The notes below the pieces were generated by a model. That model did not search any database. It had not been told where the DNA came from and worked only from the letters and a program-made list of their open reading frames with translations. A stretch of 64,000 bases of DNA from Octopus sinensis (taxonomy: Eukaryota): the NCBI RefSeq assembly GCF_006345805.1, contig NC_043011.1, positions 23,882,464-23,946,463 on the forward strand, given 5' to 3'. This document shows positions 1 to 64,000 of the stretch, in pieces (position 1 is the first letter of the stretch; every line of letters starts with the position of its first letter). Both the position numbers and the translations under genes were made by a program.

Positions 1-279
1 AATATTAAATAATTCCAGTATTCTCTATCATTTTTGATTATTTTGTTATTTTTTCAACCGTTCTGATCATTTTTGGCCGCCATGGGTTTTGCAGTAAATC
101 ACTAAATGATGCATAACTTTTGTATTATCCTCTCAAATTACACCAAAATCTCAGACAATAACAATTAATATCGTATTTATTGTCTGTGAAAATTATAGAA
201 TATAAAACAACTTTGATAAAAACTTATACCTAGTTTTCTGGCGAAAACAATGCCGTTCTGAAAATTTTGGCCGCAACTG
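1..279 (+). mobile_element. Right end of a Tc1 element (continues beyond window start)
   Basis: Appears identical to 1820-2098. Ends ...ggccgcaactg followed by TA and (TATG)n. Confidence 0.85.
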
Positions 280-523
280 TATGTATGTATGTATGTATTA
301 TGTATGTATGTATGTATGTATGTATGTATGTATGTATGTATGTATGGTATGTATGTATGTATGTATGTATGTATGTATGTATGTATGTATGTATGTATGT
401 ATGTCATTATTCAGTTTATTTCAAGATTTCTTGCCAATAGAGAAAGAACCGGTTTTTAACCTAGATTCAAGATTCCTTCATTGGAATATCAACATCAACA
501 ACAGGGTATTTTGTTTCTATGTA

Positions 524-2098
524 CAGTTGCGGCCAAAATGTTCAGAACGGCATTGTTTGCGCCAGAAAAGTAGGTATAAGTTTTTATCAAAGTTGTTTTA
601 TATTCTATAATTTTCACAGACAATAAATACGATATTAATTGTTATTGTCTGAGATTTTGGTGTAATTTGAGAGGATAATACAAAAGTTATGCATGATTTA
701 GTGATTTACTGCAAAACCCATGGCGGCCAAAATGATCAGAACGGTTGCTTTTACTCCATGTTTTAATATATTTAACCGGCGAACTCTAATGTTTTGAATT
801 TGTTTACGTGACGGTTCGTTTACTAAACATTAGTAAGAATATCTGCAGTGTACTTTGTTAATATAATGCAACTTACTCCGTTATCAATTCGTCAGCAGAT
901 TATTAAGCTTCGAAAGAAGGATAATTTAAGTATTGGGTCTATTGCAAAGATTGTTAACAAGTCAAAATGTGTTGTTCACGGAATTCTTAAGGTTCGATGA
1001 TTGTGGTTCGTGTGAAGCAAGAAAGTCTATAGATAGGCCAAGAAAAACGACCAAGAGAGAAGAACGTGCTATGGTAAAGTTGGTTAAAAAGGACAGATTT
1101 AAAACTGCTGCTGCTGTTTCTCGGGAAATGAGCATTGTATTGAAGAAAACGTTATCTCGAAAAACTTGTCTCATCGTTTAGTTGAACATAACCTACAAGC
1201 AAGATCACCAGCAGTGAAGCCACTGATCAGCTCCAAAAATAAAAAGTGTCGTCTTACCTTTGCAACCGAACATGTGTTGTGGTCTCAAGAAAAATGGCAA
1301 ACGGTGCATTTCAGTGATGAATCTAAGTTTATGTTATTTGGCTCAGATGGGAAAAGGTACGTTCGTAGAAAAGTAGGTAAAAAATTGTCGCCTAAATGCC
1401 TTAAGACTAGTGTTAAATTCGGTAGAGGAAGTGTCATGGTTTGGGGGATGATATCTGGAGATGGTGTGGGCCCTTTGGTGCGATTACATGGAAAGGTAAA
1501 AGCAGGAGTTTATAAGTGCTGAGAAATTCAACTAAGCGACCACCCATATTCATGCAGGACAATGCCCCATGTCACAAGGCTAAGGTGGTCATGAACTTCC
1601 TCAAGGCTGAAAAGGTTATTATTATGGATTGGCCTGCTCAAAGCCCAGATCTCAATCCTATTGATAATGTGTGGAATATTCTAGGAGAACGTTCGAAAGC
1701 CAGAAATCCTAAAACAACCGAGCAATTATGGAATGCCCTTCGGGAAGAATGGAATAAGATCACCTCCTCATGCAGTTGAAGATGTCAAAGTGTGATTGAA
1801 GCTAAAGGGCTTCACACTAAATATTAAATAATTCCAGTATTCTCTATCATTTTTGATTATTTTGTTATTTTTTCAACCGTTCTGATCATTTTTGGCCGCC
1901 ATGGGTTTTGCAGTAAATCACTAAATGATGCATAACTTTTGTATTATCCTCTCAAATTACACCAAAATCTCAGACAATAACAATTAATATCGTATTTATT
2001 GTCTGTGAAAATTATAGAATATAAAACAACTTTGATAAAAACTTATACCTAGTTTTCTGGCGAAAACAATGCCGTTCTGAAAATTTTGGCCGCAACTG
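524..2098 (+). mobile_element. Full-length Tc1 (DD34E-class) DNA transposon with IR/DR-type long TIRs
   Basis: TA|CAGTTGCGGCC...GGCCGCAACTG|TA. TIRs of about 225 bp (524-746, 1874-2098) each carry the repeat GGCCAAAATGxTCAGAACGG at both ends. Confidence 0.93.
866..1827 (+). pseudogene. Frameshifted Tc1 transposase
   Basis: ATG at 866. Paired-like HTH region, HFSDESKF, VMVWG, FMQDNAPCH, WPAQSPDLNPIDNVW and terminal GLHTKY* are split over several frames. Confidence 0.9.
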
Positions 2099-2114
2099 TA
2101 TGTATGTATGTATG

Positions 2115-2148
<34 letters not shown>

Positions 2149-2164
2149 TGTATGTATGTATGTA

Positions 2165-2195
<31 letters not shown>

Positions 2196-2232
2196 ATGTA
2201 TGTATGTATGTATGTATGTGTGTGTGTGTGTG

Positions 2233-2263
<31 letters not shown>

Positions 2264-2493
2264 CATGTATGTATGTATGTATGTATGTATGTATTTACGT
2301 GCAGATTTGTATGTTTTATGTATGCATTTTCAGGCATATAGCTACATATCTAGATATGCTCATATATATTTAAATGATAAACTTTTGGAAGGTTTTTACA
2401 GATTTTTATATTTGTATATGTATGTATGTAAGTATGTATGTATGTATGTATGTGTGTATGTATGTATGTATGTATGTATGTATGTATGTATGT

Positions 2494-2860
2494 CAGGTCA
2501 CTTTCGAGTGCTACTGGTAACATGTAACCCAGTACAACCTGTTGCATGGTCGGGTCGTCGGCGACTAAACAGGCAACCCCACCAAGCTTGCTTGGTGAGG
2601 AGGGTGTTTATTGGATACCCTGCGGGATGAAAAGGAAAACCCGTCAAAGGGTGGAGGAACACTTGAGAGTCAACGGTCATCCAATAAATGTCTTAAGGCT
2701 GTATCATGCGCGGGGACATAGAAATAATCGGACTGAATACCCGATCGCGCGATTAAACCATTGGGAGTGAAGGACTCCTAGCCTTTGTTAGGGCATCCTT
2801 CTAGGAGAAGGTAACTCAGGTAACTGGGATAACTCCGACATAAAACCTACAGCTCATTGG
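2494..2860 (+). mobile_element. Probable RTE-type LINE 5' UTR fragment
   Basis: GC-richer block containing ggcatccttctaggagaaggtaactc...aaacct, which resembles RTE 5' UTR ends (recalled, not searched). Confidence 0.35.
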
Positions 2861-3879
2861 TTACCGATGATGTTGTCTTGTTCTTCTTTTCGGATTATGG
2901 CCGCTGTTGCTTAGTGAGTGGATTGACTCAGTGCACAGCCTTTCCTCACTTAAAAAAAATCTTCTTGCACAGGCATTGCACGATAATAACATTGATTAAG
3001 CTTCGCGCAATGGCCATACTCGATAACGAGGGGGGCAGCCACCACCATGTAAGTATGTATGTATGTATGTATGTATGTATGTATGTATGTATGTACGTAT
3101 GCGTGTGTGTGTGTGTATGTGTGTATGTGTGTATGTTGGTGCATGTGACTGTATCTTTGCCTTAATATGGTGTGATAGTTGAAAACGAGTGAAGGCTGGT
3201 GACAAGGACATTCGACTGTAGAAAATCTACCTCAACAAATTCCGTCCGACCCCGACCTGCAGATATGGAAAACGATGATGGTTGTGATGATGATGACGAT
3301 GATGATGATGAAGCTGGATGATGTTGATGATGCTGCTGCTGCTGCTGATGATGATGATAATATTTATCACCCAGCAGAGAATGAAAAAAAACAAACAATT
3401 GTTAAAATGTTATATTACAGTTTTGTTTATCATGGATTCAATTTATTTCTCTACAAGATTATGTCACGTTTTAGAAAAATTTTATTTCCTTTACTGAAAA
3501 TTATCTTGTAACAAAGTTTGTGACTGGTAGGCTTTGCTTTTTTTTTACAGTGACAGAGTTGTGATATTCGCCACCCACCACCATCTCCCCACACACTGCT
3601 AGAAGTAAACGTTGAAAGAAAGAAACTAAGAAAAGAAAAAAAGAAACAAAGAGCAAGGGTGAATGAAAATATAGGTGGAAGGAATAGGTTTTTATCGGAC
3701 AAGGCACAAACCAAGATTTAATAAAGGTGGTAGTGGTGAATGGTTTTGGTTGTGTCTTTCACCCATGGACATTAGCAGTGGAAATGCAGTTAAATAGCAT
3801 TTGAAACCGGGTCGCGGATACGACTCGCCAGCAGCTTTACCTCAACTCTGAACACTTACATAAAAAGAAAATAATTGTG

Positions 3880-3911
<32 letters not shown>

Positions 3912-4121
3912 TTCGACTGGAAGCACAAGGCCTCAAATTTTGCGGGAAGGAATTAAGTCGATCACATCGACTCCAATGCGTAACAAGTACTAATTTTATC
4001 GACCGCCAAAGGATGAAAGGCAAAGTCGACCTTGGCGGAATTGGAACTCAAAACGTAGCGACGGGTGAAATACCGCTAAGCATTTCGTCCAGCGTGCTAA
4101 CGATTCTGCCAGCTTGCCACC

Positions 4122-4165
<44 letters not shown>

Positions 4166-4602
4166 CCTTTCTACTAAAGACACAAGGCCTGAAATTTTGT
4201 GGGGAGGGATATAGTCATTTACATTGACCCAGTGCTTAACTGGTGCATATTTTATCGACCTCAAAAGAATGAAAGGCAAGGTCAACCTCGGCAGAATTTG
4301 AACTCAGAACGTAGCGCAGACGAGATACCGCGAAGCATTTTGCCCAGCGTGCTAACGATTCTGCTAGCACGCTGCTTTAATAATAGTTCTTTCTATTGGA
4401 AGCACAAGGCCTCAAATTTGGATGAAGGGATTAAGTCGATTACATCGACCCCAGTGCGTAACTGGTATTTATTTAATCGACTCCGAAAGGTTGAAAGGCA
4501 ACGTTGACCTCGACGGAATTTGAACTCAGAACGTAGCGGCGGACGAAATGCCGGTAAGTATCTCGCCCAGCGTGCTAACGTTTCTGCCAGTTCACCGCCT
4601 TT

Positions 4603-4636
<34 letters not shown>

Positions 4637-4899
4637 TGATGATGATAATGATGACGATAATAATAATAATAATAATAATAACAATAATCCTTTCTATTAT
4701 AGGTGCAAGGCCTGAAATTTGGGGGAGGAGGTCAATCGGTTACATCGATCACAGTACTCAACTGGTATTTAGTTTACCGACCCCGAAAGGATGAAAGGTA
4801 AAGCCGACCGCGGCGGAATTTGAACTCAGAATGTAGCGACAGGGGAAATACCGCAAAACATTTCGCCCCGCGTGCTAACGATTCTGTCAGCTCGCCGTC

Positions 4900-4948
<49 letters not shown>

Positions 4949-4985
4949 TAATAATAATAATAATAATAACAATAATAATAATAAC

Positions 4986-5012
<27 letters not shown>

Positions 5013-5019
<7 letters not shown>

Positions 5020-5572
5020 GCCCTGATGCAGTACCAGGCAGTGGCTCTCATGGCTTCTGATCTTAACTGATTGGAAGTGTTATCATGTACATTGTTTTGT
5101 CTTGGTATAAAAGATGGGCTACAGCAAATATTCTGCTCAATACCACAGATTTGCTTGTCAGTTGTTTGACCTTAACCAGTTGAGCATGTCCCTTAGTGGC
5201 TGACGATATGTGCATCTCTGATCACGAGCAGAAGTAGTGTGGGAGCATCATAGCCATGTTTGAGAGGGATGCTTTGGGGTTTGAATAGTTCACCTCTGGA
5301 AACATGGGTGGTTCTTTCAACATCCTTAAACAACCCTTATTCGGGGACCGTTTGAGCGGGATGGGCTACTCAACCTGAAGAAAATTCAAACTGGGCCCCA
5401 CCTGCAAGGTCATGTGCTGTTTATCTTGATATGAGATCACCATGTCGCGCACATATGGTTGTGATGCATGTGCCTGGTGTACCTTTATCAGACGGGTAGT
5501 CATGATGGGTATATTGGGCTTCGTATATTTTACCCCAGTGTCACTTTGATGGCATGAACTGCTCTCTCACTC
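5013..5572 (+). mobile_element. 560-bp (AAT)n-flanked non-coding retro-element, copy 1
   Basis: Starts AATAAATGCCCTGATGCAGTACC and ends GCTCTCTCACTC(AAT)n. Near-identical copies at 5898-6357 and 6930-7479. Confidence 0.75.
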
Positions 5573-5611
<39 letters not shown>

Positions 5612-5897
5612 CCTTTCTACTAAAGGCACAAAACTTGGAATTTGTGGGGTGGGGTGTAGAAGACCACATCGATCCCAGTACTTGACTATTACTTTATTTA
5701 TCGACCCTAAAGGATGAAATGTAAAGTCGACCTCAGTGGAATTTTGAACTCAGAACATATACACCGGCGAAATGCCGCGAAGCATTTTACCCGGCCTGCT
5801 AACGATTCAGCCAGCTCGCCGCCTTAACAACAACAACAACCACAATAACAATAACAACATCGACAACGATAACAACAACAACAATAATAATAATAAT

Positions 5898-6357
5898 ATG
5901 GGCTACAGCATATATTCTGCTCAATAACACAGATTTGCTTGTCAGTTGTTTGACCTTAACCAGTTGAGCATGTCCCTTAGTGGCTGGTGATATGTGCATC
6001 TCTGATCACGAGCAGAAGTAGTGGGGGAGCATCATAGCCATGTGTTGAGAGGGATGCTTTGGGGTTTGAATAATTCACCTCTGGAAACATGGGTGTTTCG
6101 TTCAACATCCTTAAACAACCCTTATTCAGACCTTTCGAGTGGGATGGGTTACTCGACCTGAAGAAAATTCTAACTGGGCCCCACCTGCAAGGTCATGTGC
6201 TGTTTATCTTGATATGAGAGATCATCATGTCGCGCACATATGGTTGTGATGCATGTGCCTGGTGTACCCTTATCAGACGGGTAGTCATGATGGGTATACT
6301 GGGCTTCGTATATTTTACTCCAGTGTCACTTTGATGGCATGCACTGCTCCCTCACTC
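5898..6357 (+). mobile_element. (AAT)n-flanked element, copy 2 (5'-truncated)
   Basis: Starts internally at ATGGGCTACAGC and has the same 3' end and (AAT)n tail. 5' truncation with an intact 3' end is typical of TPRT. Confidence 0.75.
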
Positions 6358-6410
<53 letters not shown>

Positions 6411-6929
6411 AAATGATAATTCTTTCTGCTAAAGGCATAAGGCCTGAAATATTTTGTGGGGAGGTGACTAGTCGATGACATCGACCTCAGTGTTTCACTG
6501 GTATTTAATTCATTGACCCCGATAGATGAAAGGCAACGTATGTGAGACCAGAATGGAAAGAACTGGAAGAAATACTGCTAATTAATTTGTCTGACGCACT
6601 AGCCATTTTGCCAGCTCGCCGTCTTTTATTTCTTTTTGTTTTGGCACGAGGCCAGAAACTTTAAGGGGAGGGGCAAGTTGATACCATTGATGCCCAATTA
6701 CTTGACTAGTACTTTATTTTGTCGACCCCGAAAGGCTGAAGCGCAAAATCCTCCCCAGAAGAAATTGAACTCAGAACGTAAAGGGTAGGAAGGAATAGTT
6801 TTAGGCATTTAGACTCTGATAATTCTGCTACATAACAATAATAATGATAATGATAATAATAATAACAATAATAGTAGTAGTAGTAGTAGTAGTAGTAATA
6901 GTAGTAGTAGTAGTAGTAACAACAACAAC

Positions 6930-7479
6930 AATAAATGCCCTGATGCAGTACCAGGCAGTGGTTCTCGTGGCTTCTGATCTTAACTGATTGGAAGTGTTAT
7001 CATGTACATTGTTTTGTCTTGGTATAAAAGATGGGCTACAGCAAATATTCTGCTCAATACCACAGATTTGCTTGTCAGTTGTTTGACCTTAACCAGTTGA
7101 GCATGTCCCTGAGTGGCTGACGATATGCGCATCTCTGATCACGAGCAGAAGTAGTGTGGGAGCATCATGGCCATGTATTGAGAGGGATTCTTTGGGGTTT
7201 GAATAATTCACCTCTGGAAACAGGTGTGTTTCGTTCAACATCCTTAAACAACCCTTATTCAGAGACCTTTTGAGCGGGATGCAGGAGAAAATTCTAACTG
7301 AGCCCCACCTGCAAGGTCATGAGCTGTTTATATTGATATGAGATCACCATGTCACACACATATGGTTGTGATGCATGTGCCTTGTGTACCCTTATCAGAC
7401 GGGTAGTCATGATGGGTATACTGGGCTTCGTATATTTTACCCCAGTGTCACTTTGATGGCATGCACTGCTCCCTCACTC
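6930..7479 (+). mobile_element. (AAT)n-flanked element, copy 3
   Basis: Same 5' start and 3' end as copy 1. Confidence 0.75.
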
Positions 7480-7501
7480 AATAATAATAATAATAATAAT
7501 A

Positions 7502-7532
<31 letters not shown>

Positions 7533-7941
7533 CCTTTCTACTAAAGGCACAAGGTTTGAAGTTTGAGGTAAGTTGATTACATCAACTCCAGTTATCAACT
7601 GGTACTTATTTTATCGACTCATGAATGATGATAGGTTAAAGTCGACCTCGGCGGAATTTGAACTCAGACATTAAGACAGACGAAATAACGCTAAGCATTT
7701 TGCCTGGCGTGCTAACGATGCTACCTGTTAACAACAACAACAATAACAACGACAACGACAATAATAATAATAATAATAATAATAGAAATATTATTTATGA
7801 ATGTCTTTTCTATGTACAAAATAGAATAATCTGCGAGCAGCTTACTTTCGAAATATTTCTAACCTTTACGTATGCAATAGCAACCTGGCAATTTATCTTC
7901 ATCTTTACTTCCATTATCTACGCTGTTTCTTCACTCGGTGT

Positions 7942-7992
<51 letters not shown>

Positions 7993-8132
7993 TGTGTGTG
8001 TGTGCGTGTGTACGTGTGTGTATGTGAATGTGAGTGCGAGTGTGCGTTTGCGTCGCGCGCGTGTTTTAGCCATTCTAACAATACACACACATACACACAG
8101 ACACACACACACACACACACAACACACACACA

Positions 8133-8182
<50 letters not shown>

Positions 8183-9369
8183 AAAATTGCTTTGTAGGAA
8201 ATGTGGAGATGTATTGAGATATACAGATATGGAGATAATTTATTCTCAAGTGCAGAATTATGCATGAACGGCGTAAATAGGATAATATCCTTATATTACA
8301 GAAAAAAAAATTGTCAGCAGCCAGCCATGAGACTCGAACTCATATCTCTGGGATTACCGGTCAAGTGCTTTCCATGGTATTTGTTAATGCTCGAGATGAC
8401 ATTCGCATCAGAAAAGAAACGTTTTAGTATTAACATATTTAATGCCTAGGGTACTTTTAAGGTAGCTAGAAATAAGTATGCTGTGGGGATAAAAAAAGTA
8501 AGATAGACAACTCCGATCATGTTTTGGTTTTATTCTAACCTCATTAACGAACTGAAATCTGTATTGATTTATTTTATTATATATATTTTTTATTGAAACC
8601 TATTATTTTTAGTAGTCCTGGCCTTAAGATCCTATTCAAATTCTTAGGACCGTCTCTATTTGCAATCACTTTAATTTTGTTTTTGTTGTAAAATATACGA
8701 TTTTCCCTGTATCTGTTTTATTTTATTTTATTTTATTTTATTTTCCACACAGAAATCTTTTAATTTCAGAAGTAAAATAACAACATAATGAAGACAGAGA
8801 GCTGCTTACAATGAGAAAAGGGATAAGATTAGTAACGTTTATATATTTCGTGCCTGAAAGTATATGAAGGTCGTTAAACTTTTTCCTTTTCACATTGAGA
8901 AAAAGTTTTCTGTTTTCACTATTTTGTTATTTTTCTTTTGTGTCACAATGTTTCAAGCAACTTACAACGCACTTCTGTACGATTCCAATTGCTTATCCTT
9001 AAGAACCTATTCAAACACTTCTGCAAATTTCTTTTAAAAATGCAGTAAAAAGTGATATGATGAAGAGCTAGCGTCTAATTTTTGCTGGTCGATTGACAGT
9101 ATAGAAAGAAGCTCCATTGACGATATTTTTTTTTTTATGTAGGTGAAGGGACATTTTTCTGCACGCACACAAGGATCCGGCTGGGTGAGCCAGCGGTGGA
9201 AGTAGAAATTGTAGAAGCAAACAACAAAACAAGAAACAAACAAATAAAAACAAAACAAAAAAGAAAACAAAAACGAAAATGTGATGCTGGATAAATGTCA
9301 AAATGCTTTCGCATACGTAAGGATAGATAAATTAAGTAATATATAAAAAAAATTGTTTTCTTTCTTCAA

Positions 9370-9605
9370 CTATGAATTCTCGGCAGCATTATAGGTTCTG
9401 TAAGTTGGGTTTCCTGGCTGGAATATTGGTTGTTCTTCATCAGCTGTGTCAGCGGTGACGTTGTTATGCACAGACGTGGAACTCACTTGTCTTGCTTGGG
9501 GACGGAGTTTACGTGTGCGTGCCAATTCGATGATGATTGCCAGCAAAAGCAGTAAAAGACCAGCTTCGACAATAACAATTATCCAAACTGGACTGAGCGA
9601 AGTTT
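9370..9605 (-). CDS. TYR: Tyrosinase-family gene, terminal coding exon 5 (TM helix and cytosolic tail)
   Basis: Acceptor T13-gcag|AA ACT is phase 1, matching exon 4. Encodes (K)TSLSPVWIIVIVEAGLLLLLLAIIIELARTRKLR...DEEQPIFQPGNPTYRTYNAAENS-stop: a hydrophobic helix, a basic stop-transfer patch and a dileucine-like motif. Total CDS is 1608 nt = 535 aa + stop. Confidence 0.88.
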
Positions 9606-9777
9606 CTGCAAAAAAAAAAAAGAGAAGTTTAAAATAAAGAAAACACATTCCTTATTTTACCTCAGTTCATTTTTACTCTTTTATTTGTTTCAGTCATTTG
9701 ACTGCGGCCATGCTGGAGTACCCGCCTTTAGTCGAGAAAATCGACCCCCAGGACTTATTCTTTGGAAGCCTAGTACT

Positions 9778-9858
<81 letters not shown>

Positions 9859-10059
9859 ACTATTGAAAAGGTTGCAAGACGCATCGAAAATTTTAGGAAA
9901 ATAAAAATAAGGAATAAGTGCAAATTTTACCGGTGAGTGTGTTAAATTATAAGGCACAAAAAGAAAATGACTCTCCTTAGACACAACAGAATATGCTTCA
10001 ACACACGAACTTACATAAAGAATCTTGCAAACCAAATCCCAAAACGAAATATATATATA

Positions 10060-11328
10060 TAGGGTGCATGTATATATGCAAAAATGAAAATAACACTGAC
10101 ATCTCATTTTAACAGATATATTTACCCAAATTGCATGAAAATAACTTCAAATATTAAATAGTAAATTTATTCAATAAAATCGCCATTGGTTTCAACCACG
10201 GCCTCCAGACGACTTCGGAATCTTCCGCAACTCTTCTGGACGGTCTCCTTGTTTAAGTTGGTGAATGTTGCCATAATCCTTGCCTTCAGTTAATCTTTGG
10301 TGTTACAAGGAGTTTTGTTGGTTTCTCGTTCAACTGCCTCCTACACATAATAATCAAAGGGGTTGCAGTGTGGAGAGTTAGGTGGCCAGATGTTAGTGGT
10401 GATGTTGTCACAGAAATTGGCTGACAGCATGGCTGGGTTCTCCTGCTTGTGTGGCATGGTGGAGAATCCTGTTGCTAGACATAGTGTCAACTGACAGCGA
10501 CCCTCTTGACGCAGCGCAGCACTATCACCTTCAGGCACTTGATGTAGGCATCCGTGTTGAGTTTGAGGCCGTGTGTGAAGATAAATGGAAGCATAACGTC
10601 GCCATCACTAGTGATCACCCCAGACACCATGATATTGACTGGATGTTTGATTTTTATTACTCTCAGTGCGTGTTTTGGGGACACGGCAAGCCAACGGTTG
10701 GTCTGTGTGTTCAGCATCAGATCCTGGCAGAAATTTTTCTCGTCTGAGAAAAACCAAAACGTGTTCGGTTGGAAGGGATGCTTGAGTTTGTTCAAAAGCT
10801 TCGTAGTGCGGTCTTTCCTCTTGTCCTCGATAGCCTGGGATAAAAATTGGCCCTTTCTCATCTTCCATGGGGAATGCCGAATGTCTTCAAGTACTACCTA
10901 CCTGATAAGAAACTCAGACATTCCCATGTCTCTGGTGATGGACCTGATTGACTTGGAGGGATCGTTGTCAATCATAGCCAGCATTTCACCAAAAAATTCA
11001 GGAGTTCTTTTCTTATCAGAACGATCAGAGCAAGATTTCCGACCTGTCGCACCTTCATAATCACCATTAGACTCATCCAACATTTTCTAAATCTTCTGCA
11101 CTGTCCTCATATTGACACACAAACACTCTGAAATGTTCGTATTGGAGCATCAGGTGCGAATGCTAAACAGTACAGCATGTCGTTTCGAAATTTCTGGCAG
11201 AGTGAATTGTGTCATGGTGCTGTTTTTCTTATAGAAAGTGCCCAACTAACCCTATCGTACTGCTTAATTGACAAAATCAAAAATAAACTATGTGCATAAA
11301 ATGGTGACAATTTACCCATTGCATTCTG
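10060..11328 (-). mobile_element. DD37D (maT/Bmmar1-like) Tc1-mariner element, degraded, in intron 4
   Basis: Minus-strand fragments WFFSDEKNF, IMVSGVITSDG and NIWPPNSPHCNPFDYYV. The right TIR-like end is ...gacaatttacccattgcattctg|TA. Length about 1.27 kb. Confidence 0.85.
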
Positions 11329-11329
<1 letters not shown>

Positions 11330-11360
<31 letters not shown>

Positions 11361-11655
11361 TGTATGTATGTATGTATGTATGTATGTATGTATGAGTGTG
11401 TGTATGTATGTATGTATGTGGTATGTATGTATGTATGTATGTATGTATGTATGTGTATGTATGTATGAGTGTGTGTATGTATGTATGTATGTATGTATGT
11501 ATGTATGTATGTATGTATGTATGTGTGTATGTATGTATGTGTGTATGTATGTATGTATGTACGTACGTACGCATGTATGTATGTATGTATGTATGTATGT
11601 ATGTATGTATGTATGTATGTATGTATGCATGTATGTATGTATGTATGTATGTATT
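11330..11655 (+). repeat. (TATG)n microsatellite
   Basis: Direct reading. It is the source of the MYVC/HTYI pseudo-ORFs. Similar tracts at 281-400, 2099-2290, 42636-42700, 43380-43460 and 43910-44040. Confidence 0.95.
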
Positions 11656-11709
11656 TGCTTCTGGAGAGTAGAAAGAATCCGTTGTAACTGAGAGGTGTCA
11701 ACCTATCAA

Positions 11710-11898
11710 CCGAATAGTTGGAGTAGCAGCAGTGATTGCTTGGATCGGATTCTTTTATCTTTTTTCTCGTTTCAGTCATCAGACAGTAGCCAAGCTGGGA
11801 CAACGCCTTGAAGAATTTTAGTCGAACGAATCGACTCCAGTACTTAATTTTTTCAAAGCCTAGTCAAGCGGTGCTGTGACACAAATACAGACACAGAG

Positions 11899-11954
<56 letters not shown>

Positions 11955-12125
11955 ACACACATACACACACATGCATGTGTGTGTGTGTATACGATGGGCC
12001 TTCTTTCAGTTTTAGTCTACCAAATCCACCCACAAGGGTTTGATCAGCCCAAGGTTATTGTAGAACGGGACTGAACTCAGAACCATGTGATTGGGAAACA
12101 AACTTCTTACGACACAGCCATGTTT
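11710..12125 (-). mobile_element. SINE-B (with internal TA/GT/CT microsatellite linker)
   Basis: Reverse complement of the family seen at 13165-13545 (...GACGGAAACTGAAAGAAGCCCGTCG(TA)n...GACTGAAAC tail). Confidence 0.7.
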
Positions 12126-13164
12126 GAGGGTTTTTCAAATTCTTAATTTAACGATCTATATTTCTAGTTCCTTTCCACCAGAAACGAAGGCGTGTGGTTT
12201 TAAGAACAGAGTAGTTAGGATGTTGTGACATTAATGCCTTTCCCAATGTATTTAACGATGTATTTGAGAAAGAAAATAGCTACAACTGGGGACTGAAAGT
12301 GGTTCGCAGATTCGGTTCGCTGCTACCCAGCCTTGTACTCCATCGCATTCGCCACGTTGTATTAAGTAGTAAAAGTACATCCATGTCTATACTAACCAAC
12401 GAGCCAACCAACCAACCAACCAACCAACCAACTGCTTAGATTCTGTAGGATAGTAATAGTGATTCCTAGTACATATTAGTCATATGACACGATCACATCA
12501 GTTATAAATATACCCTTAGTTTATAGTGATACTCCCATCCTCAAATTTCTTCAAACAATCATTTGTAACTGTTCCATCATGTGACAACCTTCAAAAGTAA
12601 TGGCTACTTTTAATTTTCAATTTTCCTTAATATCGTCTGGCTATTTGTTTTTTGCAAGAAGCCTTTTCTGTTATATAATGGAGCACACAAGAGAAAAATA
12701 TTTATGAAGCTCATCAACAGATGGTGCAGATAATTCTTTTTATCATATTGTTATCTCGCTAATTATATATCAGGAAGGTGACATACTTAGTAGCGTTTTC
12801 ATTAAAAGAAAAAAAAAAAAAATTAGCCGCAGGGATAATAACATTCTTGTCAGTCGAGATTTATTAAACTCCAACTAAATCCCCTTCTTCAAATTTGACC
12901 TCAATATTGTATTAGGGATATGTGTAGCGAGAACTATTTTCATAAAAATGAATACTAGCGATGAATAGTAAGTAACCACACACATTAGATAAGGTGAATT
13001 AATAGAAACTTATTCAGATATTGTCTTTCTATTTCGTGTAATATTCAATACAAGTTAAAGACCAAACTCTAAACTAAATGGAAACTTTTGTGACTTATTC
13101 TGTCCTCCTTCAAAAGCAATCGTAATTCTGTACAAATAGAATTACATTTACAACGTATCAAAAT

Positions 13165-13545
13165 ATAGGCGCAGGCATGGCTGTGGGGTAAGAAGCATGG
13201 TTTTAGGTTCAGTCCCACTGCGTGGCACCTTGGGCAAATGTCTTCTACTATAGTTTCGTGTCGAAACTATAGTACTTAAGATGGTAGACGGAAACTGAAA
13301 GAAGCCTGTCGTATATGTATATGTATGTGTGTGTGTGTGCATCTTTGTATATGTGTTTGTCCCCCACCACCACTTGACATCCGGTGTTGGTGTATTTACG
13401 TCCCCTCAGCTTAGCGGTTCAGCAAAAGACACCGATAGAATAAGTACCAGGCTTAAAAAAGTTCTGGGATTGATTCTTTCGGTCAAAAATTCTTCAAGGT
13501 GATGCTCCAGAATGGCTGCAGTTTAATGGTTGAAACAAGTATAAG
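13165..13545 (+). mobile_element. SINE-B copy
   Basis: GCAGGCATGGCTGTGGGGTAAGAAG...GGTTCAGTCCCACTGCG (A/B-box-like head), conserved body. Other copies at about 29750-30135, 30585-31050, 25300-25600(-), 40255-40425(-), 59965-60160(-), 61510-61655(-) and 63645-63800(-). Confidence 0.8.
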
Positions 13546-14167
13546 ATAAGATATATAAAATTTTAGTTTAGATTAGCCATTATATTTTACTTGATTCAGT
13601 CATTGGACAATAGCCATGCTGGGGCACCGCCTTGAAGTGTTTAATGGAACAGATGAACCTCTATCTCTTATTATAAAAGGCAGATTTTATCTGCCTCCCT
13701 TTGGGAGTTATACAAATCTACAATATAGGATTTCTTCAATTACAATTTACCTAGCATTTTTAAGAGTACAATGCATCGCGTCATGCCAGGTCCAGTTTTT
13801 AAAATTTAAACTCCAATTAAGCAAAATTTACAGAAAACTCACATTCTGGTGTGTGTGTCAAATGCTTTTCTTAGTCTGGTTTACACCACACGCAAACGCA
13901 CACACACAGTGGGCAACGAATAAAATGAAAGTAAATAGCGACAGAGTAATAAAATGAAAGTAAATAGCGACTGAAAGTATTCTGTCTATGACGCTGATAG
14001 ATACATGAGTAAAATGTATGGGAAGCTAAGAGCTAAGAGTGAGTGAAAATGTTCTTGGAAGAGAGTAAATAGCGAGAGAGAGAGTGATTTGAGGAAGACT
14101 TTACATTAAATAACCGTAGTGGCTTGTGTTAGTAATAAAGTAAACATACACTCATACATACATACAT

Positions 14168-14198
<31 letters not shown>

Positions 14199-14423
14199 TA
14201 CACACACACACATACATACACACACACATACATACATACACACATACTTACATACATACATATACATACATACATATACATACATACATACACACACACA
14301 CATACACACACACACAGTATTGAAGCTTGAGAACAATCAGATACATTTGCAACACATCTGTTGAAAATATTATTGTTCACACACATACATATACATATAT
14401 ACATACAGACAGACAGACAGATA

Positions 14424-14454
<31 letters not shown>

Positions 14455-14457
<3 letters not shown>

Positions 14458-14875
14458 ATCCAGCATGGCCACAACCTCAAGGCTGAAACATATAAAAGAA
14501 TAACAGAATATAAATGTGTGCAAAGTACAAGAAATATTAATGCAGTATATGGGGATTGGACAATAAGCGTAAGGCAGCGTCAATGGTGGTTCCAGAAATC
14601 CCGAGCCATAAACTACAGCCTAGAAGACGAGCCTCATCCTGAAAGATCTGTAGAACTCGACAAGGACATCCTGAAAACCCTGGTGGAACAAAATCTCATC
14701 GTAACTGTTGAGGAACTAGCAGAGAAGCTTGGATTTGGTCATTCAACCATTCATTGAGACCTGTGTGCTATCGGAAAAGTCAGCAAATTGGGTCAATGGG
14801 TTCCTCACGAACTTTCCGAGTCTAATTGCATGCAGAGAGTGAATGTATGCTTTTCTTTGCTGTCACATCTCACCA
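14455..14875 (+). mobile_element. mariner (DD34D/SETMAR-like) transposase N-terminal fragment
   Basis: Reads INAVYGD..QWWFQKSR...LEDEPH..R..ELAEKLG..HSTIH, then GQWVPHEL (the mariner WVPHEL motif). Truncated at about 14880. Confidence 0.8.
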
Positions 14876-14892
14876 CTACTGCGCTATGTATA

Positions 14893-15528
14893 TCTATATA
14901 TATAAAACTGTAGTTGTGTGAGTGTCTGTCCCTTCGATTTAGATTCCTAACTACTCCCACATTTTGCGGTGCAGTTTAACCAAATTCGGGTAGCTTATAG
15001 TCGTGATTCATATCGAGCCCGTCTGAGTATTAGCGCGCGTCTACGATGAGTCTACGATTTTAAAAATAATTTAACATCATTTTTTATTCCATTTTAATGC
15101 ATAATTTTTCGTGTGTCGATGGCGGCGGAGTTGGCGTCCAAGCTCACACCTGCACCTGTGGGGAAGGGAGTGTAAGGAAATCAACGTCGTAATGCGTTGT
15201 CAAGGAGACCAGCGTTCTTTTTGAACAACGACTTCATGGCTTGAAGACACCAAAACAGAAATGGCTAAGAAAGTGTCTACATGAGTCTACGATTTAAAAA
15301 AAAATTTACCATCGTTTTTTTTCCATTTTAATGCATTTTTTCGCTATTATATAAGGTAAGTAACTCTCTAAAAATGTCTACGATGAGTCAACGATTAAAA
15401 AAAAAATTTACCATCATATTTTTTTCATTTTTAATGCATTTTTTGCTATTTTTTGGCTATAACTCTCTAAAAATGCTTATATAGTTATTTCCCTTACAAA
15501 CCCGAGCAACGCCGGGCGATACTGCTAG
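14893..15528 (+). mobile_element. Non-autonomous Helitron
   Basis: A|TCTATATATATAAAACTG...CCCGAGCAACGCCGGGCGATACTGCTAG|T: 5' TC, 3' subterminal CCCG..CGGG hairpin, CTAG end, inserted between A and T. Three internal subrepeats of about 65 bp. Confidence 0.8.
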
Positions 15529-16702
15529 TCACTTAATATTCTTTAAAATCCGGTGCTTATTCAATCGGTCACTTTTTGATGAACCGCTTGGTAATGGGGA
15601 CGAAAATAAACCAATACCGATTGTTAAGCTGTTGGGGACTAGATACAAACGAGATCACACACACACACACACACACAGACACAGACACACACACAGACAC
15701 ACACAACACACACACACACACACACACGCACGCACGCATGCACGCACGCACGCACACATACAACAAGCTTCTACACATTTTCAGTTTATCAAGGCATTGG
15801 TCGGCCCGGGACAATAGTGGAAGGCTTTTGCCCAAGGCACTTCGCAGTGGGATGATCCTGAAACCAGGTTGTTGTAAGGCGTGCTTCTTAACCACACAGT
15901 CCTGCTTGTACATTGTATAAAAATATTTCTGTTCGAGAAAACACAAAGTTAAATTTTGACAAGGTGGGTTTAGAGCAGGTTGTCCTATTATATTACTGTC
16001 CTATTATATTACTGGTATTTACTGAAATGCGCTGCAAAGAAAAACGAGACCCGGTAGCGTTTGCACTTAGAACTGGCGAATTTAAATACAAGTCATCTAG
16101 TTTTGTGTGCTACTGCTCTTGTTTTCAGCTCTAATACTAATGACTTAGTAATTTCTTTTTACTCCTTCATATATAGTAACCCCAACAGTGTGGAGGCGCA
16201 ATGGCCCATTGGTTAGGGCAGCGGTCGTAAGAACGCGGTTTCGATTCCCAGACCGGGCATTGTGAGTGTTTAGTGAGCAAAAACACCTAAGCTCCACGAT
16301 GCTCCGGCGTGGGGAGCGATGAACCTCGCTGTACTCTTTCACCACAACTTTCTCTCACTCTTTGTTCCTACTTCTGCCACGAAGCACAGGAACCATGGTG
16401 TAACCCACTATAGTGTGGTAAAACTTTCAGAGTAAAACAATGGACTAACTCTGTTACCTCTTTTTGTTTTAACGGTAAATATTCGAATTTATTTATGGAT
16501 AGTAAAATAGTGTTTTGCTTTCGTATACTCAGCCTGTAAATAGAAGTTCTATTCTGCTCTTTTTTTTTTATGTGACAGCAAAACTAGGTATTCATCACAT
16601 TTATTATAAAGTTAGCTAATTCAGACAAGCCAGAGAACAGGGTAAAATGCCACAGAGATGGCATTTTTACCTCTGTTCACATGGCATTAGTCGGTCCAGG
16701 AT

Positions 16703-16930
16703 GGCGAGCTGGCAGAAACGTTAGCACGCCCGCCGAAATGCGTAGCCGTATTTCTTCTGCCGCTACGTTCTGAGTTCAAATCCCGCCGAGGTTGACATTG
16801 CCTTTCATCCTTTCGGGGTCGATAAATTAAGTACCAGTTACCCACTGGGGTCGATATAATCGACTTAATCCGTTTTTCTGTCCTTGTAAGTCATCTCTGT
16901 GTTTAGCCCCTTGTGGGTAGTAAAGAAATA
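16703..16930 (+). mobile_element. SINE-A copy (A2-type tail)
   Basis: GGCGAGCTGGCAGAAACGTTAGC...GAGTTCAAATCCC...ending TGTGTTTAGCCCCTTGTGGGTAGTAAAGAAATA. Confidence 0.85.
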
Positions 16931-17139
16931 TATATTGTAGAAGAGGCTCTTGCCCAGTAGCACTAAACCCAAAACCAAGTGGTTGCGAAACGAACTTCTT
17001 TACCACACAGCCACGTCTGCGCCTATCATAAATTTAAAAAGAAATATTTAATGATTAACAAAACTATAATAAGGGTTTTCGTCTGATTTATACCGTGTGT
17101 CAACTCCTTATCATCTGTAAAAATAGCATTACAAATACC

Positions 17140-17361
17140 AGTTTCAAATTTTGGCACAAGGCCAGCAAGTTTAAGGCAGGAGATAAGTTGATTACATCGA
17201 CCTCCCCCGCCCAGTACTCAACTGGTACTTATTTTATCGACACCGAAAGGATGAAAGGCAAAGTCGACCTCGGTGGAATTTGAACTCAGAACGTTGCGGC
17301 AGACAAAATGCCGCTTAGCATTTTGTCCAGCATGCTCATGATTCTGCCACCTCACCGCTTT
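17140..17361 (-). mobile_element. SINE-A copy, inverted relative to 16703-16930
   Basis: Same core in the opposite orientation, 90 nt into intron 4. Confidence 0.8.
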
Positions 17362-17451
17362 AATAACAATATTTGTATCATTACGATTTACGGAATTGGA
17401 AAAGAAATGTTTGAGGTTTAAAACAATATTGAAATCCTGAATGTTACTTAC

Positions 17452-17596
17452 TCGGTATATCTGCTTCAACCAAATCGTCATAGTCGTAGCCAAGAGCGTG
17501 TGAGTGAGCAAACATCATGAAGTTCTTTTCTACTGGAAAGAACGGCACCATGTTGGCCATTCTACCGTGACCCGGCGGGGCTTCAAATACTGGCAG
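17452..17596 (-). CDS. TYR: Tyrosinase-family gene, coding exon 4
   Basis: Acceptor cttctttgacag|CTG, donor CCG A|gtaagt, phase 1. The 145 nt encode LPVFEAPPGHGRMANMVPFFPVEKNFMMFAHSHALGYDYDDLVEADIP, matching the TYR-family APIGHN..MVPF.P...LGYDY block. Confidence 0.93.
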
Positions 17597-18113
17597 CTGT
17601 CAAAGAAGAGAAATAGTTACATAAAATTTTAAAACTTATATAGAAACTTTAATATTATGTGGTGAATATTTTGTTTACGGCGGTGTTGATGATGGCTACA
17701 GAAGTATAAAATGTTTATGGTTAAAAGAAAAACCCAAACACAAACATGCAAAAGACCCTCTCCCCACCAAAAACAAAAACAAACTACATCTGGTAAATGT
17801 TTAGGAAATTTCTTTAAATAATAATCTTAGTTTTTATCCTGTTGCCCTATAATAGAAAAACATACAAAGTGTGTGTATTAAAAATGTGTGTATTAAAACG
17901 GCTCTGTATTAAAACTGTAAAAAGGCTGACTGTTTTTCACACAGATATGCGTACGTGGTTACATACGTGAATAGATAAAAGTTGGCACTGTATGTAACAA
18001 ATACACTGAATAACTTATGGAATTCTCATTACTTCGTTGTGCTGAATACAAATGCTCGCACGATTGTAGTTTCAAGATGCCTGGCCTGCACTAGATATGA
18101 TGTATTACATCAA

Positions 18114-18283
18114 ACGAGGGGGTGTTGAAAAGCTCCTGGCTTTAGGTAAAAGAAAATGCAAGAAGATCCGTTAATTATGAATTTATTCAACATATTCCTA
18201 TCTCAGATTCACACATTTATTGCAGCGGTCCTGGGCCTTTCGTGATACACTTAAAGCCAGAAACTTTTCAATACCATTTCATA
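18114..18283. mobile_element. mariner-derived MITE
   Basis: TIR CGAGGGGGTGTTGAAAAGCTCCTGGCTTTA paired with TAAAGCCAGAAACTTTTCAATACC. A related, more diverged copy lies at about 53160-53425. Confidence 0.6.
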
Positions 18284-19356
18284 TATGAAACATTAAAATG
18301 GTGCCCTACAAATCAAGGGGTTGCAATATTTAAATTTCACAATTATACACCCGTTTGCATAAACAAGATGTGCATAGGATAAATAGTTTCAGATTTTAGC
18401 ACAAGGCCAGGAATTTAGGGGGAGGGGTAAGCCGTTTATATCGACCCCAAGTACTAGACTGGTACTTAATTTTATCGATCCAAAAGGATGACAGCTAAGT
18501 TGGCCTTGGCGGAATTTGAGCATAATGACAATGGTTTTAAATTTTGTTAGAAGACCAGCAAATTTAGAGGAGTGGGAAAAGCAGGTTGCACCGATCTCAG
18601 TGCTCAACTCGTATTTATTTTATCGATTCCGAAAGGATAAAAAGCAATGTCGACCTCAGCAGAATTTGAACTCGGAACGTAAAGATCCGAAGGAAATACA
18701 GCTAAGCACTTTGACCGACACGCAAACGATTCTGTCAGCTTGAGGTCTTCGTGCATAGTTTTGAGTGAAAAGTTCAAAATGTCAGAATCTTGTCGACATA
18801 TCACAAAATATTTAATTTCTACTATATACTACTTAACGGATAATCTTCAGGATTTTTTCCCAGAACAACAGGTTCTTCTGCTCTCATTGTTTTATTCATT
18901 CTTGCTTCCGTCTGTGGGGACTTATTTATAAATTTACGAGTTAATTCCTTTGCACTATTTCTTACACACCGATCGAAACAAAGGAAAGTGATATCTTGCT
19001 CATGATGTGTATCTGAGCAGCAATAACTCATAAATTAGTATTGTAGATGTCTCTTTGAAGATCAAGAAAACCTAATGAGTTTTTTTTTTATTGTTCACAG
19101 TAGCATAAACAAATAAATAAATAAATTATAAATGCATAAATGCATTATAAATGCATTCTTTAATTCATTCACCATGCTCCACGGGGCTAGAATACTTTCA
19201 GAATTAAACAACCTTGAACAAGAAGAAAGATGTTTTAAAAGTCGCAATTGTTGAAGCTTTTTTAAATGATTTGCATACAGCTATTATTTTGACACTAATT
19301 TCAAACCAATAAAAGTTTGAATAAAAATGATTTTCTGCCTCTTGAAAACATTGAGA

Positions 19357-19670
19357 GTGGAGGCGCAATGGCCCAGTGGTTAGGACAGCGGACTCGCGGT
19401 CGGAGGATCGCGGTTTCGATTCCCAGACCGGGCGTTGTGTGTGTTTATTGAGCGAAAACACCTAAAAGCTCCACGACCTCCGGCTGGGGTTGGTGGCGAC
19501 CCCTGTTATACTCTTTCGCCACAACTTTCTCTCACTCACTCTTCCTGTTTCTTGAGCAATGCTGCGATGGACTGGCGTCCCTTCCAGCTTGGGGGAACAC
19601 ATACGCCAGAGAAATCGGGAAGCCGGGCCCACGAGCCTGGCTAGGCTTGAAAAGGGCGCAAAGAAAGAAA
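19357..19670 (+). mobile_element. SINE-C (tRNA head plus V-domain-like CTGCGATGGACTGGCGTCCC)
   Basis: Head GTGGAGGCGCAATGGCCCAGTGGTTAG...GGTTTCGATTCCC. Related copies at about 16191-16400 and 20454-20760, so two copies flank exon 3. Confidence 0.8.
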
Positions 19671-20000
19671 AGAAGAAAACCTTGATAAGTTTTAGGTATA
19701 CAGTGCTGTTTGGGAACAAAAAAATATGTCACTGTTATCCACAATGTGAAGATATGTAATTCGATTCAGAGACAGACACATATGGAGAGAGGATTACCGG
19801 ATCTCGAGCCCATGTTCATATTGTTGCGTATCAGATTAGCTGGTTCCATAACGAACAATGTAGAAGCCTTACCCAAAAGATTTAAATCATGATTGACTAA
19901 ATCCTCCTCCTCCTCGTCACCGTCGAGAAAATAATATTTCAGCTAGGAATCGAAACAATATTTCTGCAACTCTCTTATAATTTTAACATATTACACTTAC

Positions 20001-20135
20001 CTCTGAGAAAGCTGGTTGGTTTTCTCTGATCCAAATTTCCAGAGTTTTATCTATGAATGCATGATGAAGCTGGAAAACAGGGTCGAATGCAGCTGTAACC
20101 AATTCCGAAAATGTTCCATTCATGAAAGCATGGAC
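20001..20135 (-). CDS. TYR: Tyrosinase-family gene, coding exon 3 (CuB site)
   Basis: Not in the ORF track in this frame. Acceptor cttttctcag|GTC CAT, donor GAG|gtaagt. The 135 nt encode VHAFMNGTFSELVTAAFDPVFQLHHAFIDKTLEIWIRENQPAFSE, completing HNQ-VH and supplying the DPxFxLHH CuB motif. Confidence 0.95.
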
Positions 20136-22072
20136 CTGAGAAAAGAGATGTTTCAAAATTATAAACAGACAAAATGAAGCAAAAAACTTTACTCGTGGAA
20201 CAAATTAAAAATAACAGAAAGAGGAACATTTTGTTCCAAAGTGCTGTTCGTTGCTTTTGAAAATATGCTGACCGCTTTCATTTTTTGATCACCTTATTCA
20301 TAATATCTTGGGTTGGAAATTAATAAGTTGAATATCCAGAGCGTGACCACAATGCGCTGGAGCTCATACGGAAATAACTGTCTGAGACCTTTATTTAAAT
20401 ATCGAAATTACACTTTCGAATTGCTCGTTATATGGTAGCTCTATCAACTAAGGGGTGGAGGCGTATGGCCGAGAGGTTAGAGCAGCGGACTCGCGGTCGA
20501 GGGATCGTTGGTTCGAATCTCAGACCGGGCGATGTGTGTGTTTATGAGCAAAACACCTAAGCTCCACGCGGCTCCGGCAGAAGGTTATGACGAACTTCTG
20601 CTGACTCTTTCTCCACAACTTTCTCTCACTCTTTCCTCCTGCATCTTGCAGCTCATCAGCGACGGACCGGCGTCCTGTCCAGGTGGGGAACCTATACGCC
20701 AAGGAAACCGGGAAACCGGCCCTTATGAGCCAGGCATGGCTCGAGAAGGATCAAACAATATCAAGTAGGACTTCTGGATACTTGCTCAGTTTAGGCACCT
20801 TTAAAAGTCTGTACATACTCATTAGAGAAAACAGGGCCCCATATTTTCCAAAAGATTTGACACCACCCATGCTGTTAACTGAAAAAATTTAACAAAGCAT
20901 TTTCCACTGTTATTTCTACTTCGTAGAAGAACGTTGTGAATAAAAGAAATGTCTTTCTTGTGAATATTTTGTTATACTTTGAACCATCGAGGAAAAACCG
21001 AAACCATGATCTAGAAATTTTGTTGAATCCGAAATATCTACCGCACAGACTTCATTTGTCATAAAACTTTAAAAAATCTATCATAACACGCGAATTAAAA
21101 ACTTATCATAAAGAGCAAACTAAATTATTAACAAAAGAAATATTTTTAGTTATCGGCGAAACTGTTATCAGATAAGATTATTTTATAAAAGAATGAAATA
21201 GACCAAACTCACGTTTAAACGAAAACATGCACGTACTTAGCCACATTAAAGGTGCTGATGTTATTAGTTTGCCACTACAACGATCAGATTTATAGTCTTT
21301 TATTATAAGCTACTTTTTAATAACGAAGGAAAACTTGAGAAGTGAGAGCTGTCTTTTAATAAAGGAAGAATTAATCTGTGAAGTAGTCAATTAACTATAC
21401 ATAATTTACGATGTATACTAACACACGATACACAGCAATTTACCATAGATTAAATTTATGTTCAAAGAAAATACAAGACAAAACGTCATGAATGCAGTAA
21501 GATAAAACATCAATAGCTTGAAATATGTAGTCCGTTTTAGACAGCATAAATAACAGAAGCGAAGGTTTTAGACTGAATATGTACCGTAAAGAAAACCGGA
21601 ACAAGCCGTGAATTCATGGATGAAAGCAAGCTTCAAAAAGAACATTAAAAACTGGAACAAGAAGCGACATTTAAATACTTTTGCTAGCTCGCCAAAGAAA
21701 ACCTAAAGAGCAAGAAGAAGATAAGATAAATGAAATGTGGGAATGGTGAATTTATAGTTCATAAAAACACCCGTACAACTAAAATAAATAAATAAAAACC
21801 GTAACGTCAAAAGAAACTTCATTAACTGCTTGAAAACAACTTTAGACTGTTAAATCATTCACTTGTCTATTATTACTGTGTAACAGACGTTCAGTAAATA
21901 TTTAGAAAACTATTTGAATTATATACAAAAAGAAGTATTTCAAATTCTGGTAATCCTACAATACGAATAAATCTGGTTTAATAAAGAATACTGACATGTT
22001 TTATCATACGACTTGGTAACAATAAAGGAAGTTGGAGAAGGAAAGAAGGAGACGGAAAACATGCACACACAC

Positions 22073-22103
<31 letters not shown>

Positions 22104-24601
22104 CACACACACACACACACCACACACACACACACACCATATCTAAACGGACGGCACCAAAAATGACTAAAAGTTCTAATGAAAAGCTGCATAAGACGGA
22201 TGAATAACAGACAGGAATAGTTAGTCATCATAAGTCAACCTCTGAAGTGTATACAATACTCTGTCGAATTGAAACATCCATAAGGTGATTCGACCACTAC
22301 GTTTACCTGTTGAGAATTAGTCGATGTACTTACGGTTCCATTGCAATGTAATAAAATATTTAAGTTATGATCTCTTTTGGTGAAAGTTACCTTTTTTCAA
22401 AGAAGTTTACCTGGTGAGTCCTGATGGTGAGGAGATAACTTTCATCAGAACACGCGAGAAATTAGATACGGCTGTCAAAAAGAGATTGATCGAAAACTGC
22501 TAGACCTGAAAATTGGAGATATCTAGAATTGACAATCTGCCAGTTTGGCATCATTACATCACCGCTGTCATCAATTAACTGAGAAACATTACCCTCATTT
22601 CAGACACGTCACTATTGAAATTTTTATCTTCAGCTGACTTCAAATCATCATGTGAAGACGTTTGATTAAATTTAGCTTTGATATTCATTAGAATTTTCTA
22701 AAATTATCTTTGACTTTTTTCTTTTTAAGCGTTTGTTTGGGGTGAGGTCGAAAAATTGGTGGAAAAATCGTTAAAATAGCAAGTAAGATAGTAACTAAAA
22801 TAGCAACTAAGTACGTGAACAGACATTTGTAAAGAGCTTTTTCCTGAACCAACGACCTGTCTTTACTCTAACTGACCAATCTATTAAAATTTGACCGAGT
22901 TATTATATGGGGGTCTCTTCAATTCCTGTTATGTGGAGAATTTGGTTGAGCATCAAGTCTGGAATTCCTAGTGAACGAAGAATACGGTCCAAGCGCGTTA
23001 ATCAATGAAATCCAAGTTGAGAAAGAAACATTGGTCATTAGTTAAAGTGCAAAGTAGCAGCTGTATTCAACAAATCAAAATGTCTTTTTTGCTGAATGGT
23101 AAAATGACCAGAAATCATCTGAACTCACCAAAAGAGCAAGTTTAACTACCAGACTTTAACAATTCGTTAATACAAAAAGTTACTGCGAGACTATAAATCA
23201 CTGTTTAGGAACTGCATTATAAATCAAACATATCCGCAACTGCCGAGGAAAAAGGATAATTAGTTGTTTCCTACAAATATAGTTTGATTTAATCACATAT
23301 TTGATTGTACATAAGCATTTTAATATTCTGATTAAATATTACCTGTCAAGTTGATGGCGTCTCAGAATTATTTAGATTTTAAATATTTTTCTTTCTTTTG
23401 GCTCCAGAATATATGTTTAATTGTAAATATTTAAGCTTGTATGCTGTACAATAAAATAAATAAGTTACAGTAAGGCTAAGTTTACACTGACAAACTCTAA
23501 TGAGCGTGAACATGCCTGGTGTTGTCTCCCTTATTTGCCGAAAGAAAAGGATAAAAGATTAATATTAGACACGAAAAAATATTTTTATTTCACAGCATAT
23601 CTAATCCAACCCCAATTTTTTTTTTATATTTTAAACATTAAGTTCCCCACCCACTTAACAAATCAATATTCCTTCCTCGATTAGTTTCAAATTTAGTATA
23701 TCAAATTTATTAATTAAAAACAGTTTGTACGTGTTATCCTATACAAAAATTGCTTAAGCTTTGTAATCTCAGATTATCTAGCTTAAAACTAAAGTAGCTA
23801 CTTTCTTGGCATGAATTACTGACATACAACAGAAGACAAAATACTATTATCTATCACATAACTTGGACGTTACCATGAACATAGAATTTTCTAGATTTAG
23901 TACGACAACACTTCCCATATGTACATAAATATAGTAAATTTCACAATACATAATATATTGGCTTCGAATTTTGGCACAGGGCCAGCAATTTTAGGGAGGG
24001 GTAAATCAGTCACATCGACCCCAGTTTTCAACTGGAACTTATTTTATCGACTTCCAAAGGGCGAAAGTCAAATTCACCTTGGCGGGATTTGAAGCTTTTT
24101 GTCGGCTTGTTAACGATTCTGCCAACTCGCCGCCTTATTACAATACATAAAATATTAAGGTCAGTAGTTCATCCCTGGACAATACTATTTCCCAGATAAC
24201 TTACTACAAACAAAAACAGATAATATTCAAACCACATTTAACGAAGTAGTGAATGACTTCACACGAACAACTAATTACACAAGTTGGCAGTGAAATAATT
24301 TTAAATCAATTTTTGAAATGTATATGATGAAATTAATGCCGAATTAAAATTTCAAAGAACTCGAAGAACAAGGTAAAAATTATTATCTCGTTCAGAGTAC
24401 TTGTATATCAAATACCATGCATTTAAGCTTAATAAGTAAATTGAACTAGTAGCTTGGTTGTTTCTATGAAACACATAAACAGGAAAACATTAAACCAACG
24501 GCCCGACACGTCTGTGTTTCTAGCGATTATATTGGTAAAGGTTAATATGTTACTGCCGTCACTATGTATCTGCTGTGCCTATACATGTGTGTAAGTTCGT
24601 A

Positions 24602-24686
<85 letters not shown>

Positions 24687-25499
24687 GTAAAAAAAATATA
24701 ACATGTGACTTCATTGACCGAGGCAACCGTGGTCTTTTCCGTAGGCTTTTCTTTCCACGGGTAAACCTCACCTGTCCTTCCCTTTACACCTTATATTGAC
24801 ATTTCTGTGATAACGATCCCTATTGATCGATTTTTTTCTTTTTCCTTTTATTTTTATCAGCCCCACATTTTCTTTTGCTTTCCTCTTTCTTTCCTTTTAC
24901 GATCCCCTTTGATGGAAAACCAAACCCCCTTTTTTTATCCCCAAAAAGAAAAGATCTACCTTGTAATTTGTCCCGTCTGTGCGCAGCCCTGTGTGGCTAA
25001 TAAAGAAACATATCTATGTTTGTTTAAGGTATTTTGGGTAAAAACCTCGTAATGCGCGTTTAAGAGCTCCTATGCTGTCACGTGGCTACCACATGTTATT
25101 ATACCTCAGGGTATTATTTCTAGGTATGAGTATATATACGGAACTCCTTTCTGCGTAGGATTAAGAAAATAATGATAATATATCACGAGGATGAAATTTA
25201 ACAAGCTTTAATAGTGGAATCACGACGTACGTTTCTACACCTCACATCAACTTTACGTTTCCGGGCTCATATTCTTATAGCATTCTCTCTTTCTCTCTCT
25301 TTTACTTGTTTCAGTCATTTGACCGCGGCCATGCTGGTGCACCGCCTTTAATCGAGCAACTCGACCTCGGGACTTGTTCTTTTGTAAGCCCAGTACTTAT
25401 TATATCGGTCACTTTTGCCGAACCGCTAAGTACCTGGGACATAAACACACCAGCATCGGTTGTCAAGCAATGCTAGGGGGACAAACACAGACTAACACA

Positions 25500-25554
<55 letters not shown>

Positions 25555-25799
25555 GACGGGCTTCTTTCAGTTTCCGTCTACCAAATCCACTCACAAGGCT
25601 TTAGTCGATTACATCGACGCCAGTGTTCATCTGATACTTATCTTTATCGACCCCGATATCGTTTAGTTAGCTGAACTATGATACTTTCACTTCATCAGTA
25701 TGGAAACAGACAAGTGGTTCAGTTAGCTAAGTAATGTGTGAAAATTTACATGAGTATTACTGTCCATGAATACATTATATGTTTTTTTACTTTGAATTT

Positions 25800-27255
25800 A
25801 ATTCAAGTTCTTATTGAGAGAATTGAAGTCGGTCGCTAACAAAGCAACAAGACTTTTTGAATTAAGGGAGTTCTCCGAGTTTGTAAATATGTGGTTGACT
25901 TGGTGTGTTGGTTAAACTATCGATGCATAAACCCAAGTGTGTACCTCTATTCACATAAGAATCTCACACAGAGAATTTTTGGAATGTCTTACAAATCTTC
26001 ACTGTGCCACAAATAGATTGGATTTAGAGACCCCACGTCAGTTTCTTTTGCTCTTTCTCAGAGAAACTAAGTATTTCAAGGTTTTTGTGCAAATTTGTTG
26101 GTACGTAAACTAATGCACCTATGCAAACGAGAATTCATAGTCAGAGTACAAGAGCTATAAGTTCTGCATTAATTCGTCATAAATGTTCTCTTTTTCTTGG
26201 ACTTTAGATTGCACATTCACATTTGCTTGGCAGCTGACCTCTACAACAGTGTATGGCTTCTGTTCTCTGTCCAACAGAACAATATCAGGTCTGATATATT
26301 TGCACTGAATTGATGTTTTTATTAGGGTTTTCCACCACTATTCTTTGTTTTTAAAGGTATGAATACTGCTGGTTCTGACATGTCTTTGATGGGTATCCCT
26401 TCCTGCGTATAGCAGTGTAATATAGTCTTTGCAACTATATCACACATTAAGGGCAGGTAGTATTTCGTAGACGTTTTGGGAAAGCTGCTGATGATATGGG
26501 TGATATCTTCCACAGTGGTATAGCAGAGCTGACATTTTTTTAGCACAACGTGGAGGTTTGGTGGTATCTCTGTCCCTTTTGTTTATCAGGAATTTAGTAG
26601 CTATCTCCTGTTCCTGAATAGCGAAGGCATATCCTTCTAGGTGGGATGTAATGTATCTGTCGCAGGTCCAGGTGAGACCACCTTTCGTGTCAATGCCGAT
26701 TTTGCTCTCTAGCTTACGCGACATGTACCCATGTATTGCTTTGTGTATTGCTGATGTTTGCTTCTCCTCCAAGCTTCTGTTTAGGTAGACCAGTCCAGCG
26801 TCCTTTGGGTCGCATGAGAGAATTTTATTCTAAGAGTACCTGCACAGTAGTTATCCAACTTTGAAGATGTTGCTCTCACTTTTGAGTATGCATAAAGTAT
26901 ACTCATTTCTTTCTTTACTGTTCAGCATGTGTTGTCTGAGTGATACAATGCGACATTCAAAGGCTGTTTGGAATAGCCTTATGATTCTACTGCCATCATT
27001 TCATCTCACATAAACCCTATCAGTGTCATTGTTGAAATGGAATTTACCGGTGGTTGTCAGTACCTTTTTGATTTTGATGACCAAACTGCATGTCTCATCG
27101 AATGTCCAATCCATTTTCCCAAATCTTGGTACCAGCACTGGTACTGCAAGAACATTGTGAGATATGGTCTTGTTAAATGTTAGATAGCTATGAGTTCCAT
27201 ATTTTCCGGAGTCTACAGAAGTACTCTTTTGTTATTCTGGCTTTAGTCTATAATA
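25800..27255 (-). mobile_element. R4/Dong-like non-LTR retrotransposon, subfamily 2, 3' half
   Basis: Minus strand: late RT (AVPVLVPRFGKMDW), HGYM...AIQEQEIATK, CCHC knuckle (CQLCYTTVEDITHIISSFP), REL (RPDIVLLDRE..VVEVSC) and a 3' UTR shared with 42715-43200. Confidence 0.8.
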
Positions 27256-27264
27256 CGACTCCAA

Positions 27265-27995
27265 TGTATGTATGTATGTATGTATGTATGTATGTATGTA
27301 TGATGTATGTATGTATGTATGTATGTATGTATGTATGCATGTATGTATGTACGTATGTATGTACGTACGGATGTATATATATAAAATACAAAATGGGACA
27401 AGAATACAAAACATCCGGACAACCAGGTGATACAAAAAGGGACAACAAAACATCCAGATAGACGAATCAAAGAAAACAAGGGCGGGTAATTCGAAGTTTT
27501 CTATCTTTCTATGTATGTATGTATGTATGTATGTATGTATGTATGCATGTATGTATGTATGTATGTATGTATGTATGTATGTATGTATGTATGTATGTAT
27601 GTATGCATGCATGTATGTATGTATGTATGTATGTATGTATGTATGTATGTATGTATGTATGCATGCATGCATGTATGTATGTATGTATGTATGTATGTAC
27701 GTATGTATGTATGTATGTATGTATGTATGTATGTATGTATGTATGTATGTATGTACGTACGTACGTATGTACATATATAAAATACAAAATGGGACAAGAA
27801 AGCAAAACATCCGGACAACTAGGTGATACAAAAAGGGACAACAAAACATCCAGATAGACGATACAAAGAAAACAAGGGCGGGTAATTCGAAGTTTTCTAT
27901 CTTTCTATGTATGTATGTATGTATGTTGTATGTATGTATGTATGTATGTATGTATGTATGTATGTATGTATGTATGTATGCATGCATGTATGTAT
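27265..27995 (+). repeat. (TATG)n array containing a tandemly duplicated unit of about 135 bp
   Basis: TATATAAAATACAAAATGGGACAAG...TTCGAAGTTTTCTATCTTTCTA at about 27376-27510 and 27773-27906. Confidence 0.85.
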
Positions 27996-27999
27996 AGTG

Positions 28000-28225
28000 C
28001 ATCGGACAAAATGCTTAGTGGCAAGGTGGTCCTTGGTGACCTGGATTATTTTCGGCATCCCTTTTGTTCTTCTGGAAGCAGATTGTCTCCCGCAAGGGAC
28101 GTAAATATTTTCCCTGTGAGTATGCCAGTTAACATTTTCCATAAGAGGTTAAGACAAACAATGGGTCGGTCATTGCCAACCTCATTGCCCTTTCACCAAT
28201 CTTTCATCAATAATGTTGTCTTTCC
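28000..28225 (-). mobile_element. R4/Dong-like RT domain fragment
   Basis: Minus strand reads NDRPIVCLNLLWKMLTGIL...LLPEEQKGCRK, the early RT motif of REL-type LINEs. Confidence 0.6.
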
Positions 28226-28432
28226 CTCTACAATTCATTCCGGAACTGCATTACTCTGTAGGCAATTGTCCAAATTGCAACGCAATTAGCTTGTGTGTTG
28301 ACCTAAACCACCTGAGCCTCTTAGCCCTGAATTCTGTCTGGTCCTGCTGCTTTCCAGTTTGGCAGTTTATTATTGCTTATCCTCTGCTGTCCATAATGTT
28401 TTTCTTAATGCAAACCCTTGTGGTTAATAAAG

Positions 28433-28434
<2 letters not shown>

Positions 28435-28474
<40 letters not shown>

Positions 28475-28512
28475 CCACCACCATCATCATCATTACCATC
28501 ATCATCATCATC

Positions 28513-28544
<32 letters not shown>

Positions 28545-28605
28545 CACGACCACCACCACCACCACCATCATCATCATTATCATCATCATCATCATCATCA
28601 TCATA
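28435..28605 (+). repeat. Compound triplet microsatellite (ATC/ACC/ACG)n
   Basis: Direct reading. A similar (ATC)n tract lies at 33108-33250. Confidence 0.95.
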
Positions 28606-29179
28606 ATGTGATAAAGTGGAACGTATTTTATTCAATTAATTCTTTTCAAATCCAGTTTGTCGCAAGTACTTAATAAATAAAACTGAATATTTATTACTTT
28701 GTGGATTTTCTACAGGAAGTTACGAGTTCAACAATATTTCCCTTCCTTAGTGAACTTAGGAAGTCCGATCTTCGTCACTTGCAAATCCGAGGAAACAAAC
28801 TCAGCAGAAGTGCGAGGCGCGGAAAAGAAACACTCCTGATAACAATCCTGCAAGATCTCTTAGGACAAAGAAAAAACCAATTAGTTACATTTGATACTAC
28901 GATTGACAAAGATAGAAAGAGAGAGAGAGAGAGAGGAAGGAAGGAAGGAAGAAAGAAAGAGAGGGCTACTCATCATTATCACATCATCATCATCATTATC
29001 AGCAGCAGCAGCATCACCATACAACAAACTTCTCTTATTTCCTCACTTAGTTTTAGGATATTATCAAACGGAAGTGGTCGCTCTCGGAAATGGAGTTGTA
29101 CCAGAGATCTTGGTTTCTAAAACTAATGTCATTTTAGTGCTTACTTCTGTCCTGTGTTTATACATTTTATGATCCTTAT

Positions 29180-29500
29180 TATGGCTCAGTGGTTAGAGCG
29201 TTGGATTCACAATCATGAGGTAGGGAGTTCGATTCTCGGACCGGACTGTGTGTTGTGTTCTTGAGGAAGACAATTTATTTCGCGTTGCTCCACTTCACTC
29301 AGCTGTAGAAATGAGTTGCGACGCCACTGACGCCACTGGTATCAAACTGTATTGGCCTTTGCCTTCCCCTTAGATAACATCGGTGGCGTGGAGAGGGGAG
29401 GTTGGTATTCATGGGCGACTGCTGGTCTTCCATAAACAACCTTGCCCGGACTTGTGCCTCGGAGGGTAACTTTCTAGATACAATCCCATGGTCATTCAGG
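29180..29500 (+). mobile_element. SINE-D (tRNA head plus CORE-like TGTGTTGTGTTCTTGAGGAAGAC domain)
   Basis: GGCTCAGTGGTTAGAGC...GAGTTCGATTCTC head. Shares its core with 47050-47375. Confidence 0.7.
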
Positions 29501-30742
29501 TAACAGTCTTTTATTTTTGTTCGAAGATATTCTGTAATGAATTTTAATATCTCCCTCCTAGTTGGTTATTTGCCTGACTTTTTAGAGAAAATTTTTTTAA
29601 TATTCTTTCTAATTTTGGCACAGGCCCAGCAATTATAATGGGAGGGGACAAGACGATTACATCGACCCCCAGTACTTGACTAGTAATTTATTTTATCGAC
29701 CCCGAGAAAGATGAAAGGCTAAGTCGACCTCGGCGGAATTTGAACTCAGAACCACATGGTTCCAGGTTCAGTCCCACTGTATGGCACCTTGGGCAAGTGT
29801 CTTCTATTGTAGCCTCGGGCCGACCAAAGCCTTGTGAGTGGATTTGGTAGAAGGAAACTGAAAGAAGCCCGTCGTATATATGTATATATATGTATATGTG
29901 TGCGTGTGTGCGTGTGTGTGTGTATTTGTGTGTCTGTGCTTATCTCCCCCAACATCGCTTGACAACCGATGCTGGTGTGTTTACGTCCCCGTAACTTAGC
30001 GGTTCCGCAAATGAGATCGATGGAATAAGTACTACTAGGCTTACAAAGAATAAGTCCTGGGGTCGATTTGCTCGACTAAAGGCAGTGCACCAGCATGGCC
30101 ACAGTCAAATGACTGAAACAAGTAAAAGAGTGAAAGAGTAAGGAGCAGGAAGAAATACCGCTAAGCATTTTATCCAATTCGTTGATGATCTTGCCGCGTC
30201 GCCGTCAGACAATTTCTAAATATAGTAAGACTGTGTTTTCTTTGGTTGTAGTCTGGAGGAAGGAGCTGGGCTTATTGCCTTCGCGGGGCCACGAGGGTTC
30301 CCGAGACGGTTGAGATCAGCGCATGTGAGATTTCATATTTTGAGATCCTGATACTTTTCAATTAATTATCTTCATTAATGCTAATTCGATTATTCTTCAT
30401 ACTATCTAAATATATCCGAAAATAAGTGAAAAAGTAATGCAAACAACAATTGCATTATTTTCTGATTCCCGCTCGTAAGTATCATCATACCAGTGTTTTA
30501 ACACAACGATGCTTCTTGTTAACTACAACAATGTCTGGTTTCTTACTCTATGTTCTACCGTACCATATGATGTTAAAACCAACAGGCGTGCCTGTGGGGT
30601 AAGAAGTTTTCTTCACAACCACATGGTTCCGTATTCAGTTCCACTGCATGGTACCTTGGGAGCAAGTGTCTTCTACAATAGGTTCGGAATGACCAAAGCC
30701 TTTTGAGCGCATTTGTTAGACGGAAACTGAAAGAAGTCCGTC

Positions 30743-30786
<44 letters not shown>

Positions 30787-31149
30787 ATGTGTGTGTGTGT
30801 GTGTGTGTGTGTATCTACATGTGTGTGTGTGCATGTGCATATGTGTTTGTCCCTCATCATCACTTGACAAACGGTGTTGGTGTGTTTACGCCCCCGTAAC
30901 TTAGAAGTTTGGCAAAAGAGACTGATAGAATAAGTACCAGGCTTCATAATAAGGAGTACTAGGGTCGATTCGTTCGACTAAAATTCTTCTAGGCGGTGCC
31001 TCTGTATGGCCATAATCTAATGGCTAAAACAGGTAAAAGATAAAAGATAAAAGAATTGTGATGGAGAAAGACAGGGAAATATCAAGGAAAATAGAAAAGA
31101 ATAGGTAAAAACAAATGAATGAGCCCAGATCAAAGATAACATAGGCAAA

Positions 31150-32750
31150 AGCTGAAAGTCCTCCGTGAAGAGGCAACCACCAGGACTGCTTGAGATTCAG
31201 TGCTTTTCGAACCGCTGACCATAATTTGACGGGTCTTCTTGAGGGAAGACAAGAAGAATACCGTGCTGAGTGAGATGAGGTTCAAATTTATAGAATATCA
31301 AAATGATTGACAATTCGTTGTAAAAGTTCAATAACGGTCTACAAATAGAAAAGGTTCAGCTACCAAAAGCACGCGGGTGTTTTCTCCCCTTGCAGGTTGC
31401 AATTCTCGAAACAGAAAGTGGCCAGAATCGTAGGATTTCAGTATGCTTCTTATGCGTAGTATCTTCAATCCTTTCTGTAAAGCGGTATGCGTGAATTGAG
31501 AAAGACTTGGCCGTTATTTCTAATAGGTTGAGCCGTTTAGAGGCTCTCTGGATGGTTTGTTGCTTATTAGTGGTGGCACTGGAATTGGTGCTGTTGTCAT
31601 TTTTGCTTAGACTCAGGTCAACCAATTTCAAGCTGATCTATAGTCGATGATGTTTCACATTATCCAATATGTCCTTTCGTTTATAAGCCTATAGCATATG
31701 ATTTTAGAGAGATTTAACTGGAATTTCTAGCAAGTAGAGCAATCGTGTAAAGGCTTAAAGTAGAACTCCAAGTGGATAAGAACTGGAACGAAGTTAGGAA
31801 CAATAAGGCCCGTGTCATCCAGTAATGGTCTGAGACAAATCTCTCAATGAAATGTCGGCAGAGGTGGTCAACACTTATTTTGCACCCGTCATTTTTCGTA
31901 CCTTTGATGTTTCAGCTGTAAAATGAAACGTCAGCTCTTTTGCTTCTTGTAGAAGGGATACGTCTCCCTGGAAATAAGGCCCATTTTCCTAAGATTTTGT
32001 GCAGAGGAATCATTATGCCGTGGTTGCTGATGCACAGACACATACCGGGACTGCAGAGTCTACAAAGATTCTTGAACGGCGAAAAAGTGTGGTTGTTATT
32101 TGTCAGACATTATCTTCTTACAGTTCATCGTTTTGACGAAGTTGTAGTTCTGGATCAAAAGAAAACCAGGACTGGACTCTTGGTAATTGGAATTTTGTCA
32201 GGCGCTGTTAGTTTTCTAGTAATCACCAGTGCACTCGGTGACACATCAACGTTTACAATTTAGAAGTTTAGTAGTGGGCAAGATCAACCACGCTCTCCAG
32301 GAGAGACTGCATGGACGAAAATCAGTCTAACAGTCTCTAGAAAGACTTTCAGTCAAGGGCTTTCGAGGTGCACACAGAGCAACAAAACCAATTTCTATGT
32401 GCTTGTTTAGCCTTCAAGTATTGATGACTTGCGGCATTTTGTCGAATAACTGTAGTTGTATAATTGGACGGATCCAGTGAAGAGCTGAGTCCATTATGCG
32501 GATCACCGCTACTTTGAAGGGCAGATATATTTCCACTCTATGATTCCTCTTCAGCCAAACCTCCATCGACTTCAAGTTCCACTTGAAATCCACTTAGAAA
32601 GTGGAGCGTGTATGAAGATGGTGTTTAATCTCCAGTAAATTTGTTCAAGTGTGAGCAGAAGTGGCAAGTAGGGCTGAATGAATTAGGCTGTAGGCCGAAG
32701 TATTGTAGCCGTAATTAAAGATGTCTGTGATTCTCTATGTGGAGCCAGTT
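31150..32750 (-). mobile_element. Highly degraded CR1/L2-like LINE remnant (APE endonuclease to linker/RT)
   Basis: Only scattered weak motif echoes on the minus strand (CASATTA..F, LLQEAK, LLARNSS), with many stops. Confidence 0.3.
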
Positions 32751-33107
32751 TCATCGGGAAACAGAATCAAGGCTTGTAGAATTCAGCAAACACCATAACT
32801 GCCGACATAAATACCGCAATACATATTTTCAACGAAACATTTTTATATATGTCGCTTCCAAACGACATATCCTACAATGTGAAAAAACAAAAAGAAAAAC
32901 AAGAGAAAGAAATGTATCCCTAGTTAATCGACGGAAATAGCCAATCTTATTAAAATTATGGACAAGGTAACAAAAAAAAAACAAAAAAAAACAATAGACA
33001 TAAAACTCAATATCAAATATCTAAACAACGACATAACAAAAAAATAATAAATAAATAAAAAACTATATAATCCACAGAGCAAACAGTAAAACATTATGTA
33101 GGGTAGG

Positions 33108-33187
<80 letters not shown>

Positions 33188-34580
33188 CCATCATTATTGC
33201 CGTCATATCGTCGTCGTTGTCGTCGTCATCGTCATGATCGTCATTATCATCAAGAGGAAGGAGAACAACAACAACTGCATCAAATTTCACGTCACAATAA
33301 GAACTTAACACAATCGTACACAATAAAAAAAAAAAAAACCCAATGTCCGCCATTAGACATATCTCAAAAATCAGCCATCAAAAATCTTGTCAAGAAGAAA
33401 CACAAAACGAAAATTACAGACCTAGAACATATTTTTTTTTTAATCTCTTTCTTCCGTCAAATACCAACAAGTCATAGGAAAATCTAAAAAAACTGAGAAG
33501 TTTCAGGAACTGACAAAATTACAAACATAGACTTAAAACCGCAATTGTGAATGTTTACAAGTACTCGTTCTAAATCTTGAATAAAATCTTTTTAAAATCT
33601 AGACACTTGACTAAAAAATGAAAATGGAGTGATATAATTCGCGGATGTATCACTCTTACGCTCGCCCTCGAAATCGTCATGCCTGGAAAGGCAATCTCTC
33701 CTTTAAAAGAATAGAATAATGCAATTAATTCCAATGAAAATTCGGTGGAATTTGAACACGGAACGTAATGAATAGGAAGAAATTCTGCTAAACATATTTG
33801 TCTGATGAGCCAGCGGTTCTGTTAGCTCGCCGCCTTGGAGGATACAATTAAAAGAAACTGAAGTGATATGGCGAGCATTGTCACTCATCAAATGAAACAA
33901 GACTGGTGAATTGCTTCCATTAAGACCTCAGTAAAATGTAAGCGATTAACAGATCAGACATAATGAGTTGGAATACTGGATGGAATAGTGGCTAGGCTTT
34001 ATGTATAGCAGTGAAAATCAGTTTCCTTGCAGTTGTTAATAAAAGGTTAAAGAATAGTAAGAAAGAAGTAATGAGGAATCTGCAGGTTCCTCAATTGAAA
34101 TACAGCTTTGGGATTATAGTTGTAATTATTGGGGCTCTTGGATACGTAAGTAAATGTCTCAGCATCGGTCTCCAGAAACTGGGCTTCACGAAAGAACGTG
34201 GCAAATCAGGAAATTACAACTACAAACCATCAAAAACTAGTAGCGTAGCAAGGGGTAACCGAGAGAGACGTTCCATCCTTGGTGGCACTTTTGGGCCAAC
34301 TTTACAGCCTGAATAGGGGTTGGAGAGGGGGAAAGGACCAGCGAACTTAATGGCTGACTTTGGGCAGCACACTGCAAAAACGTTTGTGAAAATATGCAAA
34401 AAATTTTTGAATTGCAGCATATAATAAGTATATGTATAAACGTGTAGACATGCATGTATATGTGTATCCATATATCTCAAAACATTCAGATCCACACATG
34501 CAGTGATTTCCGTGCATATGCATGTTTATGCAGACATATATACATGCAACAAGCAAGCACACATGCATACACACTCACTA

Positions 34581-34616
<36 letters not shown>

Positions 34617-35329
34617 ACACACACACACACATATATACACACACACACACACACATCTACTCCTGTGATATTTCAAAACTCCAATGAAATATTCTTGTTT
34701 CTGAGTTTAAACTTGATTCTCCACTGGCGGGAAAGTCAAAAAACATACCTACCTACCAACTAACCTACCTACCTACCTACCTACCTACCTACCTACCTCC
34801 CTCACTCCCTCCCTCCCTACCTACCTACTTACCTACCTACCTACCTACTTACCTACCTATCTACCTACTTACCTACCTACCTACCTACATACATATACAT
34901 ACATATATATATATATGTATATATATACACACACAGACACACATACATCCACACATACACACACGCACGCATGCACACACACACATACATACATGCATAC
35001 GTATACAGACACAAGCATATATACATACATACAATGCCATTCAGGGAAAAGACAGTCGTGGAATAAATATAGAGAATCCCTCTGTTATTGAATATGTACA
35101 CAAATATCAGTACAAGGAACATTCCCATCAAAACATACGTCACGAGTAAGCATAACAGGCAGGATATTCTTGTTTGGGTCAGACAAGAAAAAAGTATGTA
35201 CCATCATAGAGGTCAACTGTCCTGCTGATGTGAATATCTCTTTGAAAATCAAAGAGAAAGAAGATAACTATGAACAACTGCTTTAAAACCTCCATCTTCT
35301 ATAACTGGATTACTAATTTACATTTACGG

Positions 35330-35530
35330 AGATGTACTCGCATAGCAAGTGATTTGATCTGAGATCGTGTGCTGGAACGAAAACAATTGCAGTGTGGAAG
35401 GTGTTTATAAGCCATTTAAGAAACACACAAAAGCCGTTCGATTCACTTCAACATTTAAGTTTAATTTGTCAAAATATTTTCGTCGCTATAAGACCGCGAC
35501 ATATTCACTGACAAAAATCCGTGCTGCATC
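35330..35530. repeat. Dispersed repeat, possibly a PLE pseudo-LTR
   Basis: 35375-35450 recurs inverted at about 42170-42245. Contains a GTCGC..GCGAC hairpin next to GAAA. Confidence 0.4.
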
Positions 35531-35929
35531 TGAGAAAGTAACAGTTAGTTGGTTTTATATATGTACCTATGTATGTGTGTTACATTTATACAAACAATAA
35601 TAGGTGCGCTTGGTTTTGTAAGTAAATGCCTTACTGTCAGTCTGGATAAGCTTGGGTTTTCAGGAAAAGAAATCAGTCGATCGATTTGCACATTACATAT
35701 ACAATGTGTGAGCAGAGCAGTAATACTATGCAAGACTTTGCTCAGGTTTAAAATGTAACTTTGCTTTCGTTAAGTACATTCCAAAAAATGGAGCTTTGTA
35801 TCTTTATTAGAAACCAGCGCCTTCTTCAGAGGAAAAAACAGAAGATGCGTGCATACATACATACATACATACATACATACATACATACATACATACATAC
35901 ATACACACGTACATACAGACGTACGTACA

Positions 35930-36800
35930 TACATATGGAACAAGAAATATCAACCAAAAACCTAATGTGCAAAAGGGATAGAGATTCAGGAAAAGCAATA
36001 AAGTGTGACAACCGATGCAGACTTTGTGGAGTTAACACCGAAGATATTACCCACGCCATAAGCAGTTATCCGAAAATGTCATCATGGCATTATCTAATGA
36101 TGAGGCATGATGTTGTAGCTTGGACACTATAATGAAATCCGTCGGAAGGATAACCCTGGGGATAAAGAAATAAGAACCCACAGTATGGTAGAAGCCATAG
36201 CCACTCGTAAAAAAGATAGAGTACTGGTGGAATGTCCGAGTGAAAATCTCAATAAAATGTAAGCACAACAGACCTGATATAATGATTTGGGATAGAGAAG
36301 AGAAACTGTGTACAGATGTAGAAATTAGCTACCCAGCGGATGTTAACATAAAACTGAAGATCAGTGAAAAAGAGAATATCTACGCTGGACTATTGAGAAA
36401 TCTGCCGTTACTCTCTCCAGGTTACAAGTTCAAGTTTATACCTGTAATTAATGGGGCCCTGGGATATGTAACACACTGCCTAAATACCAATCTTGAGATA
36501 CTAGGCTTCTCAAAACCAGAAAGGAGAAAGCTTATTCGAAAACTACAGATCCAATCCATCACTGGAACTGTAAAAATCTGTAAAACTTTCCAGAAGTTTA
36601 TCATTTAAATATATATGAGCATGTCTAGATATGCAACTATATGCATGAGAATACATACATAAAGCAAAACATACAAATCTGCACACATACATACAAACTA
36701 AAATATCCTGTTGTTCATGTTGAAATTCTAAAGAAGGTGCCTTAGATCTAGGTTAGAAACCGGCTCTTTCTCTATTGGCAAGAAATCTTGAAATAACAAT
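35930..36800 (+). mobile_element. R4/Dong-like subfamily 1, 5'-truncated copy directly 3' of exon 2 (antisense to gene)
   Basis: QEISTK..CDNRCRLCGVNTEDITHAISSYP (CCHC), KHNRPDIMIWDREEK..VEIS (REL), ICKTFQKF*, 3' UTR and a CATA tail. Preceded by (CATA)n at about 35850-35930. Confidence 0.85.
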
Positions 36801-37115
36801 GCCATACATACATAAAATACTTAAGTAAAAAGAACCTCTTCTCAGGAAGACGTTAAGTAATTTTGGTTTAAGATCCAGAATGAAAGGAAAGATTATAATA
36901 AGAAATACAACATGGCTAATTATAATCAGGCAAGAAACCTGTAGCAGTATCAACAGTAAAAGTTATGGAATCGACGCCGAAGCCTTCATTAAAGCTTGGA
37001 AAAGCTGCATGGGTGGTGGTGGTGGTGGAGGGGGTGACACCTGGAAGAGACCTAGTATTTGGATGTGGTATAAGACGTTGACATTCTCAATAATATCAAA
37101 TAAAATCTTACCAAC

Positions 37116-38077
37116 CTGATTATGAGTGTACATTCTACCGGTGGTTGGTCCATCTCTATTCGCAAACCCTTCCAAAAGGTTTCTGAAGCTGTTATTACCA
37201 CTGCGTGTGTCGTACGGTAAAGTGTCATAGTTTTTAACGGACTTCAAGAACTCTACATCCTTCAAAGGAGGAAGTGAGCGATATTCAGGGTTGTTGCCTG
37301 GGCGTCGAATAATCTTCCCACTCGGTGTTGACACGTCGCAGCCTGCACAGCCGCCCAAACTCGGTACGCAATATACAGAGAACTCCGAAAACACAGACAA
37401 AGAATCAAGTGATCCGTTGTTGTTATCAGGTGTATGGCCCATAAAATCGTTGGTGCACACATCACAATTTCTACCTGATTCAGTCCAGTTCCAATAGGGG
37501 AAAGAAAACGTTGGATTCTTCAGGGCTCTTGCTATTTCCATTTCCCAAAGTAGGAGATATGCTCGGTGCCACGAACCGAACCCCGGTCCTCCGTGAGCAA
37601 AATCGGGCACGTAGGCTGCCGTTTGACATTTTTCTATAGGCTGCATAAGTGTCCTCCTAGCCACATAGTAATGGAAATAAGCTAAATAGTTGTACACCGA
37701 TACATTTACAAATGTTGGGTTTACTGCAGGATCCACTGAAGCAGTGGTGTCCAAAACTGCATAATCACTCTCTGTCTCACTCAGCAGTAAAATACCACGA
37801 AGAAGCTCGTCTTTCTCTTCTTTAGTTAATTTCCTGTAATCTTTGCGAATGCGACGAAGTTTTTTGGTGCAATTAGATCCTGTAAATCCATAATCACAGT
37901 GCTGACACATATAACCATCATAGTTACCACGACAGTCACAAGCTTGCTTAAAGAAACGTGTGGGCCAGTTAAAACGATCGTCCATCTTGTTTTCAGGTGG
38001 GACCAGATCAACCTCGTTGTTAAAATCTATTGGCCGGCACAATCCCCGTAATGGACCGCCACATGGAAGTGTATCAC
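37116..38077 (-). CDS. TYR: Tyrosinase-family gene, coding exon 2 (EGF-like domain, CuA, first CuB His)
   Basis: Acceptor ctaatttcag|GT GAT, phase 1 giving G-D-T-L-P-C-G. Encodes DDRFNWPTRFF..CDCRGNYDGYMCQHCDYGFTGSNC, CuA YFHYYV and DFAHGGPGFGSWHRAYLLLWE, then NCDVCTNDFMG, SFRNLLEGF and HNQ. Donor CAG|gttggt, phase 0. Length 962 nt = 2+960. Confidence 0.95.
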
Positions 38078-39619
38078 CTGAAATTAGAAGTTTGAAAAGA
38101 AATAGGTTTCATATGGCTTTAATAGTGAATTCTATTGCAAAATTACAATTCAATGGTGATATAATTTTATTCATTAAAAGTAAAGATAGCAAATAATTTA
38201 ATTTATCAATGAATGGATGACAATAATAATAATGTTAGTTTCTAATATAGGCACAAAACCTAAAAGTTTGTCGTTTCTATTGACCCCAGTACTCGGCAGG
38301 TACTTTATTGAGTTGGTGAGATTTGAACACGGAACGTAAAGAGACCACCACAAAGCATTTTGTCCGACGCTCCTACAATTCTGCTAACCTACTACCCGTC
38401 TAATAATAATCCTTTCTACTATAGACACAGGTGTTGAAACTTCTGGGGGGAGGAGCTAGGGGATTACATCGGCCCCAGTGCTCAACTGGTACTTAATTTA
38501 TCGACCTCTAAAAGATAAAAGGCAAAGTCGACCTTAGCGGTAATTCGTTTGTTTGCTGGCAGGTTGAGGGACGACAGGTATATTACATAAACAAGGTAAA
38601 AAATTATGTGCGTGTGTGTGTGTGTGTGTGTTGTATACAAATACGTGATGCAGTAGGTCCTCAGAGGGGAGAATCTTGTCTTAGGGCCAATCATAACATT
38701 CCACATATCCATAAACATCCTGACGACTATGAGCAAATATCTAATAAAGAAGGCATTCTATTACACGACCAACAATTCCACAAACCGGATACTCCGTTTA
38801 ATAAATTAAAAATGAAGCTGTACCAATCACAGCATAGGAACAGGAATGTCGCGGTATAGGAACAGGAATGTCATGACCATTTAAACTACAAGAAATATTC
38901 ACAATTCCTACAATATAGATGGCAGATGTCACCTATGTGATGTATTTTTCTTAACGATATACCACATTGTATCACAATGTTCACTAGCTTCGACAAAATA
39001 TAAAAGTTACCATGGCAATGTCTAGCCATCCTTTCCAACGGTTTTAAGAAAAAGGTCTATTGTACACATATGAATTACATCCTGTCTCAGAAAATAACAA
39101 AGTGAAAATACTATGGCAGTTTAGCATACAGACAGACCATTAGCCGTTTTGTGGTCTATTTGTATGCTACTAAAATAGTAGAAAATGAGAGTACAACATT
39201 CTCGATGCCAGGTACCTATATTTTGGTCTTCGCTTTATCCGGGACTGTAGCTTCGTCAAGGCATGAGTTGTACCTCACAAGCGGCGGCCACTCCTCGCCA
39301 CCTAGAAGTCTCTGTAGATGTCACACCTTCAGTGCATACATACACCTTATCAACCGCATTATACTGAGCCTTCTGTGCAGCAGGTGCTGAGAGAAGGCGA
39401 ACCTTCTGATCAATGGAATGCATCACTTCCAACAAAGAGCGAAAGAGTGGATGAAAAGGTCAAATGAAAGCTGATGCAGGGCACGATGGTTAGGGGATAA
39501 TAAAAATAGTAGGTGATGTATGTTAGCCTTCTCTGCCTCACCATTCAAAGTATTGGCGCCTGAAATTTTGTCTTCACTATATTACCCTAACCTAACTTCT
39601 CATCTCACCCTTATTCTAT

Positions 39620-39669
<50 letters not shown>

Positions 39670-40166
39670 TCTTAAGCATTATCACTTGCTATCTAAAGAA
39701 ATAATTCAATGTAGCTTTGTCTGTTGATGTTTTCTATGACCCTTACGTGTAGGATATCTGTCTATTGGTCGATATGTTTTCACTTTCTTATTTGTTGCCA
39801 AAAATGAGATGGTCAACACAAAATCCACACTTTGGTATTTTTTCCAAACCAAATTTTTAATTTTTACTTTTTAATTCACTTGAACAAAGCGTTTTATTTC
39901 CCATGATGCAACCGGTTTATTGTTGTTGCTAAGTCTGATGTCTCGGAGGTACTTCAAGAACTGGTCAGCTAAGCAGCGTCCCGTTTGACCAATGTACAGG
40001 GAAGGACAGAGAGAGCAGGAGATGCAGTAAATGACATTATTAGAGGTGCAAGTAAAGGAGTCGGTTACGTGAGAGGGACAGTGATTGGTGCTTGACGATT
40101 GTGGTATTAGAGAGGCAGGGACAGGTGTAACAGCGGGGGTGGGAGCAGGGGAAGTAGCCAGGCAAG

Positions 40167-40232
<66 letters not shown>

Positions 40233-40999
40233 TTGTTTTGTTGCTTATTCTTTTATTTGTTCAACTCATTTGACTGTGGTCATGCTGGAGCACCGCCTTT
40301 TAGTCGAAGAAATTGATCCTAGGACTTATTCTTTGTAAGCCTGGTACTTATTCTATCGGTCTCTTTTGCCGAATCGCTAAGTTACAGGGAGGTAAATATA
40401 CTAACATCGGCTGTCAAGCGATTGTATTAAGTTATTGGATATACCAATTTACATATTAAGCGCATTCCTGGAGCGTGGTACTGACTTATGAAAACATTTA
40501 GTATACTTTACAGTGTATTATGGTTGCATAACGAAGTACCACGTACCTACAAATCATTAATGTTTAAATACCAGCTCCAGTAATGCATTTAATATGTAAA
40601 TGGGTATATCCAATAATTTAACACTGCTCTATGCGGTGACTATATAAGCAATGTGTTCAGAGGCGAGATGGGTGCTGATGAAAGAGCAGCAACACCCGAA
40701 ATATGATATATACATTCATTGGCGTCTCGATACGAAACGTTGTAGCAAAAATTAGCTGACTTATGAAAATTCGGTAAAGGAGTCGGTTACGTGATAGGGT
40801 CGGTAATTGGTGCCTGAGGATTGTGGTATTGGAGAGGTAGGAGCAGGTGCCCCAAAACAGCCAGGCTAACATACCCTAAAGAATGATGTGAAACGCTCAG
40901 CATACCAACAAAACATTATGCATGGGTTTGTTTCTGGAAGACTTGAGTAATATCGACATGAAGCGAAACCTCTCTTGGACTCGTGACCGCTACATTAGA

Positions 41000-41600
41000 A
41001 CACACATCAAAAGGTGTGCATTTGCAATCCAAGAACAGGAGATTGCTATAAAATGCCTAATAAACAAGAGACAGTGAAACCCTTGGAGCTCCAAGATGCA
41101 ACAGAAAACGTAGATTGTCACATTTCTGTGCAAGACATCACACATGTGATTAGCAGCTGCCCCAAAATGTCATCACGGTACTTCCTCCCTATGCGACTTG
41201 ACAGTCGCAAAAACAATATACAACGTCATTCAGAGAAAAGACTGTCCTTAAATAAATAAAGGGAATCGTCCTGTTATTGAATACATGCATATGTATCAAC
41301 ACAAGGCATACTGGTGAAACATTCCAATCAAAATATCGCTCGAGTGTAATCATAGCAGGCCGGATATTATTGTTTATGAAAGACAAGAAAAAGTATGTAC
41401 TCTCATAGAGGTCAGCTCTCCTGCTGATATAAACAACTCTTTGAAAAGCAAAGAGAAAAAGATAGCTATGGACAACTACTTTGAAACCTTCAGCTTCTAT
41501 ATCCAGGTTATAAAATTCACATTTATACCAAAAATAATTGGTGCACTTGGTTTTGTGAGTAAATGATTAAATAGCAATCTGGATAAGCTTGTGTTCTCAG
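41000..41600 (+). mobile_element. Diverged R4/Dong-like 3' ORF fragment
   Basis: FAIQEQEIA, HVISSCPKMSSRYFLPMR, RPDIIVY and IIGALGFVS. Similar decayed pieces at about 33990-34240, 34995-35310, 35590-35760 and 38700-39120. Confidence 0.65.
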
Positions 41601-41833
41601 ATATACAGTGACAGTACCGGATAGTAATGTTTATATGCCAATAGAATGTCCTATAAAGGACGATGTTATTGTTGTTTTAGCCCCAGGAAAACATCTTTTC
41701 CAACTGGATATTGACACACAATTTGTGTCTGTATAGCATTTGCAAGGGAGGTCATCGGTCCCATCTCTAACCTTACGTGTTACTCACAGACCTAGGTTTC
41801 TGAATGTTATCCGTCCTCAGTGTGAGACAACAA

Positions 41834-41990
41834 CAACCTAGTAACGAAAGCTTTCTCCGCTTGTTACTTTCTCTCAGTCCCTCTCACTATTACTCTCACT
41901 ACTTCTCCTTCACGGAATTACTATTTTCTCTCCTCTCTCTTCACTTATACTACTTTTTCGCTCACTTCCTCCTAATTTCCGACACACACA

Positions 41991-42051
<61 letters not shown>

Positions 42052-42168
42052 GACGGGAGCGGAGAGAAAATAGTAATCCAGTGAAGGAGAAGCAGTGAGA
42101 GTAATAGCCATGACTGAGAGGGACTTAGAGAAAGTAACACGTGGAAAGAGCTTTCGTCACTAGGTTGA
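41834..42168. repeat. Local inverted repeat (arms about 100 bp, spacer about 128 bp with (CA)n)
   Basis: 41834-41932 CAACCTAGTAACGAAAGC...ATTACTATTTTCTCTCC is the reverse complement of 42061-42168. Confidence 0.85.
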
Positions 42169-42669
42169 AGTGAATCTAACGGTTTTTGTGTGTTCTTAAA
42201 TGGCTTATAAACACCTTCCACGCTGCAATTGTTTTTGTTTCAGTACATATATATACAGACAAACATAGAAATATACTACAGTCATTATTATATTAGATTA
42301 GATCATTTTCTTTGATTATAGGAAGATATAATCTGGCCTAAATTATTTGATAAGGAATAACCAATTTTAAGAAGCCTAGGGTTAATAATATCATAATATC
42401 TATTTTCTTTTGTAAAATGTTTAGAGAAAAGTTTGTATAAGTTTCCAACCAAATTACCCTAAATTTGCTTAGCGAATGGAACCATGAACTAATGTCGTTT
42501 TACCAAGAGATTCATTATAATTTTCAAATTTTCGAGCATTATTGAAATTATAAGGGGTTTGTTTTTTTTTATCCGTTATTCGTATTCGTGATAGTATGAG
42601 GGCGATTAGAAGAACGAAGCAATAGATTAGTTGTGCATACATACATACATACATACATACATACATACA

Positions 42670-42703
<34 letters not shown>

Positions 42704-42714
42704 CATATTACTTT

Positions 42715-43378
42715 TCTTTAATTTAAGTTCTTAGGAAAGTTCAAGCCGGTCGCTAACGAAGCAACAAGACTTTTTGAATTAAGGGAGTTCCCCGTGTTTG
42801 TAAATATGTGGTTGACTTGGTGTGTTGGTTAAACTATCGATGCATAAGCCCAAGTATGTACCTGAGATTCACATAAGAATCTCACACGGAGAATTTCTGG
42901 AATGTCTCACAAATCTTCACTGTGGCACAAATAGATTGGATTTGGAGAATCCGCGTCAGTTTCTTTTGCTCTTTCTCAGCGAAACCAAGTATTTCAAGGT
43001 TTTGGGGCAAATTTGTTGGTACATAACTTAATGCACCTATGCAAACGAGAATTCATAGTCAGAGTACAAGAGCTATAAGTTCCGCATTAATTCGCCCTAA
43101 ATGTTCTCTTTTCCTGGATCTTTTGACTATACATTGGCATCTGACTTCTACAACAGTGCACGACATTTGTTCCCTGTCCAACAGAACAACATTAGGTCTG
43201 TTATGTTTGCATCGAATTGATGTTTTTATTAAGGTGTTCTACCAGTATTCCTTGTTTTTAAAGGTGTGAGTACCTGCTGGTTCTGACATGTCTTTGATGT
43301 ATACGTCAGGGCTGCCCAACCTGCAGATAACATTGTAAATAGTCTTTGCAACTATATCATGCTCCACGGGCAGGTAGT
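42715..43378 (-). mobile_element. R4/Dong-like subfamily 2, second 3' fragment
   Basis: Colinear with about 25800-26460 (REL domain plus 3' UTR). Confidence 0.75.
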
Positions 43379-43463
43379 ATGTATGTATGTATGTATGTAT
43401 GTATGTATGTATGTATGTTGTATGTATGTATGTATGTATGTATGTATGTATGTATGTATGTAT

Positions 43464-43905
43464 GTCATTCAGTTTTATTTCAAGATTTCTTGCAAATGGA
43501 GAAAGATCTGGTTTCTAATGTCCCTTCATTGGAATTTCAACATCAACAGGGTAGTTTTGCACGTATGTATGTATGTATGTATGTATGTATGTATGTATGT
43601 ATGTATGTATGTATGTTTGTTTGTTGTTTGTTTGTTTGTTTGTTTGTTTGTTTGTTTGTATGCTTTGTATGTTTTGTTTAATGTATGTATTCTCATGCAT
43701 ATAGTTGCATATCTTAGACATGCTCATATATAATTAAATGATAAACGCCTGGAAAGTTTTACAGATTTTTACAGTTCCAGTGATGGATTGGATCTGTAAT
43801 CTTCGAATCAACTTTCTCCTTTCTGGTTTTGAGAAGCCTAATTTATCAAGATTGATATTAAGGCAATATGTTACATATCTCAGTGCCCCAATAATTACAA
43901 GTATA
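43464..43905 (-). mobile_element. R4/Dong-like subfamily 1, short 3' copy with (CATA)n on both sides
   Basis: Reverse complement of 36430-36790, with (TATG)n at 43380-43463 and 43910-44040. Confidence 0.8.
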
Positions 43906-45719
43906 GACCTATGTATGTATGTATGTATGTATGTATGTATGTATGTATGTATGTATGTATGTATGTATGTATGTATGTATGTACGTACGTACGTATGTAG
44001 TATGTATGTATGTATGTATATATGCAGTTAGATAGATGTATGTATGCAGTTAGACAGATTTTAAGTTCATGAATTAAGAGAATGTTATGTTCCGTAGGAG
44101 TTGATAACTTTGTCCCTTTCAGCTATCGTTAACACTTGTCCCTTATTTGGTTTTCGTTTTCTTTTCACCCCCTTAGTATTCAATGCATAGTGACCAGCCA
44201 ACCAGTAAACCACACCCACGACTGATCACTGACTCCAACTAACCAAATTTTACTTTACGAGATATAATTCCTGAACTTGCCCAAATCTAATACCCTTTGA
44301 TAAATTCCGTTGAGAAGGAAACAAAGATACTTTTGTAAAGCGTCGTTACGACGCATCTGTTAAATATACAGTGCTTCTGTTTCTTGCAGCAATGACATGT
44401 TTCCATTCTTGAAGCTCATTGAGATATTGGTTGAGGAGATGGTTAGATTAAGCAGTATGAAAGTCGGTGTCTTGTCTATGTATCACTTGTGAGGGAATAC
44501 AATATCGTTGATCTTTCAGTAACGGTGTGTGAAATATTGCCTTCTTACATAGATACCGGGCCGATATTTTTAACAATGGTATGAAATCAATATTCCATTA
44601 TAGTATATTATCTATGCTACCGGTGTTGAAAGGGGGAAAATATCCCATGACATTTAAATAATAGGATCCTTGTGGGATTGTACCTGGATGCTTGATGATA
44701 CGAAATTAAGTACTGTAATAAGTTATTCTGGGTTAGTATCCTCTCGATTGTATTGTCTATTAGAATGAGGCAAAATATATTCAAAGCAACAACAACAAAA
44801 AAAACTATTTGTAAATAACAATGTAGTTCTGAACCTTAAAGGTTTTGAAATATACTTTTCTATGAAAAACTATCAATTTATCTTTTTTTAAATTTTTTTT
44901 TTAGCTCAAATGATACTGCGCACTCTTACAATCCCTATTTCCGTCCCTCCACTTATGGACAAAAGTAAACCTATACAGAAAAGAAAAAAACCAAAAAAAA
45001 AAAAACCAGACACGAAACAAAAACCAGAAAACAAGCATTTTCATATTCACAGCTATTGTTTGCTCATTCTACCTCCGCTCTCAATTGAAATTCTTCTCAT
45101 GGCTTCAAGCTTTTATCCTGTCATCATGTGAACCATCACATCCCACACAGTTGAATGTTGTTTGAAAAGATAATTAAAAACAAAGCAGTTACGTGATTGT
45201 GAACAACAACAACAAAAATAGTTATTCAAAGGTATTTCAGTATAGAAGAAAGAGTCACAATAAAAAAATGCTCTCCAAATAATTGAATCTATCAGACATG
45301 AATCAGATCGCGGATTCTATCTTTTGTAACAATAGTTTTCAATTAGCAACCTAAGTGAAGCTAAATTATTGCAACCAGAAATAAACGCCTAGTCACGAAT
45401 CTGATCCAGGATGCTGGAAGCTTATCTCTCAATTATAGCAATCACTACTGTGATATCAAAGTGATACTGCATGAAGGAAACCCACCGAGTGGCGTACATA
45501 CCTTTTCCAACGACGGTCACACCCCAAGAATCGAAACTAGGTCGCGAACTTGCCCCACTGTTATATTACCTCTATCCTATTTTTAACAAATCTACTTTCA
45601 CCAAATCTTTTAAGAAGTCATTAACAAATGTACTTTGAACAAATCCTCTATGAAGCATTTTAACGTGTCTGTTCGTAAGAAGCCATTAATGTATACTTGA
45701 ACAAGTCTGGGTTGTTCGA

Positions 45720-46985
45720 AAGATCAAGGTCGTTGCTAAAGTGCCAAGCCTCAGGCTTAATTTTTTCCTTGCTCAGCAGTCAATGACATCAAAATTTGAG
45801 TTATAGCAACTGGGAGAGAGCAACACCACCTACAGTTTTCTTATTTAGGTAGAACAGAGGTAGAAAACCTTCTGCCCGCGAGCGAAATTTTGCCTGCTAT
45901 CAAACTTCTAACCGTTCAGTGACGAAGTCCCTAAACGCCTACAGGAAAAAAAAGATTTAATCTTTTGAGACCAAACAGTTGTTTAATATAGCTGGCATGC
46001 TAATGAATTTGTAAAAATTTAAGTCATCATTTTTCTCAGCAGAGAAACTCTTTCATAAGTTCTTATGAACTTGCAATTCAATCCTGGTATCGCAAATATT
46101 CCGCACTTCCTAAGGTAGTGATTACCTGATAGTTTGAATCATCAACTGTTTTTAGTCCATCCTCAGCTTGCTTCATAATCTACATCCCACAGCTTCTATC
46201 TGACAATATGCACGCCCCAGGCTTTTAGTAGATTCTTCCTTGACTGTTGTTATACTTGCTATTTTAAATTTCACTTCTTTCTGTACACGCCTAACAAATG
46301 TCAGACTGTACGACTTTTTGCTCTGAATTATATCCTTGGCCACTTTATCAGCCCGTCTAGCCTTGAGAGAGCATTCTGAATGATCTACTTATCTATAGAT
46401 AGAAGAATCAGGTCTATCCATGAATGCCTTCTTAGTTGATTGTATCTGAACCATTTGTTCCGAAAAGTATGTAGCTTTTAAAAGTATCTCTATGACAGGA
46501 ATAAACCACATGAAAGATATTGTGCAGCTACCAGCAACCCAATCTTCAGGCAGTGCCAATCTCTTGTGAAGTTGCCAGATGTAAATCTCATCTCGATACT
46601 GTCATGGTATTTCTTCATTAATTTTGTTACCTTCTCTAGAGTGTGGAAGTGGCTCGTGGATCTCATCAGCAATTCATGTGGTACTGAGCCATATGCATTA
46701 GTTAGATCAATCTTGTTTTGTTCGACATCCTGGATTGCCTTCTAAATTGAAAAGGACTGTTCAACACACCCAGGAATCCCAAGGATTCCAGTCTTTTGAA
46801 CAGATTAATCTGCATAGTTATTACTCCGTAGGTATGCCATTGTTCTTTTTGAAAGAATGCCCATATAAATCTTGCCATTCACATTCAATAAGGATATGGT
46901 CTGAATTGATTTATAGTCTCTGCATTGGTTTCCTTTGACAGGTATATACCTTCTTCTGTACTCCAGTCTTCCACTAGAACCTCTT
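45720..46985 (-). mobile_element. Hero-type (R2-superfamily) LINE RT fragment
   Basis: Minus strand across frames reads EGIYLSKE..QFR, ISLLNVNGKI, SVQKTGIPGIPGCVE, DLTNAYGSVPHELL and RFTSGNFTRDW..LKIG. Confidence 0.7.
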
Positions 46986-47049
46986 CACGCCAAAGCTGTC
47001 GGAGCAGGATGAAAAGCTTCTTTCGGAAACGATCGCTGTAGTTATATTT

Positions 47050-47375
47050 AAAGAGACTCCGCCGGTTACGACGACGAGGGTCCCAGCTGATACGATCAAC
47101 GGAACAGCTTGCTCGTGAAATTAACGTGCAAATGGCTGAGCATTCCACAGACACGTGTACCCTTAACGTAGTTCTCGGGGATAATCAGCGTGACACAGAG
47201 AGTGACAAGGCTGACCCTTTGAAGTACAAGTACAACTCATTTTTGCCAGCTGAGTGGACTGGAGCAACGTGAAATAAAGTGTCTTGCTCAAGGACACAAC
47301 GCGTCGCCGGGAATCGAACTCACAACCTTACGATCATGAGCCGAATGCCCTAACCACTAAGCCACGCGCCCTCAC
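47050..47375 (-). mobile_element. SINE-D variant with a different 3' part
   Basis: Head GGCGCGTGGCTTAGTGGTTAGGGCATTCGGCTCATGATCGTAAGGTTGTGAGTTCGATTCCC, then TGTGTCCTTGAGCAAGACAC core. Confidence 0.75.
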
Positions 47376-47909
47376 CTGTAGTTATATACCTTACACAAAA
47401 ACGCAATAACCTCCTGGAGTGCTTTTCGCTCAGGCTTGTTCAAGTTTGTTGAGCAATACTTCAAGTTTCGCATAACTTATTCAATGAGAAAAGCAAGCTT
47501 CACTTTGTTGTATTAATATTGAAACATAAGATACAAGTGTCTAGTCTTTTACATCAGTTGTGAAATTTACTTATATATATATTTGAATGTTTGCTTATCG
47601 ACCGGTTACTTTGTGTCACTTTTTGTGTTCATGTGAACGATGCATATACATTTGTCAAAACCGTTCCATATTAGTATATGTATATTCAGTTTATTTTTTC
47701 TGTACCTACATGTTTGACGGTATTTTGTTGAGTGTTTATATTTGTCTATGCATAAAGAGTTTTTAGCTACGTGTACATAAAATATCTATGCTTGTATCAC
47801 CACGTGTACATGTACACACACACATACACACACGCACGCACACACGCACACACACACACGCCACGCATATATATTCCTACCTACATGTATATATATGCAT
47901 ATATATATA

Positions 47910-47949
<40 letters not shown>

Positions 47950-47951
<2 letters not shown>

Positions 47952-48350
47952 TCTTTTCTACTCTAGGCACAAGGCCCGAAATTTTGGGGGAGGAGGCCAG
48001 TCGATTAGATCGACTTCAGTATGCAACTGGTACTAAATTTATCGACCCCGAAAGGTTGAAAGGCAAAGTCGACCTCGGGGGAAATTTGAACTCAGAACGT
48101 AACGGCAGACGAAATACCTATTTCTTTACTACCCACAAGGGGCTAAACACAGAGAGGACAAACAAGGACAAACAGACAGATTAAGTCGATTGTATCGACC
48201 CCAGTGAGTAACTGGTACTTATTTAATCGACCCCGAAAGGATGAAAGGCAAAGTCGACCTCGGCGGAATTTGAACTCAGAACGTAGCGGCAGACGAAATA
48301 CTGCTAAGTATTTCGCCCGGCGTGCTAATGTTTCTGCCAGCTCGCCACCT
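47950..48350 (-). mobile_element. Dimeric SINE-A
   Basis: Two SINE-A cores joined by the A2 linker (...GGGTAGTAAAGAAATAGG|TATTTCGTC). The same junction occurs at 56926-57325. Confidence 0.75.
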
Positions 48351-48649
48351 TGTGTGTACTTATATTATATGCGCGCGTGTGTGTGCGTGCGCGTGTGTAT
48401 GTATATATTTATGTACATTTATAAGCATACTTATATTTCAATATATGATTATATGTGCATATTCACCGGCATTAATATATGAATATGCGTTTACATACAT
48501 ATATCTTATGTGCATGTTCATACATACATACATACATACATACATACATACATACATACATGCATGCATGCATACATACACACACCTACATCCATCCATC
48601 CATTTATCCATCAACACACCCACTCATCCATCCATCCATCCATACATGA

Positions 48650-50290
48650 TAAATTTTGTTTTTTGTTATACGGTTGTGAAAAGAGAGAAAACTGGAAAAG
48701 AGACTAGCAACATCTCCATCAATGATTTAACTGTTTACTCTATATCTGACGAGGAATGTTACAGGTATCTTGGGGTGTATCTTGGCACCTGTAACAAAAC
48801 ACGAGTCACCGAAGAATATTACAGCCAAATAAAGAAAATATGAACCTCGGAACTCTCTACATTCAATAAAACAATGGCCCACAATGTGTTTGCAGTGCCA
48901 GTACTCATACCAACATTTGGGCTGCTTGATTGGACGCTTGATAAGATCCGAGTAATTGATGTGAAGACCCAAAGGTATTAACCAGCACATAATTTCCACA
49001 TCAACAGTGACGTAGACTGACTCCCGCTGTAATGAAAACAAGGGAGAAGAGGCTTAACATCAATCCAGACTGCTTCTGAATGTCATAACATACTCCTCCG
49101 GCAACATCTTTTAAACATCAAGTGCCGAAGTGTATCCCTTGACCAAGTATGTATACATGAGGCTGATAATATCATGAGCCTTGGAAAGCAGCTCCTTGAG
49201 CAGCATTCTTTGTCTGATAACCTTAAATACATGCCCAAAGAAGTCGCACGACTCTACCGCAATATATCCTCAGATGGAAGGATGAGCGCATATCAGCAGA
49301 AGATGGATATGTTAGTAGAAAGCTTCGGGATGATAGTAACACTGATCATCAAATCAGTTTATCATGGATTAACAATAGGATTACTACCTCCCACTTTGAA
49401 GGGTATACGTTTGTAATCCAGGAACAGGAAATATCAACCAAATACTTGATGCACAAAATAGATAGAGATGCAGGAAAAGCAGCAAAATGTGACAACCGAT
49501 GCAGACTTTGTGGAGTTAACACCGAAGACATCACCCACATCAGAAGCAGCTGCCTGAAAATGTCATCACGGCATTATCTACCGATGAGATGTGATGTTGT
49601 AGCTAGGATACTCTGTAATGAGATCCGTCGGATGGATAATCCAGGAGTCAAAGAAATAAGAAGCCACAATCTGGTAGAAGCCATAGCCACTTATAATAAA
49701 AAGGAGTTCTAGTGAAAACCTTAATAAAAGTTAAGCATAATAGACCTGACATAGTAATTTGGGATAGAGAAGAGAAACTGTACAGTCGTGGAAATCAGCT
49801 GCACAGCGGATGTTAACATAAATCAGCGAAACAGAAAATACCTACGCTGAATTATTGAAGAATCTACAGCTACTCTATCCAGATTACAAGTTCAGGTTTA
49901 TACCTGTAATTATTGAGGTACTGGGATATGTAACACACTGCCTAAATACCAATCTTGAGAAATTAGGCTTCCCAAAACGAGAAAGGAGAAAGCTGATTCG
50001 AAGACTACAGATCCAGTCCATCACTGGAACTGTAAAAATCTGAAAAACTTTCTAGAAGTTTATCATTTAAGCATATATGATCATGTCTAGACATGCAACT
50101 ATATTCATGAGAATACATACATAAAGCAAAACATACAAATCTGCACATATACATACATACGAGGTCTTATCAATAAGTATCCGGATTGTTGCTATTGACA
50201 CGAAGCTAAAGCACCTAGGATTTGGATCTAGGTTAGAAACCGGCTCTTTCTCTATTGGTAAGAAATCTTGAAATAAAACTGAATGATGAC
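48650..50290 (+). mobile_element. R4/Dong-like subfamily 1, longest copy
   Basis: YRYLGV, NVFAVPVLIPTFGLLDW, HINSDVDRL...GRRGL, IQEQEISTK, CRLCGVNTEDITHI, RPDIVIWDREEK and the 3' UTR. Multiple frameshifts. Confidence 0.85.
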
Positions 50291-50614
50291 ATATATACCT
50301 ACGTCTGTTATTTAATATAGAATTTTGAGGATTTTATATACGAATGAGAGATATATATTCCTACATGTTGTCGCTTAAAGTTTTCCTTTAACATAATGTA
50401 TATCTAAGATTGTATATTCTGATCTAATATTTGATGTAAATCTGATCGCTAAGCAGAATAATATAAACAATTTTAATAGGTCTTTATTTCTATCTTTGCG
50501 TATGTAGCCGATACTTTTTCCAGGAATTTACATTCGCGCGTGCGCGCACACACAAGTCGTATTTCTATCAATAATGAATTAGTAGTAAAAACAACGCCGC
50601 TGCTACAGCAACAA

Positions 50615-50619
50615 CTGTA

Positions 50620-50673
<54 letters not shown>

Positions 50674-50675
50674 AT

Positions 50676-50713
<38 letters not shown>

Positions 50714-50775
50714 TCAGTAGTAGCAGTAGTAGCAGCAGCAGTAGCAGTAGTAGCAGTAGTAGTAGTAGTAGTAGT

Positions 50776-50852
<77 letters not shown>

Positions 50853-50890
50853 CAGCAGCAGCTGCGGCGGCGGTGGTGGTGATGGTGGTT
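50615..50890 (+). repeat. Compound triplet microsatellite (ATT)n(AGT)n(AGC)n
   Basis: Direct reading. Confidence 0.95.
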
Positions 50891-51622
50891 TTAGGATGAT
50901 GAAAAAGGAGAGGCACAAAAGATGGTGACGGTTGTGTGGATATGTGAAATATATTCGCAAAAGTTTTCAACATAAGTCAATGAATGTATAAAAGTACATA
51001 AAAGCAACTTCTTTCTGTCTTTCTTTTCTTTTGTCTTGTGAACAAAACAAGATGGATTTATAATCGTAATTAAAAGGATTTATAATATATCTTTAGGGTG
51101 GCCCAAGCCATGTTTTAAAAGGCTATTTGAATCGTTATATTTTTTTCTCTTTTAAGGAGCTAACAAGATTTCCGATCAAGCAGACAAGTATAAACTCAGC
51201 AGCTGTTGACTGCGATCAAAAATATCCTTTTAAAACATAGCAGAATGAAAAACAAATGGAACAAATGGCTTGTTTGTCAACCTAATCTGGCCCCAGTATT
51301 TAGTCTTCCTTATTTATACAACTGGTAATCAGATTAGAAGTCATTGAAAATGCTTCAGGGTCCACAGTAAGTCTTCGCTGCTACATAGGCTCTGGTAGTT
51401 TCAAAGGTGTAAGAGTTTAACTGCAGTTTAGGTAGCTGTTGCTGTTGTCAACCGTGATAAAAGTCATATGGTCAAAGGCATTCCATTTGTGACCATCTCA
51501 TCTACTATAATATCAGGGATTACATTGTTCAATGTATGCATTATTTAAGACGATACGGTGTGATTTGTGGGTGATTTGGTGATTTGGCAGCGATTTCAAG
51601 GAGGTCGAGCAACTACTTAGAG

Positions 51623-52240
51623 CTAGTTTCCCAACGTAGGGTATCTGCATTTCCTGGTAGTGCGAGAAAGCATTTCGAGGTTCGACAAAAGAAGTATATA
51701 TTTTATTTTAATCAACTTTTAGAATAAATCTCTTGCAAATGACTTTTTCAACCAAGCGCACCAAGGACGTTGTTATTCTACTCATGTAGCTTTAACCCTT
51801 AACAGATTATAACTAACAACAGTGTTTTCATTCCATTTGCAACAACACACTTATGCGAGTTTGGATTCAGTTCTTTTGTCAATCAAGACAAATTGCCTGA
51901 ATTCACGAGCAAACATACACATTTCAATCAGAAAGAAAATGTTACATTTTGATAAAGTTACGAATGAGTAGGAAGTCTTTGAATTTTATTTTCACAATTG
52001 CGATTGATTTCACAGTGTATAATTCACTGTATCTAATTGCTCAATTTATATTCGCATTTTGCAAATTTATTTTTAAAGTTCAATTTGTTCGTCCACAATA
52101 CTATATGTAGTTCAATTCATAAAAAAAATTTAGTCACTAAAAAAATTGGCTTTTAAATCTTTATATGTGATATCACTTTTGCAGGTGATACGAAAATAAA
52201 TGAAACATTTGTGAGGCATAGAAAAGGTTAGGGAGCATTG
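51623..52240 (+). mobile_element. Non-autonomous hAT (Buster/Charlie-like) element
   Basis: Degenerate TIRs CTAGTTTCCCAAC and GTTAGGGAGCATTG, with an 8-bp TSD ACTTAGAG/ATTTAGAG. Internal FIPFATTHLCEFGFSSFV matches the hAT C-terminal dimerisation motif. Confidence 0.65.
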
Positions 52241-53449
52241 ATTTAGAGCCCCCCCCCCTTGTTATTGTTGTTGTTTTATCTCCAATTCAGCCCTGATTAA
52301 ACAGACGGGTTGATCAAGAGAGTTACAGCCTCTCTTTATTATATGCCAAACACAGACTACTTTGAAGGAGTAGTTTCATCCAGAGAACTGTTGGGAATGA
52401 AGGTGTTTAGAAAGGTATTTTCCTATAATTTCTTCAAAAGAAAATGTAACCATCTTCGCATAAATTACATCACCTTGGTTAGTTTATCCCATTCTTCGTT
52501 ACATAAGACTCATGGGAATACCGGACTGTTACCCAGCGGTTCTGAAGAATATTTTAGCGTGGAATTTTTATATGATTTTACGAAAATTCAGAAACCAATA
52601 CCTATATTTTACAGACAACCCCACCACCTTCATCTTAATACAACATTAAATATAATAAAAATTGCTTTAAAGATGTAATTTATTCGTAAAAATAAATGAA
52701 TATAACTTTGTTTTTGTAAATGAATAACATTCGTTTTATAAAATAAGTTTTTGTTAAATTTCATTAAATAACTTTGTATCTTGTGGAAGACTAGGATCTG
52801 TTTTCACGGAATCCTGAGATACCTCGAAACCTCTTTAGAGGAACACAACGATAAACTAAGCACCAGGAGGTTATGCAGTCACTCGACCTACTAAAATGGC
52901 TGTGAAATCTGTCTGAAAAAGATCACACACCCTACTATTGATAAAAAATGGAAGGTCACATTAAATATTGCAGACGTATACACTTTATAAGAATTGGGTG
53001 GTCATGGTTAGATTGTCTTTGATCATAAGTCTACGTGATTAGAATCGAACTGGGGCTAAACGACAATAAGTTATACCATAAGTTATACAACGGTAAGATA
53101 TTCAATAAAGTTATGCAAACTTTTTATACAACAGTAAGCTACACAGCTTAGAGTTATACCAGCGATTTTCAATGAGTTCCTTTAGGTAAAAGAAAACACA
53201 AGTGGATCAGCTAATTATGATTTTATTCAACGTGGTGTTCCAGTATGGCCGCAGTCAAATGACTGAAACAAAAGAATAAAAGAATATAAACCTCTCAGAT
53301 TGATACACTTATTACAGCGGCCCTACAGTTTTTCTAAGCCCTGTAAAATAACCCGGAAGGTTGGGCCTCCAACTAGGCCTTTCGTGATACTTTTGAAGCC
53401 AGGAATTTTCACTACTCCCTCATTGAATACACATATATGTAAGTAAAGA

Positions 53450-53506
<57 letters not shown>

Positions 53507-53562
53507 TACGTACGTATTTATGTATGTATATATGTATATGTATGTATGTATGCATGTATATA

Positions 53563-54865
53563 CAGTGTACAGTGAATAAATTGTCATCTAACAATGAAGT
53601 TAACACTGACATCTCATTTTAACAGATATATTAACCAAAATTACATAAAAATATCTGCAAATACTAGAGAGTAAATGTATTCAATAAAATTGCCATTGGC
53701 TTCAACCACGGCCTCCAGACGATTTCGGAATCTCTTGCAACACTTCTGGACAGTCTCCTTGTTTAAGTTGGTGAATACTGCCATAATCCTTGCCTTAAAT
53801 TCATGTATTACAAGGAGTTTTATTGATCTCTCACTCAACTGCACACCACACATAATAATCAAGTGGGTTGCAGTATGGAGGAGGTTGGTGGCCAGATATT
53901 AGGGGTGATGTGGTCGCAGAAATTGTCTGACAGTATGACTGGGTTTTCCTGCTTGTGTAGCATGGTCCAGAGTTCTGTTGCCAGACATAGGGTGTTCCAG
54001 TAGCCACCCTCTTGACTCAGAGCAGCACTAATCTCCTCCAGGCACTTGATGTAGGCCTCCGTGTTGAGTCTGAGGCCATGTGGGAGGATGAATGGAGGCA
54101 TAACGCCGCCATCACTAGTGTTCTCTCCAAACACCCTGATGTTGACTGGATGTTTGGTTTTTATCACTCTCGGTACATGTTTTGGGGATACGGCAAGCCA
54201 ACGATTGTTCTTGTTTTCAGCATCTGATCTTGGCAGAAGTTTTTCTCGTCTGAGAAAAAAACCAAAGCATGTTCGGTTGGAGGGGATGCATGAGTTTGTT
54301 CAAAGGCTTCGTAGTGGGGTCTTTCCTCTTGTCCTTGGGATAAAAATTAGACGGCTTGGAATAAAAATGGCCTCTTTCTCATCTTGCATGAGGAATACCG
54401 AATGTCTTCATGCAACACCTGCCTGATAAGAAACTCAGACACTCCCATGTCCTTGGCAATGGACCTGATTGACTTGAAGGGATCGTTGTCAATCATGACC
54501 TGGATCTCATCAAAAAATTCAGGTGTTCTTTTCTTATCAAATGATTAGAGGGAGTTTTCCGAGCTGCCGTACCATCATAATCATCATTAGACTCGTCCAA
54601 CTCTTTCAGAACCCGCTGAACTGTCCTCATATTGACACCCAAACATTCTGAAATGTTCGTATTGGAGCATCCGGCGCGAATGCTAAACAGTACAGCATGT
54701 CGTTTCGAAATTTCTGGCAGAGTGAATTGTGTCATGGTGCTGTTTTTCTCACAGACGGTGCTCAACCGACCCTACCATACTGTGTTGTCGACAAAATTAA
54801 AACCAAAAAATGTGCATGCACGAAATAAAAAATATAAAATGACGACAATTTATCTATCGCATCCT
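53563..54865 (-). mobile_element. Second DD37D element of the same family, in intron 1
   Basis: Colinear with 10060-11328 over its whole length. Imperfect TIRs of about 28 bp (CAGTGTACAGTGAATAAATTGTCATC vs TAGGATGCGATAGATAAATTGTCGTC) with TA flanks. Confidence 0.85.
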
Positions 54866-55028
54866 ATGTATGTATGTATGTATGTATGTATATATATATA
54901 TACTCGTATATATATATATATATACAGTATATATATATATAATATATATATATATATAATATATATATATATATATGATATATATATATATATATATAGA
55001 TATATGTATATATATATATATATACTCG

Positions 55029-55080
<52 letters not shown>

Positions 55081-55233
55081 GACAGACAGACGTGGCAGAA
55101 GTAAATAGACACCCTTATAATACACATAGCGGCATGATCTTAAAATATCGACAAGATCTTAATATCTTACTGCAGAAATCAAACCAAGGAGTGATAATGC
55201 AAAGCACAGAGAAATGATACTGAAAAAGGTATT

Positions 55234-55301
<68 letters not shown>

Positions 55302-55410
55302 CTATCTATCTATCTATCTATCTGTCTATCTATCTATCTGTCCGTCTGTCTGTCTGTCCGTCTGTCTGCCTGTCCGTCCGTATGTCTGTCTGACCGTCTA
55401 GCTGTCTGTG

Positions 55411-55481
<71 letters not shown>

Positions 55482-55546
55482 ACAAATAAATAAATATATA
55501 CATACATACATACATACATACATACATACATACATACATACATAGA

Positions 55547-55578
<32 letters not shown>

Positions 55579-55580
55579 AG
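54866..55580 (+). repeat. Compound (TA)n/(GA)n/(TATC)n/(TACA)n microsatellite block
   Basis: Direct reading. Other (TATC)n at 24602-24686 and (ACCT)n at 34760-34890. Confidence 0.9.
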
Positions 55581-56564
55581 AGGGACATATGTATGTAATA
55601 TAATTTTTCTGAATCTTCAGATTTTTTCAATATGCTTGGCCACTGGTTTAAATTGATATTAATCAAATTAATATTCAATTTTTACCCTTATTATTTAAAT
55701 ATATATATATATAGTCTACTACTAATATAGGATGAAGTTTTTTTCTCTACAGAAAAAAATTCCATCAAGAAATGTCGCAGCATATTAAAATACCTTTACG
55801 GTTAAAATTATAAACAACTTCCACATATAATTTATATAAATTATATGTGGAAATTGACGATTTAATAGTCTGTTATCAGCATATTGGCTTTGAAATAATT
55901 TTCTTTAGCCCTTACTTATAAGTTGTTTATATATATATATATATGTAGGAAGGCACTAAGATACGATAATGGCATTGCAGATAATGTGAATTAGGTTAAA
56001 TACAGAAATTATAATTTCAAACTTGGACGCAAAGCACACATTTTGGCGGAAGAGTACACACAATTACACTGACACCAGAACAAGACGGCTTTTAGTTATG
56101 TCAATCCCGAAAAGAAGAAAGACCCAAACAGGCTTCGTAGATTTGAAGTCAGAACTTACAGAGACATAACTAAAAGCTGCACAAACATTTAAATCAGAGT
56201 CGTTACTCGTCTTTACCGTCCGCAGTATATCAGTATAAAAGAAATATGATTTCAGCTGCGCGAAAGCTAACGACATCATGGTTCTAATTAGCTTAAATTA
56301 AAAGGACAAAAAAGGAAAATCAAAGTTGGTATTAAATAAAAGAAAAAAAAAAAAAATTGTTATTGATATATTTTTCGATTCTTTCATATGAGGAAATCGT
56401 GAAGAGTTTAAGTTCAATAAATGGAAAAGTTCAATCGACATGAATAATGAAATCTTGCACACCCGCCTTTTTTTACCCCCAAAACAAGCACGAAGGATGT
56501 ACATGGCGTCATCAACAACAACAACATTTTTAATAATAAAAGTATTAATACTGAAGATTTATAT

Positions 56565-56656
<92 letters not shown>

Positions 56657-56925
56657 TTTGGCTCAAGGTCAGCAATTTTGAGGAAAGCGTGGTGCTGGGA
56701 AGTCGATTACATCGACCCAAGTACTTGACTGGTACTTTACTTTATCGATCGCGAAAGGATATAAGGCAAAGTTTATTTCGGTCAGATTTGAATTTCAAAC
56801 GCAAAGAACCTGGAAAAAATGCCATTAAGCATTTTGTCCAACAGCAATTTGTCTCTTTAACAACAACAACAACAACAACAACAGCAGCTGTAGTAACAAC
56901 AACAACTATTATTATTATCATCATA

Positions 56926-57325
56926 AGGAGGCGAGCTGGCAGAATCGTTAGCACGCAGGGCGAAATGCTTAGCAGTATTTCGTCTGCCGCTACGTCCTGA
57001 GTTCAAATTCCGCCGAGGTCGACTTTGCCTTTCATCCTTTCGGGGTCGATTAAATAAGTACCAGTTACGCACTGGGGTCGATGTAATCGACTTAATCCGT
57101 TTTCTGCCCTTGTTTGTCCTCTCTGTGTTTAGCCCCTTGTGGGTAGTAAAGAAATAGGTATTTCGTCTGTCGCTACGTTCTGTGTTCAAATTCTGCTGAG
57201 TTCAACTTTGCCTTTCATCCATTCGGAGTCGATTAAATAAAGTACCAGTTATGCACTGGGGTCGATGTAATCGACTTAATCTCTTCCCTCAAATTTCAGG
57301 CCTTATGCCTACAGTAGAAAGGATT
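56926..57325 (+). mobile_element. Dimeric SINE-A, head-to-head with an inverted copy at about 56662-56855
   Basis: Full head at 56926, A2 linker, second partial monomer and an (ATC/ATT)n tail. Confidence 0.8.
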
Positions 57326-57386
57326 ATCATCATCATCATCATCATCACCACCACCACCATCACCACCACCATCATTATCATTATTA

Positions 57387-57428
<42 letters not shown>

Positions 57429-58075
57429 TATTATTATTATTATTATTATTATTATCGCCTTCATCAATATCGTCTTGCCAAATTTAGAAAACTTTGAAGT
57501 TTGGATGAGGGATAACTAGCGAAGCTGTATCAAAATTTAAAAAAACTTATCTAAATTTACTTAAACTAACATGGTTCACGGAAAAATTGACACATATTTC
57601 AAATGTTTTGTTTATCCGTTATTAACGAACTGTTTAAGACTATCAGTGTTGCTATAAATGCAACCAGATCTATAAGTCCTATTGATTTATTTTGACGAGA
57701 CACAAGGCCATCATTTGTAGAGGGTGAATTATACGCAAATACTGAATTTCTTACAGTCCATCGGTCCCGCTACCATATTCGTACTTACCTTATTGACCCA
57801 AGAAGAATGTAATAATTGAAGATAATAATGAAATTTGAACTAGAAGGGGAGAAAGAGACGGAAGTAGATACTGTGACGCACATTGCTACCCATATAAAAA
57901 GAAATAGCTTAGCAAAATGCGAGGTCGATGACTGTTTTTGTTAAATGATAGATAAGTTGAGGTTTTTTTTGTGTGCCAGAATAGGGGAAACATTTCCTAA
58001 GAAACATAAAAACAAAGATGCCTGAAAGAAAGTTTATACCAGAAAGAGAAAACGGAAAATAAAAGGGGGTTTTAC

Positions 58076-58205
58076 CTGGCCTTGTTGGACAACAAATTCC
58101 ATCAGGAGTGGTGGCATTTTTCGCACATACTCTTGGAAACTGTGCAGAAATTGAGGGCAATAATGTGAAGAAAAGAAAACATGAAAATGTTTGAGGAATA
58201 TCCAT
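58076..58205 (-). CDS. TYR: Tyrosinase-family gene, coding exon 1 (signal peptide and start of Cys-rich domain)
   Basis: Reads MDIPQTFSCFLFFTLLPSISA|QFPRVCAKNATTPDGICCPTRP+G. The hydrophobic leader is followed by AQFPRxC...CCP, as in vertebrate TYRP1/DCT N-termini. Donor CCAG|gtaaaa, phase 1. An in-frame upstream ATG at 58223 is an alternative start. TYR is a family-level symbol; orthology to TYR vs TYRP1/DCT is not established. Confidence 0.9.
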
Positions 58206-58401
58206 AGCCAAATAGCGATGCATATTCGTAAATATATTTAAATATATTTTTTTTTGCCTAAGTTGAAAATGTAAAAAAAAAAGAAAAAACAAAAAAATTT
58301 GTTTTTGCAAGTTTCTATGTATTTTCACTCCCCTGCGTTGGTTACTGTTAGCAAGCCATTAAGATCCTCCAGAGTTCCGTAACGTACAACTGTTTTACTG
58401 T

Positions 58402-58432
58402 GAATGAACGGACCACATGCACCATATATTAA
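58402..58432 (-). promoter_or_regulatory. Putative core promoter: TATA-like TTAATATAT, E-box CATGTG, Inr-like TCATTC
   Basis: Gene strand reads TTAATATATGGTGCATGTGGTCCGTTCATTC. The TATA-like element is about 25 nt before a TCAKTY Inr match (A at 58405), with CATGTG (58414-58419) between them. Confidence 0.35.
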
Positions 58433-58486
58433 GTCGACGCTGGGTTAATGGCGACTGGATTACCTGCTAATAATTACTCACGTGAC

Positions 58487-58496
58487 CCACCTCTGT
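58487..58496 (-). promoter_or_regulatory. CLEAR-like MiT/TFE site (GTCACGTGAG)
   Basis: 9/10 match to the CLEAR consensus GTCACGTGAC, lying between the M-box and the putative core promoter. Confidence 0.5.
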
Positions 58497-58590
58497 AATA
58501 CATTGTTTTTCACCTATTTGCTTGTTTTTTTTTTATATATTTAACCCTCGCTTTTTTTTTTTCAGCATGTCCTCGTGACTGATGTACGTA

Positions 58591-58601
58591 AGCACATGAC
58601 G
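58591..58601 (-). promoter_or_regulatory. M-box-like MITF site (CGTCATGTGCT)
   Basis: Plus-strand agcacatgacg reads CGTCATGTGCT on the gene strand, a 10/11 match to the vertebrate M-box AGTCATGTGCT, about 390 bp upstream of the ATG. Confidence 0.6.
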
Positions 58602-60182
58602 AATTCCGAAGCTTTTAAAACGGCTACGTGACATAGGAGACGAATCAGACTCCACCTCCACTTTATCTCAAGACGTATTCATCTAAAACACACATACACA
58701 TAGACGCACGCACACACACATACACACACATACACACACAGGCATGCACGTACACACGCACACACATACACACACTCACACTCCGCCCTCTCTTCCCGCT
58801 CTCTCTCTCTCACACATACACACACATATGCACACACATTTGCGCACATGGTCACACTCTTACAATGGCTCAACAAACAAATATAATATCACAAATTGAA
58901 GTAATTCACTATTTGAATGTTTAAAGAAATTATATTTTTGTTCTCTTTCCCTCTTTGTCTCTCTTTCTCTCTCTCCCCCATCCTCTGTCTCTTTTTCTCA
59001 CTCTCACTCTCTCTCTGTCTCTGTATATGCGTGTTTGTATGTTTTTTTACGCAGGTATGTATGTATGTATGTATGTATGTATGTATGTATGTATGTACAT
59101 AATATGAATATGTATGTTTAATTGTGTTTATGCTACTAAATGGGATTATGGTCATATAGAAAGTTCATTCATATACTTTTTTCCCTTTTTGAATCAATAT
59201 TGTGGTTACGTCAATCTGGGAATTTATGTACGTTTGTACCTGTGTTTGTATGTTACGCAAGCGTATTATGGTGCAAATTAAAACCCCGGGAATACAGACA
59301 CAGAAGTCTCTCACGTCACCCACATGTAGGGTGAAATGTCGATTAACTGAGATTATCTATGCAATTAGTAAACAAAAACTTCCTATCCAAAATTTAAAAA
59401 TCAACAAACTAGTGAGATAACTCCAATATTATGTTTATCGGAATTATTTAGCAATATAGGCAATATAGACTAGAGTGGGTTTGCTCTTTAAAGCTTACGG
59501 TCGAACGCATGGGTACATTTCGGTCTTATTAGACCTTCGAGCTGGCAGAAACTTTAAGCACGACGGGCGCAATGCTTAGCAGTATTTTGTCTGTCATTAC
59601 GTTCTGAGTTCAAATTCCGCCGAGGTCAACTTTACCTTTCATCCTTTCGGGGTCGATAAATTAAGTACCAGTTTCGTACTGGAGTCGATCTAATCGACTG
59701 GCCCCCTCCCCAACAATTTCGGGCCTTGTGCCTAGAATAGAAAAGATTAGACCTTCTAAGCGAAGCATATTTAACACACGACTGGCAAGACTAAGCGCGA
59801 TCAATACACACACACACACACATACATACACATACATACACATAAATACATACATATATATATATATGTATATATACATACACATAAATACATACATACA
59901 TACATACATACATACATACATACATACATACATGCATACATACATATATATATATATATATACTCTTTTATTCTTTTACTTGTTTCAGTCATTTGACTGC
60001 GGCCATACTGGAGCACCGCCTTTAGTCGAACAAATCCACGCCAGAACTCATTCTTTGTAAGCCTAGTACTTATTCTATCGGTCACTTTCGCCAAACTGCT
60101 AAGTTACGAGGGCGTAAATACGCCAGCATCGGTTATCAAGCGATGGTGGGGGAACAAAAACATACATGCACACTCACACATA

Positions 60183-61458
60183 CAGGGGTCGGACAAAATA
60201 TTGGAAACACTTTGCATCATAGCATCATAATTTTGAACTATCTATAAAACCGAAAAAGCTTGTTTATTACTATGTTTTTTGATTTATTATTAGTGTTGCA
60301 TAATATGTTTTGCTAAAAATTGTTGTTTCTTTTTAGATATCATCAGAAAAAAGTAATTAAAATTCATTAAAATGACAGATCTATTGGACTTTCAAAGAGG
60401 TCAAATAGTTGGTGCTCGTATGACAGGCGGTAGCGTAATAAAAACAGTTGACATGTTTGGTGTATCGAGAAATACTGTCTCGAAAGTAATGACAGCCTTT
60501 GAGAAAGAGGGAAAAACCTCCTCGTCGAAACAAAACTTCGGAAGAAAACCAAAACTTTCAGATAGTGACCGTCGGACTCATACGCGAATTGTTAGAAAGA
60601 ATCACGAAAGTACAGCTTCCAAAATTACTGCAGAGCTTAATGACCACATCGAGAACCCAGTTTCCACAAAAACTGCTCTCCGGGAGCTGCACAAAGCCGG
60701 ATTTCACGGGAGGGTGCAATCAGAAAACCACTACTTCAAAAACATACGTTGCAAAGCGTTTAGAGTGGAGTAAAAAAAAACCTACAGAATTGGTTCTTAG
60801 AGCAGTGGAAGAATGTTATCTTCTCGGACGAGTCATCTTTACCTTATTTCCGACCACCGGCCGAGTATACGAGTGCAGACAGCCAAAAGAAGCATTTGAC
60901 CAAGACTGCCTTTTTCCAACTGTTAAACACGGAGGAGGATCTGTGATGATCTGGCTGGTGCTATATCTTGGAAATCCGCCGACCCAATGGTTTCCCTTCA
61001 TGGCAAAATTAATAGTCAAGACTATTTAAGCATTTTATCTGATCAAATTCATCCTATGGTTGCGGAACTGTTACCGGAGGGAAACGCAATCTTTCAGGAT
61101 AATAATGCACCAATTCACACGACTAAAGTTGTTACTCAATGGTGCGAGGAACATTCTACTGAAGTTGAACATCTTATCTGGCCACCACAGTACCCAGATC
61201 TCAATAGTATTGAACATTTATGGTGTATTTTAGAAAAAAACAAACTAAAGAGTCGATATCCTCCACTATTATCACTACAAGAACCGGAGACTGTTTTAAC
61301 TGAAGAATGGACAAAAATTCTTTTGGAAACAATTCAAACTTTATAGGAGTCCATACCTAGTAGAATTCAAGCTGCAATTACTGCCAAAGGCGGTCCTACC
61401 CCATATTAAAATAAATTTGTTTGAAATTTTAAGGTATTTCTATTATTTTGTCCAACCC

Positions 61459-61461
<3 letters not shown>
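60183..61461 (+). mobile_element. Full-length Tc1 (DD34E) element with short TIRs, different family from 524-2098
   Basis: TA|CAGGGGTCGGACAAAATATTGGAAACAC...GTATTTCTATTATTTTGTCCAACCCCTG|TA. Confidence 0.92.
60372..61409 (+). pseudogene. Frameshifted Tc1 transposase
   Basis: MTDLLDFQRGQIVGAR..., IFSDES, GGGSVMIW, FQDNNAPIH and WPPQYPDLNSIEHLW are distributed over three frames. Confidence 0.9.
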
Positions 61462-61512
<51 letters not shown>

Positions 61513-62134
61513 GACGGGCTTCTTTCACTTTCCGACTACCAAATCTACTCACAAGGTTTTGGCCCGAGGCTATAGTAGAAGACACTTGCCCAAGGTGCTA
61601 CGCAGTGGGACTGAACCCGGAACTATGTGGTTGGTAAGCAAGCTACTTATCATACGACCACTCCTGATCTTTAGAGTCAACAAGTGTGCTTCGAAACCCC
61701 GTAGTTGCGACTTATCTCCTCCCCCGAAAGTGCTAGTCTAGTGCCAAAATTTGAAATCAGTACCATTGAGGTAAAATACCACGGCTGTAGGGAGAATCTT
61801 CTGCATACTAAATATAAATATGGCATCGTCCGATGGGTTAAATCAGTTTGAAATGAGAACTGTGGACTAGTTTAATATCTGTGTAAGATATATTGTTTAT
61901 ATTTGTCTGAGTCGCCTGAAAACAGTAATTCCCTGGAATCTGATCTTTGTCTCCGTTCATCTGCGACTCAACCCATTAAAACGCATCAACGTTATCAGGG
62001 TGGAAGTAAGTTTGTATTCCTCGGCATCAGACCCAAATTTCGGCTTCTATAAAATCAAACTCCTGTAATGTGAATCATAGATTCAGGAACAGAGGCGCGC
62101 AGCTGGTGCAAACGCACACCCTATATATATATAT

Positions 62135-62181
<47 letters not shown>

Positions 62182-62274
62182 AAATTATAATATATATATA
62201 TAGTATAACATATATATATATATATATATACATATATAATAATATATACATATATAATAGTATATATATTATAT

Positions 62275-62308
<34 letters not shown>

Positions 62309-62329
62309 ATTATATATAGTAATCCAACA

Positions 62330-62520
62330 TGAAAACACCAAGAGAAAACACAACAACGCGAGGATGTGGAACAAGTATAGTATTATTGGACGCTCAGGAA
62401 AGAAGGAAAAAAGGAGGTTAACGTTTCGAGCGGAGCTCTTCGTCAGAAACGTACGGGAAAGGAAGAGATCCAAGGAAGGAAAGACGGAGGAAAAAAATCG
62501 CCAACGGTACACACGCGATC
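62330..62520 (-). mobile_element. Penelope-like element terminal-repeat fragment embedded in (TA)n
   Basis: Contains ACGTTTCGAGCGGAGCTCTTCGTCAGA, the ACGTTTCG...TTCxTCAG signature of PLE pseudo-LTRs. Confidence 0.6.
62416..62450 (-). ncRNA. Minimal hammerhead-ribozyme-like motif (PLE type)
   Basis: Minus strand GTTT-CTGACGA-A-GAGC TCC GCTC-GAA-ACGT-T-AACC: CUGANGA core, 4-bp stem II, GAAA and a palindromic ACGU stem III. Stem I is imperfect. Confidence 0.55.
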
Positions 62521-62623
62521 ATATATATATATATATATATATACATATATATATAATATATATATATATATAATATATCTATAGATATATATATATTATA
62601 TATATATATATGTATATTATATA

Positions 62624-62753
<130 letters not shown>

Positions 62754-64000
62754 TGGTGAGGGAGATAATGAAAACGCTTTGAACATCCACCTAAAAAACT
62801 GAGTTTGCATCTCCTAAGCAAAGTTAGTTCCCTCGCTTATTCCTTGAATGGGTTTATTTTATCGGCACTCAGTGAATGAATGGTCACTGTAGGATTTGAA
62901 CTCAGAATCTAAAGGGATGAAACTAAAAACCGAAAAGTATTTTTTGCCTGGTACTCTACTGAGTTTTTCATGCATTTGTCTCACTCAGAATAAGGAATTT
63001 TTAAACATAAGAATAAGGCCGCTTAGATGCAGAAAAAAAGTAACTTGACGTAATTGTTAGCGTTGAAGACACGTGGTCTAGCGGTTTGGGGAACGGCCTC
63101 TTGGTTGTAATGTCATAGATTCAATTCTCACACCTATAAGAAGCTTTTTACCTACTAAGTGCATAGATCAGTTATGAGCAACTTGCAGCTCACTGGACTT
63201 TCTGCTTGGCACGCCAAATGAAAAAATGACCTTAAATTTTTCTTAGTAGTGTGCCCTGCCTGATGATGATTTATGTTCCATGCAGTATACTTCTCGAAAA
63301 AGGTTTCCCATGCATGCTTCGCATCAAATTTATAATACATCTTTGTATTTTGTATATGACAGATGCCTACTGGTGTGCTCATAAACCCTCACATGCTACC
63401 TGTTGCGGACTCCTGCCGAGCTAACTGTATGGGATTGTTATGTATGCGGTACTCCGTGTAGCGTAGAATAAATATATTAATAACGAGAAATACTTCACAG
63501 ATGGAGAAAATCTCCATCTGTGAAGTATTTCTCGTTGTTAATATATTTTATTATATATATAAGATTCTAGAGTTTTCTGTGTCTGTATTTCCGGGGTTTC
63601 TGATGCTCACCGCAATACTCGTTGTTTTCTTTTTTCTATACCTTTTACTTGTTTCAATCATTGGACTGTGGCCATGCTGGGACACTATCTCTAAGGGTTT
63701 ACTGGAACAAATCGATCCCAGTACTTAATTTTTTTCGCACGGTCTTATATTTATTCTATCGCTCCCTTTTGCCAAACCGCTAAAATATAGGGTCCTAAAC
63801 ACAAATACAGAGGCACACGCATATTTACATAAATTCGTACATGCATACATATATACATGCATAGATGCATACGTACATATATACATATATGTGTGTTTGC
63901 ATGTATGTATACACATATACGCACTAACACACACACTCACACACATATATATACATATACACAGCTGGCTTATGTGTATGTATGTATGTACACACACACA

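What the first reader, a model, noticed from the sequence alone, without database searches (positions are those of the whole stretch)
9370..58205. Hidden complete vertebrate-type (membrane-bound, EGF-Cys-rich) tyrosinase in a probable cephalopod genome
Seen: five exons over 48.8 kb (introns 19998, 16980, 2404 and 7846 nt) splice in frame to 535 aa. Domain order is signal peptide, EGF-like Cys domain, CuA, Cys linker, CuB, TM and short tail, the same layout and about the same length as vertebrate TYR/TYRP1/DCT. Established: most described molluscan tyrosinases (shell, byssus) are of the secreted type without this EGF+TM architecture, and cephalopod chromatophore pigments are largely attributed to ommochromes while ink is eumelanin. 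Inference: this is a candidate melanosome-type enzyme for ink-gland, eye or skin melanogenesis.
Basis: partly seen in the sequence, partly recalled or inferred. Interest (0 to 1): 0.75.

Follow-up and report, generated by a model that had tools for sequence, protein, structure and literature searches.

The report
Octopus membrane-bound tyrosinase gene, already annotated
The five-exon gene is real and encodes a membrane-anchored tyrosinase built like the vertebrate pigment enzymes, but it is the already annotated "tyrosinase-like" gene of Octopus sinensis, an old animal gene that cephalopods kept, and its role in ink melanin is still only inferred.

Summary
Five minus-strand exons with GT-AG introns of 19998, 16980, 2404 and 7846 nt splice in frame. 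The conserved start codon lies 18 nt further upstream (58223), which gives 541 aa rather than 535.

The gene is not hidden. The window is 100% identical to Octopus sinensis CM016873.1, and the product is 541/541 identical to RefSeq XP_029645898.2 "tyrosinase-like". Orthologues are annotated in O. vulgaris, O. bimaculoides, Argonauta and Sepia.

The protein is a gamma-subclass type-3 copper protein. It has a signal peptide, a 10-Cys EGF-like region, CuA and CuB with all six His, a transmembrane helix and a cytosolic tail. Its best solved-structure match is human TYRP1.

It is not an orthologue of vertebrate TYR. It groups with nemertean, flatworm, annelid and priapulid genes. All four of its intron positions and phases are shared with nemertean and schistosomatid genes, not with frog TYR.

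Three additions:
- The cytosolic tail carries a conserved EEQPIF motif aligned with vertebrate QPLL.
- Two MITF/TFE-type E-boxes upstream are conserved across four cephalopods.
- Sepia esculenta larval mRNA carries the intron-less orthologous ORF.

The melanosomal, ink-gland function is plausible but untested.

The parts
58076..58223 (-). Coding exon 1 (148 nt, aa 1-49, ends in phase 1). It holds the start codon at 58223-58221, the signal peptide (aa 1-27, 58223-58143) and the first Cys of the Cys-rich region.
38078..58075 (-). Intron 1 (19998 nt, GT-AG, phase 1), filled with microsatellites and decayed transposon copies.
   Evidence: The same position and phase occur in Argonauta, Tubulanus and Trichobilharzia.
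37116..38077 (-). Coding exon 2 (962 nt, aa 50-370). It holds the rest of the Cys-rich region, including the EGF-like core C96-C119 (37940-37869), CuA His185/211/220 (37673-37566), Cys254/257/286/293/296, Glu352, and CuB His368 with Asn369.
20136..37115 (-). Intron 2 (16980 nt, GT-AG, phase 0). It splits CuB between HNQ and VH.
20001..20135 (-). Coding exon 3 (135 nt, aa 371-415). It holds CuB His372 (20132-20130), gate residue Leu382 and His394-His395 (ligand His395 at 20063-20061). The exon is 135 nt in Octopus, Argonauta, Tubulanus and Trichobilharzia alike.
17597..20000 (-). Intron 3 (2404 nt, GT-AG, phase 0).
17452..17596 (-). Coding exon 4 (145 nt, aa 416-463). It encodes the C-terminal part of the lumenal domain (PGHGRMANMVPFFP ... 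LGYDYDD).
9606..17451 (-). Intron 4 (7846 nt, GT-AG, phase 1), just before the transmembrane segment.
9370..9605 (-). Coding exon 5 (233 nt plus stop codon 9372-9370; aa 464-541). It holds the transmembrane helix (aa 469-494, 9591-9514) and the cytosolic tail (aa 495-541). The tail carries DEEQPIF (aa 519-525, 9441-9421) and NPTY (aa 529-532, 9411-9400).
58591..58600 (-). GTCATGTGCT, a flanked E-box about 370 nt upstream of the ATG. It is conserved in O. bimaculoides, Argonauta hians and at the 5' end of the Sepia esculenta mRNA contig. A candidate MITF/TFE site; binding was not tested.
58478..58485 (.). TCACGTGA, a palindromic flanked E-box about 260 nt upstream of the ATG. It is the only copy in the 64-kb window and is conserved in the same three other cephalopods, in the same order relative to the first box.

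Best explanation
This is the single-copy gamma-subclass (membrane-bound) tyrosinase gene of Octopus sinensis, already annotated as "tyrosinase-like" (XP_029645898.2).

Shown: it encodes a type I membrane glycoprotein. The parts are a cleavable signal peptide, a lumenal 10-Cys EGF-like subdomain packed against a four-helix binuclear metal domain with all six His ligands, one transmembrane helix, and a 47-aa cytosolic tail.

Inferred mechanism:
1. The protein is made in the ER, loaded with copper and N-glycosylated in the secretory pathway.
2. It is sorted by its acidic di-hydrophobic tail motif (EEQPIF) from the trans-Golgi network or endosomes into a lysosome-related pigment organelle.
3. There, with its catalytic domain facing the lumen, it oxidises L-tyrosine and L-DOPA to dopaquinone, the first step of eumelanin synthesis.

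The most likely site is the melanosome of ink-gland cells. Transcription may be driven through two conserved MITF/TFE-type E-boxes upstream of the coding sequence.

Evolution: the gene is a vertically inherited spiralian copy of the ancestral metazoan membrane tyrosinase. It is a pro-orthologue of the whole vertebrate TYR/TYRP1/DCT family, not of TYR itself. Cephalopods kept it, and it has not been reported from other molluscs.
For: Identity and reality:
- The protein is 541/541 identical to RefSeq, and the window is 100% identical to the O. sinensis chromosome.
- The exon structure is identical in O. bimaculoides and Argonauta.
- Sepia esculenta whole-larva RNA-seq assemblies carry the intron-less 543-aa orthologous ORF. 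It is listed in 93 blocks of the Logan collection (10 distinct runs among the places shown), and two of the runs are named in S. esculenta papers.
- dN/dS against Argonauta is about 0.03.

Family:
- Pfam Tyrosinase, E=7.6e-36.
- Human TYRP1 matches at E=5.8e-76 over the whole ectodomain, including the Cys-rich part.
- The AlphaFold2 model has pLDDT 82. Its best Foldseek match is TYRP1 5m8l (E=7e-35, TM 0.85 on the target). Squid hemocyanin units reach only E about 3e-8.
- Each hemocyanin copper site matches at only 8-20 bits.
- The relatives I labelled among the best 150 of 1.84 billion representatives are membrane-type proteins of a nemertean, flatworms, a priapulid, an annelid, sponges and deuterostomes.

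Tyrosinase-like rather than TYRP/DCT-like:
- The motif is LHHAF, against LLHTF or VLHSF in TYRP1 and DCT.
- Phe follows the conserved Glu (LEGF).
- The gate residue is aliphatic, Leu382.
- Asn369 and Glu352 are kept.

Sorting: DEEQPIF aligns with fish TYR ERQPLL, a TYRP1-like EPLL and nemertean DETPLV. It is almost invariant from octopus to cuttlefish. The [DE]XXXL[LI] consensus for AP-complex sorting is stated in PMC2173715.

Regulation: GTCATGTGCT and TCACGTGA lie 114 nt apart upstream of the ATG. They occur in the same order in O. bimaculoides, Argonauta and S. esculenta, while the surrounding sequence has diverged. Flanked E-boxes occur at only 0.2 per kb across the window.

Cell biology: Palumbo's model, as reviewed by Derby, has ink-gland tyrosinase delivered on trans-Golgi vesicles that fuse with premelanosomes and present their catalytic sites to the matrix. 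That fits a membrane enzyme.

Evolution: all four introns share alignment column and phase with Tubulanus and Trichobilharzia, not with frog TYR. The cephalopod clade has bootstrap 100 and lies inside a protostome gamma group.
Against: - No expression data for any octopus tissue, and no enzymatic data, were available here.
- The only cephalopod ink tyrosinase cloned so far, from Illex argentinus (Naraoka 2003, cited), is as I recall a soluble, hemocyanin-like alpha-type enzyme. So ink melanin may not need this gene.
- The best-studied protostome orthologues, the schistosome tyrosinases, act as I recall in eggshell tanning, not in pigment.
- The tail motif ends in I-F, not the canonical L-[LI].
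- The two E-boxes lie inside the assembled S. esculenta transcript, so they may be 5'UTR sequence rather than promoter. USF and Myc/Max also bind CACGTG.
- The near-universal Asn of the ANDP motif is replaced by Phe or Tyr in all cephalopods. The effect of this is unknown.
- Sequence cannot decide between copper and zinc.
- Deep nodes of the NJ tree are unsupported (bootstrap below 25).
- No alpha-type molluscan tyrosinase could be fetched to include in the tree.
Confidence: 0.6

Rival explanations
1. The same gene and protein, but its job is quinone tanning (sclerotisation) of a secreted structure rather than melanin synthesis. Candidate structures are the egg chorion or stalk, the beak, the radula or the sucker lining. 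The enzyme would sit in the membrane of secretory granules and oxidise Tyr or DOPA residues of structural proteins, as reported for flatworm orthologues in eggshell formation.
For: Flatworm genes are among the closest labelled relatives outside cephalopods, along with a nemertean and a priapulid. They include Trichobilharzia, Heterobilharzia, Fasciola, Macrostomum and Theama. The octopus gene shares all four intron positions with Trichobilharzia. From my own knowledge, schistosome tyrosinases are needed for eggshell cross-linking (Fitzpatrick et al. 2007). S. esculenta expression is known only from whole larvae, which says nothing about tissue.
Against: Cephalopods have many secreted alpha-type tyrosinases that are better suited to extracellular tanning; Argonauta argo has eight of nine. 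The conserved tail motif and the MITF/TFE-type boxes point to an intracellular organelle programme. Coleoids make large amounts of eumelanin in melanosomes.
Confidence: 0.2
2. The protein is a TYRP/DCT-like accessory enzyme, not a true tyrosinase. It could be the dopachrome-rearranging enzyme of the ink gland, or a zinc-containing stabiliser of another tyrosinase. A soluble alpha-type enzyme would then do the tyrosine oxidation.
For: The best solved-structure match is TYRP1, a zinc protein without tyrosinase activity. A melanosome-associated dopachrome-rearranging enzyme exists in Sepia ink gland, and no sequence for it is mentioned in the passages of the review that I read. The cloned ink tyrosinase is of another class (plus my memory of that paper). 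The cephalopod-specific Asn-to-Phe/Tyr change near CuB could alter activity.
Against: The residues that distinguish vertebrate TYR from TYRP1 and DCT are TYR-like here: LHHAF, LEGF and an aliphatic gate residue. The TYRP/DCT specialisations arose inside chordates, after the split from this lineage. TYRP1 ranks first only because no TYR structure appeared among the matches.
Confidence: 0.12
3. One reading: a previously unrecognised (hidden) orthologue of vertebrate tyrosinase in a mollusc.
For: The architecture and length match vertebrate TYR. Two papers state or imply that molluscs have only alpha-type tyrosinases.
Against: The identical protein is in RefSeq, UniProt holds the orthologues, and the gene is called in the assembly. 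The tree and the intron positions place it with spiralian gamma genes, outside the chordate TYR/TYRP clade.
Confidence: 0.03
4. It is one of the ordinary secreted (alpha-subclass) molluscan tyrosinases, and the transmembrane segment and EGF-like region are artefacts of mis-splicing.
For: None was found beyond the shared Pfam domain.
Against: The junctions that attach the N-terminal Cys region and the transmembrane exon are conserved in three octopods, a nemertean and a schistosomatid, and are contiguous in cuttlefish mRNA. Alpha-type hemocyanin units match only at the copper sites, at 8-20 bits each. Their fold match is far weaker than that of TYRP1.
Confidence: 0.01

Closest known systems
Vertebrate tyrosinase family (TYR, TYRP1, DCT); solved structure human TYRP1, PDB 5M8L
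   Same: The architecture is the same: signal peptide, 10-Cys EGF-like subdomain, binuclear metal domain with six His, one transmembrane helix and a short cytosolic tail. The mature N-terminus is QFPR in both. Sequence identity is 32-38%. The fold match has TM 0.85. The tail has an acidic di-hydrophobic motif at the position of QPLL. A flanked E-box upstream resembles the M-box.
   Different: It is not orthologous to any one of the three paralogues, because it branches outside the chordate group. Intron positions differ, except possibly the last. The tail motif is I-F, not L-L. The gate residue is Leu, where TYR has Val and TYRP1 has Thr. The ANDP Asn is replaced by Phe. Metal content and activity are unknown.
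Spiralian and other protostome gamma-subclass tyrosinases, e.g. Tubulanus polymorphus XP_074654258.1, Trichobilharzia and other schistosomatid tyrosinases, Capitella ELT93343.1, Priapulus XP_014674551.1
   Same: These are the closest relatives outside cephalopods; Tubulanus is 42% identical at E=6e-106 over the full length, transmembrane helix and tail included. The nemertean has an identical five-exon plan, with all four introns in the same column and phase and a 135-nt exon 3. The flatworm shares the same four introns and has three more.
   Different: Octopus introns are about 47 times longer in total: 47.2 kb against 1.0 kb in Tubulanus. The flanked E-boxes were not found within 0.5-1 kb upstream of the nemertean or flatworm genes. 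The flatworm enzymes are known, from my memory, for eggshell tanning rather than melanin.
Alpha-subclass molluscan type-3 copper proteins: secreted shell, byssus and ink tyrosinases (e.g. Illex argentinus ink tyrosinase, Naraoka 2003) and hemocyanin functional units
   Same: They share the Pfam tyrosinase core and the CuA/CuB histidine motifs. They occur in the same animals, and at least one is present in ink.
   Different: The class definition gives them no cysteine-rich region and no transmembrane helix. For hemocyanin units, the only alpha-type sequences I could compare, similarity to the octopus protein is confined to the copper sites, at 8-20 bits each; no secreted alpha-type tyrosinase could be fetched. 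The fold match to squid hemocyanin is E about 3e-8 and TM 0.34, against 7e-35 and 0.85 for TYRP1.

Membership tests
Gamma-subclass (membrane-bound) type-3 copper proteins, as defined by Aguilera et al. 2013 | N-terminal signal peptide | tested here: met
   The hydrophobic stretch FSCFLFFTLLPSISA is followed by QFPRVC. Q28 aligns with residue 1 (QFPRQC) of the crystallised mature TYRP1 chain. No dedicated signal-peptide predictor was available.
Gamma-subclass (membrane-bound) type-3 copper proteins, as defined by Aguilera et al. 2013 | Cysteine-rich (EGF-like) region between the signal peptide and CuA | tested here: met
   There are ten Cys at 33, 44, 45, 55, 63, 96, 98, 107, 110 and 119, all invariant or nearly so across 16-37 family members. 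The core C-x-C-x-G-N-x(2)-G-x(2)-C-x(2)-C-x(2)-G-x(2)-G-x(2)-C is conserved from sponge to vertebrate.
Gamma-subclass (membrane-bound) type-3 copper proteins, as defined by Aguilera et al. 2013 | CuA H1(n)-H2(8)-H3 and CuB H1(3)-H2(n)-H3 histidine motifs | tested here: met
   CuA is His185, His211 and His220, with 8 residues between H2 and H3. CuB is His368, His372 and His395, with 3 residues between H1 and H2.
Gamma-subclass (membrane-bound) type-3 copper proteins, as defined by Aguilera et al. 2013 | Single C-terminal transmembrane domain | tested here: met
   The Kyte-Doolittle 19-residue mean peaks at 3.0 for aa 471-489. It is the only segment above 1.6 apart from the N-terminus. AlphaFold2 models helix 469-496. 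A transmembrane segment at the same place is seen in most full-length relatives.
Gamma-subclass (membrane-bound) type-3 copper proteins, as defined by Aguilera et al. 2013 | Aliphatic placeholder residue over the active site | tested here: met
   Leu382 lies at the position of TYR Val, 10 residues after CuB H2.
Gamma-subclass (membrane-bound) type-3 copper proteins, as defined by Aguilera et al. 2013 | Phylogenetic placement with gamma proteins rather than alpha or beta | tested here: met
   In the NJ tree, 110 gamma-like sequences are separated from hemocyanin units with bootstrap 100, and the cephalopod clade lies inside them. The named relatives are all gamma-type. Caveat: no alpha-type tyrosinases other than hemocyanin units, and no beta-type proteins, were in the tree.
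Vertebrate tyrosinase proper (TYR, EC 1.14.18.1) | Orthology to TYR to the exclusion of TYRP1 and DCT | tested here: not met
   Vertebrate TYR, the TYRP1-like sequences and DCT group with tunicate sequences. The cephalopod clade lies elsewhere, with protostome genes. Intron positions are not those of frog TYR.
Vertebrate tyrosinase proper (TYR, EC 1.14.18.1) | TYR-type rather than TYRP-type signature residues around CuA and CuB | tested here: met
   LHHAF, LEGF and HN are TYR-like. The CuA motif is F-G-S-W-H-R, which is neither TYR (FLPWHR) nor TYRP (FLTWHR).
Vertebrate tyrosinase proper (TYR, EC 1.14.18.1) | Two copper ions, and monophenolase plus diphenolase activity | not testable with these tools
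   This needs purified protein, metal analysis and L-tyrosine/L-DOPA assays.
Melanosomal or lysosome-related-organelle cargo sorted by an acidic dileucine signal | [DE]XXXL[LI] motif in the cytosolic tail | tested here: inconclusive
   The tail has E-E-Q-P-I-F. The acidic residue is four positions before a hydrophobic pair, but the pair is I-F, not L-L or L-I. The motif aligns with ERQPLL of fish TYR and is conserved in all cephalopods. The consensus comes from PMC2173715. Binding to AP-1 or AP-3 was not tested.
MITF/TFE target genes (M-box or CLEAR-type E-boxes) | Flanked E-box TCAYGTG near the promoter | tested here: met
   GTCATGTGCT lies at 58591-58600 and TCACGTGA at 58478-58485. Both are conserved in four cephalopods. 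Only the presence of the motifs is shown. The transcription start, factor binding and regulation were not testable.
Alpha-subclass secreted molluscan tyrosinases | Signal peptide plus tyrosinase core, with no EGF-like Cys region and no transmembrane domain | tested here: not met
   Both extra domains are present and are encoded by conserved exons. Similarity to alpha-type hemocyanin units is limited to the copper sites.

The most novel reading that the evidence does not exclude
Among molluscs, coleoid cephalopods alone may have kept the ancestral metazoan membrane tyrosinase. They may have kept it together with two other parts of the vertebrate melanocyte programme: MITF/TFE-type E-boxes upstream of the gene, and an AP-adaptor-type tail signal for delivery to a lysosome-related organelle. 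If so, the ink-gland melanosome and the vertebrate melanosome would be deeply homologous. They would share a regulator, an enzyme and an organelle module inherited from the bilaterian ancestor, rather than being convergent inventions.
Probability: 0.25. Interest if true: 0.65.

Novelty: already known. Interest (0 to 1): 0.35.

Why it matters
As a gene discovery it does not matter, because the gene is annotated and named.

Its value is as a lead for two corrections to the literature:
- Papers on tyrosinase evolution that I could read still say that molluscs have only secreted alpha-type enzymes (Aguilera 2013; an iScience paper of 2024). Cephalopods clearly carry a membrane-bound gamma-type gene. 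Its intron structure shows it was inherited vertically from the spiralian ancestor.
- The molecular identity of the enzyme that starts eumelanin synthesis inside ink-gland melanosomes is not settled. The only cloned ink tyrosinase is of the soluble class.

This gene is an obvious single-copy knockout target for making ink-free laboratory cephalopods. It would also test whether invertebrate and vertebrate melanosomes share a regulatory and trafficking module.

Tried and rejected
1. The two word-indexed searches with alignments were meant to find gamma-type genes in other molluscs. They returned only 23 and 33 proteins and no new molluscs. The index saturates or misses distant relatives, so absence from other molluscs is not shown. 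I could label only 20 of the 150 best exhaustive-search hits.

2. Ten literature searches found no functional, expression or knockout study of this gene class in cephalopods, and no paper citing its accessions. The library lacks most subscription journals.

3. The first tree attempt lost the hemocyanin outgroup to a gap filter and was redone. Deep nodes remain unresolved, so I make no claim about which protostome phylum is sister to the cephalopod clade.

4. A megablast of the window against the fetched locus seemed to show only repeat matches. That was an artefact of sorting bit scores written in scientific notation. Direct comparison gives 64000/64000 identity.

5. dN/dS against Argonauta rests on saturated dS (above 3), so I use it only qualitatively.

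6. Pfam scans of intronic ORFs found only transposon remnants. There is no second gene in the window.

7. I considered the shared five-exon count with vertebrate TYR as evidence of orthology. I rejected it after mapping intron positions.

8. I could not obtain any alpha-type molluscan tyrosinase sequence for the tree. Hemocyanin units stood in for the alpha subclass.

Full report
**1.
The gene lies on the minus strand. Five exons are joined by four GT-AG introns: 58205-58076, 38077-37116, 20135-20001, 17596-17452 and 9605-9370. The spliced ORF is 1608 nt, or 535 codons plus a stop.

One correction is needed. An in-frame ATG 18 nt upstream, at 58223, adds MHRYLA and gives 541 aa. Database models use this start. 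In Argonauta the second Met is a Trp (MRRYLCWNIP), so 58223 is the conserved start.

**2. Where the window comes from, and whether the gene is hidden.**
The 541-aa product is 541/541 identical to XP_029645898.2 "tyrosinase-like [Octopus sinensis]" and 540/541 identical to O. vulgaris CAI9736171.1. It is 95% identical to O. bimaculoides XP_014779110.1 "tyrosinase", 81-82% identical to Argonauta hians, and 67-69% identical to decapodiform sequences. One of these decapodiform clusters contains the Sepia pharaonis "TYR" fragment CAE1280736.1.

The encoding locus is GCA_006345805.1 CM016873.1. The whole window matches positions 23,882,464-23,946,463 of it without a single mismatch. So the gene is annotated, named and present in UniProt. 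It is not hidden. No other gene is called within 10 kb on either side. The remaining long ORFs in the window are transposon debris.

**3. Support for the splice junctions.**
I could not map O. sinensis reads. Three independent lines support the junctions instead.
- O. bimaculoides and Argonauta hians have the same five coding exons (148, 962, 135, 145 and 233 nt) with introns of different lengths.
- Contigs of about 4 kb assembled from RNA-seq runs carry the orthologous 543-aa ORF without introns. The ORF is listed in 93 blocks of the Logan collection, and ten distinct runs appear among the places shown. Two of the runs (SRR19578107, SRR25097173) are named in papers on whole Sepia esculenta larvae.
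- The protein alignment is gap-free across junctions 1 to 3. It has one single-residue indel in the variable linker next to junction 4.

**4. What the protein is.**
The best solved-structure relative is human TYRP1, at E=5.8e-76. The alignment runs from the first mature residue (QFPRVC against QFPRQC) to the end of the lumenal domain, so it includes the Cys-rich subdomain.

An AlphaFold2 model built from 37 relatives has mean pLDDT 82 and pTM 0.78. It shows low confidence at the N-terminus (residues 1-8 and 21-27), in the linker before the transmembrane helix and in the tail, and it models a helix at 469-496. Foldseek puts TYRP1 first (E=7e-35, TM 0.85 on the target). Bacterial tyrosinases follow at about 1e-17. 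Squid hemocyanin units come far behind, at about 3e-8.

Sequence features, in 541-aa numbering:
- a hydrophobic signal sequence;
- ten Cys in the N-terminal region, with the EGF-like core C96-C119;
- CuA His185/211/220;
- CuB His368/372/395;
- five further Cys between the copper sites;
- seven N-glycosylation sequons in the lumenal part;
- one transmembrane segment, about aa 469-494;
- a 47-aa tail.

This is the definition of the membrane-bound gamma subclass of Aguilera et al. 2013: signal peptide, Cys-rich region, CuA, CuB and a transmembrane domain, with an aliphatic placeholder residue.

**5. Tyrosinase or tyrosinase-related protein?**
At the positions that separate vertebrate TYR from TYRP1 and DCT, the octopus protein looks like TYR.
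- It has LHHAF, where TYRP1 has LLHTF and DCT has VLHSF.
- Phe follows the conserved Glu (LEGF).
- It keeps HN at the first CuB histidine.
- The gate residue ten positions after the second CuB histidine is aliphatic: Leu382, against Val in TYR and Thr in TYRP1.

These features are shared by most non-vertebrate family members, so they are probably the ancestral state. One oddity is specific to cephalopods. The Asn of the almost universal ANDP motif after CuB is replaced by Phe in octopods or Tyr in decapodiforms. I cannot say what this does. Sequence cannot decide between copper and zinc.

**6. Relatives and evolution.**
An exhaustive HMMER search of 1.84 billion representatives found 3021 relatives. 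After the cephalopod cluster, the best hit is the nemertean Tubulanus polymorphus XP_074654258.1. It is 42% identical at E=6e-106 and aligned over the full length, transmembrane helix and tail included.

Among the other top hits I looked up are a cestode, Priapulus, a fish TYR, a hemichordate and Fasciola. Further lookups identified Capitella, the polyclad Theama and two sponges. Macrostomum appeared in a later search. Nearly all full-length hits have the EGF-like motif near residue 90-100 and a C-terminal transmembrane segment.

In an NJ tree of 110 such sequences rooted on hemocyanin units, the cephalopods form a clade with bootstrap 100. This clade sits inside a poorly resolved protostome group. 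Vertebrate TYR, the TYRP1-like sequences and DCT group with tunicates elsewhere in the tree. So the octopus gene is a pro-orthologue of the whole vertebrate trio, not of TYR.

**7. Gene structure gives the clearest evolutionary signal.**
I reconstructed exact exon chains for six genes and mapped their introns onto one alignment.

| Gene | Intron column (phase) | Note |
|---|---|---|
| Octopus, Argonauta | 68 (1), 492 (0), 539 (0), 601 (1) | five exons |
| Tubulanus | 68 (1), 492 (0), 539 (0), 599 (1) | five exons; introns of only 166-317 nt |
| Trichobilharzia | 68 (1), 492 (0), 539 (0), 597 (1) | the same four, plus three more |
| Frog TYR | 338, 439, 521, 595 | exons 831/217/148/182/221 nt |
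| Amphioxus | different, except possibly the last | last intron is phase 1, before the transmembrane segment |

The shared number of five exons with vertebrate TYR is therefore a coincidence. The octopus gene is a vertically inherited spiralian gene whose introns have grown about 47-fold.

**8. Is it unusual for a mollusc?**
Aguilera 2013 lists gamma proteins in sponges, flatworms, annelids and deuterostomes, and lists molluscan tyrosinases only under alpha. A 2024 paper still states that Mollusca possess alpha-subclass secreted tyrosinases. The Argonauta argo genome preprint says eight of its nine tyrosinases are alpha-type. The legend of its supplementary tree labels alpha, beta and gamma subclasses, but the text does not say which class the ninth gene belongs to.

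None of the relatives I could name is a non-cephalopod mollusc.

**9. Cytosolic tail.**
The tail is strikingly conserved from octopus to cuttlefish: DEEQPIF[QK]PG[ND]P[TS]Y.TYNAAE. In the family alignment, EEQPIF lines up with ERQPLL of fish TYR, EPLL of a TYRP1-like protein, KIPLL of an unnamed relative and DETPLV of the nemertean. This is the place of the acidic dileucine signal [DE]XXXL[LI], which binds AP complexes (consensus as stated in PMC2173715). From my own knowledge, vertebrate TYR uses this signal to reach melanosomes. The cephalopod version ends in I-F, so I score membership as inconclusive. Octopods also have NPTY, while decapodiforms have DPSY.

**10. Upstream sequence.**
Two flanked E-boxes lie within 400 nt upstream of the ATG.
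- GTCATGTGCT is at 58591-58600 on the gene strand.
- The palindrome TCACGTGA is at 58478-58485. As I recall it, this is the core of the MITF/TFE "CLEAR" site.

TCACGTGA occurs nowhere else in the 64 kb. GTCATGTGCT occurs elsewhere only in two copies of a local repeat. Flanked E-boxes occur at 0.2 per kb in the window.

Both boxes, in the same order, are conserved in O. bimaculoides and Argonauta hians inside otherwise diverged and gapped sequence. Both are also present near the 5' end of the longest Sepia esculenta transcript contig, at -631 and -548. They were not found within the 0.5-1 kb scanned upstream of the nemertean, schistosomatid or amphioxus genes. Frog TYR has one at -93.

Caveats:
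- I noticed the extended M-box match only after searching for E-boxes.
- The transcription start is unknown.
- In cuttlefish the boxes lie within the assembled transcript, so they may be 5'UTR sequence.
- Other bHLH-Zip factors bind the same core.

**11. Function.**
The review of cephalopod ink describes eumelanin synthesis in ink-gland melanosomes. In its model, tyrosinase and a dopachrome-rearranging enzyme arrive on trans-Golgi vesicles that fuse with premelanosomes and expose their catalytic sites to the matrix. That behaviour fits a membrane-anchored enzyme such as this one.

Three points weigh against it.
- The only cloned ink tyrosinase (Illex argentinus, Naraoka 2003; reference seen) is, as I recall, a soluble hemocyanin-like alpha enzyme.
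- A single-cell study of Loligo found "tyrosinase" co-expressed with TDO in a chromatophore cluster, without saying which paralogue.
- The flatworm orthologues are known, from my memory, for eggshell tanning.

My best explanation is a lumen-facing copper tyrosinase of a lysosome-related pigment organelle, most likely the ink-gland melanosome. I put it at 0.6, of which the identity part is near certain and the function part is roughly even odds or a little better. The tanning role gets 0.2 and a TYRP/DCT-like role about 0.1.

**12. Constraint.**
dN/dS is 0.44 between O. sinensis and O. bimaculoides, from 29 scattered amino-acid differences at low divergence. It is about 0.03 against Argonauta, where dS is saturated. 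The gene is intact in every cephalopod seen, so it is not a pseudogene.

**13. Verdict.**
The species guess is right and the architectural comparison is right. The claims of "hidden" and of a specifically vertebrate type are not.

What is new here is modest and computational:
- intron-level evidence that the gene is an inherited spiralian gamma tyrosinase;
- a conserved dileucine-like tail motif;
- a pair of conserved MITF/TFE-type boxes.

Novelty is "already known". Interest is 0.35, mainly as a ready target for testing how cephalopod ink melanin is made and whether melanosomes are deeply homologous.

Noticed in passing
window 930-1776 (+) and 60357-61343 (+): Tc1/mariner-type transposase remnants broken by frameshifts lie on both sides of the gene. 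Pfam finds HTH_Tnp_Tc3_2 and DDE_3.
   Followed up: partly
window 10083-11517 (intron 4) and 53593-55050 (intron 1): Two copies of a 1.45-kb dispersed repeat, about 82% identical and in the same orientation. Each has a degenerate ORF of 136-146 aa with no Pfam match.
   Followed up: partly
window 4912-5806 / 6832-7719 and 5107-5611 / 5890-6396: Local duplications (86% and 94% identity) downstream of the gene. Each of two copies carries a GTCATGTGCT that has nothing to do with the promoter-side box.
   Followed up: no
window 49227-49709 (+), 26158-27231 (-), 43062-43238 (-), 39874-40167 (-): Retroelement debris inside the introns. There is a weak zf-RVT match (E=4e-4, below Pfam's cut-off), related ORF fragments, and a GIY-YIG-looking ORF without a Pfam hit.
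   Followed up: partly
window, many places, e.g. 206-410, 2025-2350, 4830-5050, 11215-11700, 43290-43730, 50570-50970: Very abundant microsatellites, (TATG)n/(CATA)n, (GT)n and (AAT)n, produce long spurious ORFs (MYVC..., NNNN..., TTTT...) in several frames.
   Followed up: no
window 20102-20088 (aa 385-389, AAFDP) in exon 3; the same column in P0002, P0003, P0004: All cephalopod orthologues replace the otherwise near-universal Asn of the ANDP motif after CuB with Phe (octopods) or Tyr (decapodiforms). The structural or catalytic consequence is unknown.
   Followed up: partly
whole CDS; loci L001, L018, L015: dN/dS is 0.44 between O. sinensis and O. bimaculoides, from 29 scattered substitutions. 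That is high for an enzyme, yet it is about 0.03 against Argonauta with saturated dS. It may be noise at low divergence or recent relaxation.
   Followed up: partly
loci L013 (Tubulanus), L015 (Argonauta), L018 (O. bimaculoides), L001 (O. sinensis): The same four introns total 1.0 kb in the nemertean, 12.5 kb in Argonauta, 38.5 kb in O. bimaculoides and 47.2 kb in O. sinensis. This is a clean single-gene illustration of intron expansion in octopus genomes.
   Followed up: yes
window 9411-9400 (aa 529-532): An NPTY (NPxY-type) motif lies in the cytosolic tail of octopods. Decapodiforms have DPSY at the same place, so only the P-x-Y is conserved.
   Followed up: no

What the first reader, a model, noticed from the sequence alone, without database searches (positions are those of the whole stretch)
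58400..58635. Vertebrate-style MITF control module upstream of the tyrosinase: M-box + CLEAR + Inr E-box
Seen within about 200 bp on the gene strand: CGTCATGTGCT (58591-58601), AGTCACGAG (58572-58580), GTCACGTGAG (58487-58496), and CATGTG (58414-58419) between a TATA-like and an Inr-like element. This lies in non-repetitive sequence. Established: vertebrate TYR/TYRP1/DCT promoters are driven by MITF through the M-box AGTCATGTGCT, TYR has a second CATGTG at the initiator, and MiT/TFE factors bind CLEAR GTCACGTGAC. My rough estimate at about 35% GC is that the 10-mer GTCATGTGCT would occur by chance in a 500-bp window (both strands) with p of about 1e-3 or less. Inference: together with the sorting motif, this points to a MITF > membrane tyrosinase > lysosome-related pigment organelle circuit shared between a mollusc and vertebrates, by deep homology or convergence.
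Basis: partly seen in the sequence, partly recalled or inferred. Interest (0 to 1): 0.82.

Follow-up and report, generated by a model that had tools for sequence, protein, structure and literature searches.

The report
Conserved M-box promoter of octopus tyrosinase
Just upstream of an octopus gene for a vertebrate-type, membrane-anchored tyrosinase lies a short control region carrying the exact 10-base "M-box" of vertebrate pigment genes plus a palindromic E-box. Both are conserved from octopuses to squid or cuttlefish, so they are almost certainly functional, and are probably bound by the pigment-cell factor MITF, though binding was not tested.

Summary
The motifs are real. Three sit at the stated coordinates. 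The CLEAR-like GTCACGTGAG is at 58486-58477, 10 nt from the stated position.

The gene downstream is on the minus strand, with its ATG at 58223 and 5 coding exons. It is Octopus sinensis tyrosinase-like: 541 aa, with a signal peptide, a Cys-rich region, CuA/CuB sites and a TM helix, aligning end to end with human TYRP1.

Comparison with O. bimaculoides, Argonauta hians and mRNA contigs of two decapods shows three conserved elements:
- the M-box GTCATGTGCT/C;
- a non-E-box TCACGAGG, 19-20 nt downstream of it;
- the E-box TCACGTGAG.

They lie in the only collinear conserved block of the 5.8-kb 5' flank. The octopus-decapod local alignment gives z = 9.

The CATGTG "Inr E-box" fails. It lacks the T/A flanks MITF prefers and is absent in Argonauta and the decapods.

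The 5' ends of those mRNAs fall within the module, so the start site is near but unmapped. A better TATA (TATATAAA, 58539-58532) sits between the M-box and the E-box.

MITF control is the best reading (about 0.55) but is untested. MITF>tyr regulation is already published for bivalves and abalone. Deep homology versus convergence stays open.

The parts
58387..58660 (-). Conserved proximal regulatory module. It is the only collinear conserved non-coding block in the 5.8-kb 5' flank.
   Evidence: blastn of Octopus against Argonauta aligns 58738-58560 and 58541-58387; the other hits are non-collinear repeats. The module is single-copy in the window and in L001. Local alignment z = 37.7 against Argonauta and 9.0 against the decapod.
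58591..58601 (-). M-box CGTCATGTGCT: a T-flanked CATGTG, 10/10 to the vertebrate M-box GTCATGTGCT.
   Evidence: It is identical in O. bimaculoides (L001:9626-9634), GTCATGTGCC in Argonauta (L002:9366-9375) and GTCATGTGCTT in decapod A (L004:40-50). It is the longest word shared by the octopus and decapod sequences.
58571..58580 (-). AGTCACGAGG: a conserved non-E-box element (one TCAC half-site; CACGAG fits the N-box form CACNAG) at fixed spacing from the M-box.
   Evidence: It starts 20 nt after the G of the M-box in Octopus and Argonauta and 19 nt after it in decapod A (AATCACGAGG). The spacer sequence is not conserved.
58532..58539 (-). TATATAAA, a full TATA-box consensus and an alternative core-promoter candidate. 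It lies about 60 bp (centre to centre) downstream of the M-box and 54 bp upstream of the E-box.
   Evidence: Read. A/T-rich TATA-like runs occupy the same relative place in O. bimaculoides, Argonauta and decapod A (GATAAATAG, L004:97-105). This is an inference; it was not mapped.
58477..58486 (-). Palindromic E-box GTCACGTGAG (core TCACGTGA), 9/10 to CLEAR GTCACGTGAC.
   Evidence: It is the only TCACGTGA in the 64 kb. TCACGTGAG is present in L001, L002 and all ten decapod A mRNA contigs.
58457..58462 (-). TAATCC, a K50-homeodomain (OTX/PITX-type) consensus.
   Evidence: Inside the octopod-conserved block; TAATCT in Argonauta. The assignment is by consensus only.
58419..58432 (-).
   Evidence: 14/14 identical in Argonauta. 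In decapods the likely counterpart is TTAATAGAGGTGC or TTAAGAGAGGTAC, and it lies within the mRNA contigs.
58414..58419 (-). Not supported as a conserved MITF site.
   Evidence: Its flanks are G and G (GCATGTGG). It is replaced by CTTCTTG in Argonauta and absent in decapods. CATGTG occurs 39 times in the window.
58076..58223 (-). Coding exon 1 of the tyrosinase gene (ATG at 58223; signal peptide and start of the Cys-rich region).
37116..38077 (-). Coding exon 2 (Cys-rich/EGF-like region and CuA site).
20001..20135 (-). Coding exon 3 (CuB site).
17452..17596 (-). Coding exon 4.
9370..9605 (-). Coding exon 5 (TM helix, cytoplasmic tail with EEQPIF and NPTY, stop codon).

Best explanation
The region 58387-58660 is the proximal promoter and regulatory module of the Octopus sinensis gamma-subclass (signal peptide + Cys-rich + TM, vertebrate-type) tyrosinase gene.

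Its conserved core is a T-flanked CATGTG M-box (GTCATGTGCT), a TCACGAGG element two helical turns downstream, an A/T-rich TATA-type stretch, and a palindromic T/A-flanked E-box (TCACGTGA). In decapods that E-box coincides with where most mRNA 5' ends fall.

The most likely mechanism is that a bHLH-leucine-zipper dimer of the MiT/TFE family (the octopus Mitf orthologue) binds the M-box and the E-box and activates transcription in melanin-making cells. The TCACGAGG and TAAT-type sites would bind co-factors.

Shown: the motifs, their conservation, their position at the 5' end of the transcription unit, and the nature of the gene.

Inferred: which protein binds, the activating direction, and the cell type.
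For: - Motifs verified.
- Chance rates are low for the 10-mer and for TCACGTGA.
- M-box, TCACGAGG and E-box are kept in order, and the first two in spacing, in O. bimaculoides, Argonauta and decapod A, while the spacers diverge.
- The best octopus-decapod local alignment is exactly the M-box block: score 25 against 11.3 +/- 1.5 in shuffles, maximum 19 of 500.
- This is the only collinear conserved element in the 5' flank.
- Both sites satisfy the MITF flank rule, and CATGTG cores are typical of differentiation genes (PMC6672050).
- The 10-mer equals the vertebrate M-box of Tyr, Trp1 and Trp2 (PMC2148160).
- The core stays CATGTG in every lineage at one site and CACGTG at the other, as expected for a factor that accepts both.
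- The 5' ends of the ten longest decapod A contigs and of decapod B fall inside the module, and the 5'UTR is collinear with octopod genomic DNA, so there is no distant upstream exon.
- The gene is a TYR/TYRP1-type enzyme.
- Mollusc Mitf activates tyr promoters in a pearl oyster and an abalone (PMC8173187; PMC13544226).
Against: - There are no binding, reporter or expression data for any cephalopod.
- The presence of Mitf in octopus was not checked here.
- E-boxes are shared by many bHLH-ZIP factors. GGTCACGTGAG is also close to a USF-type site (own knowledge).
- TCACGAGG, as conserved as the M-box, is not a known MITF site.
- The TSS is unmapped. In a decapod, two mRNA contigs include the M-box and all ten include the E-box, so part of the module is transcribed.
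- Only four independent lineages were compared, and two of them are represented only by mRNA contigs.
Confidence: 0.55

Rival explanations
1. The module is a real promoter element, but its E-box-type sites are used mainly by other factors. Ubiquitous bHLH-ZIP proteins (USF, the Max/Mlx network, SREBP) would bind TCACGTGA, and a HES/HEY-type repressor or an unknown factor would bind CACGAG. Mitf would play little or no part.
For: CACGTG is recognised by many bHLH-ZIP proteins (PMC6672050). GGGTCACGTGAG resembles the USF optimum (own knowledge). TCACGAGG is conserved as strongly as the M-box yet is not CANNTG, and it fits the N-box form CACNAG (own knowledge). Ascidian tyr promoters work without canonical Mitf sites (PMC3334994).
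Against: The T-flanked CATGTG core is invariant in four lineages. It is a poor site for USF and Myc/Max but a classic one for MiT factors, and it matches the vertebrate M-box in 10/10 bases. Mitf does drive tyr in other molluscs.
Confidence: 0.25
2. The conserved blocks act in the mRNA rather than on DNA. They would be part of a 5'UTR regulatory feature: an 11-codon upstream ORF that starts at the ATG inside the M-box, and/or a stem between the M-box flank and the E-box.
For: Decapod A mRNA contigs include the E-box (10 of 10) and the M-box (2 of 10). The uORF from the M-box ATG is 11 codons plus a stop in all four lineages. Decapod A has a perfect 12-nt inverted repeat, TGCTTCTCACGT/ACGTGAGAAGCA.
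Against: The uORF frame differs between octopods and the decapod across the conserved TCACGAGG, so the peptide is not conserved. The inverted repeat is not conserved in octopods. RNA folding is no better than shuffles: z = +0.12 for octopus and -1.65 for the decapod. Rfam gives only sub-threshold hits in the CA microsatellite. The conserved words are palindromic or near-palindromic DNA-binding consensus sequences. Most contig 5' ends lie downstream of the M-box.
Confidence: 0.07
3. The motifs are chance matches picked out because the reader knew what to look for.
For: CATGTG occurs 39 times in the window. The 'Inr E-box' copy is unflanked and unconserved. A shared 11-mer of any sequence arises in 3.7% of shuffles. 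GTCATGTGCT also occurs twice in a repeat.
Against: Three elements are collinear and conserved in four lineages while the surrounding sequence diverges. The local alignment gives z = 9 against the decapod. The sole TCACGTGA in 64 kb sits here.
Confidence: 0.03

Closest known systems
Mouse and human tyrosinase proximal promoter (M-box + TATA + initiator E-box, MITF-driven)
   Same: It has the same 10-bp M-box GTCATGTGCT, 11/11 including the next T of the mouse probe AGTCATGTGCTTT (PMC2148160). The motif sits on the sense strand upstream of a TYR-type gene. A second bHLH-ZIP site lies further downstream near the transcript 5' ends, with a TATA consensus between the two. Mouse has its M-box 70 bp upstream of the TATA and an E-box just downstream of it (PMC2120943); octopus has about 60 bp from M-box to TATATAAA.
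   Different: The conserved downstream site is CACGTG, not CATGTG, and lies about 54 bp (octopus) or 26 bp (decapod) after the TATA-like run rather than between TATA and Inr. An extra conserved TCACGAGG has no described vertebrate counterpart. The TSS and MITF binding are unknown.
CLEAR elements of lysosomal and autophagy genes (TFEB/TFE3/MITF; GTCACGTGAC)
   Same: The core TCACGTGA is identical, the whole element matches 9/10 in octopods, and it lies promoter-proximally.
   Different: There is a single copy, the last base is G, and the decapod version is 8/10 (ATCACGTGAG). The gene is a pigment enzyme rather than a lysosomal hydrolase. By the nomenclature of PMC6672050 it should simply be called an E-box.
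Mollusc Mitf-tyrosinase regulation (Pteria penguin Tyr; Haliotis iris tyr-1 and tyr-2)
   Same: Same phylum. Mitf activates tyr promoters in luciferase assays, with added yeast one-hybrid and RNAi evidence in abalone (PMC8173187; PMC13544226).
   Different: In Pteria the E-boxes are plain CATGTG at -1.6 to -1.8 kb, and single deletions had no effect. Up to 2013, molluscs were known to have only secreted alpha-subclass tyrosinases (PMC3658974); whether those two genes belong to that subclass was not checked here. The gene here is gamma-subclass, and its sites are proximal, full-length and footprinted.
Ascidian tyr and tyrp promoters
   Same: They are invertebrate gamma-type tyrosinase-family genes expressed in Mitf-positive pigment cells.
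   Different: No canonical Mitf sites were found there (PMC3334994), whereas the cephalopod promoter has two.

Membership tests
M-box-type (MITF-target) tyrosinase-family promoter | The 10-bp M-box GTCATGTGCT, with a 5'T-flanked CATGTG core, upstream of a tyrosinase-family gene | tested here: met
   58600-58591 matches 10/10 on the gene strand, 377 bp upstream of the ATG. Definition taken from PMC2148160 and PMC6672050.
M-box-type (MITF-target) tyrosinase-family promoter | The motif is conserved among orthologous promoters | tested here: met
   O. bimaculoides 10/10, Argonauta 9/10, decapod A 10/10; alignment z = 9.
M-box-type (MITF-target) tyrosinase-family promoter | The M-box lies within about 100 bp upstream of the TATA box and TSS | tested here: inconclusive
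The TSS is not mapped. Six of the ten listed decapod contig 5' ends (and the decapod B contig start) lie 55-90 nt downstream of the M-box, but two contigs include it.
M-box-type (MITF-target) tyrosinase-family promoter | A second CATGTG E-box between the TATA box and the initiator | tested here: not met
   The CATGTG at 58419-58414 has G/G flanks. It is absent in Argonauta (CTTCTTG) and in decapods, and the neighbouring TATA-like element is transcribed in decapods. A conserved CACGTG takes the downstream position instead.
M-box-type (MITF-target) tyrosinase-family promoter | Bound and activated by MITF | not testable with these tools
   This needs EMSA or DAP-seq, reporter assays, or ChIP or CUT&RUN.
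CLEAR element (TFEB/TFE3/MITF) | The 10-bp palindrome GTCACGTGAC | tested here: inconclusive
   GTCACGTGAG matches 9/10 in octopods and ATCACGTGAG 8/10 in decapod A. The core TCACGTGA is invariant.
CLEAR element (TFEB/TFE3/MITF) | Belongs to a lysosomal or autophagy gene, often with several copies near the TSS | tested here: not met
   There is one copy in 64 kb, and the gene is a tyrosinase.
Gamma-subclass (membrane-bound) type-3 copper protein, for the gene under control | Signal peptide, Cys-rich region, CuA and CuB sites, and a C-terminal TM helix | tested here: met
   The 541-aa model has a hydrophobic N-terminus, matches PF00264 (E = 7.8e-36), aligns with human TYRP1 over residues 28-455 (E = 6e-76), and has the TM stretch VWIIVIVEAGLLLLLLAIII. 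Definition from PMC3658974.

The most novel reading that the evidence does not exclude
The arrangement of M-box, TATA and downstream E-box is not convergent. It would be a site-level inheritance from the promoter of the gamma-tyrosinase gene in the last common ancestor of protostomes and deuterostomes, kept in cephalopods and vertebrates and lost or scrambled in ascidians and in molluscs without this gene. The whole circuit of Mitf, membrane tyrosinase and pigment organelle would then be an ancestral bilaterian cell-type module.
Probability: 0.1. Interest if true: 0.8.

Novelty: new member of a known kind. Interest (0 to 1): 0.52.

Why it matters
If octopus Mitf binds these sites, cephalopods would give the clearest invertebrate case of a canonical M-box driving a vertebrate-type membrane tyrosinase. 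Ascidians lack such sites, and the bivalve case tested so far used distal plain E-boxes. The old question of whether melanin-cell regulation is ancestral or convergent would then become testable at the level of single binding sites, in animals where CRISPR already works (squid). The footprint also defines a compact promoter of about 270 bp that could serve as a pigment-cell or ink-gland driver for cephalopod transgenesis. In addition, the work records that coleoids carry a gamma-subclass tyrosinase, which a 2013 survey did not find in molluscs.

Tried and rejected
O. sinensis, O. vulgaris and O. bimaculoides proteins are on record only on genome contigs, so no octopus 5' end could be obtained.
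2. Two protein searches with exon-1 peptides, meant to find decapod genomic exon 1 and its promoter, found only fish-like and other non-cephalopod tyrosinase-family fragments or nothing.
3. The decapod genomic contig L003 holds exons 2-4 but no exon 1 within 10 kb upstream.
4. A metagenome-wide scan for M-box + N8-11 + ARTCACGAGG gave three identical hits in a 55% GC marine organism with no tyrosinase. These are chance matches.
5. An RNA-structure reading was rejected. Fold z-scores are unremarkable, Rfam hits lie only in the CA repeat and below threshold, and the decapod 12-nt inverted repeat is not conserved.
6. A transposable-element origin was rejected: the module is single-copy.
7. The excess of GTCATGTGCT in the window (3 against 0.18 expected) is a repeat artefact, not enrichment.
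8. I looked for proximal M-boxes upstream of two hemichordate and one amphioxus tyrosinase-like genes. There were 4 TCATGTG in 9 kb against about 1.4 expected. Each gene has one at -490 to -590, and one of these is GGTCATGTGAC. This is too weak to call.
Full report
**Observation**

Read on the minus strand, the window contains CGTCATGTGCT (58601-58591), AGTCACGAG (58580-58572) and CATGTG (58419-58414) exactly as stated. GTCACGTGAG is present, but at 58486-58477 rather than the stated 58487-58496, a 10-nt slip. Local GC is 0.36.

Shuffles of the window give these chance rates:
- TCACGTGA: 0.79 copies expected, and the only copy in the whole window is this one.
- TCATGTG is not enriched in the window overall: 10 found against 13.6 expected.
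- CATGTG occurs 39 times, so the "Inr" copy carries no weight on its own.

The two other GTCATGTGCT sites (5409, 6192) lie in two copies of a dispersed repeat.

**The gene**

Downstream on the minus strand is a five-exon gene: 58223-58076, 38077-37116, 20135-20001, 17596-17452 and 9605-9370. All junctions are GT/AG.
- The 541-aa product is identical to Octopus sinensis "tyrosinase-like" XP_029645898.2, differs at one residue from the O. vulgaris protein, and is 94.6% identical to the O. bimaculoides protein.
- It has a hydrophobic N-terminus, a Cys-rich region, a Pfam Tyrosinase domain (E = 7.8e-36) and a C-terminal TM helix.
- It aligns with the human TYRP1 luminal domain over residues 28-455 (E = 6e-76).

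This is the gamma-subclass architecture of Aguilera et al. 2013. That survey found only alpha-subclass tyrosinases in the molluscs then available (PMC3658974). Outside cephalopods, the best hits in the word-limited search were hemichordate and amphioxus tyrosinases at 34-36% identity.

**Comparative evidence**

I fetched the orthologous loci of O. bimaculoides (L001) and Argonauta hians (L002). I also fetched Logan mRNA contigs of two decapods: decapod A (L004-L011, L016, L017; the same protein appears in 93 sample blocks) and decapod B (L012).

O. bimaculoides is about 95% identical across the module, so it says little.

Argonauta and decapod A are informative:
- O. sinensis: CGTCATGTGCT-TACGTACATC-AGTCACGAGG
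- Argonauta: CGTCATGTGCC-TACCTCACTC-AGTCACGAGG
- Decapod A: TGTCATGTGCT-TCTCACGTC-AATCACGAGG

The two words are kept and the spacer is free. The spacing is 20, 20 and 19 nt.

Further downstream, TCACGTGAG is kept in all lineages: GGGTCACGTGAGT, GGGTCACGTGAGG and CCATCACGTGAGA.

Three further results point the same way:
- The longest word shared by 1.2 kb of octopus upstream sequence and the decapod 5' region is GTCATGTGCTT.
- The best local alignment is the M-box block, scoring 25 against 11.3 +/- 1.5 in 500 dinucleotide shuffles (maximum 19), z = 9. Against Argonauta, z = 37.7.
- In 5.8 kb of 5' flank, the only collinear Octopus-Argonauta matches are 58738-58560 and 58541-58387.

The module is single-copy. 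Chance is therefore excluded for these three elements.

**What is not conserved**

It has neither the 5'T nor the 3'A that MITF prefers (PMC6672050). In Argonauta it is CTTCTTG, and it has no decapod counterpart.

The TATA-like TTAATATATGGTGC is 14/14 identical in Argonauta. Its likely decapod counterparts are TTAATAGAGGTGC and TTAAGAGAGGTAC. These are not TATA boxes, and they lie inside every decapod mRNA contig.

AGTCACGAG is not an E-box, although it is clearly functional. CACGAG fits the N-box form CACNAG used by HES-type factors. That is my own recollection and was not tested.

**Transcription start**

No octopus transcript could be retrieved.

The decapod A 5'UTR is collinear with octopod genomic DNA from about 39 nt upstream of the M-box onward. 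So there is no distant 5' exon, and the start is in or next to the module.

In L004 coordinates, the ten longest contigs begin at 1, 26, 53, 77, 105, 110, 111, 116, 122 and 134. Decapod B begins at the equivalent of 136. The M-box is at 40-49 and the E-box at 124-132.

Only the longest 10 of 93 contigs are visible, and the ends thicken at 105-136. I read this as a main start near the E-box plus rarer upstream starts, but that reading is an inference.

A full TATA consensus, TATATAAA, lies at 58539-58532, about 60 bp after the M-box and 54 bp before the E-box. A/T-rich TATA-like runs occupy the same relative place in the other three lineages.

With that box, the layout would be M-box, TATA, then an E-box near the start.

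**Mechanism**

The best-supported reading is a proximal promoter whose M-box and E-box are bound by a MiT/TFE bHLH-ZIP dimer.
- Both sites meet the flank rule.
- The 10-mer equals the vertebrate M-box of Tyr, Trp1 and Trp2 (PMC2148160).
- One site is fixed as CATGTG and the other as CACGTG, as suits a factor that accepts both cores.
- Mitf activates tyr promoters in a pearl oyster (PMC8173187) and in an abalone, where yeast one-hybrid and RNAi evidence add support (PMC13544226).

Against this reading:
- Nothing here shows binding.
- I did not verify Mitf in octopus.
- USF and Max-type factors share CACGTG.
- The unexplained TCACGAGG is as conserved as the M-box.

An RNA-level reading is unlikely:
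- Fold z-scores are +0.12 and -1.65.
- There is no Rfam match beyond the CA repeat.
- The 12-nt inverted repeat in decapod A is not conserved.
- The uORF from the M-box ATG has a curiously constant length of 11 codons, but its frame differs across lineages.

**Comparison and novelty**

The module works like a vertebrate M-box promoter and meets the sequence and conservation criteria. The position criterion is open, and MITF dependence is untestable here.

The idea of a mollusc Mitf>tyr axis is already published, including a claim that it is ancestral (PMC13544226). New here are:
- a full-length, footprinted M-box plus E-box;
- their conservation across octopods and decapods, a split I recall as roughly 270 Myr old;
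- their location in front of a gamma-subclass tyrosinase.

By contrast, ascidian tyr/tyrp promoters lack canonical sites (PMC3334994).

Deep homology versus convergence cannot be decided. Three hemichordate and amphioxus relatives each have one TCATGTG at -490 to -590, but 4 sites in 9 kb against about 1.4 expected is weak.

**Verdict**

This is a real, conserved cis-regulatory module with MiT-type sites.

- Interest: 0.52.
- Novelty: new member of a known kind.

Noticed in passing
window 58597-58562 (-); L002:9369; L004:43: The ATG inside the M-box opens an upstream ORF of exactly 11 codons plus a stop in O. sinensis (MCLRTSVTRTC), O. bimaculoides, Argonauta (MCLPHSVTRLG) and decapod A (MCFSRQSRGLQ). 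This holds even though the decapod frame is shifted by 1 nt across TCACGAGG.
   Followed up: partly
window 58359-58348 (-); L002:9691: A three-codon uORF, ATG GCT TGC TAA, lies in an octopod-conserved stretch; Argonauta has ATG GCC TTT TAA. It is absent in decapods.
   Followed up: no
L004:46-57 and 126-137: Decapod A has a perfect 12-nt inverted repeat, TGCTTCTCACGT/ACGTGAGAAGCA, linking the 3' flank of the M-box to the E-box. Octopods lack it.
   Followed up: partly
window 58532-58539 (-): A full TATA consensus, TATATAAA, lies between the M-box and the E-box.
   Followed up: partly
window 58457-58462 (-): A TAATCC (OTX/PITX-type homeodomain) consensus lies in the conserved block; Argonauta has TAATCT. 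OTX2 co-regulates human TYR in the retinal pigment epithelium according to the title and abstract of PMC3258524.
   Followed up: no
window 9370-9605 (-), protein residues about 510-541: The cytoplasmic tail motif [DE]EEQPIF.PG[ND]P[ST]Y.TYNAAE is conserved in all five cephalopod proteins. It resembles an acidic di-leucine signal (I-F in place of L-L) followed by an NPxY-like motif.
   Followed up: no
window 9370-58223 (-): Coleoid cephalopods carry a gamma-subclass (vertebrate-type, membrane-bound) tyrosinase. Its nearest non-cephalopod hits were hemichordate and amphioxus proteins. A 2013 survey listed molluscs as having the alpha subclass only.
   Followed up: partly
window about 5370-5460 and 6150-6240 (+): Two copies of a dispersed repeat lie about 783 bp apart. 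Each carries GTCATGTGCT, which inflates the window count of that 10-mer.
   Followed up: partly
window 58690-59110: Microsatellites lie directly upstream of the module: (CA)n, CT-rich runs and (TATG)n. The same kind of repeats flank the Argonauta and O. bimaculoides modules. Sub-threshold Rfam mir-297 hits here are repeat artefacts.
   Followed up: yes
L018, L019, L020 (upstream 3 kb): Each hemichordate or amphioxus tyrosinase-like gene has one TCATGTG 490-590 bp upstream of its ATG. The one in L019 is GGTCATGTGAC, flanked on both sides.
   Followed up: partly
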